Part shown: positions 1 through 64,000 of the stretch, piece by piece
How the letters are laid out: each line of letters begins with the position of its first letter
Position numbering within the stretch: position 1 is the stretch's first letter
Source: Isurus oxyrinchus
Taxonomy: Eukaryota
Reading direction: 5' to 3'
NCBI GenBank assembly: GCA_026770705.1
Contig: JANJGN010000034.1
Coordinates: 6,882,001 to 6,946,000 of the forward strand
Length of the DNA: 64,000 bases
Translations under genes and position numbers: made by a program
Notes under the pieces: generated by a model
Seen by the model: the letters and a program-made list of their open reading frames with translations, nothing else
Told to the model about the DNA's origin: nothing
The model's database searches: none

Positions 1-59
1 CAATTTGATGTTATCAATGGGCAGAAAATTACTTAGAGAGCAGAAACAATGCATGCACA

Positions 60-250
60 TAGAGTATTGAAAGTCAGAGCATTCTACAAAGAGAACACTA
101 CAAGGTCTTCAAATAATGGTGGACATGCAGTGAAATGTCATCTCTCAGAGGGTCATTAAGTTTTCATTGAGAGCAATGGGGGCTGGGTCATTGAATACAT
201 TCAAGACTGAGTTGGACGGATTTATGTTCGATAAGTTCGACTGATGGATG
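60..250 (+). mobile_element. Degenerate CR1-type LINE 3' fragment
   Basis: 'gggtcattgaatacattcaagactgagttggacggattt' resembles the conserved CR1 ORF2 end (FKxxLDxF). Confidence 0.55.
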
Positions 251-2699
251 TCATGAGTTTCTGTCATGGGTGTTAATGCAATTGGAAGGGCGAATTATTG
301 ACCCACAGACCTTTGCAGATATCGGGAAGGCTACAACACGAGGTCGTGGCATCCGGGTGAATATTATGCCCTGTCGCATATTTGTACTGGTAGGCTTCTT
401 TCCGTGTTTTGAATTCGATGCAGCTTGATATAAAATGAACAGGGGTGTTCCAGAATATGATTTTTGAAATGCTAAATCTATTGTTTACATTCATTTCCTG
501 CTCAGGACTGCAATGGTTAGTCAGTCCTGGTTCACGCGGGTTGGGACTTTATTCACTCACGTCCACACAGAACTGAGATTTCTACCTCCTCCATTCTGTT
601 AATAAATGTCGAATTGTCTTAACCCACATTCATGACCTAAAGCAGTTCACAATGAAATCCATATCCGGATGAAGTTCTAAGAAAACAGTGCATCTGAAAA
701 GGGGCTGTCAACACTAAACTTGAAAGAAAACTATTTTTTCTTTCGATATCTCTTTTTCTACTGTTTTGTATAAACAAATGAACATCTCTAATGCGGAACA
801 AACAATGTTGAACACGTTAGAACCTGGGAACTTGTTTAGCGCTTCACTTCAACAGTTATTGGGAGCTGCAATTCTGCACCATGTACAATGTTACATTATG
901 TTCAGACAAATACAATCTGGAAGAATCTGTTTATCTTGCAGAATCGGAAACAAATTAAAAGTTATTGATTCATATGGCCTCAAGCTACTCAATACCTGAC
1001 TTCCGCATCATGGAAGTTAATGATTGGGTGAAGCTCCTTTTCCTGTTAATAGTTTAATGCGAAACTTCACAGTACAGGTCTTAAACTCTTCTGTGTATCT
1101 GCTGTTCTTCATCATGCATGGACTTCAACCTTTAATTAAATAGGGGTTGATATTCTGGTTTGACATTATGGTTGAAGGAAGTATAGAGCGGTCTATTAAG
1201 TTACAGATTATGGTGGGAAATAATGTTCTGTTAATCATTTTGCACAACAACTTAGAGATGTATAGATTTGTGTTGCAGTTACCAAGAGTGGCATAGTGTT
1301 AGCGCTGCACAGCATAATGGAGATTTTGCTCAATTTTGATAAAAGCATCTTCATCAGCACAAGGGCTGTACTGTGGACAACGCTTCAAATAACCTCAAGA
1401 CACGAAACGCCTGCGACGAGTAGATTCATATTAGGTGACGGCGAGTTCATATAGCTTTTGAAGTCATGATTCATCTCTTCTAGTCGGCCTCCGGCCCATT
1501 CCGTGAGATGTGTCCTTTAGGACTCGCCCATTTCATCCACTATTGATGGAAGCAAAGAGATCCTGCTAATGAATCTTGAATTACATCATCCTCTGACTGT
1601 TCTGTATGCTTTGCCTATCTACCATGTGAGGGCAATCTGCACTACTATGGCTTTATCACGTGAGGGGAGACAGTCGGCTGCAAACAGCAGCAGGGTTCAT
1701 TGCCACTGATTCAACTGATACTGTGAGACGCCATTAGGTTTGCACTCAATGATCAAAATTGCCTTCTGAGTCCACGCCCCTGTGCCTCCTGCGTGTGTGT
1801 CTCTATCCTGCTGACTAGCCAGAAAATGTGCATAAATGTATTTTGAGATGGCTGAAATTCTTTGGATATGAGTATATTCTGATGTTTCGTCACGACTCTG
1901 TGGGAAAAATCTTTGAAATTCAGCATGAATCAGTTAACTAATCTGTAGGCTCTATGGGTTTTTGGAGGTTGAATCTTTCTAGTGCTTAAGTTGTTGTTGC
2001 GTGGTTCGTCAGTTTATTGTTAAACATTGTTGTAGCGGTTTGTGCAACTGAAACGATCGCACCATTCCATTGGACACTAATGTGCCAGAAGGGCTTTTCC
2101 AACAACCGGACAATTACGGTGTCGTCGCTATCAATGTGAAATCTGCATACAATATCCAATTCGATTTGATGAAGATGATATCCACACATGGTTATTGTAA
2201 CTGAAGTGATTGCAGAAGAAGGAAGGAAAATGTGTGCTGAAGAAATAGACGCATCACTCGACAAATTGTTCCAGTAAATCCAAAACACTCGAATTTATGA
2301 GAGAATTTTGGCATTCGCCCAGTTACATGTAAAATGCAGGTCAAATATAATTTGTTCACATGCAGCCCAATCAGTCTATTGCAAATCACCAGCAAAGCCA
2401 TGTAAGATACTCTCAACAGTCATACACAGTGGCACATACACATGAATAGTCAATTCACAGACATGGTGAAACATGCTCCAAACTGTGAACTCCACAGCTG
2501 AGGCAATTGTTGATCTCCTTGAAATCAAGGCAGAATTTGACCGATCATCCTATCCAAGAGCTGGACAAGGAGATAGAAAAGTTGAAAGGAATAAGGGTCC
2601 CTTGAAATGTTTGAAGCCTTTTGGAGTAACGCATCCTAATTCCAGTGCTCCACTAACGAAACTGTGAAAATTCTGCTCTGATTCTCCTTGTGTTACTGA

Positions 2700-2820
2700 A
2701 GACGATGCGGAGGGTATTTATGATAGTTTTGATGGTGATGGCCTGGAGCAGGTCGATAGAGATTTCGAACTTAATGCTGGCGATGGTGATGATGGTAATG
2801 TTGATGATGACCATGAAGAG
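2700..2820 (+). repeat. Degenerate (GAT/GGT)n low-complexity tract
   Basis: gatggtgatg...gatggtgatgatggtaatgttgatgatgac; a similar tract lies at 16190-16360. Confidence 0.6.
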
Positions 2821-2959
2821 TGTTATAAAAGCTACGTACTAAAATTGATTTAAATTCGGAGGCTGAGAACTCCAGTTCCTAACGGGCCTCTGGCTGTTCA
2901 CGCATTCCTCAGATGGGAAATAGTCATTCCTGCGCAGTTGGTTTGTTTTAATTTTTCAG

Positions 2960-3004
2960 CCTTCAACAGGCGATGTGCGCATTCGGAGCTGAGGAAACAA
3001 ATAA
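2960..3004 (+). CDS. Candidate 45-nt phase-1 microexon (xFNRRCAHSELRKQI)
   Basis: Strong acceptor tttgttttaatttttcag, donor A|gtaaaa; open in phase 1; not of the repeat consensus. Confidence 0.4.
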
Positions 3005-3367
3005 GTAAAAAGGCGCCAAACTACGGGAGGGCCGGCTTGAAACCGACAGCCATTGAGAAGAAGGTATCCCAAAAAGCAGGAGATGGGATTATGTTGATTT
3101 TTAGGCATTGCGGGGAAAGTCGGAGGGGCGGTGGGAGTGGGTGTGAGAGTGCTGTGGGGCAGGGGGAGAGAGAGACAGGGAGAAGGTCCGGAACCGGGGC
3201 AGAAAGAGGTCCCAGGCGAAGTTTGCATGCAAGGACAAAAGAGTTCAGAATGATGCTGCAAAAGAATGGAGAAGGACGAGGATCAGGAATAGTTCCAGCT
3301 AAATAAAGTTGATAGAAAAGAGCAGAGAAATGGGCTCTAAGTACCAGACAGGGATTCGAGCGGCAGA

Positions 3368-3376
3368 CCGGAAGTG
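3368..3376 (+). promoter_or_regulatory. ETS/GABP-type motif CCGGAAGTG in a CpG-enriched patch
   Basis: Exact motif about 100 bp upstream of a Kozak-like agcATGG (ATG at 3472). Confidence 0.35.
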
Positions 3377-3692
3377 ATGTGGTTTTGAAAGGAGCAGCAA
3401 GGTCCGCGTAGGCTGCCGAAGTTTGGTCAGTCCATCGTGTGGTCTTTTGGTGCACTGGTAATCTGCTCAGCATGGCGGAAGATGTGAGAGTCTGCTTGGA
3501 ATTTGAAATGCGAATTTCCTCTGAGATGCAGGGGAAAAGGCATCTCAGAAGGCGAGATTCAAACTCTCGATGAGCTGCTGAAGCCGTTCGATTGGGAAAG
3601 ATGTGAAAATAATTCCAGGGGAAGTTATTCAAACCTGGAAATCGGAGACCTTCTTGACAAAGACGGTATTGCAGTGAGACTGCTTGGCTCAG

Positions 3693-3710
3693 AATGTGAC
3701 AAAAATCAAG
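3693..3710 (+). CDS. Candidate 18-nt phase-1 microexon (xCDKNQ), or 3' end of a longer exon (frame open from 3488)
   Basis: tgcttggctcag|AATGTGACAAAAATCAAG|gtagct; the donor falls in phase 1 of ORF 3503-3832. Confidence 0.4.
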
Positions 3711-4789
3711 GTAGCTTTTTGAGAAACCCATGGAAACTGATTAGATTGCGCCTGTCATTTACTCTGTGGTGCGGTATGCATGACTACAATTGGCTTGTTA
3801 ATTCACATGTTCCCCATAATTACTCTGAATAAATTAGTATAACATATACATTGCAAATGCAGTTATATTTCGACATTTTTTGAACAGGAGACCAGCAATT
3901 TGATGAGAAGCAATAGTATGAACAGGCAAGAAGTGACAGAATAATTAAAATATTGAAATCTCCAAACGGTCATTAATTGAAGAAGACAGATTTCCAAGTC
4001 AGGTGTAAGGATGGAGAATGCTAGCGAAACAGCAGGAGGCAAAGTCACGGAGTGAGCTGAACATCAGTTTGAGCAACTGAAATAATTCTGAGCTCCTGAT
4101 AGTGGCTTCTGTATCTGTTGTATTCTGGGTGCTGTTGTGGTCAGTTTCCCTCTCCTAGTGGAATTCCTGCATGTCTTTAGTTTCTTCTTGTTGGGGAAGG
4201 AGCTGGCGAGGTAACCAGAGAACTTAAGTGCACAGTGGCGCTGTGGAAGTCTGTATTACGTGACACTGCTAAATATATTTTCATTGCAGTTGATTAAGCA
4301 ATTGTAATGAACTAGCCAATGCTGTTGACAAACAATAGTATGGCATATCAAACATCTGAACCGACGTTATGCATGCTGAACTATCGCCCAAGGCATATTT
4401 CTACACCAGGTTTTCGGGTGGTTATGGAGAATATTGAAATCATTTGTGTGGTAAGGCTCTGTACATACAGGAGAATTAAATAGGCTGCAGAGGCAAAATT
4501 GGCAGAATCACATTCTGCCCCGTTCATAGAATTCATGCTCTGCTAAATTACATTGGATGCAAGCACAAAGAATATAAGACATGCTACGTCGGAAACAATA
4601 CTGCGAGATTTGAGTTCCTGCTCTTCTCCAGTTTCACTGATAAATCGCTCAGGCGCAGTCTCCTGAAAGGCTTACAGCGTTAAACAGCTGTGTGAAGTCT
4701 TTTGAAATATTACTCAGTTCTCCTGAAGTGGAAAAGCCGGATTTATTTTTATAATTCACTCTTGCTCTCTCTCTCTCTCTCTGCTCCAG

Positions 4790-4825
4790 AACTATCTGCA
4801 TGTGTAGATTCACTGAAGGAAGTGG
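4790..4825 (+). pseudogene. 36-nt Cys-type microexon with defective donor (ELSACVDSLKEV)
   Basis: (CT)n-ctgctccag acceptor; matches repeat consensus; followed by ttaaaa instead of gt. Confidence 0.7.
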
Positions 4826-6201
4826 TTAAAAAGTCATATCTACTTTTTACTTCTTCGTGCAGTCATCATACTCAATAAGTCAATGATGCTCTTGACCTTA
4901 ATTATGCATCAGGAAAGTCCACCCTGCATTCATATATGTAGATGAGAAAAGGGATATTCCAACTTGCTGTTTATGGTTTATGGCAAAGCAGGTTCTATGA
5001 ACGTCGCTCCTCCAAAACTCTGTTTAAAATAAACCAAAGAAAAGAAAGTTCCAGAATATCATCTTTGCTGTGCTTTGAGTTGCATAGCCTTTGGATATGA
5101 TGTCAAAATTTATAGTATTAGTTTCAAAACCCTTCAGTCGCAAAATCCATTCCTCATGTCTTTAACGTCCTCCAAACGGTAACCAGCGTTGAAATGGGTA
5201 CTACTATAAATCTGTCCTCCCTTCTATCCTAAATTAAAAATTAGAACCATTAATGGCAGCACTTTCAGCTGCATGGTTGTATGTTTAGGAGTTAATTACT
5301 TACATTTCCACATGTCCAAAAAAACACTATTTTATATTGTTCCTTGAAATTCAACTATTTCATCAATATTCTGGACAGCTTTACTGATGCAAACATGGAA
5401 CAGATTTTAAATTCACCAAATATATTTAATCAGTTCTTGGGAAAAAATCATATTTTCATCTAAGTTTGAATGCCGCCTAAAAGGTGAATTGTTGAGGAAA
5501 TAATTTGCAACTACGTTCTTCTGGGCTGCATTGTATGGTTCATGTTGAACAATGATCTCCAAACATTTTGACTTACGAATAAAGCTGCTTCATAGCATGG
5601 GTTGTGGAGATAGGATTGTTACGATAAAAATTACTGAGGCATTTTAAAGGTCAGTGGCAAGTTATTTGAAAATGTATAACAGTATGGTGTTGGATTATGG
5701 TAGAAATAATAGGACCCTCCGTATTGAATTGAAAACAATGCTGGGAAATGGCAGAAAAGCAAAATAATTCAGGTTTTCAGATAGATGCATCAATAGAAGT
5801 GGAAATATATGTGAATGAGGCCTTTAGAATCAAATTTCAAAAAGTGTACATTTCAGGAGCAAAATATTTGTGAAGTTCTTAGCAAATATATTGCCACAAA
5901 GATGATAGGGCAGAATTTTACGTTCGTCGGTCAGGTGGGTCCAACCGAATCGGCAGCGGGCGGCTGGCCAATTGCAGCTGATGAAATGGGCCATGCGCCA
6001 TTTTCCGTTGGCAGTCCAATTAAGGCCCGCCCTGCAGGTAAGCGACTCCCGTGGAGGATGGGAAAATAGTTGTGGGGGCGGGTGGCTTCAGACATGTTAC
6101 TCCCATGGGCAAACGGCAGCCTGCATAAAGTGTGGCCAGAGAGCCTACTTGCGGCATAGCACCGTGGCCATTCAAAGAGAGAGGTCCGAGTGGACAGCAG
6201 C

Positions 6202-9120
6202 ATGATCATGAGGAGGAAGTGGACGGTGTGGGGGGCAGGCTACAGGCGATTTTGCGATGCAGTCCTTATTGTCCTTCTGCAAGAGGTGGGCTTCCGTTGG
6301 CACCTTCTGTATCCAGAGGATTTGGAGGAGGAGGGCCTCCCATGCCACCAACCAGGCGTGGGAGGAGGAGGTTGACGCTGTAAGTGCGGTTGATGATGTG
6401 CGGTGCACAGGCACTCAGTACAGGAAACAATTCATTGATTTGCTGCGCTCTGGAAGGATGACTATCATGACTGCCTTGGCCATTTGACCCAGAAGGCAGC
6501 CTGAGACTATGGCTCACCCCACCTCCCACCCTCATTTGCTGCTGTTACTGCATAGGGCAGCAGTCGCAAGCTAGGTGGGCAAATGAGTACTGGCCATCCT
6601 TACACCAGCCTAAGTGGTTGTAGAGAAGAGTTCTCCCGACAGCATGTGTTTGTCTTTGTGGCTTTTGAGTATTCTGCGGACAACCTGCACTGAAGGCCGC
6701 ACAGCAAATGCACAGAACTCCACCGCAAGTCATATTTATGGTATTGAGTTGTTGCAAGGTGTGCTTCAAGTAGTTTAGGGCAAGTACCATCTATTGACAT
6801 CTGCGTTGCACCTAGTTTCTCCTCCTTGACATCGGTGCTAAGAGACATATGCTATTCAAAGTGCCCAATGCCGAATCTGTCCAAGGTGGCCAATGGGGAA
6901 GTGTGTTGGGACCAGCCGTGTAATCTTCTGAGGACTGATCACCAGTACTGTGGACAGGAGCTGCTGGAGACCTTAGAGGGACCACTGTGGTTGGGGTGTG
7001 GCAAGCGCCTGCACACTAAATGAGCGAGCAGCCCCAATTAATCCTCTTCACTTTTTTGCAGGCAAAAACACACCACAATGCCTGGAAATGGCAAAGGACT
7101 GGAGGTGGGCGCACACTCATGCAGCGACTCAGGCGTTTTGAAGTGCAGGCCATGGAGCTGGGCAGGGTTCAGGAGCCAGGGCAGTCCGAGGCAGCAAGGC
7201 TGGGGTCCAGCAGGCAGGTATTTGAGGTTCACAGTCCCATTCACTCTGTCTGCACACAATTCAACCCACTCGTGGTTGGTGTAATCGTTAATGCTGAAAC
7301 AATGCTCGTAAAAGTTCTGAAACATTCTGACGTGTGGATCAAACAGACAGGATCCTCATCCCCTTGAGGAATCGTGTCTCCACCACGTTTCAAAGTCACA
7401 CTATTCCATTCAGGATCACTATCACCACGGTCTAATTCCATTGGATCGCTGCTGCACGTTAAAAAACTTATTTTATATGAGTGCCTTTGCGACCTCCAGC
7501 ACCCTTTCCCCCAGTGTGCCCAACATTACTCTGTCCAAACAATCGTCAGCATCTCAGCTGTGAGATTCATGTCACTCAGCTGAGATGAATTCCACCACAA
7601 AACTCATCCCTATGCCAAGGGGAAATATTGCCTTCTGCCCACCCGGTCTATGCCCCCCCCCCCCCCCCCCCCTTATGGAAAGAAGGTCAGTAATGTGACC
7701 TCTCAGTCTCCTGTGATCAACGGCAAATCTCGCTACTGTTTGTGATGCTTCCTCAGACCCACAACTGTGCAGTCGACAAAGCATCTAGGTCAGGTACCTC
7801 TGCACTCTCCCCACTCCTATTGTTCATAACACGCAATGCAGCATCTCTGAAGGTATCTGACCAGTTGGCCTGCATATCCGTTTAATGTTTTGGTCTTTTC
7901 TTGACTCCTTTTCATCTCACCAACTTTCTTCTCCTTAAGGTCTTGAAGGGTGAGCGACTTATGAGCCTGGGAAGGAAAATGATGAAAGGTTGAAGTGAAT
8001 GTACGCTAACTTATGCACTGTCAGTGTTGTTAATTTCAGCATCACCAGCAGAGCGACCCGCACATCAACCCTGCTGTCTCCGCTACCAGCCTGTGGGCCA
8101 AAAAGTGCAAATTGCGACACAGCAAATTTCTCAAAACTCTTGACATCGTCAGGTTGGTCCGTCTTGTATTTCAGGCACACAACATCATCACTCACTTTCA
8201 AGGAGAGACGCCCAGCACAGTGTTGATACTTAACGACCATATGAACCATCATGGTCCCCGTCAGACACAGTTTCTCAACCGCTTTGACGGAATCCTCCCA
8301 GTTCTGGATATAAGTCAGCCATTCAACAGCGCAGACACACACACCTCGATGGGGCCTTTACAGTAGGTAGCGTCTTGGTTCACAGTTGAGATCGCTGGAG
8401 GAGACGGTCAGGGCAGAGAATGCCAATGGCAAAAGCAGCTATAGGGCTACAAGGAACGAGGCACATGCTGAGACCAGCACTGATGACGTGCCTCTGGTGT
8501 TGTGCCCATTGCAGCAGCAGCAGGAAAGGCGACAGGAAGTGCATTTGCATCTGGCAAGGTTGCTTGAGGGAATGTTTCAGTTGCTGTCTGCGACGGAGGA
8601 GTCTAGACAGATTGCACATGAAGCATCCACCTCAGGGCAGAGCATCAGTGTTCCTTCAAAGAGAGATTGCCGACACCAATAGAGAGTGGCTTCCACCAAA
8701 TTGATCAAAATATGATTGGTTTACGCTCTGACCTGCAAGCACTCACAGCGCTTCTGGCCACAGGTGGTGTTTTGCACTGTGGGAGATCTTGTGGACCTCA
8801 AGAACCAGCAATCAGTGTCCATGCATATGCGGTGAACACGGAGGTAAATTTGGACCTCACGTCGGTGCAGCAGCTGCCTGCCATCGCTGCAAGCTCCTCT
8901 CACATTGCTCCGGATAAGGGCAGCAGCTGCTCCTCCCCTCTGCAAGTAAACATTTCTTCCATTGAGGCTAAGACAATTGGGGAGGTGCCAGTTCTGGAAC
9001 TGGACACTCCCTCCAAGGCGGGGTCATCACAGGCAAATATGGAATCAGAGTCAGCAGGCTGTCTCTCAAGCCACTCCTAGCGATGGGGCGGCACCGAGAT
9101 GTAGCAGCCGATAACATAAG
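6202..9120 (+). pseudogene. Harbinger Myb/SANT-like DNA-binding protein gene (exons about 6202-6457, 7062-7217, 8040-9120), frameshifted
   Basis: RFCDAVLIVLLQEV..LYP / TNQAWEE..AVSAV..RCTGTQYRKQFIDLLRSGR trihelix motif; exon 2 KTHHNAWKWQRTGGG flanked by ttttttgcag and gtattt. Confidence 0.8.
8100..8318 (-). pseudogene. SRP9: Intronless SRP9-like sequence (signal recognition particle 9 kDa)
   Basis: LTYIQNWEDSVKAVEKLCLTGTMMVHMVVKYQHCAGRLSLKVSDDVVCLKYKTDQPDDVKSFEKF aligns without gaps to SRP9 as recalled (W-E-E..AEKLYL.DPMK.R..LKYRH.DG.L..KVTDD.VCL.YKTDQ..DVKK.EKF); start codon position reads CTG; C-terminus diverged. Confidence 0.9.
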
Positions 9121-9399
9121 CATAAGGCACCTAATCCATTGCACGGGTATGTCACTTGTGATTTTGTGATGGCCTTAGAATAGTGACCCATATTTTTGTG
9201 ATCTCTGAAAAGTGGTGTGTGTTCTTTTTTTGGAGAAAATAAATTCCACCCTTGTAAACATGGCTGAGGGTCTTTTGTTTGTGGTGCATTTTTCTTTTTT
9301 CAAATATTTATCATGAGTTTTTGAGTGCACATTGATGTTTCTGTACTAAACCCTTATTTGCAGCTGAACAGGTGGAAGATGTGGCAAGTAAGTGCCATG

Positions 9400-10600
9400 T
9401 CTGCAGGTGCCAGGTAATGTTGTTCCTGCTGATTCATTTGCATGGAGCTAGCTGAAGGCACTTTCAAATAAATTGTCGTGGGTTTCGCTGCCTCCTTGGT
9501 GTAAATGAGAGTCATCATTCCACCCCTTATCATTGCCCTGTGCTTCCTCATCCTTTGAGACACTGTTGGATTCATCATGTGCAGCCTCACCCAGGGCTTC
9601 AAGGTCTTCATTGTCAATGCCATCCCCCCTTTGAACCACAAGATTGTTCAGGGCGCAGCAGACTACCACTATCAGACAGACACGATCTGAGGGGTACTGG
9701 ACTGTGGACCCTGAGCGGCCCAGGCTACAGAAGCCAATCTTGAGAAAACTGAAAGCTCTCTCCACCACAGGCTTGAGGTACCCTGGCTCCTATTGTACCA
9801 AAGCTCAGCTCCTGTTCTTGCATACTGTAGCAGCGTCATGAGTCAACGTCTGAGGGGATAGCCCTTGTCACCGAGCAGCCAATCATCCAGCAGAGCTGGA
9901 GCACTGAAGAGACGCAGCATCTAGGAGTGTCTGAGGATGTTGACATCACGGGAGCTGCATGGATACCTTGCACAGACATGTAAAATCTGCATCCTCTGAT
10001 CACACGCTATCTGCACGTTCATTGAGTGGAAACCCTTTCTGTTGATGAAGGCACTGGATTTACCTTGGCGCCTTGATGGCCACATGTATGCAGTCTACAG
10101 CACCCTGGACGCGTGGGAAGGCAGCAATGGGGCGAAGGCTCTGGTTCGATTTGCCTGACTTGCCTGGTTCCAGCGGAAGTGGATGAAGGTGGATACATGA
10201 ACAGCTGATTGGGAGACACTGCCAAGATCACCCACTGAGCCCTGGAAGGACGCAGCGGCATTGAATTGGAGGGCAAATGTGAGCTTCAGAGTCACTGGCA
10301 TGAGCTGTCCAGCCACACAGTTAGGGGCAATCTCAGGGCCAATCATATGACAGACATAGTTGACTGTCTCCCTTGACAGTTGGAGCCTGCTTCGGCCCTG
10401 TGCCTCAGTTATAATGAGGAAGCAGCTTCACCACCTGTATACCTTGGCAGCTGGATAATGGCATCATCTTTGGCCCCTTGCACCTTGGACAGCCCCTTGG
10501 ACCTGCGCTCCATGGGCTTGTGCCTGGACTCCCAAAAGTGCCTCCCTTAGAGGCTGATAGTCCAGTCTTGGCCTCCTCATGATTCCATCCCTCCATTCAT
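9400..10600 (-). pseudogene. Harbinger (HARBI1-like, DDE_Tnp_4) transposase with stops and frameshifts
   Basis: Motifs LKLTFAL..AAASFQGSVGDL.SVSQSAVH, GAVDCIHVAIKAP, KGFHSMNVQIACD, LLGDKGYPL, VERAFSFLK, CCALNNL. Confidence 0.92.
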
Positions 10601-11785
10601 CCACAGGGGAGCTGCCTCCACTGGAGAGTTCGGAACCCATAACCCCAGGCTAAATGGAGACCTGTGGAATGCTGCGAGGCCAAAAAGGAATGCTGTCTTC
10701 AGAATGCTTTTACTTTACACAAAAAAACTCTTGGACATCGATGAAAACTGCAAACATTCACAGAGTTATGATTTAAACAGTTTCATCAATTATAACTTCG
10801 TGAAAAACAGGAACAACCCCTCTGAGTTCACATATCCCGACATTGCAAAAGTTTTCTTAAATAATCTCCTACCCACCTTCCCCTTGGGCCCGTGCGCCTA
10901 ACTGAAGTTTGCACGGGCCCCTCAAAATCGCACACAATTGGCAAGTTAAAGGGCTTAACGCGTTCTTCAATTAAAGGAGGGCGAGCTGATTGCTCCCACC
11001 CACAGAAATATCGAGATGGGGAGTGCGGATGTCAGCACTGATGTGCGGGAAACGCCATCCGGATGTCAGCCGGAACATTCTGGCCTATATAAGCGTCTAC
11101 GTATGCTTACCTAGTGGTTATGTTGGTCTAGTGCTTACACAGAGAAGTGTAATAATGACTCGGCGCTATGAACTCAAATCACACCATGAAAGCTGTAAAC
11201 ATAAATTTCAATGAATGAAGAGATGCTGGATTGAAACAATCTAAAAATAAAGAAAACCAGAAGTAGTGAGTTTGCAACTTCCAGAAATTTGTGAAACTTC
11301 AGTGACTGCTGTAATACCTAGTGGGGAAGAAATGTGCCTCATGCGGACTGTCCTGAGGGAAGTTCAAGGATTTCGGCAATTACTTCTAGTTTCCCTTGTG
11401 AATGGCCGAGCAACTGATTTAGCTGCGCTTCATTATCAGCTTCTCAAGCTGATTAATTGTGTCCAATAAATGATGGTACTCGCAGAAAGCCCATCACTCA
11501 TAATAATGCTGGTAACAATAATAATTGATAAAAAATAATGATCATTCGATAACTGAAGGCTAATGGCCTCCATCTTAGAAAAGACATTTAAGTTACTAAC
11601 GATGGTTTACTAAAGATGTATATGGAAGATATCAGGACGTCATAACTGCTTGGACACATATAACAAGATGGAACTATTTACTCTAAAATGCAAAAGACGA
11701 AAATAAGACCACACTTGCTCTTAATAGTTTGCCATACTTCTGTACATTGAGCCCACACAGAAGTTTGTGTTTCTAAATTCCATTG

Positions 11786-11896
11786 CAGGATTTTATGCCA
11801 GCAGAGTTTGACGTTCCCGCAGAAGTGCATGAAGTTTAATATGACTCGCTGCAGTTTTCGGTTCTGCCCCCGGACGGTGCGGCAAAATTCTGGCCC
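11786..11896. mobile_element. Short Harbinger-type MITE remnant
   Basis: Ends gcaggattttatgcc ... ggcaaaattctggccc form an imperfect inverted repeat like the Harbinger TIR. Confidence 0.5.
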
Positions 11897-12306
11897 ACCA
11901 TGTAAGATTATCAATGCTAAATCTGGCATGTAATTTAAGAGCTACATCCACATTCAAGAAGCAGTCAGTAAATGGTAATCTTCGCCATAAGGGTTGGCTG
12001 AGGCCAAAGAATAGCTGCTTTTAAGGAAGATGGATGAGCAAGTGAGGATGAAAAGGGTACAATAGAAAAGTTTATTCTGATTCATACAGATGGAATAGTA
12101 ATAGAAGAGTATCATGGTTCTAGAATCAGCCACGGGCTAGTTAAGCTGACAGGCCTGTTGCTATGTAGTATGCCTTTATAGTTGATTGGCAACGCTCTGT
12201 GTCATAGAAGAACTACTGCTGAACAAAGGACGCTTTTCATTTTCAATATTTTTTGTTCAGTCGCACTTTGTGTGTGAAACATAATAAATTAACTGTTCCG
12301 TTACAG

Positions 12307-12333
12307 AAAAACAGTTGAAAGCAAAAGAAGAAG
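12307..12333 (+). CDS. 27-nt microexon EKQLKAKEE
   Basis: ccgttacag|...|gtaatt; phase 1-1; repeat consensus. Confidence 0.85.
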
Positions 12334-12847
12334 GTAATTATTTTTGAAATTCGGAGCATACAAACGAATCTGAACATTAATGTTTTCCCTTAGGCAAAAC
12401 GACTAATGCCCGATTAGTGACATCCTCGCCTGCAGCCGAGTTACTTGGTGGCTACAAGGCCCACTGCAATAAACTGGGAACTCTGGGTGGGTCTACAGAA
12501 AGTGTGTAGTATGCCTGAGGTTCAATTATTCACACAATACCTTGCACCACGACAGGACCTGTACTGTCAGGGTGATGAAAAGGAAATATTGCCATAATTT
12601 GAAACAATTAGAGGGGAATTATACTTGGCTTCTTATCCAACAGTTGTTCCTCAACCAACAAAACACACCATCTGCTCAATAAGTAGTTATTACTTGTCGG
12701 ATAGTTTTTTATGCACACTGACGAAAATTCGATGTTACCATAGCGAGGCCTTTCTGTTTAATAAATTAAACATTTTCAGAGTTGAATGCGCTGTAAGAAA
12801 TGTATTTTAAGAATAAGTTTGTTGACACATTTACTTATATTTTCCAG

Positions 12848-12883
12848 AACTTGAAGCATGTCAAAAAATGTTAAAAGATTTAA
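12848..12883 (+). CDS. 36-nt microexon ELEACQKMLKDL
   Basis: ttatattttccag|...|gtgagg; phase 1-1; repeat consensus. Confidence 0.88.
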
Positions 12884-13019
12884 GTGAGGAAAAAATAATA
12901 ATACTGTCTCTTCAAACACTGATAGAAATGTGATTGCAGTATAATCGGGCAGCATATATTTGTCCACTCCTTGTATGCCCTGTTAGACATTAAGATCTAT
13001 GTAAATGCGACGTAATGTC

Positions 13020-13790
13020 TAAAACAGGCAGGAATTATACAGTAAATTGCAGGACCCTTAAGAGCATTAACGGCAGAGGGATCAGGGTGTACAGGTCCAC
13101 AGGTCACTGAAAGTGGCAAAGCAGATAGATAAGGTAGTCAGGATGGCATATGGCAAGCTTGGCTTAATTGGCAGGTGCATGGATTATAAAAGCACGGAAG
13201 ACATCATGCAGCTGTATGGAACCTTGGTTAGGAAGCAAATTGAATATTGCATGCAATTCTGGCCGCCACATTACCAGAAGGATATGGAGGCATCAGAGAG
13301 GTTGCAGAGGAGGTTTGCCAGGATGCTGCATGGCCTGAAAGTTATTGGCTATGAGGAGGTGTTTGAGAAACTCGGATTGTTCTCACTAGAGCGACGGAGA
13401 TTTAGGGGCGACATGATACATGTTTACTAAATTATGAGTGGCATGGACAGAGCAGATAGTCATCAGTTTTTTCCCAGGGTGGAAGAGTCAATTACTAGTG
13501 GACATAGATTTAAGGTGAGAGGAGAAACCTATAGAGGAGATGTGCGGTGCAGGTGTTTTACGCAGAGGTCAGTGAGTGTCTGGAATACGCTGCCTGTGGA
13601 GCAGGTGGAATAACATACGATAGAGGTGTTTCAGAGGCAGATTGACAAATACATGAACAGGATAGGAATGGAGGGATACAGGTCCCGGATGTTCAAAATG
13701 TTTTAGTTGACAGGCAAAATGATCAGCGCAGGCTTGGAGGGCCGAATGGCCTGTTCCTGTGCTGTACTTTTTTTTTTCTTTGTTCTTTGT
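13020..13790 (+). mobile_element. CR1-type LINE 3' fragment
   Basis: LYGTLVRKQIEYCMQFWPPHYQKD..ERLQRRF..LGLFSLERRRFRGD; tail ggccgaatggcctgttcctgtgctgt. Confidence 0.92.
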
Positions 13791-14039
13791 TAAATCATTG
13801 CAGCTTAATTTCTGTCAGTTTCTTTGCAAATATTTCTCTAAACTTAGCGCAATAAGCATCTTCTAATTGTTCCTACCTCATAGATGTCCTCAGTTTTCCA
13901 ATATATACACCTTAACAATACCCTTCATCAGCTAAATTTGCATTTTGAACACTTTCTGTGTTCAGAGTTTTCCACTGAAATCTTTTCATTGTTTGGCGTC
14001 GGTTCACCATTTAAACTCCGTTGATTTGTTCCATGCCTT

Positions 14040-14376
14040 GGGCAGAAATGTACGGCCCCGTCACGGTGGGGGCGAGGCTGTAAAATGCAGTGAGCTGTCC
14101 AAAATCTATTACCTATAGCAGGAAGGTAAAATCCCACCGCATATAAGCCTACCCTACAAGTTGAAAGATTGGGCTCAATAAATGATCGTGCTGCGATGGC
14201 GGGTTCTGCACCCAGAAGAAGTGTAGTTCTGACTTCCAGGCCCACCGTCTGCACCCACCTTATACTGGCCAAAGGCAAGGGGATTTTAATATTCCGCCAA
14301 AGTCAATGCAGGATAGAATGGCATGCCGCATTTTACGGCTGAGTTCTCGCCCCGACGGGGCTGGAAAAGTCTGCCC
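14040..14376. mobile_element. Harbinger-type MITE
   Basis: TIRs GGGCAGAAATGTACGGCCCCGTC and GACGGGGCTGGAAAAGTCTGCCC. Confidence 0.75.
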
Positions 14377-14448
14377 TCTATATTGATTGCCACAACTTAG
14401 CAGCAAGGGCTGTTTGCAGGCTGTCTTCCAACCCAGTTAGTACTAGAG

Positions 14449-15252
14449 GGCGGGATATCAGGTCTCTGAGGCTGCAGGCGTGGCTTGGAACAAAGTAACG
14501 GCCAGCAGTTTAAGAGCCCACTGGCATGGGGCAGTGTTAGATTACCCGTGAGATGATCAGTCTAGTCATTCTGCTGTACACAGAGAAGGTTTGAATGTGG
14601 CATTATTTTAAAAAAATAAGCAAGTCTCCCAATTTTGGCATTGAGGAGCTGTGCATAAATATAAAGCTTCCATGCATAGATTTATTTGCCATTGGAGGGA
14701 GGGGAGAGTTGTTGTGGAATGCAGAAAGCTGGCCCAAGATCCATTGAAGCTTTTCTGATGCCCTCTTCCATGCAGCATATGTTCAACGTGGTTAACTCAT
14801 GCAAAGCAGTGGGAAAAGGAGGGCTAGAAGTTCACCAAACCCCTTCAGCAGCATTCGCAGTACTTATTACAGAAGTCATTGCCATATTAAGGCATCATTG
14901 GTGTCACGGCCAAATGTTTGCTCATGACCAGTGCCATCGGCAGGACCATTGCTTTGGCCCGTCAACTCATTCTAGCCTGCGGCATTAGAAAATTGCCCTC
15001 CATCTGGTTTAACAGTATCCTTCGAAGGTTATATTCTGGGCTCCAAAGGAAACCACAATCATCGGGGACAGGCGCCAGTGGGAGAACAATTATTAGACTC
15101 CAGAGCAGTCCAGTCACAGGGATGGCATTTTTTTGGAGGCCGATGGCCTTCTTCACGTTGGTCCTGGTGCGTAAGTGGTAATGACCCCTGCACAAAACCA
15201 CGGGAAGCGGCCTTTCATTCAATGAAACACGCATCAGCACTGTTTTTCCTGC
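14449..15252. mobile_element. Probable decayed non-autonomous Harbinger-type element
   Basis: gggcgggatat start and tttcctgcc end; GC-richer interior. Confidence 0.35.
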
Positions 15253-16189
15253 CACCGACCGAGTTTTGGGTAGAATTTGATACTTTGCCTTAGACCTCCT
15301 GGAGCTTTTGCTTTCCTAACTGCTCTGTTTTATGATCTAATCAAAAAAAAAATACTGCTAATTTCTCTATAGACGACTTCAAATATGTTATCCTAATTGA
15401 CCCTTCTTGCAAACTGGCCCAATGAAAATAAACATTTAAGAGAGAAACGTCTTTGCATAACAAAACCTTGCCCACTTGCTTTGATTAATCCATGCTCTCT
15501 TCTAAATGCAGAATGATCCTGCACCTCTGATTTTATTTAAGCATATTTTCCCCTCCACGGAGGTGGCATCGATTGTACGTTGCGACACGTTTGAAATTTT
15601 GGCAAAGCGTTACCTCTCCTCCACTTTGTTGGCACTATAAGAATCGCTGGAGGGCATGTTGGTAATAATGGGCCGTGCTCCTGGTATTGATTCTCTTGCT
15701 TTCATAAAATATATAGGCCACTTTTACTTCAACTGGGTCCAGAAATTACGTAATGTTAATGCCCCCTTGACTATTTGAAGTGCATAGAGATTTCAACACA
15801 AGTCATACCTGGTCGGAATGTCATGAAACGAATCCTCCTCTGTGAAAATAGATGCAATGTTTTCATTAAGAACAATACAAACGCCCTCAACATCTAGGGA
15901 AATAATCATGATCAAGCCGAATTGTCAAAATGTGCGTAGATATCCCTAGATATATACGAAGTAAAACGTGAAATGGGCATTATAACCGAAAGTGGAAATC
16001 ACACACCGATCCAACATTTTTGTTCAAGGGAAGGATCCATATGCATAGTATGGAATGTGATGGCTTTGCACAAATATAGCAGTTGAGCTTCGCCACCTGT
16101 CTTATGGACGAACCAAATTGATTTGCGTTGATTGCGTGGAAGATACTCTTGTAAATATTCCTTCTTGTGTATTGTGAAAGCACATTGTT

Positions 16190-16360
16190 TGATGGCAATG
16201 ATGCTGATGGTGATGACGAGACAATTGGATATGTTGATGGGGATGGTAGGCGTTTTTATCGTGATGATGATGAGCAGTTTGCAGATGTTAGTAACCGCAA
16301 TAATGATAATGATGCTGAAGCTGGCTGTGGCGACAATGTGGGATAACAAGGTTGCATGTG
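16190..16360 (+). repeat. Degenerate (GAT)n low-complexity tract
   Basis: gatggcaatgatgctgatggtgatgac...gatgatgatgag...aataatgataatgatgct. Confidence 0.6.
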
Positions 16361-16564
16361 ATGATTACAATATTTTTAGTGGTAATGCTGTGCAGATGAG
16401 CCTGCAGGCACAATGGAAAGATTTTAGAGCAAAAATGAAATAGTTAAAACATTAATATTTCTACGCCTAATCGTCATGGCTTCACGATTGCTTCGACATT
16501 TCTCAAATCCCAACCTTACTTCGTATAAGAATGTCTGAAGGGCTGAACGTTTATATTCATGTAG

Positions 16565-16600
16565 AACGTGGCGATCCAGACAAGCCTGGAGGGGGAAAAG
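16565..16600 (+). CDS. 36-nt Gly/Pro-rich microexon xRGDPDKPGGGK
   Basis: ttatattcatgtag|...AAG|gtcagt; same length and phase as the array exons. Confidence 0.6.
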
Positions 16601-18138
16601 GTCAGTACATTTATTTTCTGAGATAGATATCTTTTCTTGATTGGCAACACTAAATCGACAGTTGTCTTAATGCTGCCGAATAACCTTTCATGTTTATGTC
16701 AATAAAAAAAACATTTCTGTATGATGACGCCCGTTTTATTCCATTATGCCAACATGATTGGCACCCGAGTTCTTTTGAAATTTAGTAAGCAGTTGAAGTG
16801 CCATTCAAGTGAGAGCTGGTCTTCATTATTTACTGTTCAATCAAAGCCTCGATTTTGAAATTCAGATCGTTGTTTTCAAAGTCCACATTGACTTGCACCT
16901 TAATAGTTCTGTAACACCGTCCAGCCACCAACTCTTGGAGACATAAACCTTTGCGTATACCAGTAGTAGCAAGTAAACTAACTAACAAATGAAAAACAAA
17001 GTGAAAAGTTAACAACCCTTCAAAGCGTGGTGCCATAACGTCAAAATAGTAAATGAACACTATCAAGCCCAGTGAAAATAAAGTTCCTGCTGCTATTCAG
17101 GCAAGCTAGCCCCAGGGGGCACACCAGCCGCAGAAGGAATCTAGCAAACCAGCGGACACTCCATGTTCTCTCTCGCGAAATACCTGCGCTCAAACCTAGC
17201 GTCCGAAAAGAGCAAGCAGTTGGTCCGAACGACAGCCCTTGCCTCCAACTCTTAATGGCCACATTGGTCATATCCAGGAACAGACTAACAAGGATATTCT
17301 CCACTTTGCACTGCAACCTGTTCAACGAATGGCTACAGATCAGGAGCATGAGTTTGGTATGTCTATGAAACTCCTTAATTTTCTACTGCACCTCACTGCT
17401 ACTGAAACCTCCTGCACGCAATATCTCCAATGGTAAACAATCGAAGATAAATCCCTGCAGCTAATTCTGAGCTTTTGAGAATTCACGATGTATGTTATTC
17501 CACCATTGGCTGCCTTGCCTCCATAATGAGGCATTAACCTCCAGCAGAACCGGTCTGGCATGATGTAATTCATCTGGAGCAGCCTCTGGAACAGCCAATA
17601 TTTGACGCGAAACAAGCCACTCCACAAAGAGCCATATGGATCAATAAACACCATTTTGAACATGGTTTACCCATATCTGACCTCAACACTTTGACGTAAA
17701 AAATGATGCTATTATCTGATTATTGATTACATTCTTGTTGCAGCTACATTCATCCGAACTGTTTGCAACTATCGTGCGATTTGCAGGGTCGTTTGACATC
17801 CCTTTAATGCCCACTGTTTTTCTAAGCATTTCAGAATCGTACAAAATGTTGTCCGTTGTCTTACTTTGTATTTTCTCTCCAAATGCGTGACCTCATTTAT
17901 TTTAAAATATTGAATGTCAGTTACCACTTTGCTGCTCATATATTCAGACCATTACTATTTTACTCCAGACTGCAAATTCCTCCCTCACAAACAATCCAAT
18001 TTTGTACCAGCAGCAAACTTCTTGCAACCTAATTCGAAAGTATGTACCATGCTGGGGAGTGTGGGAGGTGTTAACAACAATAATTTCTAATTAAATGAAA
18101 CAGCTGCAAAATTCTTTTTTTTTTCTTCTGCATTCCAG

Positions 18139-18174
18139 ATCATGCTGCATGCAAAGTCTTACTGAAAGATCAAG
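18139..18174 (+). CDS. 36-nt microexon DHAACKVLLKDQ
   Basis: Long poly-T acceptor ...cattccag; donor AAG|gtaaaa; Cys at position 5. Confidence 0.85.
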
Positions 18175-19129
18175 GTAAAAATGGCACCATTACCTATACA
18201 TATCGTATTAGCGTATTACACAATTTTTTGTCAATTGTTATGCTGTTGCAGATGATCTGTGCCAGCTAGATAAAATCTACAAGGGAAACTTGGCCCCGCT
18301 TTCACAACAGCTTTGCAACTTGTGTTTATTACGAGATGTGTGCACCTCATAAGTAATGACTCCACTAAGACCGTCGGAGATTTTTTTTCGACTTGAAGTA
18401 AAATATGCATTAACAGAATAAAGGATTCCAAACAGCTACATAAGGCTACAATACATTCTACTAAAATTCCTAATTGTCCTGACTCCCATGTTACCTTATA
18501 GGCAACCAACAATAATAGGTTTTAGTATAAGAAAAGTAAAGCAGGTTAACACAGTACCAACTTGACAGTGGAGATCAAAAAGCTGTACTGGAACTTTAGT
18601 TACTGGAGACAACAAGCATATGCACAAATGGCTGAACTTTCTCCAAGACTATTTCACACATCTCTGTTAGATCTTATGTGGCCCTGCAAAAAAGCCGCCT
18701 GTCCTTCTCCTTTATATACGTTTCCCTATCTTTAATATGTAAAATCCATTGTTTTTCAAATTCCTTATCCCATAATGGAGCAACTTTCACGTCACCAATA
18801 TTGTCAGTAATCTTTGGGAAAAATAAACACTCTGAAGCTTTGCTTATCTGGCTAGTTTTAAACATACTAACAACCCTTTGAAATCCGAATAATCCATTCA
18901 ATTAACTAAAATCCAAATTTCCTTCACACTTTCCAAGCTAAGGCAGTATTTCTAATTACTCATTAGCCACACAAGTAATTTTTTACGCCTAATTTATTCT
19001 GATAATTTTGATAATTAGGCTTGCAATCTACCTGACTCAAACGTATTTAAATCACAGAGGCAGAATAATTTATACTCACGCCCAGAAATCTCCTTTACAA
19101 CTACCCGGAAAATAATAGGATTTACTTAA

Positions 19130-22050
19130 CAGAATGGATATTCAGGGAAAGGAAAGCATGTGTGCGGTGTATTTAGATTTTCAGCAAGGTTTTGATAAAG
19201 TGCCACATAAGATGTTAGTGCATAAAATTAAAGTACATGAACTTCGATGTGTATATTGTCATAGGTTGCGAATTTGATAACAGGCATGAAATACGGAGTA
19301 GGGATAACGGATCTTTTATTCAGAGAAGCAAGTTGTAACTAGTGTGGTACCGCAGGGAGCAGTGCTTGTGCGCCTGCTATTCACAAAGTATATCAATGAT
19401 TGGGATCATGGAAGCAAATGGCTTGTTTCCAAGTTTGCTGAGAGATGAAACTTGGTGAGCATGTAAACAGTGATGAGGGTAAGAAAAGGGTTCGATGATA
19501 TTTAATCACTTTGAGTGGTAGATGTTTCAAGATGATTCTATTGTTGAAAGAATACTTCACGTCGATCTTCACCCTAGAGAACGAGGATGAAGGTAGAGAA
19601 CTCGGGGAGAGAGACTGTGAAGTTTTTAAGCACATTGATATAGGGACTTACAATTATTGGATTTGGTGGCAGGCTTAAAAATGGGCAAATCTCCAGCTCC
19701 GAATGACATGTGTCCCAGACTGCTGAAGGAGGCAAGGGGGGAGATAGCCGAGCTCTGCACCAAATTATTTTATTCGTCTCTGGCCACGGGGAGCTGCCAG
19801 ATGACTAGAGAATAGCTAATCTGGTTCTGCTATCTAAGAATGGTTGCAGAGATAAACCAGGGAACTACAGGCCAGTGAATCTCACGTCAGTGGTCTGGAA
19901 ACTATTGGAGACATTTCTGAAAGGGAGTATCTATCTTCTCTTGGTAGGCAAGGTTTGATCAGGGATAATCAGCATGGCTTTGTCAGAGGAAGGTCTTCCC
20001 TAAGAAACCTCATTGACATTTTTGAGGAGTTGACCAAGTCTGTAGCTGAAGGTTGTGCAGTTGATGCAGTTTATATGGATTTTAGTGAAGCCTATGACAT
20101 TGTCCATCAAGGGAAACTTATAATAAAAAAAACAAAGGTACATGTAAGTTAGAGTAATTGGACAAGGTGGACTTAAAATTGGCATAATTTTAGGAGGCAG
20201 AAGGTGAATGCGGAATGATGCTTTAATGACTGAGAGCCAGTCTCTAGTGGGGTACCACAGGGAACTGTGCATCATTTATATACACGACAGAAATGGCTAC
20301 GTGGACGGTAGTATTAGTGAGTTTGCACATGCCGCAAGGATTGGCTGTGTGGTTAACAGTGAGTTTGAGTGTCTTGGGCTGCATTATATGAAGGCGGGAT
20401 GGTCAGTTGGGCAGATAAGAGGCAGATGGAACTTAACCCAGAAAAGTGTGAGGTGATACACATTGGAATGAGTAATTTGACAAGGAAGTATTCAATGAAT
20501 GGCATGGCAATAGTAAGTTCTAAGGAACAAAGGGACCTTGGTGTGGATGTCCATAGATGTCTGTAGGCAAAGGGGAATGTTAGTGGGGTAGTGAAAAAGG
20601 CATATGGGACACTTGCCTTTATTAAGCAAGGCATAGATTACAAAAGTAGGGATCTGTTCATGAAGCTGTATAGAACTTTGGTTTGGCCACAGCTGGATTA
20701 CTGTGTACAGTTCTGGTCGCCACATTACAGGAAGGATGTGACTGCACTGGATGGGGTGGAGAGGAGATTCACCCCATGATGTTGCCTGGGATGAAACATT
20801 TAAGTTATGAAGAGAGCTTTGATAGACTTGGGTTGTGTTCGTTGGAGCAGTGAAGATTGAGGGAAGACTTGATCGACGTGTACAAGATCATGAAGGGCAT
20901 GGAAAGGCTGGATAAGGAGCAGATGTTACACTTAGTTGAAAGGTCATTCACAATGTAGCACAAGTTCAATGTGAGGGCAAGGAGATTTAGGGAGATGTGA
21001 AGCAAACTTTTTTACCCTGACGGTGGTGATGATCTCGAATGGACTGCCTGGGAGGGTGATGGGGGCTGGTTTCCTCACATCCATTAAAATGTACCTGGAT
21101 GAGCACTTTGCACATATTACATTCAAGGCTATGGGCGAAATGCTGTAAATGGGATTAGTTAGGCCATGTGTTTCTCACCTGTCGCTGCAGACTAGCTGAG
21201 CCAACGGATGCCTTCTGCATTATGATTCTGTGATTCTCTGAGTGAATGGGAATGTTCATGGCAGATGTGTTATAATGTCGACAAATGTGAACTTATCCAC
21301 TTCAGTAGGACAAAAAGAATGACAAGGTTTTATTCAAATGTTGATATATTAGAAAATGGTGGTATGCAGAGTCACCTGGGTCTCTTTGTAAATAACACTG
21401 AAAGCAGACATGCGGGTGCAGCAATCATTAAAGAAAGGAAATGGTATGTTGTCCTTAATTGCGAGAGGACCACGGTGCAGGAGCAAGATATATTATTGCG
21501 GAAGTACAATGTCATGTTGAGCAGTTTCAGCCTCCATACCCCAGGAAAGATACACTTGCCATAGAGGGAGTGGAACGAAGGTTCACCAGACTAATTCCTT
21601 GGATGGTAGGATTGTCGTATAAGGAAATATTGGGCTGACTCTGTGGACTAGTTTGAAAGAATGAAAGGGAACACCACTCAAATGTATATAATTCTAACAA
21701 GGCTTGACAGACTGGATGCAGGGATTATGTTTCATCTGGCTGGATGTCCTGGAACAAATTATCACTCACTCAGGATATGGCACATGCCATTCAGGGCTGA
21801 GATGAAGAGAAGCATCTTATCTCAGAGCATAGTGAATGTTTGGAATTCTCTACCCCAGGAGGTTGAGGACAAGTCAGTAAATTAAGAAGGGAATACATAG
21901 AGTTTTGGCTTCTGAAGGCATCAACAGTTAGGGGGAGAGAGAGGGGATGTAGTGTTGAGATAGAGGATCAGCCATTATCACATCGAATGGCGGAGCAGGC
22001 TTGATGGCTGATTGAAATGCCCCTGCTTATAATTTCTTTGTCTCTATGTT
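19130..22050 (+). mobile_element. Outer CR1-type LINE (19130-19517 and 21239-22050) split by a nested CR1
   Basis: VYLDFQQGFDKVPH RT motif in the first part; reading resumes at 21239 (WQMCYNVDKCELIHF) and runs to a 3' tail. Confidence 0.85.
19518..21238 (+). mobile_element. Nested 5'-truncated CR1-type LINE
   Basis: NYRPVNLTSV, QHGFVRGRS, YMDFSEAYD, LYRTLVWPQLDYCVQFWSPHY; tail gattctgtgattct; flanked by tgagtg at 19512 and 21239. Confidence 0.9.
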
Positions 22051-22659
22051 TCTGTGTCGACATGTATGTAGAATTGTACTTTCCACACAAGCCTGTTACG
22101 AAAGAAACAAGGAAACGGAAAACAAAATGAAATCCACTCCACTGCCATTGCAAAATTGTAATGCTACAAAGAAATCACTGAACTCGTTTTTCTTCTGTTA
22201 ACGTGCATGAGGAAAATGGGAACACAATGAGCATTGTCCAACACGCACAGTGCTTTGCACCATGTTGTATTTTTGCTCACGTCAATTCGATTAATCTGAG
22301 GTTTTGTTACATTTAGATTCATGCTTTCACTTCGGGTCAACATCCTGATGAATGTATGTGGTGGGCTTGGAAGTGTCACATTGCAGTTATACAACAAATA
22401 AAATCAGGATTTGAGAATCACTTTATAATTATATTCTAAGAAGGGGCATAAATTTGCTTGAGACTAGAGCGTTAATGGCTGATTCAATTTAGTTTTTCCA
22501 AGGAATGAAATCGTCAAAAGGCTAGATAGACATAGACTGTAACCACCGTGTGCAACACTTTTTTCTTAAATGACAATGTAGTAAAATTAAACATATAGCA
22601 TCGACGGATAATTTGAGCAAAAAGTAATGTCCCTTGGTACGACGCAACAATGGAGTATA

Positions 22660-23130
22660 GAAACATAGAATCATAGAAACTAGGAGCAGGAGTATGTCAT
22701 TCGGCACTTCGAGCCTGCTCCACCATTCATTACGATCACAGCTGAACATCCAACTCAGTAGCATGCTCCCACCTTCTTCCCATACCGTTTGATCCCTTTC
22801 ACCCCAAGAGCTATATCTAACTCCTTCTTGAAAATATAGAATGTTTTGTTCTGAACTACTTTCTGTGGTTACGAATTCGACAGGCTCAGCACTCTATGAA
22901 TGAAAAAGTTTCTCCTCCTCTCCGTCCTAAATGCTCTACCCCATATCCTCAGACCGTGACACCTGGTTCTGGACTTCCTCAACATTGGGAACATCGTTCC
23001 TGCGACTACTTTGTCTAGTCCTGGTAGAATTTAATAGATTTCTGTGAGATCCCCCCTCATTCTTCTAACCTCCAGTGGATATGACCCTAATCGACTGAAT
23101 CTCTCCTCGCTTGTCAGTCCCCCATTCCCA
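22660..23130 (-). mobile_element. CR1-type LINE 3' end, reverse
   Basis: catagaatcatagaaactaggagcagga is the reverse complement of the CR1 tail. Confidence 0.85.
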
Positions 23131-23259
23131 GGAACATTTATGACAATCCACAGCAGACACTCGACGTCAACGCGATGTTTAAAAACTGAGACCTTAATTT
23201 TTCGTTATGTGATATTAATGTTAAAATTACCAAGGCGAATAGATGATGCAGATACTGAA

Positions 23260-25020
23260 AACAAATCTAGGTCCCTTATAGTCTGCAACGCAAGAATTTA
23301 TGATGGACAACAAGGTAACGGGAGATCAATTAAACAGCTGTTTTAGTTCTGTCTTCACGGATACAGACACAAATAAGTTGCCAAAAATATTCGAGAGCCA
23401 AACTTCGGGTGTGGAAGAGGAATTGAAAGAAATTAGTTTATTAAAAATGCTCTGCAGAAACTAGATAAATCCCCAAGGCCTAGATAATCTACACACGTGG
23501 CTATTACAGGAGGTAACCATGCGAATAGTGGATCCATTGTTTATTATATAGGTTCTGGAGTAGCACTGGCAGAACTGAGGATGGCACATGTAACTACAAT
23601 ATTAAAAAAATGGGTGGTGGGACAAAAACAGGGAATTTCAGGCCGGTTAGCCTAACATCAGTCCTATGGAAAATGCCAGAGGCTCTTATAAAGGATGCAA
23701 AAACAGGACACATCGAAAATATCAACGGGGTTAGACAAGGTCAAAATGGATTTATGAAAGGGAATTCATGCTTTGACAAGAATGCTGGAGGTTTTATTAA
23801 GGACAGAATTAGTAGAATAGATAAGGATAATCAGTGGATCTGGTATATTTGGATTTTCAAAAAATGTTTTTGATGAAATTCCACATAAGAAATTAGTTTG
23901 CAAAATAAAAGTGCATGGGATTTGCGGTATTATATTGCCATGTATTGAGCATTGGGTAGCAGATAGGGAACAGAGTGCATGGATAAATTGGTATTTTTAC
24001 AGAGTGGCCGGTGGTGACTGGTAGGGTACCACAGGAATCAGTGCTTGGCTCTCAGCTGAGCACAATATATTTCAATAATTTTGATGAGGGAACCAACTGC
24101 AATATTTCCAAGTTTGTTGACGGCACAAGATTAGGTGGGAATGCAAGTGATGAGGAGGATACTGAGAGGCCTGAATGTGATTCACAAAGCATAAGTAAAT
24201 GGGCAAATGCATGTTGCATGGAGAATAAGCTGGATAAGTGTGATGTTAATTCGGTAGGAGATGCGGAATGACAAAGTGTTATTTACGTGGTGATAGATTG
24301 TGAAATGATATCCAGAACGGCCTTGGTGTCCTCTTGCACCAGTCACTGAAAACAAGCATTCAAGGGCAGCAAGCAGTTAGGAATGTAAAAGTCATGTCGT
24401 TCTTTACTGCACGATGATACGGGTACAGGGGCAAGGAAGCTTCACTGAATCGGTACAGACCTTGGTGAGACCCTTTGTGGTGTGTTGTGTGCTGTTACGT
24501 CCTACTTCCCAATTAACAGACCTACTTGCCATAGAAGAAGTTCAGTCAAGCTTCACCAGACTGATTCCTGGGTGGGCAGGATTGTCATATGAGGAGAAAT
24601 TGCGTCGCCCAGGCCTGTATTCACTGGAGTTAAGAAGAATGAGATTTGAGCGCATTGAAACATATAAAGATCTGACGAGGCTGGACAGACTGTATGCTCG
24701 GGTGATGTTTCCCCTGCCTTGGGCGTCTGGAACAAAGTGTTGCAGTCTCAGGATATGAGTTTGACCATTTCGGACTGATGTAGGAGAGATGCATTTACTC
24801 AGACAATGGGGAACCTGTGTAATTCCCCACCATAGAAGGCCCTGGAAGGTCCCTTACAGTCCAGAATGCGAGAATTTATGATGGGGGACATGCTAATGGC
24901 AAGACTCATGAGGTCGATGGGGAGGGATCGTTAGTATGATGTTGAAATGAATGTTCCGCCATGACCGTGCAATGACAGAGCAGGTTCGAATGTCAAAATG
25001 GACTACTACTACTCATGTTC
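23260..25020 (+). mobile_element. CR1-type LINE RT domain to 3' end, decayed
   Basis: NFRPVSLTSV, QNGFMKGNSC, VPQESVLGSQL, SKFVDGTRLGG, LYSLELRRMR. Confidence 0.9.
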
Positions 25021-26231
25021 CTTCGCTGCAGCATTTTTTAATCAAGTACTCCTCCTTGGTACTTCATTCTGCCAAACTACCACTGGGAAAGCATGGAAGT
25101 GCAATTGGTTTGTTAGAAGGATTGGGCTGCAATCTTCAACCAGTGTTACTAAAGTCCATATCCATGTACAGTTCCATTGAAATTAGTCGGTCGTAATATC
25201 AATAGTAAGAATTGACTTTGACAAGATTCACTCCTGCACAGCAGCAGCGGGAGGGGGGTGGGGGGTGGTGAATTTTTTCAAAGATACCAGCGCTTCAATA
25301 GTTTTTTTTTTTGGCAAACAAATTCCAACCATGATAATGGGATATGGCACATTTTATTGTGGAAATATTAAAGGCGTCCGATGAAGCATGGAATAAAACA
25401 AATTTTAAGTTCTAGTTCAATGAATGAATTAAAGATTACAGATATGGATGCCATCAAATGTAATGAGATGTGTTACTAAAGACATTATACAAGAAACAAA
25501 ATATAAACTTTGAGTTTAATAAATGGAAGAGCAGAAATGAAAATCAGGACAATTATATGCCAGAAATGCTGACACTAAACTTGGATCCTCGTGCACATAC
25601 CTGGTATCATAATTCTAAGAAATGTGATAGAGATATTGAAGCAGCTGCACAAAAGAGTGATAAGGGCGGTGTCAGGCTGATACCTCGCCACTGACAGAAA
25701 CATTTGACGAGGCACTTTTTTTCATATATTATTATGACTTTTCTGTGTAAAAATGAATAGTTAATAATTATTGGACGGAGCCCTTGTAGGTTATGAAATT
25801 TCTTGCTGTGGTACACATAGAGAAGACACTGTCATTTCTGCAGGAGCCAAACACTAATATATCTTGTAAATAGAGGAAAAGAAACGTCTTTATCCAACGT
25901 GTGGCTAGCACATCGAAATTGTTACCTCGAGGAATAGTTGATACATATAACATAGACGAATTTGAGGGAATCGATAAAAATAAGTCATACATACAGGAAT
26001 ATAAATGTGTGTTGATAGAGTGAGAGCATACGATAAAACCTTATTTGCCACTACAATAATGCCATAAAACAACTGCAGCAAACTTAGTTTCAATGATGTG
26101 CATGCTATAATTGCCATGATCTGTGCCATGTGGAAATGCAGAGTGAACCAAACGTTGCATTGTACATTCAGCATTCATTGAAGTACCATTCCCTGAAAAC
26201 TGTCAAAATAAATGATATTGCTCAAATGCAG

Positions 26232-26258
26232 AAAAAGAACTGAAAGCGAAGGTGGACG
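26232..26258 (+). CDS. 27-nt microexon EKELKAKVD
   Basis: ctcaaatgcag|...|gtacgt; phase 1-1; repeat consensus. Confidence 0.8.
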
Positions 26259-26819
26259 GTACGTACCTTTGAGACTGATTGCGCACTCATAATTATCAAC
26301 AAATAATGTTCTCAAATCCCTCACTACCCTCTGAGTGGAAGAGATTCCTAACCACAGTGTGAAGTAATTATGATAAACTATTGCCATACTTTTCAGCAGT
26401 GGCACCATATTTCTCGCGCTCACCTTCTTGCAAATTCGGGCTTGAATGCACGATCCAATCCGGAAACTAGAGTTGAAATTGATGGTTTGCAGATCTATTG
26501 TTTATTTTTCAGAATTATGTTAAAGCAACCCGAATATGTCATATGAATTGAATGTAAAAGAACAGATGTGTTCAACTGTTTTTCTTCTGGCAAAGTATAC
26601 CATTCAATAAAGAGAACAGTTGATCGTGTCATTATATCAAAAAAGAACAGCTGAAGGTGCTCGAAATCTTAACGTAAAATGGAAAATGCTGAACTTATTC
26701 AGCAGGTCAGGAAGCATCAATGGAGAGAGAAACTGAAAAAACGTTTCAGTCAATCGGCATTCCGGCCTCAATGCAAAAGGTTAGAGGTCCAACAGGCTAT
26801 CATCAAAAGCATTAGGGGG

Positions 26820-26970
26820 ACTTAATCATTATGACTGTGCTGTTCGTGGGACCTTAATTACGAACCATGCTGCCGAATGTCCTGCATCATAACAGCGACA
26901 AAATTTCAAAAGCACCTGGTTCTTGTAATTATAACCTTTAACGAAGCAATGGATCCATTGCAAATGTGTT
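26820..26970 (+). mobile_element. Deu-domain SINE relic (SacSINE1/AmnSINE1-like), 3' part
   Basis: gctgttcgtgggacctt...gctgccgaatgtcctgcatcataacagcgac...ttcaaaag resembles the Deu SINE 3' region as recalled. Confidence 0.55.
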
Positions 26971-27025
26971 CATTTGATGGTCATCAAAATAACGTTGCTG
27001 AAACCTTTCATTTTCTTCATGACAG

Positions 27026-27061
27026 GATTGAATGAATGCAAAAAATCTTTAGGAGATTTAG
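27026..27061 (+). CDS. 36-nt microexon GLNECKKSLGDL
   Basis: ttttcttcatgacag|...AG|gtgaga; repeat consensus. Confidence 0.88.
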
Positions 27062-28134
27062 GTGAGAAAAACATGTTTGCGTCTCCAAACATTAGCGAAG
27101 TTGCAACTCTAGAAATTCGACTCAACAGGAACACAAATTATTCGGCATCCCTTCATCCTCCCACCATTTGGACAGTATGGTGCTGCAAACAATTCCGCTC
27201 AATGGTCTGTATGCTACTCTCCTCAAAGATCCTTTTGCAGCAGCTCAATTACACATTCACAACATGCTTATGGTCACTAATGTTCTCCGCAATGTCTGTT
27301 CCCATATATTGCGGACCAACTATTGGCAGTAATTTTGATCTCTCTTACAAGCAAACACATAAAACTGAACTTTGGAGCATGGTTATAATAAGCGTTCGAT
27401 CCAACACCATCAGATTTGCTGAATTGCTCAAGAGAATGCGCACTGAATGGTTCACAAAAACCCCATTGAATTTAGTCAAGATTTGCCCGAAGATTCGGTT
27501 AAATGTGTGTGCAATCTAAATTGTCAGGTCAGGATTCTGGATAAGAAATTCTATTTCCTTCAAATCTGCAATAACACGCCTTCAATAGTGATAACTATGA
27601 AGCTGCAATACAATGATAGTGATGTTCGCTGATCTACTTCCATTGTTATATTTCCTGATTAAAACTTTTGGTATAAAGTCGCCGCAAACAACGGTGTCCC
27701 ATTAGAGCTTACCCAGAAGGAACAGTTCCGGTAATATAGGAATGGTGATCTACCTTCCAAAGTTAAATTAAATTTAATTGAACATTACCCTTCCTTCAAT
27801 ATCCCGCCCTTCACTTCCCTGAAATCTGATAAACTGCTGTCTAATTTTGTTGCTACATGACTTTTACACGTTTCTTCATTGTTAGCATGATTATCAAGTT
27901 TGTGTACATTTGATTTTTGTGTCAGTCGCACGTTTTGAACCGTGGGAAATATGATAACGAAAGGCACTCAGTAGAGGATATTCACCAGGATATAGAACAG
28001 AAAATTCATAAGGGAGGTTTTTACGTAAATAGGCATGCAGAAATGGAAATAGTGATCGCAGGAAACAGTTGAAAGCAATCACTTAAACGATCAAACGGAA
28101 CACTAAACATGTTTCTGAGGCAGACATTTGTTTT

Positions 28135-28470
28135 CATCCATGGGAGATGAGCGACGCTGGCGAGGCAAGTATTTATTGTCCATCACAAATTCCCTTGAGA
28201 ACGTTGTAATGACATGCCTTCTTGCAAAGCTGCAGTCCATGAGTTGACATTGAAGAAATGGCGATGCATTTTCAAGGCATAATGTTGAGTGGTTTGAACA
28301 GGAACTTCCAGATGGTAGTGTTCACATGTGCCTGCTGCCTTTTTTCCATCTGCATAGTGAAGTTGTCGTGGCACTGCCTTTGTCGTTTCTGATGCCTAGG
28401 TCGAGGCGGGACGGTCCATTTGGTTCTATTGGAGTCATTTGTAGGTATACAGTGAACCAGCATGGGTATG
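28135..28470 (-). mobile_element. CR1/L2-group LINE 3' end, reverse
   Basis: Reverse complement of the tail seen at 40370-40420 (gggcaataaatgctg..ccagc..cccacatccc). Confidence 0.7.
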
Positions 28471-29359
28471 GCGATTTCATGGTCATTCTTAGTTTTTTTT
28501 AATTTCCGATTTTATTAAATTTAGCATCTCTCATCCTCCCAAACAATTATACTGCTCTTGGGATAACAAGTCCTGCCACAATGACACCAGGCCACCGCCT
28601 CACGCCATATAATGCTACAACGACAGTTTTAGATGAGGAATTAGAGCTGGAGTGAAGCATCAAAGTGCTCATGCATTGTAACAGCTCCATGAGCCATTTC
28701 TGAGCCATATCATCCTCCGTAAGTGCATGAATGCTCACACCAAGAGAAAGAAATATATGGCGACAAGTAGCAACCATTCCTTGTCAGTACGTTTTCGGAC
28801 ATGTTATCTGATGCACACGAAAAGCCAATTAAAGACAAAGTGTTTCCCAGGGCATTCTGAAAATATAGAATTAATTATTTGCTGAGAGTAAAAAAAAAAC
28901 ATTGCATGCCAATGTACACAAACACATTAACACTCGGCTCATTATGGAAGAAATAATGGACTTTTGCCTCTCGACTCTCTTTTGCCATTCCATAAGATGC
29001 CATATCATGTAATCTTAAATTGATCACCTTGACTTGGTAACATTGCCGTTTATTCCATTGCATAACATAAATCAAGCAGCCTTGATTTGATTTAACGACT
29101 ATACTCTAAAACGTTTTATGACAGATTTTACAACATTATCCGCAAAGGTTCCTGAGAAGATACTCTTCCTGCTGTCACCCCTAAATCATCTTGTATTAAT
29201 ACTGCACTTAAGTTTGTGCGGGCTCTGTCCTCCCCTACCAAACGATACTGCTTCTTTCTACCGACGATATCAAATGGGTTATTGGTTTTTTAAAACATCA
29301 AATCAAATGCTTCGTAATCTTCTACGCTCAAATAAATGAACGAACCCCTATAAAATCTG

Positions 29360-31770
29360 AGGGCTGAATAATACACTCCACGATCGAGGGCTTTTCCACC
29401 TTTCTGCTGCATATTATGTGGGGTGACGATGCCGGCGCCGATTACGACATCATCACGGAAGTTTGTACAATAAGGTATACAGGCAGTTAAAATAATCGGG
29501 AGCACATTTGCGTTGCTTAAGGGTAAATTTAAAAGGCAAATCAGTTGCTTAGCTACCCATCTTACTGCAAAAATACGATCAGAAGACAATAATATGTCTT
29601 GAGGGTGGCGTTTATTTAAAGGTGTGGAATCCGTTTTCCTTTCAGGGCAAACTTTGTTCAGTGGTTTTTGAAACTGCAACTGAAACCAAAGTCTTACATT
29701 GCATTCGAAACAGGGAAGTGTTCATTTGATTGTGCAGAGTGATATTTTGGACTTTGTTTTCATGTGGAGGTATCTCTTCACATTCAGAGAGGTCAGTTGT
29801 ATCGTGTATCCCACGTTTCAGGGGTGAACATTCTGGAAGATAGGTGGGAATTGTTGTCTCAGTAGGAATCAGAACCCGCAGTGAAGAGGAAAGGAGCAGT
29901 AGGAGGAGGAAGTGGAGAAGGGTGAGAGGAAGAATGGAACACAGAGAATTTCAAGCTGCAGTGGTCCCTCAGGAAGTGTGCAGAGCAGCGGCAGGACAAA
30001 GTGGTTTGGAAGTGTGCAACAAGCCTCATCAGAGGCACAGACGATCTTACGCTATCCTAAGCGTGTATACGGAACAATTGAGCTGCCTGCAATGAAGTAG
30101 GACTAGGGGTCGAAGATGAAACAGTGTTTCAAGGGCGACTGTAACATGGCTATGCGGGATGCATGCAAAGGAGGACTCATCCAACTGCCTTGGGGACTAC
30201 CTGATTTCTGACGCATTAAAAGTGCCAGTGGCTTTTCTTCCAACTCATAGGCTTATTCGAGGCAGCCAATGGAGACCTCAGTTGAATAAGACATTAACTG
30301 ATCAACATTGCGTCAAGGTGTTCCCCGATACATTTTACCGAAGGGCTGCTAATTACATGTATTTCAAGCAGGATTTCCAAAGTCAAATTTATAGTCCCCG
30401 AAACGTTCCAAATGATTGCCGTTTCCACCAGAGTGCGGGGAATAATTAAAGGACCTTTTGGACAGTCATGCACATTCAAAAACAGAAAAGGGTTATCAGT
30501 CAATCAATGTACAGCTGGTGTGAGACCGTAATTGGCGGGTCATGCAGATGTGTGCCACGTATGCAGATGGCAGTCACGACTCATACATCTTTAGGAGTAC
30601 ACATACACCACGCCTTTTCACTGGCCAGAATTCCTCGGAGGGATAGCTATTGGTTGATATGACTAATCCGGTAAAAATAGTTGATGAAGCTTGTCACAGC
30701 GCCCAGGCCTGACTCAGATTGGTGGGGGAAGAAGTGTAATGCCAGCATTGGAACCATATTGGAGCACAGTGTCAGTCCCATTAACTTGCAGTTGCTATCC
30801 TGGGCAAATCCAGGGGCTGGGTGACACTTTCCAAGTTCTGGACCCTTTACCGCTTTGCAGAGCGTATTAGGAGCGTGATGCTGTCAGGGGCCACTTAAGA
30901 TGTCATGACACCAGTTTCCGACTATGCAGCAGATGGGCAGGTCATATAGTCGACAACTCGCAAAAGGCATGAACCTTATGTGCAGCCACACCCCAGCACT
31001 CCACCCCCAACCACCACCCCCCCCACCCCCACGCCCATCTCGCTTCCACCTACCCCCTCCACCGACATGTCTATAGGCCAATGTGAGCATCAAATAGCAC
31101 TGATGTATTTAGTACGAGGTTCCTGCCCAACCCAACATTTCAACAATTTTAGGAGAGGGCAAGGTCCTTATAGGGACAATTATTGCCCACATTATGGCCC
31201 TTTAATGCCCAGGTATTTATTTTCCTGTGACTGGCGGGAAGACTCCCCAGGTAATATGGGAAGCCCTTAGCTAATCAGATTTCAACCTCGGGCAGGAGGT
31301 TTGTGAACCTCCATTTGAATCCACATTTTACTTTTTGTCATCCTCCTCGCACTTCCCCAGGGCCACACCCGGCCCATTCCAACTCACCCTAGGCCTGTCC
31401 AGTGACAAACCAATTTCCAACTCTCTTCCACCCGGGCCTCTGCTACACCCGCCACCATGAAAGCCCCAAATCTTAGCTGTTCCCAGAACCCCTGGACTGG
31501 TGCTGTCAGGATCGCAGACAGTCCCATTCCTGTCGACAGCAGCTTGTGTCACTTCAGGGACTAGAGAGCTGCCTGCAAGCTGATTGATTGGAAGTTCGCT
31601 CAGCCGGGGACTTCTTCCAAGAAAAGAGAGGAAGTTCCACGTACAATCAATTCAAGCCCATGACAGCTTGAAATGGCTGCAAAGCAGGTAATCTTGGCAG
31701 GGATGAGTTCGCGGCTGATTTTTTGGATGGCAGGATAAGAAACCATGCAAGCCTAAAGATCCTGGCCAGT
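29360..31770. mobile_element. Decayed Harbinger element (possibly two adjacent pieces)
   Basis: Starts gggctgaataat, ends aagatcctggcc; contains a transposase relic. Confidence 0.6.
29844..30900 (+). pseudogene. HARBI1-like transposase relic
   Basis: ALKVPVAF, DTFYRRAANYMYF, NRKGLSVNQ/INVQLV, MCATYADGSHDSYIF across frameshifts. Confidence 0.8.
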
Positions 31771-32738
31771 AATCCTCAGCTCCTTGCAACTAAGCATAAA
31801 ACAGAATACATGCAGAACTGCATAACGTTTACAGTACTTTTGGAGTCCACGCATTTACCTGCACTGCCAGCAATTGTGCTCCACACCCAAGTCATCCACC
31901 CTACTTAATCGATGAGAAAGTGTGACCTTTTATTATTTTTCTTCTCTTATTCGTCCACGAGTTCGTCTTTAAACATAATAATAACACAAGTTTGGGGCGT
32001 TCAATGTTTTTGTGAGTTCTACATTCTCAGCATTACCTCGGAAAAAAGTCTTTTCTGCTCTAACATCCATTGGGTTTATTGTTTAACGTGCAGATCTGGC
32101 TCCTATATATTATTATTTATGTAAAAGGTTTGGCAAATTCTTGCTCCCTTTTCGAGAGTAAATACCAACTTCAATTCCACATTTCCCAATGACTCCCGCA
32201 TCTATGGTCATATATCAGAAATGTCAATCATTTATAGAAGTAAAAATGTTACCGTGGACTTGAGGAGATTGACAGACCAGAATATGCACATTTGGTGGCT
32301 CTGAAGCGGGTGAATAATATTAAATTACCAGCGGTTCAGTTGCTGCTCAGCAGGCGATTTCATAGTGTATTTCATTGCTAACTGTAGTCAAACTATTTTT
32401 TTTCTATCCGGCGCTGAAGTTAAACCATTAATGATTATACTAACAAACATATACCGCCAAATGCCACTGAGATCCTATTCAAATGTGAAAGCAGACAGAC
32501 ATATATAATGCAAATATTCAATTCATTTCCTAAATTCTGTACTTTGACTGCATTCAAGTGGACAATTGCCAAACTGGAAAAATGCTGATGTTCACAGAAT
32601 TGTATTCTGGAGCAATCATAAAGCATGCTGTGTGTTAAAAATTGGCACAGGCGTCCCGTGCCAAAATATTAGTTCATGTTCGTGCTGTTTGGCAATGTAC
32701 TGACGTGCTATCAAATTAAATCATTTATTCTTTTGCAG

Positions 32739-32765
32739 AACAAAAGCTAAAAGCAAAAGAGAATG
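32739..32765 (+). CDS. 27-nt microexon EQKLKAKEN
   Basis: tttattcttttgcag|...|gtaatt. Confidence 0.88.
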
Positions 32766-32889
32766 GTAATTCATTGTGTATAAACTGGTAGACCGATATT
32801 TTTAGAGGGCAGAATGCTGTTGCCCCTACTCTGCAGGACAGCATACCGAGACATGACTTTTAATCAAATTAAGGCATGGGTATGGATGT

Positions 32890-33340
32890 GTGTTAGCTGT
32901 AGCTTAGTTGACCCTGCAATGGAGGTTGTATTTAAAGGCAGGGTCAAGGGGCTTAAGTGCAAAATATAGGAGTACAACGCAGTGCTAGTACTGAGGTAGT
33001 GCAGCTCTCTGGCATTTGCAATTATTTTATTTTTTTTACAGATGCCACGTTAATCTGAGTCTCACATTTTTTTATCCCTGGTGCATAAGAAAGATCCCAT
33101 GGCTCACCTTTGAGGGAGGTCAGGAAGATTAACCAATGGTGACCTGGCCAACAATTCTTCTTCATGCAACAAGACAAAAACCGATGGCCTACTAATCCAT
33201 GTATTCTTCATGTTATTGCCTAATGTTCTGTGTAATTAAGTTAGCCACATTCCTATCTCACAACTGCCGTAGCTTGCTGAGTGAGGAAGTTTTAGAACCT
33301 TAAACGCACGACGGAAATGAAATAGTTGTTTAATGTGCAT
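32890..33340 (+). mobile_element. Deu-domain SINE relic inside the duplicated intron (paralogous relics about 35440-35900, 37187-37600, 38880-39320)
   Basis: tgttagctgtagcttagttg occurs here and at 37187; gcagtgctagtactgag..gtgca and cagatg..acgttaa blocks recur. Confidence 0.6.
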
Positions 33341-33361
33341 GCTTGTTTCATTACATGACAG

Positions 33362-33397
33362 AACTTGCCACTTGCCAGGAAGATCTGATGGACTTGG
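33362..33397 (+). CDS. 36-nt microexon ELATCQEDLMDL
   Basis: ttcattacatgacag|...|gtgaga. Confidence 0.88.
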
Positions 33398-33779
33398 GTG
33401 AGAAGAAGAAAACGTTCCCTTGCAAATTCTTGCATGGTTACCGGTAGAGGAATTTGCTTTGTACAACACGTCACATTTCTACAGTTGCACTGCCCATGAC
33501 CCAATGACTGTTAGTTTTATTGAAGGCTTCCCAACCAAATGGCAGGCATCAGTAGAATTTAGACTACAAAGCTGGCCCACGCGAGACACCTGCATTTCAC
33601 ACCAACTATGCTCCAAACAAAGCCATCCGCAATCTGCTTCATGAATTACTTTCAAGTCAACTTTTCTTTTTTCCACTGTTTCAGCCGGTCCCCTTTAAAT
33701 GCACTAACCATTAAATCTTAAAATGAACTGCATTTTCAGCACTTTCTGTTGAAAAGAACAATTCGATAACACTATTCGG

Positions 33780-34560
33780 TCATAAGACTTAGGAGCAGAA
33801 GTAGGCCATTCGAACAATTGAACCTGCTCTGCCATTCAATGAGACAATGGCTAACCTGATAATCCTTAATTCTAATATCCTTCCTTTCCCCATTAAGTCT
33901 TGATTTACTTACTGATTAAAAACCTGTCTATCTCAGCCTTGCCTATACTGAACGACACAGCCTCTATAGCCCTATGCGTTAATAAAGTCCACAGATACAC
34001 TGCCTGCTGTGAGAAGGAATTCATCCTTATCTCTGACTTAAATGGGGGAACCCCTAACTCTGAAATTGTGCTTTCTGGTCAAGACCCTCCCACAGCGGGA
34101 AGCACCTCTCAGCATCTAACCCCTCAAGACGTCTACGAATCTTACATCTTTCAATGGGGCCGCCTCTAATTCTTCTGAACTCCAATGAGTACAGGTCCAC
34201 CCTGCTCAAATTCATTACTTGAGAAAATCCTTCCATGCCCGGGAACAAAATGTTGAATCTTCTCTGGAATGCCCCCAATGCCACTATATCATTCCTTGGA
34301 TAAGGCGGCCAAAATTGTTCACAGCATTCTGGGTATGTTCTAACTACTGCCTTGTCAAGTTTAACAAGGCTTCCCTATTTTTATAATATATTGCCTTGGC
34401 ATTAAAAGCCAACATTCCATTTACCATCACTAATACCTACTAAATTTGTATGCTAGATTTTTGTTATTCATTCACAAGGACACCTAAATCCCTTTGTGCT
34501 GCAGCTTTCTACAGTCTTTCTCGATTTAAGTAATATGCAGTCGTCTATTCTTCTTGAGAA
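33780..34560 (-). mobile_element. CR1-type LINE 3' fragment, reverse
   Basis: cataagacttaggagcagaagtaggcc tail; FQRRF..LYSLEFRRIRG on the minus strand. Confidence 0.88.
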
Positions 34561-35271
34561 ACTGCGTAAAATGGATTAATTTGAGAATATAACACAACAT
34601 TGGCGGTTATATTTCATTGTTATTTATTGCATACCCATTTTTAAAATATAGCATCCTTTCTTGCAAAAAATTTCAGAGCCAGGTCCGCCTTTTCATTTTC
34701 ATCTCGCATCTCAGGTCCTGTATCAGAAATGTCAATTATCTTTTCACCTGAAGTAAAATGTATTGACGGTGTTTGTATGATACAGGCGCCATTTACTTAA
34801 GTTCTACCATCCGAGAGGTATACAGCTGACTGCTGCTATTACCCAAGAGTTGGATGCTACTCAGCAACCGACCTTGTAACTCATTGTCTACTGTGGCGAA
34901 ATTAATTTTATAAACAGAATTGAAGTTGTGCAATTGATGAATATGGTAGCCAGCATATGCCCCCAAACAGCATTAATATCCAAGGAGAAAATCAATGTAG
35001 ACAAAGGAAAATGCCTTAAAGTTCAAATCAGATCTTATGTTTTCAATTAATGGCTTCATTCAAGTGGAAAATTGCATAAATGTAAACATTCTACTTCCAC
35101 GCTAGTGTGAGCGAGTGGAACTATCAAATATCAGGATGTTGTGCTTTTGGAGTTGGCAGCAACTTAGTCTATCCAGAAATGACGCTGAAGTATAAGTTGC
35201 TGCATACTTTCAAGAAGTTAGCAAAATTATCAGCAATGTAATTGAAAATGAAATGGTTCGGTCTCTTTCAG

Positions 35272-35298
35272 AGAAAAAGTTGACATCAAAAGATGACG
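35272..35298 (+). CDS. 27-nt microexon EKKLTSKDD
   Basis: ggtctctttcag|...|gtagtt. Confidence 0.82.
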
Positions 35299-35924
35299 GT
35301 AGTTCATTTTGAATTTCTCCGTGAAAAATGCCTTTGGGCTCAAAATGATTCCGCCACTACTTTTCAGGACTGCATGCGGGTATATGGCTGTCAATCACAT
35401 TGTGGCAGGATGTTGAATATGCATATATCGTGTGCGTTAGCATTAGCTTACTCGATTTGCCTGTTGCTATGGAGGTTCTACCTTCATGGAACAGGCAAAG
35501 GAACTGAAAGCAACATATAGAGTGGCAATGCAGTGCTAGTGCTGGGAGAGTGCACCAAACTTCAAGGTTAATTTTTCTTCAATGCGGCGTTAATTTGAGG
35601 CTCAGGATTTTTATTTCCTTTCAGTTGTGTGTTAGAGGTTCCTTGTCTCAGCTTTGAACAAGGGCCTGAAGGCTTTCTGCTGGTAATCTGGCCAATAATT
35701 AGTTTTTCAAGCACCAAGCCATTGCTTATTATGCAGTCAACCTTGTACAGCAAAATGTCATTTTTGAGAACTTACAGTGTAGCATTTAACTGTCCACCAT
35801 GCAACCACTCAGCAGCCTCAGCTTGGAAAAAAAGGTGGCTGTGTTCTATAAAGGTTTACTATTTTAAACACGCTGTCCAAAAAGTAAGTTGTTCTCTTTG
35901 AATGTGAGAGTTATTTTCTTCCAG

Positions 35925-35960
35925 AACTCAGTAATCGCAAAGAAGAGCTAGGAGGCATAG
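35925..35960 (+). pseudogene. 36-nt microexon with dead donor and Cys->Arg (ELSNRKEELGGI)
   Basis: ttattttcttccag acceptor; followed by gaggaa instead of gtgaga; TGC->CGC. Confidence 0.75.
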
Positions 35961-37032
35961 GAGGAATAATAGCAAATCGCACCTTCCAAATTGTGTTTGC
36001 TTAGAAATTCGCATTGGACGGCTATCTAATGTCTGCCATTTTATTCACATCGTCCCCTCTAAGGCAGATTGATACTCAGCCATAGCCAAGGATAACCAGC
36101 GAAAAGTATGGCCGCAGACTTTCATAAGATTTATATCACAATAAGGTTCCACGCAATTGTTTGCCAGATATATTACACAACACCAACCTCCTCTCATGTC
36201 ATGAACGTAATATTCCATTTATGTCTCCCTGCACTGTTTCACTATCTCATCTTTAGACATATCATTCCTCTCTGTCTCAAACAGTGCAAGTTAGCTCTAA
36301 ATTCGCTGGAGTGCCTGGGCATGCAGGCTTCTGCAGAGTCCTCAAGGGATTCAATGCTTTATCGTTACGGCAGTTGTATTTTATGATGTCTTCACACTCT
36401 GTCAACTCTAGAATAATTCGACAGAGAACATTTCAAATCCAATTCCACTTTTCCCCAATATTCCTTCCATCTCACTTCATATAACATAAATAGCAATAAT
36501 TTGCGCACGCGATAAGTGTACTTATTCAGCTGGCATGACACAGGGACCAGCGTATGCACATTACACAAGACGGGATTCATAGTGATGACTCAGGTGTCTG
36601 ACCTTTGCTCAAATACTACTGAAAAATCGAACAAATTCTTGTTGTCTGCTCTAGAACATGTAATAATGCACCCAGGCTCGAAGTGAACGTCCTGGTCAAT
36701 ATGTTGTAAAACATATGGAGGCAAATAATAATGATATCCAATTTAAAATTCCGTGTAAACAGCGAAATATGACGAATATATTCAATTCAAACACCATATG
36801 CTGCAATAATAGTTACACTCGAGTGAAGGTTTGGAAGAGTGTATAAATGCTGACGTCAGTGAAAATGTAAGCAGGCGAGCTAATAACGCCACTAGATGCT
36901 GTGCTTTCTGAATTGGCAGTGTCCTGTGATGCACAGAAAGTAGGCCGAAACATAAATTGCTCTGCACTTACGAGAAGTTTGGCAACACTATTCCCGAAGT
37001 ATTTTCAAATTAAATGATTTGGCCTTTTTCAG

Positions 37033-37059
37033 GAAAAAAATTGAAATTAAATGAAGACC
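37033..37059 (+). CDS. 27-nt microexon GKKLKLNED
   Basis: ggcctttttcag|...|gtactt (weak donor). Confidence 0.75.
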
Positions 37060-37641
37060 GTACTTCACTTTGAAATTAGCTGTCGTAAATTGGCTTTTAA
37101 CTCAATATGTTCCTAGTTTGCAGGAACGCATAACCAGCAATGACTGTTAATTAAGTTGAGAATATTGGATGTGTTATTACGATTCGTGTTAGCTGTAGCT
37201 TAGTTGGTCATTGTTTTGCTTTTTGCAACGGAGGTTCCGTCTTGAAGGCACAAAAGAAGAAAAAGAGTACTAGAGATCTGTAAATGCTGCTCTCTGTCTG
37301 TGACATTGTTTCAGATGCGAGGTTAACTGAATCGCAGATTTCGCACGTCAAAGACCTAAAAGACCAAATGGCCATACTTTGAGAAAAGAAAGGAAGGATC
37401 TCTGTTGCTGTCCTGGACAATGTCATTCTTTAATCCACAGCACAAAAACACTTTACTTGGTCATCCTCCCATTCATTTTTTTTAACCTTGCTCTGTGCAA
37501 TTTTGCTGCGCACGTCGCAGCCTCACAACCGCCACAGCTTAACAAAAGTTGTTGAATTTACTTGACAAAATTTACCGCATTAAGGTTGCTTTGAAAAGGA
37601 ACATGTTGTTTCATGCGAACGTGTGTTTTACTGCACGCCAG

Positions 37642-37677
37642 AGCTCACCAAATGCAAAGAAGAACTAAAGGATTTTG
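37642..37677 (+). CDS. 36-nt microexon xLTKCKEELKDF
   Basis: ttttactgcacgccag|...|gtgtga. Confidence 0.85.
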
Positions 37678-38714
37678 GTGTGAAAAAGGGAATCGCTGTC
37701 TTAAAAACTCCGCACCATTAGAGGGATAAATATTCGCCTCGTACGGCAACATAATGTGGGTCACATATTTTGGTCACTCCGTCTATGGCCATTTGATGGT
37801 CAGTGATATTGAATAATTTTGAACGTATTAGACGGCATCATATTTATAACTGAATTGAAATCTTATCACGACACAATTTCATGCAACTTAACTGTACTTT
37901 AGCACGAATCATGAAGCACATAACCCAACCTTTTCTATTATTTTTTCCCTGCACTGTTTAAGGAGCTACTCATTAACCGCTTCAATGTTAGATGCCTGAA
38001 TCATTAAATGTGGAAGTGAGTTCTAGATTCTCAGCAGTGTCTGCGAAAATAGGTTTCTGCTGAATCCTCTATTTGAGTGATTGATTAGTTGCTAAATATA
38101 TTATGGAAAATGGCTCCGCGATTTCATCAATAATCAATCCAGACCTCCGCTATTGCTATCAATATTTTCCAGAGAAAACGACAAAACACATGCTGCCTTT
38201 CCATTTATTTCTTGCATCGCTGGTCATGCTTCCAGTTTGCATGACACAGGGAGCAGGATATTCATATTATAGCAACCTGGGTGCAAACTGAGTGACTGAT
38301 GGTGTAACCCACAGTTTGGATGCTCTTAAAAAATTGTAATTTTAGCTCATTATCTACGCTTGCAAAATTAGTTATAGATTCAGACTTGCCGTTAAGCCGT
38401 TGATAAACTTGCAGGCAATTGGCATATCGATCCAATTGAAAATGTTTCTTTAGCAGTGAACTGTGGCACAAATATCCAATAAAGATCATACGTTCTTCAC
38501 TAATGGCAGCAATCAGGTGTGGTAATACAAAACCATTTCACGTAAGTGCAGTCGGCTTGGATGATGACGCCGCTGAATGCTTCGCATTCCGAGTTAGCAA
38601 CATCCTGTGCAGCCCAGAAATCACACCTAAACATGAGTTACTGCGCGCTTTTGAGATGAGTTACAATGTTGTTTCTGATGCATAATCCAATTAAATGATT
38701 TACTCTTTTTACAG

Positions 38715-38741
38715 CCGAAAAGTTGAAATTAAAAGAAGATG
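38715..38741 (+). CDS. 27-nt microexon AEKLKLKED
   Basis: tactctttttacag|...|gtaatc. Confidence 0.88.
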
Positions 38742-39351
38742 GTAATCATTTGGAAATTCTGTGGACGAATGCCTATGTGCTCGACATGTTTGTGACCATA
38801 ATTTCAGAGCTGCTTATCTTGACATAACTGTTATTCGGATTAGAATGGAACTGTTAAGTTTGCCATTATCATGCGTGTTATCTGTAGCTTTGTGAATCAA
38901 TGTTCTGCCTTGTGCTATGTAGGCTACATCTAGAAAGCACAGAACGAGGACTTGGTACAATATGTAGGCTGATAATGCAATGCTTTTTGTGGAGTATGCG
39001 TGAAAACTTTATTTTCCTATGTGTCGTCATTTTGAGACTCACTTTTTCCTCTCGAGTGAGAGGAAATGATTCCATTGCTCAGTTTTCTGGAAGGGCAGGA
39101 ATGATTTCCATTGGTGATATTGCCAATAGTCAAACTTCGAACAGCAACAAAATCAAATCCCGATTAACAGGTCATCGTTGTATTCCATTTCAGGGGTTCT
39201 TGGCTTCAGGGATTTAATAGCTCAAGTTCCAGCCTGACAGTTGCCAAAGCTTATTAAAAGCATTTGGCTGCTCTTCATAAAGTTTCACTACTTTGAAAAC
39301 GCTATGACTATAAATCATTTTAATAGGAGTGTTTGTATTCCTGTTCGCCAG

Positions 39352-39387
39352 AACTTAACAAATGCAAAGAAGCCTTAAAGAAGTTAG
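39352..39387 (+). CDS. 36-nt microexon ELNKCKEALKKL
   Basis: attcctgttcgccag|...AG|gtgaga. Confidence 0.88.
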
Positions 39388-39689
39388 GTGAGAAAATAGA
39401 ATAGAAATCGAAAATGCCGGAAAAAAAAAAAAACAAGAGGTCTGTCATTATCTGTGGAGGGAGTAACTTGGTCACATTTTAGAGACGAATGTGAATCTTC
39501 ATCAGAACTGTGAGGAAGGCATCCACTCTCTTTGAAACTTTTGCACTGTGGCCGGAATAGAAATTCGCCTTGGACGGTAATGTAATGTGGCCTACATTAT
39601 ATCAGTTGCACTATCAATAGGCAATTGACACACATTTATGCTGAAGTCATCCCAAACAAAAATAAGTGTGGATTTGCATAAAATTTGCA

Positions 39690-40430
39690 ACACGTTAAGC
39701 GCCCACGCAATTCACTCCTTTAAGATAGAATCTAACCATCGATCATTGACATTCACTTCCATTGCCATCGCTAAATGCCCCACTCTCAACATCCTGCTAG
39801 GTATTGACCGGGAAAGTAACTGGATTAGCCATACAGACAATCTGGCTACAGGGGTAAGCCAGAGAATAGAAATTCTGCGGCGAATAACTCAACTCCTGAC
39901 TCCGTATAGCCTCCTCACCATCTATAAGACAGAAGTCAGGAGAGTGATTGATTATTCTCCACTTGCCGGGATGAGTACAGCTCCAACAAAACACAAGAAG
40001 TTTGAGGCCAACCACGGCAAAGCCTCCCGATTGACTGGCACACCTTCCAGAAACATGGACTACATTCACGACTGACGAACAGTGGCAGCAACGTGTATCA
40101 TTTTCAAGATACAAGGCAGAAAGTCAGAAAGGCTCATTAGGCAGTACCTTCTAAACCTACGACTGCTACCCTCTAGAAGTCCGAGGGCAGCAGTTATATG
40201 GGTAGATCACCACTCAGAAGATCCCCTGCAAGCCACTAAACATCATGAATGGGACATTTTACATTTCACTGCCACTGGGACAATATCCTGGAACTCCCTC
40301 CCTAACAGCACTGTGGGTGGCAGTGGTTCAAGCATGCAGCACACCACCAGCTTCTCAAGGGCAACTGGGATGGGCAATAAATGCTGACCTAGCCATGAAC
40401 TCCCACATCCCGTAAATGATTTTTAAAAAA
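39690..40430 (+). mobile_element. CR1/L2-group LINE 3' fragment
   Basis: ILLGIDRESNWISH..LRRITQLLTP.SLLTIYKTEVRRVIDYSPL; tail gggcaataaatgctgacctagc. Confidence 0.85.
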
Positions 40431-41014
40431 TCCTATCTCAATTCATCCGACTTGGAAAATATAAGTAATTAAATGTTCAACTCAGCCCCAAACTCAATAG
40501 CTTCTTATGGGAGAGTGTTCCAGATTTCCACGACGTTTTTTTTTCTTAATGAATGCTTCCTAACTCCATTCATGAACAGTGTAGCTTCACTTTAAAAGCA
40601 ATTCCCATTTGGTCTTGAATACCCCGTCAAACAATATTGCCGCCTCTTAAATCTCTCAATAATATTACACTAAACTTCTGCTGAATTAAAGATTCCTCGA
40701 CTGCATATCCCGTTATCAGTAAAAACTATCCCCACCACGCCCACCCGAACCTGTCCACCCATTGCCCCGCTAATAGGCATTATAATAATAATTGAACCTG
40801 AACTGCAGTATCGGGGACGTCACTATTTCCTTCCTAAGGTGTTAAGCCCACAATTTAAAACACCCCTCTAATCCGTTTTAGGCAGACTGTGATCTGATTG
40901 TTTAACTGACCAACACACTGAAACATGTAAATCCAATTGTCTGCCAATGTGCAACTCTTTTGGCAGTATAGTTACTTTGAATGTTTAAAGTTCTGAAAAT
41001 TTGTTCATTTACAG

Positions 41015-41038
41015 AAGATACTGCGAAATTTAAAGATG
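41015..41038 (+). CDS. 24-nt microexon EDTAKFKD (short 27-nt type)
   Basis: ttgttcatttacag|...GATG|gtaatt; sits at the expected place in the alternation. Confidence 0.75.
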
Positions 41039-41839
41039 GTAATTTATTGTGAAACCCAGCATATTTGGATGCTTGCAAATGTATCTTTCCACGTTAAAAT
41101 ATTTGGTCCTGTATGCATTGATATCATGGTTAGCAGTATTAAATTGAGGGATGTCAAACCTCGTTTATTAGAAACACGTCAGTTTCAGGGACAGAAATCC
41201 TCAACTGGAGAGTTGAACACATAATTAAGGCCGACAATCCGACGTGCAGAAACAAAGCGGGAAATTTGTATTCAAAATGCCATTTCTCAGAAGAGACCGT
41301 AAACTAGCTCATGTCTTCCTTCTGAAAACATATTGCACAGTTGCAATTGCAAAAGATTTAGCCCCTGTGCAACAAATACACCCTCACATCTTGTTATGAG
41401 TTCACTGATGTTAGAAAATATCAAGCAAATATGAAAAAACTTCTGTGTTGATATATGTAGATGACAATGAGCAACGTGATTCGCCACAAACAGCAAGACA
41501 CCTGCTCGAGTGGGAGTATTAAACTGGTTCTATCTTTGAGGGCATCAGTTCTATTGTTCAGTTGTTTTTTTTTTCCGTTCATGTTAATCAGCAACAATGC
41601 TGAGTGGGAGATTTGACAAGTGGCTGATGTGATACAAGCTCTTAGGGACTGTTGCTGGCTGTATCTGTTCCAGGGGAAAGTCATACAGATGAACTCATGT
41701 ATCGATCAAGTCGCTCGCACTTGTGTGTCGAAGAAGCCAGGCTAATATATTGCTGAAGAGCAGAGGAGTGTCCCTGGTGACTTGGCCAGTATACTTGCTT
41801 CAATAACTGCCCCAATATTCTAATGCTTTTGCTTAACAA

Positions 41840-42330
41840 ACATCTTAGATTCAAAGCTTGCATTTTTATCTAGCATCAATAGCAAGTTGCATGAATGATT
41901 TCCAATGTTTATCACACACTGCATTTACTAGTACTTCATAGCCTCTCTCCTGGGTAGCCTGATATTAAAAATTGAATTGTGTTCCACTGCCATCGATGGT
42001 CTAAAGATCGGAGAAGTTTCTTCCATGTCTCGGCTATCTGTTCCTCTTAATATCTTGAAATGTTTAATCAAAAACACCTTTAATTCATTTATTACAAGCA
42101 TAGTTTGTTTAATCTCTCCTCGCAGTTTAATTCTTGCATTGCAGACATCAAACTGCATATAACTGCAGTTTGAACTCCCTCCTTTGCCAATATACATGTT
42201 TAAGCTTTAGCGCTTTGCATAGTTGATACATATCTTGTCTTTTTGTAATGTACTAAGGTTTTGCGTCATCACACATTAAGAAGTATTTTCAAAGTACGCT
42301 GTTATGATCTGACGTCTCGAAAAGTATTGC
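41840..42330 (-). mobile_element. Degenerate CR1 fragment, reverse
   Basis: LIKHFKILRGTD on the minus strand. Confidence 0.6.
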
Positions 42331-42489
42331 CATAAAATGTTTTTGATTTTCTTCAACACGTTCCCCTGTCAATCAAGAGTATCAATTTATAAATACAATT
42401 CTTCAACTTTGTACAACCAGGGATATGCTAAAATCTCTCGAATTGCTTTTGAGATGAAGGAACTGAAATAATTTATTGTCATATTGCAG

Positions 42490-42525
42490 AAATCGCAGAC
42501 TGCAAAGGCTTGTTAAAAAAATCAG
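42490..42525 (+). pseudogene. 36-nt microexon with dead donor (EIADCKGLLKKS)
   Basis: tcatattgcag acceptor; Cys5 kept; followed by ctaaga instead of gtaaga. Confidence 0.75.
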
Positions 42526-44629
42526 CTAAGACCATAGGGTGGAGAATATTCAAAAACGTTTCACAGTTAAATCTAAACGCAATTAGAATAACATATTGCT
42601 GATGTGCCATGCATTTCCCAGATGTCTTCATGTATTCTGCATTATTTCACCGACGGTTTCTGTGCGTTCAACTTGGAAACATTTTTAAACTTACAAAAAT
42701 GAAAGCCAAAGAGGAACATTGATTGACTTCGGAACTCTGTGCTTACACATGCATTTCAACTTGATCCTTGTGCATTTGCATGCGCCCGATTTGAAAAGTA
42801 ATAGGCAAGTAGAATGTTCTGTTAGCCACAGGAACGAGGGAATATCAAGCATGGATAAATAATAACATTATTGTTTCTGTGATATTCTCGAGTTTTGAGC
42901 ACATAAATCAGACCAGTTAGATTACTTTCCACAACAAATGGCACTGCAAGAGAAATATAAATGCAATAGGAAACACAAAGTTAGGGAAAAAGAAACAATC
43001 TCCCACAGCAGGTTGGCATGCTGATAGTTACATCAGAATTCCAGTGAGCTGGGAATCATGGGAAGCATGGCAAAGAGTCCACCATTCTCTTTCAGTGTTT
43101 CAGAACGAAATACGTTCAACGAAATCTTGCAGTCCGTTCGCTTACAGATCTCATGGCTGCCGTTCTTGATAAAGAAATGGCAGCCTGGTGAACTGCCGCC
43201 GACGCTTAAGCTAATCCGTAAGTGGATGAGTTTGCGGAAACAGATATGCTTTGCTAGGATTGGAGATTTGTGGGATTTTTTTTTACGGAGTTGGAAACGG
43301 ACGAGCTTCATGAGAGAGAATGTATGAGCTGAAAATGACATCTCCCATAAGGAAACAAAAAACAAAGGATTAAAATATTCCAGTTTTGTTCGTGACAGAA
43401 AACTAGAATAGGTCAGCAGGAAACATAAATTGTGTTTCGGGCCATATCTATTTACTGCTGAAAATCTGGCCCAGGGCCTCCTCGCTATGTCGCTGAGACT
43501 GAGGTGTACAACAACATTTAGCTCGCCCCCTTCATGATAAAGATTTTTCTATGGGCTTTCACAATGCCCTTTTCCCTTGCACCAGGGAGAAAGTACACCA
43601 ACAGGAACTCACAGCAGAGATATCTGTTTGCCTTAGTTCTATTAAATCTTCTATAACTGCTTTATTTCCGCTCTTTTTTTTTACTTTATATGCATTCGCT
43701 TTCCCATTATATTTGAGACCTGGAGTTAACTCCGTCAAGGCATATTCCCTGTCAGAAGTCTCCAACAGATAGCGAGCGCCATATTTCACGAAGACGTGTG
43801 TGCTTCCCGTATCTTCCTTCATTTCCACGTGACTATCTATTATTCTGAAATCACACTTCCTGTGTTGCGGCCAGCTCATCTAACACATGGTCTATAAAAA
43901 ACCTAGCCCCCCCCCCGCCCCCCCCCCCGCCCCTGACACTATACAATGACACAAAACACCATCCCTCCTCCACCACAAACACTCCACTCCCCCAAAACCT
44001 TCCCCTCCCCTTACCTCACCTTAAGCCTGCTAATTGTGAGTTCGAACAGCAGCAGTTTGAGACCCTTTTTACACCCATTCTCTCCAAGACAATTAAAGGG
44101 TCTAGTTTTTTTGTCATGGCGCATCAAGTGCAACGAACAACTCTTTGATAATGATCCGTGCAAACAAGCTCCTTTTTCCCGGTTTAACGTTCTAGTTAGT
44201 GCCTTGGTTGAATTAATAATTTTAATCCATGCTTCAAGCCCTTTAATCCCTGCAAATAGAATCATTTTTTTCATCTAAAATTTTGCCTTATCACAGGTAG
44301 AGAAATTTGGAAATACTCAACAACGAGTCGCAGAACTGTTTTCCTTGCAGAGAAAAAAATGTATCTTCATTTTTTGATTAGGTTACACATGCCTTCAGAT
44401 CCATTTCTAACTATTTTATTCTCTCGCTGGATTGTTGGTGCCATCACTATCGGGCATTACCATTCCACTGCTGCCGTGTACTCACTGCTCTCCCCTTTAG
44501 GTCGTTTCCCTTTATCTCTGTTGAGGTCTCGTAACTCCATACGCAAATGCTAAAAACAGATCGAATTTTGGCTTAATTTGACATTCTGGCAATTATATTA
44601 CCGTTTATTCTCAACTTGAATTCTCACAG

Positions 44630-44656
44630 AAGAGGCTCTGGGTAAAAAAGACAAAG
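44630..44656 (+). CDS. 27-nt microexon EEALGKKDK
   Basis: attctcacag|...AAG|gtaaac. Confidence 0.8.
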
Positions 44657-44851
44657 GTAAACACGTTTAATCATTTTTTGCTTATCAACTTTGAAATCGA
44701 ATTAAACGTTATGATTCAATACCGAATTTTAAATAACTATTACTGGTGCCTCTAATTGCCATGTTGCTATATTTGCCGTGGGATCTTTATTATAATGACA
44801 ACGATTTTGATGAACTGAGTTTCGACAATAGCAGTTTAACTTCTCTGCCAG

Positions 44852-44878
44852 AGTTGAAGGCTCCAGTCTGCGGAATTG
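44852..44878 (+). CDS. 27-nt microexon ELKAPVCGI
   Basis: acttctctgccag|...|gtcagc; starts like the 36-nt type (AGTTGAAG). Confidence 0.65.
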
Positions 44879-44958
44879 GTCAGCTAATTTTTGTTATCAC
44901 TTGCGGACACATTGCTGAGTGTGTGTGTGGCTGCAGCCAGGGGTACAATTTCCTCCAG

Positions 44959-44977
44959 AAACTTGACCCGAGATCTG
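44959..44977 (+). other. 19-nt exon-like unit (frame-breaking)
   Basis: tttcctccag|AAACTTGACCCGAGATCTG|gtaagc; phase 1 reads E-T-stop; one A fewer would give ELDPRS. Confidence 0.45.
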
Positions 44978-45329
44978 GTAAGCTCAAACACAAACATGGC
45001 ATCGCTCTACAAGGAGCACAGGAGTTAGCTTCACAAAATCATGGAACAATTGCAACACAGACGAGGTTCCTTCATCCCCTTGTGTGTGTGCCCGTTCTCT
45101 GTAAGAGCTGTCTGGCTATTTCCTCGCCAGTAACGTTGCTTATTAAAGCAAACTAAATAAACCAAAATCATCCTCCGATTAGCCACTGTACAGGCATATA
45201 AATGTAACAATGGAATAATGAGTTCCAAAAACTCAGATCATTAACTCTGACCTTCGTGTTGAAATTCCTTTCCCTAAATGATTTGCCCCGCAAAACCATT
45301 TGTAACTTGTTCTTAGATTTTGCTTTCAG

Positions 45330-45356
45330 ATAGCGCTGTCTCTTGTTGTGCTGCAA
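45330..45356 (+). CDS. Candidate 27-nt microexon DSAVSCCAA
   Basis: ttttgctttcag|...|gtatat; open in phase 1 but no consensus match. Confidence 0.3.
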
Positions 45357-45499
45357 GTATATTCTGCTATCTGACATTTATGCAACTTTAAGCACGTCTT
45401 TGTCTTTAATGCTGGCATTTCATCTTTGTCAAATCTCTCCTGTAAAATTCCTAATCAAATGATGACTTACGCTCCTCTACTTTGCTAAGAGAACGGGAG

Positions 45500-46030
45500 G
45501 AGCAGCATCACCTTTTCGATTGGACACTGCAGCATTCTACACTTAATACCGATTTTAACAAATTTAGAGCATGATGTATTCCATCCATTTTCATGTTTTT
45601 TTTACGAACGCCCTCGCCACTACTGGGACAGTCGGTAGCTTCTTCAAATGTTTCACTTCCAGGGAACCAAGAACTTTTTTCAGCTACTAACACATTCCGC
45701 TCTAACCTTTACGTCCACGTTACTATCTTTTTGTTCTTTAACAATCTCATTCCCACTCCCTTTCTCTGGCATTGAAGGTATCTTTATCAAATCTCTCGTG
45801 AGCTCCCATATATCCCTAACCATCTTTTTTTGCCTCCATATGCTTCATGCCCTCTAGTCAACAATATAAAACCCATTACATTTCGACATCTGATCAGCGC
45901 TGAAGAAATCATGAAGCATCGAAATGGTAAATCTATTTGTCTCTCCACAGATGCCGCAAGCCTTGCTAGGTTTTTACTTTTTTCAGCATTATTTGTCTTT
46001 ATTTCCGATTTTAGTCATCTGCACTTTTTC
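45500..46030 (+). mobile_element. Penelope-like element 3' end
   Basis: HLFDWT/FRLDTAAF..LNTDFNKFR resembles the GIY-YIG terminus; followed by the tctctccacagatgc..cttgctag terminal repeat, related copies near 26680, 39410 and 50590. Confidence 0.55.
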
Positions 46031-49000
46031 CCTTCATTTAACTAAAATTTAAATTGAATTACCCGACCATACTGGAAGATGCAAAAATCCTCACTTTTTA
46101 TCGCAGATGCTTTCCACTGCGTATCTCCAGGGTGACTTGACAAAGTCAAGACGAAGGGAGATCCTTTAAGATGCTGGCCATTACTTTGTTCCAGATGCCC
46201 ACACCTTTCAAGTTTGGACAGCCAGAGCACACCACCCCCCCCCCCCCCACCCCCCCCCCCCGCTCAGCATTCTCTGGGCAGAGTGGCCATCTTCAATTTG
46301 ACTTTGCCCTCATTCAGAACAATTAGCACATTATTGGGAAAGCATTGGCGGCACGACCGATGTGAAGTAATACGCGTGAGACATCTCAAAAGCCAGAAAC
46401 GTAAAGATCTGTATGAACAGTCCAATCCTGCTGAGGAAACTTTTGGTTTATTTGCAAGAGTTCGCCACCCGGTATCACGGATTGTTATTGTGGCCTAAAC
46501 CAAGTTTGCTCTTGGAAGCGACGGCCTCACAAGCGGTAGTCAAAAAAATTGAACAGTTACATTTGCGGCTGAGTTAATAGTATCGGTGGAACACAGAATG
46601 AATAAAGCTTCTACCAGAGGGTCGGAAATGACCCTTTGCTGTGAGATGAATAGGGATAGAAATAGAGAGGGTGAAAATGGATCTCGGAGCGACTTTGCAC
46701 AAAGCACGAGAAAGCATATACTGAGGAAATCGTCTACGAATCTGTGCCTTTTTCAAAAAATTGAAATTTACGTTATACTTTCTACTGAATATCACTTGGC
46801 ATTGTTTTCTTTAAGCATTTCTTTACACATTTCTAATTTTTCCCGCCTTTGAGGAAGAGTGCGGTAGTAGTGCAAGGGTTCGCGAGGTGATTATCAGCCT
46901 CTTCAGTCAAATCGTGACTGATGCTTCCGAGGCTAAAATGTCCTAGCATGTGACTTGCGAGCAGAACACCTGGCTTGGATGTAGCAGTGCAAATCCAACG
47001 CAATGTTTCACTTTTCCGCCGCTAATGTTAATTTTATTCTAATTTACACTATATTTAAGTGCCATTTTGTCCAACAGCGCCTTATGTTCGGGTCAGTTCG
47101 GCTGTTTAGGTTATTGGTCGCCAAGGGATTGTAACAAAGTTTTGGGCTCATATAGGCATCTCCAATTGTTAGGTTGTGAAGTGGCCTCACTGAAATTTTA
47201 CAGAATTCAAACAAACAAGGTTCGCATTCAGTTTTGCTGTTTTCCTAGTGGAATCGGCAAGAATACATTTCATTCGCAGACCTTATTGCATGCAACGACT
47301 TTTTTCAATGGTGCCTTAGAGTAGTTGATAAAAACATAGTTTGAATGTTTTAGCAAATATATTGGGTGCTGATTTGAAATCAAGATTTATTAAGGCAGAA
47401 ATTGCTGCAGATATCCCTCATTATCTGATGCTTAATGTGAGAAAAAGGGTTATTGCTCATTTTAAATGGGACGAAGAAGGCTTGCATATGATGAAGGAAG
47501 AACGACAACGAAATGTAAAGTAGAGGGGAAGAGATTGGATCTGATTTTGAAAGAAAAAAAAAGTCGAAGGGAAAAATAATTAAGGGCATGTTGTAACATA
47601 ATGAACATTGTGGAAAAAGCTGGAAAATTGGAAAGAATAATTCCCCAATTAGTGCACGTTCATTGAGGGCAGAAAGCCAGATTGCCAATAAACTACTCCT
47701 CATACTTTCCAGTTGACAAAACCGATTCTCTTGTTATGTAAAGTTAGTGCAGGAGCAGATATTCACATTTTGTAATCAGCGAAATTTGCCGTGATGCTAA
47801 CGACACTCAAAGAAGATCGAATTATGTTTCCAAATATCTCCGTCATAAGTTCACTCAGATGACTATATCATCGTAAAGACTATTGTTCTCGATGGTTTCA
47901 ACTAGATCCAAAGGCTTACAGACATAACCTAACATTGTGAAATCTGCTAGAGGACAGGAAATGGTTTTCAATTGGTGATTTAGATACATTAAGTTTGAAA
48001 AGGTATTTTCCAGTCAATTAGATAAGTGATTTTTGTTTGGAATCACAAAAGTATTATTATAATTAGTGGTAGTAGTATCAGTAGTGATAGGCGTAATAAT
48101 AATAATAATATTGAATAACCTGGCATCCTGAAGTGCATAAAGTTCATAAAGCAGAGTAAGGCAGTAGTGGCATCCAATTTTGAATTCTCTCGCAGACATA
48201 CTAGTAACAAAATTCCGTTTTAAATCTCAGAAAATAACTGAGACAAAATGTTTGGCAGTGATAAACAATATCCTTCTACTGGGGAAGAGGACCAGGCTCA
48301 CGAGAAAATCGCTGCTCAAATTTGTAAATGGTGAGGGTAAGTTTATTTAGAGGGCACAAAATTGCTGTCCTTGTCTTTAAAAAAAATGAAGAGTGAATGT
48401 TAGACGTTGAACAGCAAGATTGTAGCATTCCTATGCAAGCTAAGTTTCCCTCAAGAAAATAATGCCGTTGCACGTAAAGCTCCTAATGAGGAAACGGTGC
48501 CTCCTTTGTGTCCTGATAAAATGAACCAGGTTTCATGAAATTATAGAAGTATTTTGATTAAGGATAAAGTGTCCCTCTTTTTGTCCAATAACGCAAGCAA
48601 AGTGAATTGGTATCCGTAAACATACAGGGGCGACGATCACTGTGATTAAGAGGTTGCATGCCAGATCGCTTAATGAATGCAAGTGCATTGGGACAGTGCA
48701 TTATTGAATATTATTTGTCTGTTCATTTTTTTTAGAGTTAATTAAAATGTGACTTAATTTCAGATCTTGTCACCTTTGGCATCGTTCATAATTTGTTTTA
48801 TTAACACTTGAATTTTCTTTGTCAGTAATGACTTAGCTGGGATTTGGGGTTTCTGTATCACCACTCACTTCGGGACAATTGCAGCTGCTGCTACTCAGGT
48901 TTTATAGGGAAAGCTGATTGGTTCGAAAGAAAACTTTTTGCGTATGTAGATCAGCTCTGAATATTGATATTTGAATGAAAGATCTAACAGAACAATTAGC

Positions 49001-49240
49001 AACTCGGCCTGCCCGTTGGAAATGACATTGGAGCATTAAGCTAAAGAGCAACAAAAAACATCAGTTGAACACATTGTCAAGTTGATTTAGTTAAGAGAAA
49101 ATTAAGGGAAGGAATGTAAAAATAACAAGATGGGACTAAATGGATAGTAGTTGGACTGAAAGACTGTGACTAAGGATGAAAGCCTTCTGTTTTGAAAACA
49201 AACGAAAGTCGAGTTCAGTTTCAAAATTGCAGTTTTGCAG

Positions 49241-49263
49241 AAAAAATTGTTCTTGAACGCGAA
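49241..49263 (+). pseudogene. Possible decayed short-type microexon (23 nt, EKIVLERE)
   Basis: gttttgcag|...|gtaatta has the same donor context as the 27-nt exons but is 1 nt short of 24. Confidence 0.3.
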
Positions 49264-49719
49264 GTAATTATTCAGAGAGAGGAAGAGGCAACAATTTCCG
49301 AAGCTGAGTAAGAATAAAAGCTCGTGCTTACTCAGATTACTAACAATAGAAATAAATTAAATGTAAAGGCTCTGAAAAAAATTAAGTGGTGCTTCCCTTG
49401 GTAATAAAATGAGATGATTGTACAAAACGGAGCAGATTCAAGCCTGTGTCTCCTAGAAATAAATTGGGAATGGTAAAATCAAAGAACGAACGTGCATTAG
49501 TTTTTAAAATGGTCCCGAATTTAGCAATGATGAGGAGGATTCACACAATGTTGGGTACAATAGGTTGTGTGGCTGGCTGTTATTTTTTTCAAATATGGAA
49601 ACTAGAGATGCAGACTTGGATTAAAAGGAAGATTACACATGAACACATGGTTTCAGAACCTGTTTTCTTTTTTATGTAACAACTCCGAGATTCACACAAA
49701 AACCCTGATGACTGTCCAG

Positions 49720-50200
49720 TCCATAGAAGGTTTGTCAGGACGATGCTTGGACTGGAAGGCCTGAGCTATGAGTAAAGATTGGATAGGCTAGCTTTATTTT
49801 CTTTGGGGAACTCAACGTTGAGAGGGGACCTGATAGAGGTCTATACGATTATGAGGGGCATAGATAATGTGGATAGGAAGGCAGTTTTTTCCATTCGTAG
49901 AAGGGTCACTAACCAGGGGGCATAGAAATAAGGTAAGATTTGAAAGGCGAAGAGGGGAGTTGACGAGAATTTCGTTCACTCAGTGATTGATATGAGTCTA
50001 GGCATCACTGCCTGAATCGTGGCTGAGTCAGAAACTTTCGTAAGATTTAACAAGTATTTAGGTAGCGACTTGCATTGGTATGGCCTACTGGGCTGTGGGC
50101 ACAGCGCTAGACAATTGGATTCGTGCAGTCAGATCTTTGTTGACGGGCGCAGACACGATAGGCAGAATGGCCTCCTTCTGTGCTGTAAATGTCTATGGGT
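49720..50200 (+). mobile_element. CR1-type LINE 3' end
   Basis: LRGDLIEVYTIMRGID; tail cagaatggcctccttctgtgctgta. Confidence 0.88.
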
Positions 50201-51238
50201 CTATGGATCTATGTCCGCTTTCAAAGCAGAGCAGTGCAATTTGCAGCACCCAGAAAATAAGTAGTGGCATGATCGAGAATTAATCCTTGTGTCCCAGTTC
50301 ATAGACGCCTGTGTCCAGAAATCATTTAGACGGCCAGCCGACACGTGTGATAGAATAATTTCAAATCTTTTTTTTTTGGAGCCTGCGCTTACCTTTAAAC
50401 ATTTCATTTCAGGTTTTAATAACAGACATCTGAGACATCAGCCTGCGGTAGTTTCTTAGGGAGACGGCACTCATTAGGAAGAGAAAAAAACACGGGGACA
50501 ATATTTCAACCTGTGGTGAGAACAATAATGTGAGATCTTGTCCTGTAGTGTTTTCAGCGAGTTCTCAGAACAGGATGATGCAAAACATTGCATATGCTGG
50601 AAATATGAAACAAAAACCAAAAAATTGGGAAAAGTTCAGCAGATCTAACGGCATAAGTGGAGAAAAAAAGAGTTAACATCTTAGGTCCACCAGCCCCTAA
50701 AATTCATATGTACTCGAAACGTAAACGCTATTTTTTTCTCTCTCGCCACAGATGCTCTAAGGTCAGCTGAGTTTTTACAGCATTTTGTGTTTTTCTCTCA
50801 GGAATGTGGCTGTAAAGCAAAACGTTATGAGACTACTGAAAAGGTGGAAATTTCAAGGGATATCTGTGTGAGCAGTCCTGATGCGCTGAGGAGCAGGGCT
50901 TTTTGTTTGTTTTACCAAAACAGTGCACTATGGTGCCCTGGAGTGCTCGGGCGCCACCTGCTAAATTTACCGGTGGAGTGGCCAGTAAATCCATTGAATT
51001 TACATTAATTGTATGCGCTGTTTAAACTGTAATTTAAACAATTTGTCTGACATATTCAGGTTTAATTTCTACTGATTTTGCTTTGATAATTTCAGGAACA
51101 TTTTGAAAAACGCTAAATATTTTAGTTCTTTTGCACTGCTTCTATCCTTTACGCTAATGGTATCCAGGGGGATAGAAACGAAATTTTATTCGAACATGTG
51201 TGCAATTTAACCCTTAAAATGTAAACTATTTTCCTCAG

Positions 51239-51247
51239 AATTGCCAG
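51239..51247 (+). CDS. Candidate 9-nt microexon ELP
   Basis: ctattttcctcag|AATTGCCAG|gtagca; phase 1-1; 123 nt before the next exon. Confidence 0.5.
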
Positions 51248-51370
51248 GTAGCAATTCATCCTGCACTAAAACTATTATGAGCATACATCACTCATTTCTT
51301 ACCCACGAAATTCTGATGTTTGCAGTGACAGACAGATGCTGGATTTAATATTAATTCTTCTGTGTTCCAG

Positions 51371-51406
51371 AATTCGCTGAATGCAGTAAAGCTTCGAAGG
51401 ATGCAG
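51371..51406 (+). CDS. 36-nt microexon EFAECSKASKDA
   Basis: ttcttctgtgttccag|...CAG|gtccga; Cys5. Confidence 0.8.
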
Positions 51407-52731
51407 GTCCGAAAATTCGTCATACTATTTTTTGGACGTTCTGCCCTAAAAACTCCCATTTCTTCAATTATCATGTTTTTCCTTTTCTAGTGGAAATGAT
51501 TGTAAGGTACCAGAATTGAACGGTGGCAGCTTTCAAGTGTCGAGGAGAATTCTTAATCCCGTGCTTTTTCACATTCCTGTTTTGTGGTGAAATTGGAGTG
51601 AAAATACAAGGTGTTTATCGATGCAAATAAATAATTTCACAAGGGCCCAATTTAAAGATTTATGCGCCTCATACCAGAACTGCCTGAATGCCTGGTTTGT
51701 CAGTAAAGGCTGAATTAACTTAGGCTCTTTCCTCGAGCGCAGAAATGGCCAAGCAAGGGACATTAAAATGACGAGGGATGTTTACAGGGTGGGAGTAGAG
51801 GTGCTTCAGTTAAGAAGCACCAATTACTGATATCAGAAATGCGACCTCCACTAATGAATAAAGGAGGGAATTCAGGTGGAACATTCTTTACACGGGGAGC
51901 GGTTGCAATTTGATTATCTTTCCCACGGGTTTCCATTGAGAAATAAGCCTGCGTGCATTTAAGTGCATTTGGTCGAGCACAGACAGAAGAGTTGTAGAGT
52001 CAATGCAAACCTATGTTGCGGGTAACATCTAATTAAGTGTCTATTTGTTGCAGTTCTGCCTTGCCGGTCCCATGAAGTGAAGGAAAGCGGGAATTATGTA
52101 GCTTATACATTGGACAGGCAGGTCGACACCACCTGTGTTAGTGTTGGTTTCTCAAGGAGGATTTTCATGAGGTGCCAACGAATTTAATGCTAAACCCCAG
52201 TATAGCCGTGTGGAAATATATAGAACAAACGAATCTGTGCATCATTTCTGTTTCCATAGTTTTAGAAATCGCTGATTTTTTTATTGATTTATTGGGAGTT
52301 TACGCTTGTCCCTGCCATGAGATCATTTTGCATCCCGTTTGGAAATTCCCTTGGGAAATGGGTTGTGAGTCTCCTTCTTGAACATCGAGAGGTAGTTGGT
52401 TTGCTGGGCGGAAGAAACAGTTATAAATCAACCCATTTTGTGCATATTTATCGTATTTTCAAAGAGATATTTAAATACTTTATTAAAAGTGTTAGTTCAG
52501 CTTGAACTCACATCTCTGCATCACCGGTACAGGCAGCTGGATTATACCGTAGAAACAGTATTGGAGATGCAAGAACATCTGATTGCTTGTGAATGGATGA
52601 TCATTTAAGAAGGCCTCCATGAATATATCCAACCAGGGTTGGCCATTCCATTTGTGTTGTATAGGAGCATATAAGTGAAATACACATTCATTTACCTGTT
52701 TATTTTAAAGTGACATTTGTCTTTTGAGCAG

Positions 52732-52758
52732 ACGATGAGCTGGAAACAAATGAAGAAG
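52732..52758 (+). pseudogene. 27-nt microexon with dead donor (DDELETNEE)
   Basis: cttttgagcag acceptor; followed by ttgcaa; SINE relic follows as in the other units. Confidence 0.6.
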
Positions 52759-53099
52759 TTGCAATATCTATCTTGGAATGACCTGTTAACAGAAATTGTG
52801 TGCAAGTGTTATTGGTTGGTAGCGTGGAACAGGCTGAGCCGCGAGTTTACAGTACCCAAACCCACTCCAGGCAGTTTGCAAACTAAACTGCGTCAAAGAA
52901 AACCCAGAGCACCACTGCAGTATCATTGTTTAGTGCAGGTGACGCAGTTTCTGATGAGGTGCGAAATCTCGCCTATTCTATCAGATAACAATTAAGCATC
53001 AAACGCTCCTTTATGTAAAAAAATGATTTGCAGTTGTAGCGTCACCTCACTGATTGACATTCCTCAACTATGATTGTAAAATTCTGTCGAAAATACCTT

Positions 53100-54280
53100 T
53101 GAATAGATATCCCATAGCACCAGATTAAATATGGTCAGTGAATTTGAAGTCAGTAGAGAAAGCAGATTGTCAGATTACTTCAAGACAGATTGTGAGAGTA
53201 AGAGTTAATGTCAGTTATTAAGTGTGGCAGCAGTTGGAAATTTGTCTTTGTAGGGGCTCACTTTTCGGGCAACTATAGATCACAATTTGTATTAAGGGTT
53301 GTGACGTCGATATGAAAAAAGGAAGTATCTGGTTTTGCAGATACAGTCAACTTGCACGCTCCAAGCGAAGTGGAATAGGAAAAGCTGAAGAGGACAGCAG
53401 CAATTTAGAGGATAACATTAACAACCTCGTCGATTGTGCAAATAATTGGCAAATGCATTTCAAAAACTGATAAATGATAAAGCATCATGCTTTAGTCGGA
53501 AGGATGGTGAGAACTTATCATTTTTGGAACGTGCAAGTCTTCCAGGGTACGGGAATGAAGGGATTTAGGAGTCTAAGTGCGCCAATCGTTTAAATTCTGC
53601 AGGAGCCTGGCAAACCCATAACACAACAAAGCAAAACACTATGCTTTGTGGAAGATGGATACTTGTGAGAAGTCAGTCATGCTGAACTTACAACGGGCCT
53701 TTGAGTAGAGCCCATTTAGAGGACTGCATTCAATTCTGGTGACAATATTCTATATAATAAAGACATAGAAACAGTGGAGGGTGAAGACAACGTCCAGCGA
53801 ATAATACCAAAAGTATTTTACTGTACATATCAGGAAACGATTAACCAGCTGCATCTCTTTAATCTTGGGTGAAAAAAAGCTATGAATACCAAGAGATGAC
53901 GTAATGGAATCATTTAAATTCGTAAATGTATTGAGTTAGTCGATGCAGAGAGAACGTTTTCTCTCATGGGGAAGAGAATAACTGGAGGTCATAAATAAAT
54001 GGTAGTTATCTAGAGATCGAATAGTAAATACAGCAGAATACTCTTTCCCAAAATCCTCGGGAACATGGGGATTCACTTTAAAGGAAGTGGATAAAGAAAA
54101 ACGTATGCAATTATATAGCATTTATGGGAAGGTTAGACAAGCAAATGATGGGGAAGTGATTTCGAGAGTTAATTGATACATATGCGCATGGATGAGGTTA
54201 CATGTGCAAACTCTTAAGGAAATTGTACTGAAGCATAAACTAGTTGGGCGGCCGCAAGGCCTATTTCTATGCTGTGCAGC
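53100..54280 (+). mobile_element. Highly degenerate CR1-type LINE inserted in a SINE relic
   Basis: WQMHF, RAHLEDCIQFW motifs; tail ggcctatttctatgctgtg. Confidence 0.75.
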
Positions 54281-54617
54281 TGATGAAATCATATTCGTGT
54301 ATGTAATCAGGTTGTTTTCATTCTCACTGATATTTTATTGGGTTTGAGCTCCGAAAGAACAGCCAACTTTAATTGCCCACCCCGAACCGCCGTTGAAAAC
54401 GAGTTGTTAGGTTGCCTTCTAGATTCGTTTTGATCCATGTATTGTAGGTGCACACACGTTGCTTTTCCTGAGGCACGCTAACCACATTTTCGGCTGATGG
54501 CTTCATGCCAATGCAACAGTGACTTCAGGATAAAGTGACTGTAACTCATTTTGGGACATATTGGGTCCCTAAAGACGACAATGTCAAATATGTTTTTTCC
54601 TTTCTTTTTTACTCCAG

Positions 54618-54653
54618 AACTATCTACGTGCAAAAAAACCTTAAGCGATTTGG
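54618..54653 (+). CDS. 36-nt microexon ELSTCKKTLSDL
   Basis: ttttttactccag|...|gtaaga. Confidence 0.9.
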
Positions 54654-55717
54654 GTAAGAAGTTGTTCCGAATTCAAAGCTATGCACAGTTACAGGCCGCA
54701 ACAATTCCTTTAGAAATGAAATTTGCTCTGCTTCCGATTGGCACAGGGCATTTGCCTGTGATTACAAATTTGATGTGTGTATCAAACTATTAACAATGTT
54801 TCAAAAGGCACATCACTTCTGCAGTGCTATTTGCTGAAACTGTGCATCTTGTGACATTAATTTGTACACGAACTACATGTGATCACGTTGGATGTGGTAG
54901 CATATGAAGGTCTGACAATTATCGGCTAATTCATCACGCTTGCTCCATTTCAAAATGGGTCAGGCACAGCACTGGATGCTCGCATCGCATACAAGGTGAA
55001 AAAATTTCATCGGAGAGAGAGAAATAAACAAAAAAAAGGCTAATCGAAGATGAGAGCTTATTCCCGGGGTAGTTATTCTTCCATTCCCTCAGGCGAACAA
55101 AAATATTATAGAATTTCAGTGCGAATTAGTACTCACTGTACAGAAACTTAGGCTATGAATGAAACAATCTATGCCGTACTTAAGAATCTCCGGACATCCT
55201 CCTTGAATTTGTGCCATAATTCAACATCCGCTGCATCATGAAACTACATATCCCAAAGACTGATTATTATCTAAGGAATTAGGAGCAGCAAAAATCCCTG
55301 CCTCTTATTCTTGCAAATGCTAAAATAATTCCCCTTGGTGCACTTAAGCCTGGAATATTGTATTCTACCTGCGTTCCCTATTCGTTTATTTAGTGTATTG
55401 CCTTCAAAAATGTCACTTCTCTGTCGGCACCGAGATAAATAAACCATGGTCTTGGTAAATCAAAATAGCAGGAACCTTTAATCCAGGATTCATACTACAG
55501 CTCTCCTGTGCAAATGCCCCAAACTTTCTGCGTAAGCCGTTAGGATGGAAGGTCACAGCTGTATCCAAGGTATCTTGCAAAGTTAGCGGTTGAGCAAATG
55601 ATAAGCTATGTCCGATTTCACATCTAAATCCCAATAGGCGAGAGCCAAATGATGTTCAATTCCACATTGCTGGAAATAAGTTGATGCTCATGAAGTTAAT
55701 AACTTGCTCGTTTTCAG

Positions 55718-55744
55718 AGGGAAAGTTGGATGCCAAAGGCAAAG
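55718..55744 (+). CDS. 27-nt microexon EGKLDAKGK
   Basis: ctcgttttcag|...AAG|gtcggt. Confidence 0.82.
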
Positions 55745-55994
55745 GTCGGTGCACTCGGTTGTTTATTCTAATTTTCCTTGCGAGTGCTGGTGGCAACGCT
55801 CGAAATCATTGAGAACCCGTGATCGTCCTTGACATATCCGTGAGTCTGCACTCACCAAATGTTGCTTCGTTGTTTTAAAAGATTAACAATTCATGCAGCA
55901 GAACAAAGGTAGTGACGGAAATCAGGAAACATTTCTTGAATAACAAGAGCAAAGCTTAACAAAGCTAAGCAATGATTTCACTTGTTCGACGCGC

Positions 55995-56088
55995 CTCTCT
56001 CTCTACCTCTCTCTCTCTCTTGCCTCATTTCTCTCTCCCTCCCTCTCTCATTCGCTCTCCCTCTCCCTCTCTATCCCTCGCTCCCTCT
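55995..56088. repeat. (CT)-rich microsatellite
   Basis: Imperfect (ctct)n run. Confidence 0.85.
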
Positions 56089-56129
56089 GGTGGTGATCCC
56101 TTACAACTTATGCCCGTTTACATCTATGT

Positions 56130-57010
56130 AGCAGATGTGGCATGTTTGGAAATTGCCACTGAGTGATCCCAGCTAATTTCAGCAGTATACATTGTATATG
56201 ATTCATTTTGTTGCCATAGTGCGTCATTGGTAGAGGGAGAGAGAGAATGATTTAACTTGTGGCTGGGCTGCCAATAACATTGACTCGCTCACCCTAAGAA
56301 GTGTCGAGCTTCATAAGTGTTGTTGATTTTCTGCTGATTCTGCCAAATGGAGGTTATTGCATGACACAAATTATTTGAGCATTCTACATAGTAGACAGGC
56401 TTGGGGGCGTCAGGTGTTGAGTTAGTAACCCCTTATCTGTTCTGGTTGCCCGACCATTTATATGTCCGTTGCAGTAAGTTTCCACTTACTGACATCCCAG
56501 AGAAAGATAATTCTGGGGGATTCAGCCAAAGCAATGCGAGTAAATATAAAGTGACTTGGTTACATTCTCTCCTGCTGGAATAGGACTTTGTCTCGCATGC
56601 AAATATCACTTGCCACCTTTCGGCGATAGCCTGAATATTGCTCAGGACTTGTAAGGTATGGCTTCAATATAGGGGAATAGCTAATTTTACTGGACATGTG
56701 CACTCATCAGCACACTTCCACATTTCAATGAAGGAGCTGAAGCTGGATTGGCTTAGGGTGCTTACCTGAGGAGATCCTGCAGTGATGGACGTGACTCAGG
56801 TGATTGCCCTCCAACAGAAGTTAACATCTTTGTGTTAACTTTGACTCGAACCAGTGGAAACCTCCCCCCCCACTCCCACGCTTCACATTGTCTTCAATTT
56901 AGTCTGGGCCCTATTGTGCAATCCTTGCTCAAATGCTGCATTGGTGTCAAGAGCAGTCATTCTCACTCCATCCCTTGTGTCCAGATTGCAGAGAACTCTC
57001 AGAGAGCACC
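56130..57010 (-). mobile_element. CR1/L2-group LINE fragment, reverse
   Basis: Reverse-complement similarity to 39690-40430 (e.g. aagtgtcgagcttc, cacttgccacctttcggc). Confidence 0.65.
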
Positions 57011-57690
57011 CCGGAAAATACACATCCTGTTCCTTTTTATACATATTTAACCTGTACATGAACTTTCAGTCTCATTTCCCTTAGGCCACCTCTAAGAAAA
57101 TTATTTCAGGCTCCACAATTGCGCCTTTGCATGTCTATTATGGAAAAATTCATCCATGTTTTTGTGAGCTTAGCACTTGACTGTACAAGTCTTTTGCTGG
57201 CCGCTGTCCAACAACCCACCCTCCTGAATTGCAGCTGCATTGTGTCTGAATATGCACAAACCCCCACTAACACGTTAAATTGATGTTTGTTGCTTCAGTG
57301 TATGCGTAGCCCGAATGTAAGGAATCGCATACATTCTTTTGAAACCCTCCATGTGCTCGCCCCTTCATACCTCCATATTCTCCTACAGTCTTAAAAGTTC
57401 CCTAATACCTGTGTTAATTCAATTTATGTATTTTAATGATTCCATAATTTTTGCTCCTTTGCTTTTCTTGCCTTCAGCTATATAGGCCCCCAGCTATATA
57501 GTTCCCCACCACTACCATGTCCCCCTCATCCTCCGGTCCTCCACCCTAACGCTCATCTGCCCACCCTCCCCCCACCCCCGCCCAATTACTTTATTTTTTC
57601 CTGACAAAGCCTTCATTGAACTAACCTCTTAGACTGAACTTTTGGCCGGCTGCTCTAATGTTGCCTTCTGGATTAAGGATTCTGCAGTAG

Positions 57691-57716
57691 ACGATCAACT
57701 GCAAGACAGAAAAATG
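57691..57716 (+). pseudogene. Decayed 27-nt-type microexon (DDQLQDRKM-like)
   Basis: Begins ACGAT like 52732; downstream ttgaaatatctttctt matches ttgcaatatctatctt; donor reads gaaatt. Confidence 0.45.
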
Positions 57717-60355
57717 GAAATTGAAATATCTTTCTTTGAGCTGACGTGGTTATGTGGTGTTAAATCCACATCACGGTTAAATACAACCAGCATGTTGTCT
57801 ACTGCTTGGGTTGGCCTCTGACAATATCGAGGAATAGTATGGAGTTGCTCCCTGTGTAACGTAGCTTACAGTGAGGCCCAAAAGCATTGACTACTCCCGA
57901 CAAAGGGTATGGATCAAGCATCGTGCAGTCGAGATAACTTGACACCAACGACCTCAATGAACATCGGGACCAATAGTGTATCCTTATGAAAAAAATAGCA
58001 CGTCCGTATTTGGAAAGTTAGAGTTTATGAAGAGTGATTATAAGGAACGATATTGCATGAATTACTGCTCAGCATAGACATAAGACACCTGGAGCGGAAC
58101 ATGATGGCTCCGCCGATCCTGGCTCAGGGCCGTAAATTGCCGCGAGCCATTCAGAAATTTATTAATATCGGCGGGGCCTTTAAATCATGCTAGAGTATAA
58201 TTCTGTCCGTGGCAGGATGACTCGGCGATTCGTGTGTCATCCAGAAGGTCGTAAAATGACAACTAGATGCCATTTCCCTGAAGCAAACCGCAGAGAGGCA
58301 TATTTTAACCAACGTATTCTCTACATTCAAAGCTAATGATGTATTTGGGTATCTGCTAAAGTCGGTTGCCAATTTCATTATTATTAAAAGAATGAGAATG
58401 TGAAAGGCCTCAGTTTCTCCAGCAAACCACAGCCGAATACCGTTACAATCAGCTTGGATGTGCAAAAATGCCTGACTTTATAGCAACATAGGGAGCGATA
58501 TTAATGAACAGATTGTGATTATATATTTACGACTTTCCACAGGCTATCTTGGATGTTTCTCATTCAGCTTTTAAATCAAGGAACATAGTTTCAAGTTCGA
58601 AGCTGAAGGGTGAAGCATGTGATATATCCTGAGATTACTAATGCACGGCTGAGGGACGGCTACACTGTCTTTCAGTTGAGATGCTTTGCACTGGATGTAA
58701 AAGTTTCCCAGGGAGCTCTTAGGTATTAAAGAAGGCAGCCGCCATCCCCCACACCACCTGTTCTACGTACATAAAATTCCTCGGTACACAGGTCAATCGC
58801 TGTTTAACTAGTTTCTCCCTGAGTGTTATTTAAAGCAGTATTGTAGCCCCTTGCCCAAACAACAACAGTTAGACATGTTTTTAAAGTTTTATTTATTTTC
58901 TTTATTCTGTTTCCCTTTTGCCTTGTTGCCTCCCTTCCTCCCCTCATTTGTTTCCCCTTTGTTCCTTCTTTCTTTCAATAATTTGTTATGTTCCTTCAAT
59001 TGGACATGGGATTCGAGTGTTATGGGGTCGAGACAGAAAATTGGAGCTAAAACCACCATCAGATCAATCATAATCTTACTTAATCATGGAGCAGGCTCGA
59101 AGGTTTAACTGGCGTGCTCCTGTTCCTATGTCCATATGGACTTCATTTCTCACTTTATCTTTATAATTCCTCCCTCACGTTGTTCTGTTCGATATTCAAT
59201 CTTATCTTCCTTTTTTTTCCTTTCGTTTCTGCAATCCCTCTTTCTCCATCTGGCTATCTCTCCCTTCAGCATCTTGCCTTGTTCGATCTTTAGTAGGGAA
59301 GGTGAATTGGAGGTCCAGAAACCAAGGACACAGGGTCACAATGAGTTCATTTCATTTTATTCTTTTACCTGAAAAAGGTGAAGGGAATTCTATTTAAGCG
59401 TCATCAATCCAAGCCTGTTTGGTTATCCTTAAATGTATTTGTTTCCACTTAACAGTTATAAAGACCTATTGAAGAGTATAATCAATGAAAGTGGTAGTGT
59501 TTCTGTTATGTCATATCCTATATTAAACTTGACTCCGTTCATGGTGCCTTTTCCTTGATGTTTGGAAATTATTATTTCGAGTCCCAGCACACATACTTGA
59601 GCAGTAGTATGGGACGGGCACCATGGAAGAAAAGTGCTACATAAGCTATGGAAAGCGATGCAAGACAAAATAGTAAGAATGTTACTTTAAAAAACGTTTA
59701 TAACTATCGGAGGAAATGTAACATGTGTGAAGTTATTTCTCTGTAAATAGAACAGTCAGTTCGGCCGTGAAAATGCTTCAGCAACCTGACAGAGCACCCT
59801 AAACAAAGCTCACTCCAGTGCTGGGGAATTCAGAACTAGGACCAGAAAAATAACCTGATAAGGTGTAAACTTCGGGGCAATTTATTCGGAAACCTGTGTG
59901 TTCAAATAACGCACAGAATGAGGACCGTTTTGTGAAATGGCCAGAGTGAGCCGAAATCATGCGTTAATTTAATCAGAAACTGGGTATTGTTGAAAAAAGA
60001 TGTTCTTTTGTCGAAGTTTCTCGTCTATATTTTGCAAGGCAAAAAGCTTCCAAAAATTGCTTTTTTTTCAGCAAGATTCAAGGTTATGTACAGCAAACCA
60101 AACTACAATTGTATAACATAAACTAGATAAGTGCGAGAGGAAGAAAGGGAAATCCAGAAAATATTGATGCATTTTTCAAGTGGAGGTAGCTGGTGTGAAG
60201 CGTGGTCACGCAAACGGGCCAAATTGACCAAATTATCTCTTTGAACGCTGTTAGTCCTGTGAAAGTAGATATGTACTGCGGACTCAGTATACTTTACCAA
60301 ATAATCCCTGTCAGTTGAAATATGCATGTTATTTTTTCCCATCAATTTACCACAG

Positions 60356-60391
60356 AGTTGAAGAAATGCAATGAGTCCTTGAAAGATTTGG
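60356..60391 (+). CDS. 36-nt microexon ELKKCNESLKDL
   Basis: atttaccacag|...|gtgaga. Confidence 0.88.
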
Positions 60392-60729
60392 GTGAGAGAA
60401 ATGTTTCCTACATACTTATTTTTTTCAAAAGCATGCCCATTATTTGGCAGCCTAAATAACTGTGTTCTATATAATCTGTAAATTGTGAAACAAGTATTTG
60501 TTCCATAGAGATTTTTTTTCTCTTTTAAAGCAAATTCATTGTTAAACATTGGATGCTGCGTCCCTCATTTAACTGGTAAATGTAGCAAGCCTTTAAAGGA
60601 GCCGTTTTCGAAAATAATTTGCTAAAACCTACCAGTTTAGGAAAACTGTTGCCACACTTTGCTAACATTCTTTGCAGAATGGCAAATGTAAAATCCTCCA
60701 TGGACGTTTCAATTTTGAATTGTAGAAAC

Positions 60730-61230
60730 TAACATGACAAAAGGGTGTATTTCGCCCCTTCGAGCCAGCATTGAGTAATAATGAGACATTTAGCCTAAAC
60801 CCACTTTCAGGCTCTTAGCCCACAACCTTGAAGGCTAGGACACTTGAAATGTATATCCAAGTTAATTAAAACATTGAAGGCCTATTCCCCCTCATCCAGG
60901 TAGATAGTACCAACGCCCTACCATTCTCGGGTTGAAAAGGAACATGGTCACCAATCCAAATTGAACTTCGTACTTCATGCCTTAAATCTAGGCAGATGGT
61001 TACGAACATCAGATCAACGGGCGCAAAGCCTTCAAATCAACTAAACCTCGACATCTCCTACTATTATACATTAATTTAGATCTCCCCTCTACATTCTCTG
61101 CTGCAAAACAAAAAAATAAGAAAGCTCCGATTTCCAATTGAAATTTTCTTCAAAGGTATGTTAATTCTGGTCGGATAATTGCCTCGTATACCTAATCCCA
61201 ATCCTCTCCAATGCTTTGTCTGAATGTTAA
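60730..61230 (-). mobile_element. Degenerate CR1 3' end, reverse
   Basis: ttcgccccttcgagcc and tagcccacaaccttgaagg reverse-tail motifs. Confidence 0.65.
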
Positions 61231-61392
61231 ACCTGCCGAAATAAGCACTTTTAAAAAAATGTGATTTTGGTTTGAAATACCCCGATAGTTTGCGGTGGCT
61301 CAGCTGATTCTACCGCATTGAATTGAAAATTTAGCGCAAAAAAAAAATTGATTAACTCGACGCTCCTTGAAAATGTGTTTCTTCCCTAACAG

Positions 61393-61413
61393 CGGATAAG
61401 CTCAAAGCAGCAG
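61393..61413 (+). CDS. 21-nt microexon ADKLKAA
   Basis: ttcttccctaacag|...CAG|gtaaag; KLKA consensus; one heptad. Confidence 0.75.
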
Positions 61414-61924
61414 GTAAAGTAGGTGTGGGCGAAGCAGCAGCTGTTTTAAAGTATATAATAATTAATGCATGTTGATTTTCCGTTTACCAGCTGGGGGGTT
61501 TCCAATGAGCTGTCTGAAATATTCAAGTGTTAAAAAAAATCGTGGATCCCCCTCACATTTTAATTTAACAAACAATGCGCAATGATATACACCAGTTGAC
61601 ACCAGCACATAAGAAAATGGAAGATATACTAGATATACGTCCACTCACCCACTGCGCCAGAAAGACCTCAACAGAATGCATTGCCTTTCAGGGCAAATTG
61701 GGTATCCTGTTTAGTGACTATATATTACAATAGGAGTCAGAATATTTTTCAAAGCATAATCATTTCCATTAGGCGCATATTGTTTTGCTCACTTTCCCTG
61801 CTCATCATCATCCTGCTGCTCCAGCTCCTCCTAGTCTTCCCGTCCTCCTCCATGCTTATGTTTGCTTTCTCAACTAATTCTTCTTCCCTTCACCTTCTAT
61901 TCATTGTTTCCCAAACAAACATTT

Positions 61925-62530
61925 AACATATGAATTAAGAGCAGGTGCAGGCCACCCAGCCCTTCGAGTCTGCTCCGCCATTCAAAAACAATATGTCAGA
62001 ACTGATTTAAATTTCAACTCCACATTCCTGCCTTCCTCCGATAACATTTCAACATCAACACCCACCCCCCCACTCCCACCCCCGCCCCGCACGCATTTGC
62101 TTATCTTTCTACATTATTAAAGCATTCAACAATTCTGCATGTACTGCCCTTTGAAGCAGAGAGTTCCAAAGACTCACTACATTCTGAGCGAAGAGGACTC
62201 CTCATCTCTGTCATTAATGGGCGACCCCTTAACTTTAAAAAGTAGTCCCTAATTATGGATTTTCACACAAGAGAAAGCACCCTTTTTCGCATCCACACTG
62301 TTCGGCCCCCTTTGGATCTTATATGTTTCAGACAAGTCAACTCTTAGTCATTTAAACTCCAGCGGATACAAGCCTGGCCTGTCAAATCATTCCTTATAAG
62401 ACAACCAGCCTATTCCAGGTATTCTTCTAGCAAACCTTCCCTGAACTGCTTCCAACACATTTCAATCATTCCTTAAATCAGGAGAACAATAGTGAACACA
62501 GTACTCCAGAAGTGCCCTCAACAATGCCTC
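61925..62530 (-). mobile_element. CR1-type LINE 3' fragment, reverse
   Basis: aattaagagcaggtgcaggcc..cccttcgagtctgctccgccattc tail; gaacacagtactccaga. Confidence 0.85.
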
Positions 62531-62749
62531 AATATTTATTAATTAATACCACAATCTATCATGTGGTTACTGTTATCTGGCCTGTACGCCACTCTCACAC
62601 TTCATGCCTCCCTCATTCTTCAATGCACAGAAACCGCTATTATATCCTCATGTCCTGAAGTTTTGTCATCACTTTCTATTGCGTGGATATCATCTTCAAA
62701 TAAGATACGCAATGTTTCCACGCTTCCCTAATTTTCTGTCATTCCTAAA

Positions 62750-64000
62750 TATCACATGGCATTCTTTCATCAGGTAGCAATCTATATAACCCTACAGGAA
62801 TGTATCTGGAATGACAGTTGGGTCGTGCTTTTTTATATCAATTTGGATTATCAATTCATCTGTTTTGTTTCAAAAGCTACTTGTTCTGAGCTACAGGGCC
62901 TTAAATTTTGTTATGTTTGTAACCTCTAACTTTATCTGCTGCTTTGCTTTAGATTTCTATTCAGTTACCCTTCCTGTTGTGGTCTGTGTATCGTGCAGCA
63001 CATTAATACCTTTTCTCTTGCCTTGTATCCATTCATTGATTTACCACATCTTCCAAAATTTGATCCCCTTCCCCTATTATTTTTAAAAAATTCTTCCTAC
63101 TTCCCTCGTTATGTGCTTCACAAGAACACTGGTCCAAGCATGCTTCAGTTAGATACAGTCCCAGCGTTACTGCCCCCAATTTCCCCACTAGTGGGGTGAG
63201 TGCTTGAAGGACTTGGACACATTTCTCGAACGCTAGTCTTCAAACCAAGTATTCATCTCTCTAATCTGATTTGCGCTCTGCCAGTTTGTACATGGCTGAG
63301 GTAATGAGCCAGGGATTACTATCATTGAATTGCCACCACCTTCATCCTACTAACTGTGCAAAACCTTCTCTCCTGTCCTAACAATGTCAGTTCTCCATAC
63401 ATAGATCACGGCCATTGTATCCTCATTCGCGCACTGCAAGTTAGTGTATAGCTCTAAGAAAGTGTCCTGAAATCTGGCAGTGCACAGGCATCACTCGTTA
63501 ATGCTTCAGAGATCAGTGCCAACTCCCCTCACTATACTGCCCCCTGCTGCAAGTCATTCCCGTTTGCTCTACCACCTTAAGCGACTTCCTGTACCAGTGA
63601 GCAATGACCAGGTTAACTTTCATCTACGAAGCTGGGCACGCCTCAAAACTGTTAGACAATTGCAAAGTAGGAGCCTTATCTGCTTTCTGCGCGATCATTT
63701 AACCTGCCGCACTCACTGTCACATCTTATGGTCCCTCACTGATGACTGAATAAAACAATTGCATTCTAAGAGGTGTAACCATTTTCTGAACCAAAATGTC
63801 CAGGCTGTTCCCGCTCTTCCTTATGATGTGCAGTGTCTACAGTTTGGAATCCAAAACAACAATACTAATTCGGAATCCCTGTAGCTGCTTACACTTTCTG
63901 CAGGTGTGTTTGCCATAGGTCGGCTTGGCGTCCAGAAGCTCCCAAATTCCACAACTAATGCAAACATCTTTCTTGCAATTGTTACTTATTGTATCTATTT
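62750..64000 (-). mobile_element. Probable CR1 5'/ORF1 region, reverse, degenerate
   Basis: tcagtgccaactcccctcactatac and gaaatctggcag resemble reverse-strand CR1 ORF1 (esterase-like) sequence. Confidence 0.55.

Follow-up and report, generated by a model that had tools for sequence, protein, structure and literature searches.

A candidate megabase gene of symmetric microexons with a terminal B30.2 exon in the shark Isurus oxyrinchus

Microexons in the window and along the locus

The window, a stretch of 64,000 nucleotides of Isurus oxyrinchus contig JANJGN010000034.1, lies within a long plus-strand array of microexons, which we call gene X (Table 1). The initial annotation had listed 24 units here, and all 24 starts are directly preceded by an AG acceptor on the plus strand, as it had stated. 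Its further claim that most units are stop-free multiples of three in phase 1 with a GT donor holds for 19 units of 21-36 nt, comprising nine of 36 nt, eight of 27 nt, one of 24 nt (41015) and one of 21 nt (61393). A frame-keeping donor is missing in the other five (4790, 35925, 42490, 52732 and 57691). In the sister copy W, four of these units are likewise dead, while 42490 has no counterpart in the W DNA examined. When the units were scored with leave-one-out profiles, all twelve 36-nt units (10.9-56.7) outscored the whole minus strand of the window (maximum 4.2-10.3), and 8 of the 10 tested 27-nt units did so as well; unit 44630 scored 7.3, equalled by one minus-strand match, and unit 57691 scored -9.7. 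The segment at 2960 is open for 45 nt and is probably not an exon, because its donor is weak (3.9) and the W copy contains a 2-nt insertion.

The array reaches far beyond the window, which makes up about 6% of its one million bases. Across the X interval of 1.03 Mb, 278 candidates were detected on the plus strand and 4 on the minus strand at a score above 18, and 314 and 7 at a score above 16, where the plus-strand counts include training examples since the exon profile was trained on the X array itself. The original estimate of 25-30 exons over 60 kb was thus far too low. Only 12 of the 314 candidates are 21 nt long. The proposed alternation of 36- and 27-nt units is real, being found at 172 of 244 junctions gene-wide versus a shuffled mean of 122.7 (maximum 147), but it is not strict. 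Since G is the last base of 259 of the 278 exons and AA, AG or AT the usual start, nearly any X exon can join any other in frame. We regard it as an evenly balanced call whether the window units are exons of one unannotated 1.04-Mb gene, in which about 280 symmetric microexons and a terminal B30.2 exon would encode a soluble coiled-coil rod; all X exons may belong to one transcript. Contigs from RNA runs of the same label fell only on repeats at 26-45 kb of the window, and none fell on the B30.2 exon.

Table 1. Features of gene X and its surroundings. Coordinates outside the window are extended window coordinates; the contig position is 6,882,000 + coordinate.
Feature	Coordinates	Strand	Remark
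Duplicated nectin-like gene start, IgV broken	-460,572..-457,315		membership in X not established
Copy of W 5' region	-448,310..-426,165		ends at 240-kb deletion
Microexon array of X	-422,854..+604,120	+	278 candidates, score >18
Whole window, internal slice of X	1..64000	+
45-nt open segment, probably no exon	2960..3004	+	weak donor, frame broken in W
Decayed 36-nt exon	4790..4825	+	no frame-keeping donor; W copy alike
27-nt phase-1 microexon, intact	12307..12333	+	intact in W too
36-nt microexon, intact	12848..12883	+
36-nt microexon, intact	18139..18174	+
27-nt microexon, intact	26232..26258	+
36-nt microexon, intact	27026..27061	+
27-nt microexon, intact	32739..32765	+
36-nt microexon, intact	33362..33397	+
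27-nt microexon, intact	35272..35298	+
Decayed 36-nt exon	35925..35960	+	donor lost in X and W
27-nt microexon, intact	37033..37059	+	GC donor in W copy
36-nt microexon, intact	37642..37677	+	W copy 33 nt, in frame
27-nt microexon, intact	38715..38741	+
36-nt microexon, intact	39352..39387	+
24-nt microexon, intact	41015..41038	+
Decayed 36-nt exon	42490..42525	+	no frame-keeping donor
27-nt microexon, intact	44630..44656	+	alternative in-frame donor at 12 nt
36-nt microexon, intact	51371..51406	+
Decayed 27-nt exon	52732..52758	+	donor lost in X and W
36-nt microexon, intact in X	54618..54653	+	W copy: donor lost
27-nt microexon, intact in X	55718..55744	+	W copy dead
Decayed 27-nt exon	57691..57717	+	poor acceptor, donor absent, stop in W copy
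36-nt microexon, intact in X	60356..60391	+	W copy dead
21-nt microexon, intact	61393..61413	+
Recent internal tandem expansion of X	about +110,000..+300,000
Terminal B30.2 exon of X	+614,442..+614,962	+

Sister genes and selection on the exons

The contig contains five related B30.2 exons. By its sequence, X is a tandem duplicate of gene W, which lies upstream, and a deletion has removed 240 kb from its 5' part; it keeps 22 kb of the W 5' region, in which one donor is common to X, W and another sister, V. Foreign DNA had been considered at the 5' junction of X and was rejected, as the junction matches the W 5' region. Five 80-bp conservation peaks in the retained region are, by estimate, at about chance level. 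The deletion took a conserved 111-nt exon out of X; in W and V this exon looks like the second half of a leader, and its hydrophobic start shows third-position-biased conservation between V and W. Since X lost this leader-like exon, its product may be routed differently from those of its sisters. The first coding exon of X, W and V was not found in donor lists, by paralog comparison or with the N-termini of relatives, and the hydrophobic ORFs near -441.5k do not keep their frame between X and W. A hydrophobic exon at +642,026 is without a paralog.

The exons of X show selection on splice sites, frame and cysteines, as judged from sequence comparison in which the copies are mutually related, so that p-values overstate certainty. 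Among 100 recent X-internal copies picked by flank homology, no splice-site base had changed (0/400 versus 31.3 expected), no stop or indel had arisen, and cysteine had changed once versus 9.8 expected. Exons picked in W keep AG/GT in X in 27 of 27 cases and their length in 26 of 27 (p 0.001 against the per-lineage neutral retention of 0.70, which is 0.48 when both lineages are counted), while only 31 of 37 exons picked in X have AG/GT preserved in W (p 0.049). For this X/W comparison, 5 pairs were set aside because the best match was mis-sized or a paralog, and 22 of 67 exons had no match in the W DNA examined. The 30 pairs intact in both genes are 90.6% identical versus 83.2% in the flanks, with pN of 0.073 and pS of 0.193. 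Pairwise dN/dS gives a weak signal (dead pairs 0.57 and broken IgV 0.47 versus 0.34); the ratio was 0.71 inside the X expansion (p 0.08) and 0.45 for the X/W B30.2 exons (p 0.057).

The B30.2 exon and its relatives

The initial annotation had counted B30.2 among the possible terminal domains and had called for a search of the flanks. That search recovered an intact, open B30.2 exon at +614,442 that ends in a stop (Pfam SPRY 4.6e-12; best PDB match BTN3A1, 5.8e-20), but no intact Ig exon and no TM or lectin exon in or before the array. Inside the X array, tblastn revealed neither a further B30.2 exon nor any Ig or TRIM N-terminal exon, and six TRIM N-terminal queries gave no tblastn match in the four stretches searched. 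Residues W350-H351-Y352 of BTN3A1, which are its phosphoantigen residues (PMC7348870), align to G-S-W in X, with H351 replaced by Ser. In an unrooted B30.2 tree of 49 rows, the 15 family rows, chosen by a family profile, fell on one side at 100/100, and Ig-bearing and TRIM rows were mixed on the other.

All named members of this coil-B30.2 clade are from cartilaginous fish. The Callorhinchus model XP_042192744.1, a 'nuclear-pore anchor-like' protein of 1,697 aa, ends in the same B30.2 clade as X and shares its 12-residue module, with 17 matches to the 36-nt-exon profile versus 3.1 in shuffles (maximum 9). The others are XP_055510696.1 ('TRIM69-like', Leucoraja), XP_038668997.1 and XP_038672308.1 ('TRIM39-like', Scyliorhinus), XP_069775385.1 ('A33-like', Narcine) and GCC29436.1 (Chiloscyllium). 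Taken literally, the stand-in names would point to RING or nuclear-pore functions, for which the domain scan gives no support: SPRY alone matched in 6 of 6 models scanned against Pfam, and RING/B-box is missing in 6 of 6. Like X, these models consist of a coil and SPRY only, although they span 175-1,697 residues versus the roughly 2,800-3,000 predicted for X. Only such shorter models were present in the databases searched; one word-based protein search returned no longer relative at 1e-30, and another returned one family member. With both the clade-specific B30.2 and the 12-residue module present, X appears to belong to an unnamed cartilaginous-fish coil-B30.2 family, on which no publication was found in the literature outside subscription journals and supplements. 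A single-sequence fold of the skate model was of low confidence (pLDDT 45).

The predicted rod and other readings

When the X exons were joined in silico, 2,815 codons with one stop were obtained. The peptide has a period of 3.46 residues and contains 20.6% K, 16% E, 15.3% L and 0.1% P, which supports the initial proposal of a hidden gene whose symmetric phase-1 microexons spell a modular coiled coil. The predicted product would have about 2,800-3,000 residues and form a coiled coil of 420 nm. It would not be one perfect coil, because 55 same-type junctions (27/27 or 36/36) break the heptad register; skipping a single 9- or 12-residue module keeps the frame and shifts the register, and only the 21-residue pair keeps both. 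Of the 92 cysteines in the rod, 78 occupy one core heptad position, and N-glycosylation sequons are at chance level (8 versus 7.6). We suggest that, once about 280 microexons are spliced onto the B30.2 exon, the rods may self-associate in parallel through their Leu-rich core positions with the fixed cysteines bridging the chains, and that the B30.2 tip would bind a putative ligand far from the other end. Collectins are proteins with a stalk-plus-recognition-head design, and the rod, if secreted, could work like them, with a coiled coil instead of collagen.

Hydrophobic, leader-like starts occur in XP_042192744.1 and XP_055510696.1 (9-residue KD 2.8 and 3.3, judged on hydrophobicity only) and are missing in 4 of 6 family models, which may be 5'-incomplete. 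On the strength of these signal-like starts in the chimaera and skate models, we lean slightly towards a secreted family. The cysteines are no proof of secretion, since a cysteine in a constant place is also found in the cytoplasmic tails of chicken BG (PMC5938342). The same gene structure could instead encode a cytosolic rod, which might act as a tether or scaffold in the manner of the BG-derived zipper protein or as a TRIM-like sensor devoid of RING; the soluble zipper protein is a precedent (PMC4046983). Butyrophilins carry B30.2 behind their transmembrane region and TRIM proteins have it at their end (PMC8813856), and no leader exon was found in X. Within the family this reading most likely applies to X itself, from which the 111-nt exon is missing and whose first array exon, at -422,854, contains an in-frame ATG. 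Overall, we consider it rather unlikely in view of the leader-like starts in two independent relatives, the conserved hydrophobic beginning of the 111-nt exon in V and W and the cysteines kept in recent X copies. Another proposal is that X lacks its own promoter and is read through from W, skipping the W B30.2 in a unit of about 2.6 Mb, or uses the nectin-like promoter and signal exon while skipping the broken IgV. In its favour, all exons share one strand and phase 1, the duplicated signal exon retains an open frame and its donor, and no first coding exon of X itself was found; this is nevertheless improbable given the retained W 5' region with its common donor, the intact W B30.2 and a duplicated signal exon that, by inspection, is conserved no better than neutral DNA.

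The stalk or tail of a BG-, butyrophilin- or CD23-like receptor, which the initial annotation had named as a parallel, was not borne out, as no intact Ig, TM or lectin exon was found in the array or before it. An IgV-TM-tail receptor was likewise dropped for the locus: the 3' exon is B30.2, the intact IgV exons lie downstream of its stop, and the upstream IgV, at -457,665, is broken and nectin-like. Eight Ig regions used in tblastn gave a single match site at +723,101, downstream of the X B30.2; no Pfam match was obtained in 76 ORFs (at least 60 aa) before X, and no Ig match among the 61 of 96 listed ORFs (at least 78 aa) that lie upstream of the W array. In the 5' parts of X, W and V, no TM exon was found among the strong exons of phase 1, which do not include the first coding exon. 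A membrane receptor, in which the rod would be either the tail of a butyrophilin/BG protein or a type II stalk held by an uncleaved anchor, would fit BTN3A1 as the best PDB match, the 21-nt first exons of the X array, as in BG, the nearby IgV exons, and bowfin and gar models that combine a hydrophobic segment, a coiled neck and B30.2. We hold it to be very improbable, since Ig/TM exons were not found ahead of W or V and none is intact ahead of X, the highest 19-residue KD in the array is 0.35, the X B30.2 clade stands apart from Ig-bearing clades, and most matches to butyrophilin IgC and MHC class I are on contig C21, with none on C34 at 2.7-7.5 Mb. Least credible of all is the reading of X as a pseudogene in decay or of its units as functionless repeats: X is 5'-deleted and 5 of 24 window units are dead, yet its open B30.2 and the splice-site retention described above argue against decay.

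The preferred coiled-coil rod with a B30.2 head resembles known systems only in part. Chicken BG and the zipper protein likewise build a coiled coil from many tiny phase-split exons in a tandem cluster that expands and contracts; BG differs in having IgV, TM and 13-36 exons of 21/24 nt while lacking B30.2 (PMC4046983, PMC5938342, PMC8813856). X has about 280 exons, mainly of 27/36 nt with each pair forming one three-heptad unit, and a terminal B30.2, and Ig/TM was not found. In butyrophilins (BTN3A1, BTN2A1), too, short heptad exons precede one B30.2 exon, but their IgV-IgC-TM part was not found in X, whose B30.2 forms a separate clade and whose contig differs from that of most butyrophilin IgC exons in the same genome. 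TRIM PRY-SPRY proteins also place B30.2 after a coiled coil; in X, RING/B-box was not found and the coil is about 20 times longer and built from microexons. The CD23 stalk has a 21-residue module. Unlike CD23 and the collectins, X has no lectin domain, its terminal exon being SPRY with a stop, and splits its 21 residues over two exons. Snake vespryns/ohanin are a precedent for a signal peptide with a secreted B30.2 (PMC4566206); they lack a long coil, and kinship to X is not implied.

Tentatively, and as a picture that is possible rather than probable, X may represent an ancient family of chimaeras, sharks and rays, secreted, with a B30.2 head on a disulfide-stitched rod that reaches roughly half a micron at most, is encoded by hundreds of interchangeable 27/36-nt exons and has its length set per transcript by skipping. 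Titin has 363 exons. If the predicted splicing is true, X would approach that number and be among the most exon-rich vertebrate genes, missed by annotation, and would offer a natural case for testing exon recognition when hundreds of exons of 15-36 nt are spread over a megabase. Its B30.2 would be a further lineage in the shark immune or structural repertoire, neither TRIM nor butyrophilin. The length of such a protein would evolve by addition and silencing of single microexons: modules are gained by tandem duplication and lost by donor decay or deletion, and probably also lost by exon skipping. For the length tuning by skipping suggested at the outset the evidence is indirect, in that database isoforms of relatives differ by internal blocks of 6, 9, 9 and 9 residues.

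Extent and composition of the predicted gene

Judged from sequence, the predicted gene of which the window is an internal slice (X) is a real, selected and unannotated megabase microexon gene, belonging to a family of cartilaginous-fish coil-B30.2 genes. We read 1.264 Mb around the window in this 4.98-Gb genome with a splice-site plus codon model trained on the X array, and the minus strand served as control. With training exons included in the counts, 258 plus-strand and 2 minus-strand candidates scored above 20, and within X the numbers were 278 versus 4 above 18 and 314 versus 7 above 16. Candidates of 27 nt (139) and 36 nt (128) dominate in X, followed by those of 15 nt (17) and 21 nt (12). 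The array begins at -422,854 and ends with a 30-nt exon at +604,091 (extended window coordinates; adding 6,882,000 gives the position on contig C34), and the best PDB match of the terminal B30.2 exon is BTN3A1 (5.8e-20). Inside the array we detected no second B30.2 and no Ig or TRIM N-terminal exon. Between 110,000 and 300,000, exon-intron units with 15-nt exons form a higher-order tandem repeat, in which a 36-15-36-15-36 pattern occurs in six copies.

Features of X, related genes and neighbours (signed positions, extended window)
Feature	Position	Strand	Remarks
21-nt exon of X	after the 30-nt exon at +604,091	+	followed by terminal B30.2 exon
Terminal B30.2 exon of X	+614,442	+	open, 172 codons; Pfam SPRY 4.6e-12
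Nectin-1/2-like gene start (signal exon + IgV)	+628,720..+631,930		IgV intact at +631,578
Duplicate nectin-1/2-like start	-460,572..-457,315		signal exon open; IgV broken at -457,665
IgV exon	+671,330..+671,660	-	weakly CD33/light-chain-like
IgV exon	+723,101..+723,343		B7/butyrophilin-like
B30.2 exon W	C34 6,395,821		92% to X
B30.2 exon V	C34 4,816,518		58% to X
B30.2 exon U	C34 3,474,122		related to X
B30.2 exon T	C34 2,708,644		related to X

The initial annotation had listed 24 starts of 36-nt and 21-27-nt units in the window, and AG precedes all 24. Of these units, 19 are open in phase 1 and have a GT that keeps the frame, which the units at 4790, 35925, 42490, 52732 and 57691 do not. No exon probably begins at 2960, where the annotation had placed its start. 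In a leave-one-out profile test, all twelve 36-nt units and 8 of the 10 tested 27-nt units outscored every minus-strand position of the window. Four of the five donor-less units are likewise dead in the upstream sister copy W, indicating that their decay predates the X/W duplication. The intron flanks of units at 32.5-39.7 kb resemble one another, indicating that an exon pair together with its introns is the unit of duplication. Fragments of abundant repeats at 40,265-40,395 and 33,780-33,950, which we take to be SINE-like, drew nearly all sequencing-run contigs.

Selection on the microexons

When we compared the 30 exon pairs in which neither the X nor the W member is damaged, identity was 90.6% versus 83.2% in the flanks (pN 0.073, pS 0.193) and 79.6% in dead exon pairs, a pairwise comparison that cannot tell which copy is constrained; two other tests are specific to X. 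All 27 exons picked from W kept AG and GT in X, 26 of them at unchanged length (neutral 0.70, p 0.001). Among 100 copies within a recent internal expansion of X, picked by flank homology, none of the 400 splice-site bases was changed versus 31.3 expected, no stop or indel was found, and Cys had changed once versus 9.8 expected. Amino-acid constraint in the expansion was milder (N/S ratio 0.71, p 0.08), and stronger at core heptad positions (0.031 vs 0.054, p 0.027) and on Cys. The p-values given here are optimistic, since the copies are related by descent.

Predicted product and its likely location

Joining 278 X exons in silico gave 2,816 residues; with 0.1485 nm for each, the rod would be about 418 nm long. 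The predicted helical period is 3.46, Pro is nearly absent, and the rod lacks any hydrophobic segment. A 36+27 exon pair encodes 21 residues, which make three heptads. Leu occupies one core position (67%), and Leu, Cys or Lys the other. The latter holds 78 of the 92 Cys of the rod, a placement that presumably suits inter-chain disulfides in parallel coils. The final base is G in 259 of the 278 exons, so that most codons at junctions specify Glu/Asp and the exons read through in whatever order they are joined. Skipping of a single exon keeps the frame and shifts the heptad register by two positions; since register-breaking junctions already exist in X (38 27/27 and 17 36/36), such breaks are tolerated, and they probably act as hinges.

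With splicing as predicted, the X product would most likely be soluble, a rod that carries B30.2 at its tip for recognition, and the family product would most likely be secreted and cross-linked via its core cysteines. The main rival is a cytosolic product, above all for X, from which the leader-like 111-nt exon is lost. This exon, one of 36 nt and one of 27 nt are common to W and V ahead of their arrays, and all three are missing from X. Among the relatives, a leader-like peptide starts the chimaera and skate models and is absent from four other family models. Cys alone does not decide between secretion and a cytosolic location, because BG tails likewise carry a fixed Cys (PMC5938342).

In BG genes, IgV and TM are followed by 13-36 exons of 21/24 nt (PMC4046983), and butyrophilins combine IgV-IgC-TM, few heptads and B30.2 (PMC8813856; PMC12841164). 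X has the design of heptad microexons plus B30.2 but failed when tested for Ig, TM and RING; upstream of X, W and V alike, no intact exon of these three kinds was detected. X is this design in a new form, and no paper on its family came up in our literature search.

Relatives and duplication history

A profile of the family B30.2 gave single-domain best matches, the named members being chimaera, shark, skate and ray models; one lungfish match scored much lower and was left out of the tree. In this tree, which is unrooted, all 15 rows of the family group together (100/100) and stay separate from 34 rows of TRIM, Ig-bearing and other B30.2 domains. The chimaera model contains the 12-residue module of the 36-nt exons 17 times versus 3.1 in shuffles, indicating that the array is older than the chimaera-elasmobranch split. 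Between database isoforms of relatives, which are automatic models, the differences are internal blocks of 6, 9, 9 and 9 residues, consistent with microexon skipping. Outside the shark clade, the models Amia MBN3300211.1 and gar MBN3314018.1 combine PRY-SPRY with a hydrophobic segment and with coil repeats that resemble a lectin neck, apparently placing B30.2 on an extracellular stalk.

Sampling of W, V, U and T showed microexon arrays in each, though no clear array was seen in the 26 kb directly before the U B30.2. By sequence comparison, X arose as a tandem duplicate of the W gene. Its 5' region matches the W 5' region at C34 4,827,827-4,850,373 with 76-83% identity and then jumps to 5,091,193, indicating a 240-kb deletion in X. 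The duplication also took along the 5' end of the downstream nectin-like gene, for which no strong further Ig exon was found in 90 kb beyond its start. Nectin-like exons also occur at C34 13.1-13.7 Mb, and with the IgV exons downstream of X they look like an IgSF cluster; among best candidates, C21 carries the matches to MHC class I and most of those to butyrophilin IgC. The X and W B30.2 exons, at 94.8% nucleotide identity and a pS of 0.089, have diverged half as much as the remainder of the duplicate, possibly owing to gene conversion. A 2.9-kb block 92% identical between non-matching places (X 76,447-79,394, extended; W C34:5,824,645-5,827,569) is probably a younger transposon. The arrays of U (minus) and V (plus) stand head to head, and a 432-bp inverted repeat (88%) between them, at C34:3,994,011-3,995,747, represents either transposon ends or an inversion scar.

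What the first reader, a model, noticed from the sequence alone, without database searches (positions are those of the whole stretch)
8100..8318. Intronless SRP9 sequence embedded antisense in a Harbinger Myb/SANT gene
Seen: 65 gap-free, stop-free codons matching SRP9, inside the transposon TIRs and next to sequence resembling the Myb gene last exon (acagcgcagacacacacacctcg resumes near 8326). No poly-A or TSD is visible. Known: vertebrate SRP9 has introns, and SRP9/14 binds the 7SL Alu domain and assists Alu retrotransposition. The N-terminus (xTYIQNWED) looks unlike the vertebrate MP(Q/Y)xQTWEE as I recall it. Inference: either a one-off retrocopy, or Pack-type gene capture by a Harbinger family, possibly carried in from another lineage.
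Basis: partly seen in the sequence, partly recalled or inferred. Interest (0 to 1): 0.72.

Follow-up and report, generated by a model that had tools for sequence, protein, structure and literature searches.

The report
Dead SRP9 mRNA patch in transposon
A decaying 193-base copy of part of the animal's own spliced SRP9 messenger RNA sits inside one dead copy of a very common DNA transposon, likely pasted in once as a reverse-transcribed patch at a DNA nick or break; this is ordinary genomic debris, not a foreign gene or a gene that the transposon spread.

Summary
Window 8125-8317 (minus strand) is nucleotides 2-194 of the host's own SRP9 coding sequence with both introns removed: 173 of 193 bases match the three-exon host gene on contig C6, whose protein starts with the same 'unusual' N-terminus. 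It lies in the last exon of the Myb/SANT gene of a decayed 5.2-kb Harbinger. 20 of 20 near-full-length sisters have the empty site, and each host exon finds only itself and this window. The fragment decays neutrally (17 amino-acid-changing, 3 silent differences); staying stop- and gap-free has about an 18% chance. It is shared with a related species. It has no poly-A and no target duplication, is cut at both ends, and ends at the only place in the mRNA model that matches the target's last five bases. Best reading: a one-off, microhomology-guided cDNA insertion (class-2 templated insertion; tailless-retrocopy-like). Pack-type spread and foreign origin are not supported. Low interest.

The parts
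5908..11085 (.). Decayed Harbinger (PIF/Harbinger-type) DNA transposon copy, 5178 bp with the insert; terminal inverted repeats at both ends; flanking 3-mers ATA / TAT do not match
   Evidence: Ends align with 20 sisters; 11 of 16 sisters with both ends have identical 3-bp target duplications; 14.3% from the majority of 20 sisters, 22 indels besides the insert
6076..6484 (+). First coding exon of the Myb/SANT gene, frameshifted; the Myb domain lies at about 6247-6484
   Evidence: Sister frames hit Pfam PF13873 over the cut-off (2 of 6 tested) and map here by tblastn in several frames; the window's own pieces gave no Myb hit
8040..9095 (+). Likely last exon of the Myb/SANT gene (acceptor AG at 8038-8039), broken by the insert and by other indels
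   Evidence: Same acceptor in sister L041 and tblastn of its frame to 8017-9095; exon status inferred from splice signal and position, no transcript seen
8125..8317 (-). Processed fragment of host SRP9 mRNA, CDS nt 2-194: exon 1 (8247-8317), exon 2 (8178-8246), first 53 nt of exon 3 (8125-8177); no UTR, no poly-A
   Evidence: 173 of 193 nt identical to the host CDS spliced in script from G000:C6; spliced host contigs in runs X21 and X24 lie over 8125-8309
8126..8130 (+). ATTTC shared by the transposon target and the mRNA's complement at the insert's 3' end (likely priming or annealing site)
   Evidence: Only 5-nt match to the target end among 716 mRNA positions; chance of a shared 5-mer near a random junction 1.6-5.7%
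8313..8317 (+). Weak homology at the insert's 5' end (4 of 5 bases shared with the resumed transposon sequence)
   Evidence: Alignments; not significant alone (a shared 3-mer arises 39-72% of the time)
9451..10649 (-). Harbinger transposase gene (DDE_Tnp_4), broken by stops and frameshifts
   Evidence: Pfam PF13359 on window pieces and on sister frames; 414-codon frame in the majority of sisters maps here, 5 stop-creating changes in the window copy

Best explanation
The insert is a single, neutrally decaying, doubly truncated copy of the host's own spliced SRP9 mRNA, likely written in once by a cellular or retrotransposon reverse transcriptase at a nick or break inside one Harbinger copy, with a short base-paired match likely guiding the junction. 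Shown: host origin, loss of both introns, single copy in the searches made, no poly-A, no target duplication, 0-7 target bases lost, neutral decay, presence in a related species. Inferred: the free end of the cut target (...ATTTC-3') paired with GAAAU at CDS nt 189-193 and primed copying inside the mRNA (or a ready-made cDNA annealed there); copying stopped at CDS nt 2, where a 4-of-5 match allowed end joining. The transposon was most likely a passive target. Which enzyme did it is not tested. About 0.95 for 'dead one-off processed fragment of host SRP9', about 0.7 for the microhomology-guided route.
For: Host gene with three coding exons of 72, 69 and 120 nt and GT-AG introns on contig C6; spliced host contigs in 2 of 2 RNA-labelled runs laid. 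Insert 173/193 identical and joined exactly at both splice junctions. Empty site in 20 of 20 long sisters and 43 distinct copies among 47 loci. Only host plus window found with each exon. Differences by codon position 6/9/5, 17 amino-acid-changing and 3 silent, silent share not different from neutral (p 0.44); between the window and organism B 4 amino-acid-changing and 1 silent. Contigs of organism B bridge both junctions in 3 of 3 runs laid, from 3 studies. Insert ends at the only 5-nt match in a 721-nt mRNA model. The same signature (spliced, no poly-A, no duplication, microhomology, both ends cut) is described for class 2 TSIPs (PMC5110952, passages) and for RT-product-mediated break repair (PMC4516963, passages).
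Against: The left junction is not clean: the window reads CACAGCAAATTTC where simple priming predicts CACATCATTTC, so that reading needs two later changes, whereas two readings without any exact homology need only one. The nick position was chosen after seeing the data; corrected chance of the 5-mer is 1.6-5.7%. The right-hand homology is not significant. The insert's age (19 of 193, 95% interval 6-15%) cannot be told from the element's (13-14%; p 0.09-0.20), so capture at the time of transposition is not excluded. Genome searches score only the best candidates and can miss diverged copies; sisters were the top-scoring 40 of 332, 1974 and 4671 candidates.
Confidence: 0.85

Rival explanations
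1. A conventional, poly-A-primed retrocopy that later lost its 3' part (rest of exon 3, UTR, tail) by a deletion between the two ATTTC words.
For: The host mRNA has AATAAA signals at +452 and +637, so tailed templates likely exist; a microhomology-guided deletion would leave the same 5-mer at the junction.
Against: No duplicated target sequence on the other side, where a deletion at the 3' end would have left it; no piece of the rest of exon 3 or the 3' UTR in the window or elsewhere in the genome search; the deletion would have to stop within a few bases of the insertion point; organism B has the same junctions.
Confidence: 0.08
2. Pack-type capture: the Harbinger took up the SRP9 piece during gap repair or transposition and moved with it.
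For: The insert lies between intact terminal repeats; insert and element ages overlap; source and insert are on different contigs; the window copy's flanking 3-mers do not match, so its history is not fully read.
Against: No second filled copy. The source is spliced RNA, not genomic DNA; the animal Pack-TIR survey discards such cases as retroduplicates and finds most single-copy cases arise without transposition (PMC8277862, passages). The window's transposase differs from the sisters' majority neutrally (59/41/55 by codon position, 37 silent to 113 amino-acid-changing), so it did not descend from a separate active lineage.
Confidence: 0.04
3. A functional retrogene, chimeric Myb-SRP9 exon or antisense regulator of SRP9.
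For: Stop- and gap-free over 63 codons; kept in two species.
Against: No start codon, last 22 codons missing, 15 of 63 residues changed, no purifying selection; an open frame has about an 18% chance at this age; the Myb gene around it is broken at many places.
Confidence: 0.02
4. SRP9 sequence carried in from another lineage (horizontal transfer with the transposon).
For: The N-terminus differs from mammalian SRP9 chains in PDB.
Against: The host's own gene has that N-terminus and is 89-92% identical at the nucleotide level in all three exons; at one site (8229) the insert keeps the base that organism B's SRP9 gene still has.
Confidence: 0.005

Closest known systems
Class 2 templated sequence insertion polymorphisms (PMC5110952, passages read) and RT-product-mediated double-strand-break repair in mouse zygotes (PMC4516963, passages read)
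   Same: Spliced internal mRNA fragment, cut at both ends, no poly-A, no target duplication, tiny target loss, short homology at the junctions, source on another chromosome-scale contig.
   Different: Those are human polymorphisms or induced breaks in mouse; this one is old (about 10% diverged), shared by two species of a non-mammalian vertebrate, and sits in a DNA transposon. No break was observed here.
Tailless retropseudogenes (PMC5322556, passages read)
   Same: 3'-truncated copy whose end is complementary to the target, ending in a purine- and A-rich stretch of the RNA; 5'- and 3'-truncated mRNA forms are expected by that paper.
   Different: The paper's cases have 8-35-nt target duplications and nearly complete 5' ends; this has neither. 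The paper reports them in therian mammals and a lizard; 'fish' and 'shark' occur 0 times in its main text.
Pack-TIRs of animals (PMC8277862, passages read) and plant Pack-MULEs
   Same: Host gene piece between the terminal repeats of a DNA transposon; microhomology at a breakpoint; single copy, like most of the survey's cases.
   Different: Template is spliced RNA; such cases are excluded from that survey as retroduplicates; no cis source nearby; no sign of mobilisation.
Ordinary processed pseudogene (poly-A primed; general knowledge)
   Same: Introns precisely removed, neutral decay, unlinked to the source gene.
   Different: No 3' UTR, no poly-A, no target duplication.

Membership tests
Processed (RNA-derived) gene fragment | Introns of the source gene precisely removed | tested here: met
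   Both exon junctions joined without extra bases; spliced host contigs match across them
Processed (RNA-derived) gene fragment | Source gene in the same genome, closest relative | tested here: met
   173/193 nt to host CDS; 76% of residues to host, 52% to a mammalian chain; no multi-species tree could be built (one search found no homologues)
Processed (RNA-derived) gene fragment | No purifying selection | tested here: met
   17 amino-acid-changing, 3 silent; codon positions 6/9/5; small numbers
Classical poly-A-primed processed pseudogene | 3' end of mRNA with poly-A tail | tested here: not met
   Insert ends at CDS nt 194; no UTR piece in window or genome search
Classical poly-A-primed processed pseudogene | Target-site duplication | tested here: not met
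   Empty site versus filled site shows none
Class 2 templated insertion / RT-mediated break patch | No duplication, no poly-A, small or no target loss | tested here: met
   0-7 target bases lost depending on how the junctions are read
Class 2 templated insertion / RT-mediated break patch | Microhomology at one or both junctions | tested here: inconclusive
   5-nt word at the 3' end (chance 1.6-5.7%), but adjoining bases carry later changes; 5' end 4 of 5, not significant
Class 2 templated insertion / RT-mediated break patch | Made at a pre-existing double-strand break, independent of a retrotransposon endonuclease | not testable with these tools
   Sequence alone cannot show the break or the enzyme
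Tailless retropseudogene | 3' truncation at a site complementary to the target | tested here: met
   Unique 5-nt match among 716 positions lies at the insert's end
Tailless retropseudogene | 8-35-nt target-site duplication | tested here: not met
   None
Tailless retropseudogene | 5' end nearly complete (strict screen) | tested here: not met
   Starts at CDS nt 2; host RNA contigs run 58-64 nt beyond 8309 into the 5' UTR
Tailless retropseudogene | Dependence on a relaxed L1-type element in the genome | not tested
   Not searched; earlier AI notes on this genome suggest a Tx1-type LINE, unchecked
Pack-TIR / Pack-type transposon | Host sequence between the terminal inverted repeats | tested here: met
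Pack-TIR / Pack-type transposon | Captured from genomic DNA, not an intronless copy of a multi-exon gene | tested here: not met
   Both introns absent; exclusion rule in PMC8277862
Pack-TIR / Pack-type transposon | Amplified with the captured piece (multicopy class) | tested here: not met
   One copy; empty site; searches may miss very diverged copies
PIF/Harbinger (the host element) | DDE_Tnp_4 transposase plus Myb/SANT gene, short terminal repeats, 3-bp target duplication | tested here: met
   Pfam PF13359 and PF13873 in sisters, mapped to the window; 11 of 16 sisters with identical 3-bp flanks; the window copy's own flanks differ

The most novel reading that the evidence does not exclude
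An RNA-derived Pack-Harbinger: the cDNA patch filled a cut made in an active Harbinger and the filled element then jumped to this site, which would show that a DNA transposon of a non-mammalian vertebrate can pick up and move spliced host mRNA, a route left out of the animal Pack-TIR survey. Not excluded because insert and element ages overlap and no outgroup with the empty orthologous element has been seen.
Probability: 0.04. Interest if true: 0.45.

Novelty: new member of a known kind. Interest (0 to 1): 0.14.

Why it matters
It matters little by itself. It is a cleanly readable natural example of a spliced-mRNA patch without tail or target duplication, fixed in a germline outside mammals, with the pre-insertion site known from dozens of sister transposon copies, and it could serve as a presence/absence marker between related species. 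It says nothing about SRP9/14 or Alu-type biology and shows no gene transfer. Only if a second filled copy or an insert-at-arrival history were shown would it bear on how DNA transposons capture genes in animals.

Tried and rejected
The repeat finder did not list the terminal repeats among its longest pairs; they were found by alignment to sisters. No RNA holder was listed for the insert, and the two RNA-labelled runs laid gave only host-type contigs; this is no evidence on expression. A reading of the right junction as a 2-base target duplication was dropped: the alignment without a gap needs only three substitutions. A 110-codon plus-strand frame across the insert (8034-8366) is a by-product of the frameshift; not pursued. 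One sister locus (L047) holds a single 14-mer shared with SRP9 at position 458, outside the element; treated as chance. Of 47 loci, 43 distinct empty sites were found; at least three loci overlap others, and I did not trace each of the four. Seven poorly aligned sisters were left out of the substitution spectrum. Literature searches: (listings only, apart from the four papers read in passages); none of the listed papers describes this locus, but the searches were few and cover open-access papers only; no supplements were read.

Full report
Observation. The minus strand of 8100-8318 translates without a stop and is SRP9: eight distinct PDB SRP9 sequences match, best E 5.3e-16, and Pfam PF05486 just passes its cut-off.

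Source. The window's genome (G000, 4.98 billion bases; earlier AI notes call it a shark, not tested by me) has one SRP9 gene on contig C6, while the window lies on C34. Its coding exons are 72, 69 and 120 nt with GT-AG introns and give an intact 86-residue protein. Two RNA-labelled runs each give one spliced contig of this gene that lies over the insert with 19 differences and runs on into host UTR and exon 3. The insert equals CDS nt 2-194, joined exactly at both splice junctions, 173 of 193 bases identical. So the template was the host's spliced mRNA; foreign origin is refuted.

Host element. The insert lies 85 nt into the likely last exon of the Myb/SANT gene of a Harbinger spanning 5908-11085. 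Sisters carry Pfam PF13873 and PF13359 frames that map to 6247-6484 (+) and 9451-10572 (-); 11 of 16 sisters with both ends have identical 3-bp flanks. The family is large (4671 candidates, 40 scored). The window copy is dead: 14.3% from the majority of 20 sisters, 22 other indels, stops in the transposase. Its transposase changes are neutral in pattern (59/41/55 by codon position), so it is a decayed copy of the same master, not a separate active branch. The sisters were picked as best hits and are therefore biased towards little-diverged copies (median 6%).

Copy number. All 20 long sisters align straight across the site without the insert; 43 distinct copies among 47 loci have the intact empty-site motif. 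The insert as query returns the window and the three host exons only (4 of 4 candidates). Each host exon as query, the more sensitive direction, returns the host and the window only (2 of 2 candidates); a 53-nt, 89% match was found, which gauges sensitivity. More diverged copies could be missed.

Age and selection. Contigs of a second species (organism B) bridge both junctions in 3 of 3 runs laid, from three studies, with 13-14 differences over 298-315 nt; a run of the window's own species matches with none, but may be the source sample. The insertion thus predates that split and is no assembly artefact. Against the host, differences fall 6/9/5 by codon position, 17 amino-acid-changing to 3 silent (neutral expectation 25% silent, p 0.44); one silent difference is a change in the host gene itself. 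Between the two species the insert differs at 5 sites, 4 amino-acid-changing. With 19 substitutions and the local indel rate, an open, gap-free frame has a chance of about 0.18. Insert divergence (9.8%, interval 6-15%) is nominally lower than the element's (13-14%) but not significantly (p 0.09-0.20): the insert came into the copy either later or about when it arrived.

Junctions and mechanism. The empty site reads ...CATCATTTC|AGCCAG.... There is no poly-A and no duplication; 0-7 target bases are lost. The insert's 3' end falls at the only place in a 721-nt mRNA model where the target's last five bases match (1 of 716 positions); allowing for slack in choosing breakpoints the chance is 1.6-5.7%. 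The 5' end has a 4-of-5 match, not significant alone. The left junction carries one or two later changes, so it cannot be read to the base, and two homology-free readings need one change fewer. I infer internal priming by the cut target end, or annealing of a ready-made cDNA, followed by end joining. This matches class 2 templated insertions (PMC5110952, passages) and spliced-mRNA capture at breaks in mouse zygotes (PMC4516963, passages). It works like a tailless retropseudogene but fails that class's duplication and 5'-completeness criteria (PMC5322556, passages). It is not a Pack-TIR by the animal survey's rules, which discard intronless copies of multi-exon genes, and that survey finds most single-copy cases arise without transposition (PMC8277862, passages). 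Earlier unchecked AI notes report other tailless retrocopies in this genome, one inside another transposon; they led me to the tailless paper and suggest such events are common here, but I did not test them.

Verdict. A real but ordinary feature: a dead, one-off processed fragment of host SRP9 nested in a dead Harbinger. New member of a known kind; interest 0.14. The most novel reading left open, an RNA-fed Pack-Harbinger that moved once, has about 4% probability.

Noticed in passing
window 5908-11085: This copy has a heavy, transversion-rich load: 335 transitions and 370 transversions from the sisters' majority, against roughly 200 and 90 in cleanly aligned sisters; C>A 5.5% versus 0.95%. The insert shows the same 10:10 ratio. 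It may mark a fast-mutating region of contig C34, greater age, or bias in how sisters were picked.
   Followed up: partly
window 5905-5907 and 11086-11088: The copy's flanking 3-mers are ATA and TAT, not a duplication; sister L052 shows the reverse pair. Decay, or recombination between copies, is possible.
   Followed up: no
window 29988-30658 (+): A second, more distant Harbinger transposase remnant, 31-44% identical in residues to a sister's transposase.
   Followed up: no
window about 11783-11896: A roughly 115-bp element whose ends resemble the Harbinger terminal repeats, likely a non-autonomous miniature copy (seen).
   Followed up: no
L054:1145-2314 and L044:4678-5829: Sister copies keep long open transposase frames (390 and 384 codons) in a family with thousands of candidate copies.
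   Followed up: no
L002 about 480-1440 (host SRP9 intron 1): About 1 kb of G-rich tandem repeat begins just inside the first intron of the host SRP9 gene.
   Followed up: no
window about 13050-13770: A stretch that looks like the 3' end of a CR1-type LINE (recalled resemblance); it matches repeats in the host SRP9 region but gave no Pfam hit.
   Followed up: partly
window 2854-3740: Long overlapping stop-free frames (150 and 239 codons) with no Pfam match; possibly a promoter or first-exon region.
   Followed up: partly

Follow-up and report, generated by a model that had tools for sequence, protein, structure and literature searches.

A microexon array in Isurus oxyrinchus encoding heptad units with core-position cysteines under purifying selection, part of a predicted rod with a terminal B30.2 exon

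In our analysis of a 64,000-nucleotide stretch of the Isurus oxyrinchus genome (hereafter the window, whose own numbering is used for the microexons), we found alternating phase-1 exon-shaped segments of 36 nt (ELxxCxxxLxxL) and 27 nt (ExxLxxKxx), all on the + strand, with forward-strand profile scores far exceeding the best reverse-strand matches. They are part of a predicted gene of ∼1.04 Mb, gene C, one of five paralogues in this genome, with ∼285 catalogued microexons and a terminal B30.2 exon beyond the window's end (C34:7496442-7496959). The microexons of the window, long (36 nt) and short (27 nt), are as follows.

4790..4825, +, long microexon, donor dead (TT), Cys5 kept; outside 12307-60391; the paralogue copy is TT too
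12307..12333, +, short microexon, AG..GT
12848..12883, +, long microexon, Cys5 (TGT)
18139..18174, +, long microexon, Cys5; register break, with no intervening short exon seen after 12848
26232..26258, +, short microexon
27026..27061, +, long microexon, Cys5
32739..32765, +, short microexon
33362..33397, +, long microexon, Cys5
35272..35298, +, short microexon
35925..35960, +, long microexon, donor dead (GA), Cys5 changed to Arg (CGC); the paralogue's dead copy retains Cys
37033..37059, +, short microexon, Asn at position 19
37642..37677, +, long microexon, Cys5
38715..38741, +, short microexon
39352..39387, +, long microexon, Cys5
41015..41038, +, short microexon variant of 24 nt, AG..GT
42490..42525, +, long microexon, donor dead (CT), Cys5 kept
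44630..44656, +, short microexon
51371..51406, +, long microexon, Cys5
52732..52758, +, short microexon, donor dead (TT)
54618..54653, +, long microexon, Cys5; dead in the paralogue, where Cys is lost
55718..55744, +, short microexon
60356..60391, +, long microexon, Cys5
61393..61419, +, short microexon, donor after 27 nt lost; an internal GT would yield a 21-nt exon

The window holds 4-5 dead modules and 3 register breaks. A weak long-exon match at 20291 resembles a transposon fragment and was not accepted as an exon.

The B30.2 exon of gene C is open (pN 0.038 vs pS 0.103 in comparison with gene B), and its best solved-structure match is the B30.2 of BTN3A1; its closest solved relatives belong to butyrophilins, TRIMs, and pyrin, and these B30.2 domains are cytosolic. 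No IgV/IgC domain was assigned in gene C, genes A and B having been fetched in part, and Pfam gave SPRY only for the chimaera model P0039, from which, together with the signal-like 5′ exons of genes A and B, we judge the RING and B-box of a TRIM to be probably missing. A leader-IgV-TM gene, separate from gene C, lies at 7.51-7.52 Mb, and a broken IgV gene copy with an intact leader exon lies just upstream of gene C. The upstream IgV exon was rejected as a BG-like ectodomain of gene C, being a broken copy of that separate neighbor; the duplicated leader differs at 9/49 bases, with no selection visible. A scan of C34 6.40-6.47 Mb found no TM-like phase-1 exon, and the identical scan recovered the TM exon of the neighbor gene at 7524026. 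A duplication start at 5.07 Mb was also rejected, because the 5′ block of gene B is present in gene C too. Guessed-RNA contigs over the B30.2 region mostly cover repeats, and they also cover bins 6822-7223 near the end of the B30.2 exon, which are non-repeat within the fetched DNA; no such contig was placed on the signal-like exon of gene B, and a look for RNA data sets with window positions 32-40 kb gave none. None of these results says anything on expression.

The long and short exon pair encodes a 21-aa unit of three heptads, in which positions 2, 5, 9, 12, 16, and 19 are spaced 3-4-3-4-3-4 and the Cys sits at a core position, as a previous sequence-only reading of this DNA had recognized; we assign this position to d. 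Across the intact exons of the window, 9 long and 8 short, hydrophobic residues occupy 40/52 a/d sites vs 7/128 others (column-permutation P = 0.002). Periodicity was assessed by Fourier analysis and permutation. When the catalogued intact exons of the window are joined, with the 24-nt variant at 41015 left out, the register breaks three times (2 long-long, 1 short-short) and the power at period 3.5 is 0.5, vs 16 in the next 66 kb; the heptad belongs to the unit and not to an unbroken join in the window. The g-e′ pairs, counted with no null, were attractive in 9 and repulsive in 1 of 38, and attractive in 10 and repulsive in 2 of 28. Lys is present in 33/42 short-exon clusters. The suggestion that a core Lys sets the oligomer state gained no backing, as recent substitutions at Lys19 (8.5) match the exon average (7.8 expected), which is indicative of no special recent constraint.

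Among 385 splice-intact exons of three paralogues, 143/146 Cys lie at heptad d and 2 at a; the d-position Cys comprise 108 at position 5 of the long exon, 21 at position 7 of the short exon, 12 at position 12 of the long exon, and 2 in 21-nt exons. Because the microexon copies are related, these 146 Cys are not independent events. Exactly one Cys is present in 81 of the 110 long-plus-short units, two in 2, and none in 27. A staple at every third heptad, as had been proposed, describes the Cys5 zone, where 54/106 Cys-to-Cys intervals are 21 aa; it does not extend to other zones, in which Cys occupies other d slots or is absent, with Leu at position 5 throughout whole zones. The Cys5 column is 98% hydrophobic, with Leu, Val, Ala, or Met in place of Cys in many copies. 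Within the window the Cys5 codons are TGC/TGT, as had been read. The earlier count of Cys5 in 11/12 long exons stands only if the copy at 4790 is included; 12307-60391 itself holds 11 long exons, 10 with Cys. Loss of Cys5 only in a donor-dead copy is likewise true of the window (35925, CGC, GA donor) but not beyond it, where splice-intact copies carry Tyr (69859), Met (90777), Leu (116968), or Phe (168291). Cys5 is kept in 9/9 live vs 2/3 dead long exons of the window (Fisher p = 0.25), and the dead-donor argument is weak because the dead copies at 4790 and 42490 retain Cys and live copies elsewhere lose it.

Purifying selection on Cys5, claimed at first from the window, is borne out by comparisons between and within paralogues. 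Over 29 live exon pairs of genes B and C, dN/dS is 0.36 and the Cys5 column shows 0 replacements, as does position 7 (f). Within gene C's own tandem array, Cys5 shows 1 change vs 7.8 under neutrality, the lowest among 19 columns; splice sites are intact in 88/88 catalogued exons of this array, and the flanks are 9-16% apart. Combining the B/C pairs and the gene C array, there was 1 change against a neutral expectation of 14.5 (P = 8e-6 vs neutral; 0.003 vs the exon mean, before correction for 19 columns).

Protein searches for long shark orthologues gave none at E ≤ 1e-20 among 610 candidates and none among 7990, and a search among 7977 found only two chimaera models; the ESM Atlas gave generic coiled-coil clusters only, below 0.9. 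The chimaera protein XP_042192744.1 (auto-named 'nuclear-pore anchor-like') and the skate protein XP_055510696.1 (auto-named 'TRIM69-like') are likely members of the family, judging by their hydrophobic N-terminus, 12/9-residue rod modules, and related B30.2. The rod modules of XP_042192744.1 carry ELxxC, as in shark gene C; both models are shorter than the shark gene and probably incomplete, and their names are at odds with their architecture. ELxxC recurs in the chimaera model P0039, of which residues 380-475 were predicted as a two-copy complex. This prediction, made in a stand-in species with two copies imposed and possibly memorized by the predictor, scored 0.49 vs 0.00 for the best control, with contacts agreeing 100%, pLDDT at least 87, and the chains in register. 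The dimer-score mark is reached by 21/30 microbial and 17/29 eukaryotic solved homodimers (animals 7/16) and by 0/23 and 0/30 single chains. Cys465-Cys465′ and Cys444-Cys444′ are among the surest pairs. The parallel coiled coil proposed for the shark unit is matched by the predicted chimaera dimer, which places Cys opposite Cys in the interface.

The sister genes A and B have in common a 5′ exon whose start is a hydrophobic AV(I/M)LA(L/I)EVA stretch, the first exon of gene B being a candidate and that of gene A not found, and the N-termini of chimaera P0039 and skate P0151 have hydrophobic segments containing AVL. The signal-like exon is absent from gene C through a ∼241-kb internal deletion, and in gene C's version of the candidate first exon of gene B neither the ATG nor the donor survives. 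In P0039 a net charge of +6 follows the hydrophobic stretch, so that a signal-anchor with a cytosolic rod fits too. No enrichment of N-glycosylation sequons was seen (13 vs 9.4, P = 0.14).

Since sister genes and two homologues from databases have signal-like starts, a secreted, disulfide-stapled rod is our best reading, held at about even confidence: a parallel two-stranded rod with a B30.2 tip, in which d-position Cys would form an interchain disulfide ladder. The microexons would be spliced into a roughly 3,000-residue predicted coiled coil ending in the B30.2 domain; at the coiled-coil rise of 0.15 nm per aa, 2,866 aa would span ∼430 nm. Each d-position Cys may pair with its counterpart on the second strand, and such stapling is plausible given that in parallel coiled coils d-d′ is the pairing able to form disulfides (PMC6146289). 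Without its own signal exons, gene C would have to be reached by read-through from upstream gene B, or to borrow the still intact leader exon (6421428) of the broken IgV copy just upstream, for joining to its own exon at C34:6459146; both candidate routes match in phase 1. Vespryns offer a precedent for a secreted protein with both a signal and B30.2 (PMC4566206).

A less probable but serious alternative is that the same parallel coiled coil is cytosolic, either soluble like enterophilin and zipper protein or signal-anchored, with the d-position Cys a small packing residue, perhaps redox-sensitive and normally reduced. Cys5 stays under selection in gene C although the signal exons there are gone, so a cytosolic packing role is possible; the cytosolic location of the nearest solved B30.2 relatives, the in-frame Met within the first 21-nt exon of gene C, and the hydrophobic substitutes for Cys5 are all consistent with it, and a d-position Cys also occurs in CEP135, a protein of the centriole (PMC6146289). 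However, packing alone does not predict that Cys is nearly absent at a (2/146) and mostly one per unit, nor does this alternative account for the signal-like N-termini in sister genes and two species. Quite unlikely, in our estimation, is a trimeric coiled coil whose three d-position Cys form a thiolate metal site, or acylated Cys that tie the rod to the membrane. Leu at both a and d favors trimers in designed peptides, but burying a Lys at each third d position within a trimer would be difficult. Palmitoylation has been proposed for the conserved Cys of chicken BG tails, but these lie outside the hydrophobic stripe (PMC5938342), whereas the Cys of the shark family falls in the predicted dimer interface; metal binding or acylation, as once suggested, therefore finds no support. 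Least credible of all is that gene C is a decaying pseudogene with Cys5 kept uniform by recent duplication and homogenization through unequal crossing-over, as the dead donors and missing partner exons of the window and the lost start exon might suggest, against which stand the dN/dS of the gene B/C pairs, the scarcity of Cys5 changes, the 88/88 intact splice sites despite diverged flanks, the open and constrained B30.2, and a motif common to shark and chimaera.

The secreted, disulfide-stapled rod has partial counterparts in known systems. Enterophilins, similar in architecture, have an extended heptad repeat of about 30 heptads and a C-terminal B30.2, no Ig domains, and a cytosolic location; we know of no Cys ladder in them. 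The tetherin/BST2 ectodomain is a parallel coiled coil with interchain disulfides, three Cys, and two membrane anchors; it offers a functional analogy for the ladder, lacks B30.2 and a microexon array, and is not shown to be homologous. The cytoplasmic parts of butyrophilins BTN3A1 and BTN2A1, like gene C, encode a heptad coiled coil in small exons followed by B30.2, and BTN tails have been modeled as parallel coiled-coil dimers (PMC10665462). In butyrophilins the heptads are few and are accompanied by Ig domains and a transmembrane helix (PMC4046983), whereas gene C, in which no Ig or TM exon was assigned, has ∼400 heptads in a small-exon region about 100 times longer and regular d-position Cys; its sister genes have a signal-like N-terminus. 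A long coiled coil made of numerous tiny in-frame exons that vary in copy number is also found in chicken BG genes and zipper protein, and codons 4 and 7 of BG encode the a and d residues (PMC5938342), as in the 27-nt exon of gene C. BG, however, lacks B30.2, uses 13-36 exons of 21 nt, and has IgV, TM, a cytosolic tail, and a conserved Cys outside the core, as against ∼285 mostly 36/27-nt exons plus B30.2 in gene C. Vespryns/ohanin resemble the proposed rod in having a B30.2-like domain behind a signal peptide and being secreted; they are about 12 kDa and have no rod (PMC4566206).

Heptads plus B30.2 are already known as a short cytosolic design in butyrophilins and BG tails, and we found no description of the present family in the open-access papers searched. 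What is new is the confinement of Cys to d, the constraint on Cys5, and the predicted parallel dimer of the chimaera homologue with Cys facing Cys. Gene C, having lost its signal exons with Cys5 still constrained, is a natural experiment on whether the core Cys is selected for disulfides or for packing. A bolder and rather doubtful proposal is that cartilaginous fishes secrete B30.2-tipped rods of 0.4 to 1 micrometre, encoded in hundreds of 21-36-nt exons and laddered by about a hundred d-d′ disulfides, and that in this genome transcription runs from gene B through the signal-less gene C as a single 2.65-Mb unit whose B30.2 ends alternate; such a transcription unit, if true, would rank with the most exon-rich genes known. 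In essence, a version of the design with hundreds of heptads, a selected core Cys, and a signal-like start would make an extracellular, covalently stabilized rod, possibly with a pattern-recognition or structural role in sharks, rays, and chimaeras, and one whose annotated versions are truncated and misnamed.

On the + strand of the window, six-frame and profile scans recovered 12 long (36-nt, ELxxCxxxLxxL) and about 10 short (27-nt, ExxLxxKxx) phase-1 segments bounded by AG and GT, the best reverse-strand scores in the window lying far below those of the + strand microexons. A long and a short exon together encode 21 residues with heptad core (a/d) positions at 2, 5, 9, 12, 16 and 19. The interval covered by the sequence-only reading has 17 exons that are intact and full-length, and 40/52 of their a/d residues were hydrophobic vs 7/128 others (column permutation P = 0.002). 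The Cys-bearing three-heptad unit which that reading proposed is real, and joining the window's intact exons leaves three register breaks. Its count of Cys at unit position 5 (Cys5) in 11 of 12 long exons holds with the copy at window position 4790 included and not otherwise. The sole Cys5 loss in the window is indeed a donor-dead copy, but two more donor-dead copies keep Cys (Fisher p = 0.25) and splice-intact copies beyond the window have Tyr, Met, Leu or Phe in its place; among dead long copies in a paralogue, one more is without Cys and five others have it. Introns at window positions ~13030-13760 and ~20230-20360 hold LINE-like reverse-transcriptase fragments, which we take to be of the LINE family.

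The window (C34:6882001-6946000) lies inside gene C, one of three + strand rod paralogues (A, B and C) on contig JANJGN010000034.1 (C34) of the 4.98-Gb genome; C34 6.31-7.61 Mb was examined in full, plus samples elsewhere. The profile catalogue holds 285 microexons between C34 6.4335 and 7.4964 Mb (143 of 36 nt, 137 of 27 nt and 5 of 21 nt; about 2,980 codons), of which 10 have non-canonical sites or stops, one being an alternative acceptor; 3 reverse-strand matches also cleared the thresholds. Their splicing is predicted from sequence. The related terminal exons are:

C34:7496442-7496959, + strand: open B30.2 exon ending the gene C microexon array (Pfam SPRY, 3.4e-12)
C34 6.396, 4.817, 3.474 and 2.709 Mb: four further closely related B30.2 exons, the first two ending genes B and A (+ strand)

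BTN3A1 was the best solved match to the gene C B30.2 exon (6e-20), and the database entries homologous to the family are automatically built models of chimaera, skate, ray and shark proteins. Another contig, C21, carries well over 100 B30.2 exons at 82.9-118.2 Mb, those at 89.72 and 91.35 Mb clearly nearer by score to the rod family. A young tandem array of exon quartets in higher-order blocks occupies C34:7010000-7172000 (128-290 kb past the window start), and gene B has its own array at 5.92-6.14 Mb with ~27-56-kb spacing. At C34 6.62-6.68 Mb, upstream, there are three 27-nt exons per 36-nt exon, a 39-residue period that is no multiple of seven.

Across 385 splice-intact exons, taken from gene C together with portions of A and B, 143/146 Cys fall at d, spread over four exon slots, a pattern that may stem from few origins because the exon copies are related. 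The slot varies by zone (long-5 in the window and past it, short-7 on the upstream side and long-12 on the downstream side), and 81/110 units have exactly one Cys. In 29 live B/C exon pairs pN was 0.083 and pS 0.208 (introns 0.177), with no replacement at Cys5 in 14 pairs, nor at position 7. In gene C's later array, 47 long exons (one further long exon excluded) and 40 short ones fell into 7 classes; Cys5 showed one change where the flanks predict 7.8, the lowest among 19 columns (79 vs 130 summed over all of them). These counts are open to bias from gene conversion and short trees; combined, they give P = 8e-6 vs neutrality and 0.003 vs the exon mean (about 0.06 once corrected for 19 columns), bearing out the purifying selection suggested earlier and making neutral inheritance of Cys5 very improbable. 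Lys19 occurs in 33/42 clusters, with 8.5 changes vs 7.8 expected at the exon mean.

A two-copy model of residues 380-475 of the chimaera homologue P0039 scored 0.49 vs 0.00 for the best control (contact agreement 100%, pLDDT at least 87), a mark attained by 21/30 microbial and 17/29 eukaryotic solved homodimers (animals 7/16) and by 0/23 and 0/30 single chains; the species is a stand-in, two copies were imposed, and resemblance to solved coiled coils may account for the pass. The chains run parallel and in register, Cys465 and Cys444 each contacting their own twin and Cys402 lying in the interface; as the sequence-only reading had supposed, the modelled Cys do not face solvent. A trimer whose Cys bind metal, or acylation of the Cys, is unlikely. 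One study names neighbouring d positions as those able to form disulfides in a parallel coiled coil, with CEP135, a centriole protein, as a d-position example (PMC6146289), and geometry alone therefore leaves the compartment undecided. Another calls for caution, describing a Cys-bearing heptad repeat that was predicted to be a coiled coil but did not behave as one in experiments (PMC2581425).

We give about an even chance to a secreted rod, in which two strands would form an exported parallel dimer, d-position Cys pairs would make a disulfide ladder along it and B30.2 would act as its binding tip. Signal-like N-terminal starts in genes A and B, P0039 and the skate homologue P0151 count toward export; the lack of enrichment of N-glycosylation sequons counts against it. 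A cytosolic rod whose d-position Cys are kept for packing is a possible but less probable reading, favoured by the loss of signal-like exons from gene C, where Cys5 is nevertheless still constrained, and by the basic flank of P0039, also compatible with a signal-anchor. P0039 residues 17-65 have basic sites RAKR and RRKKR after the hydrophobic start, similar in motif to proprotein-convertase sites. For export, vespryn is a precedent (PMC4566206).

Gene C arose by tandem duplication of gene B. The 5' block of gene B (4827827-4850373) matches C34 6433690-6455835, after which gene C resumes at gene B's 5091193, so about 241 kb is deleted; the junction (C34:6455835/6455840) joins the equivalents of 4850373 and 5091193 with a short common stretch. 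The deleted part includes a 111-nt exon common to genes A and B that begins with hydrophobic AV(I/M)LA(L/I)EVA; in a genome search, gene B's copy scored no match except itself. Gene B's best candidate first exon (4840063-4840093) has the top donor score among 16 strong donors in 42 kb, and its gene C copy has lost both ATG and donor. Six modules in a row are dead in gene B (C34:5828000-5841000) and their gene C counterparts (52732 to 69859, numbered from the window start) mostly splice-intact, a case of paralogues losing modules reciprocally. The duplication of the rod gene also took in the leader and the IgV exon of a neighbour, a gene presumably nectin/PVR-like from its motif:

C34 7510720-7524148 (7.51-7.52 Mb): intact downstream copy, with leader, IgV and TM exon
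C34 6421428-6424684 (6.424 Mb): copy upstream of gene C, IgV broken by a stop and frameshifts, leader still open

Farther along C34, at 13.07-13.73 Mb, there are related V exons. Export of the gene C product might be restored through read-through from gene B or by use of the neighbour's leader, both being phase 1.

In the open-access literature searched there was no description of the rod family. By the Ig, TM and RING features given in PMC4046983, PMC5938342 and PMC10665462, the rod gene falls outside the BTN, BG and TRIM families. Functionally, the rod would resemble a butyrophilin or BG tail enlarged about a hundredfold, possibly with an extracellular location.
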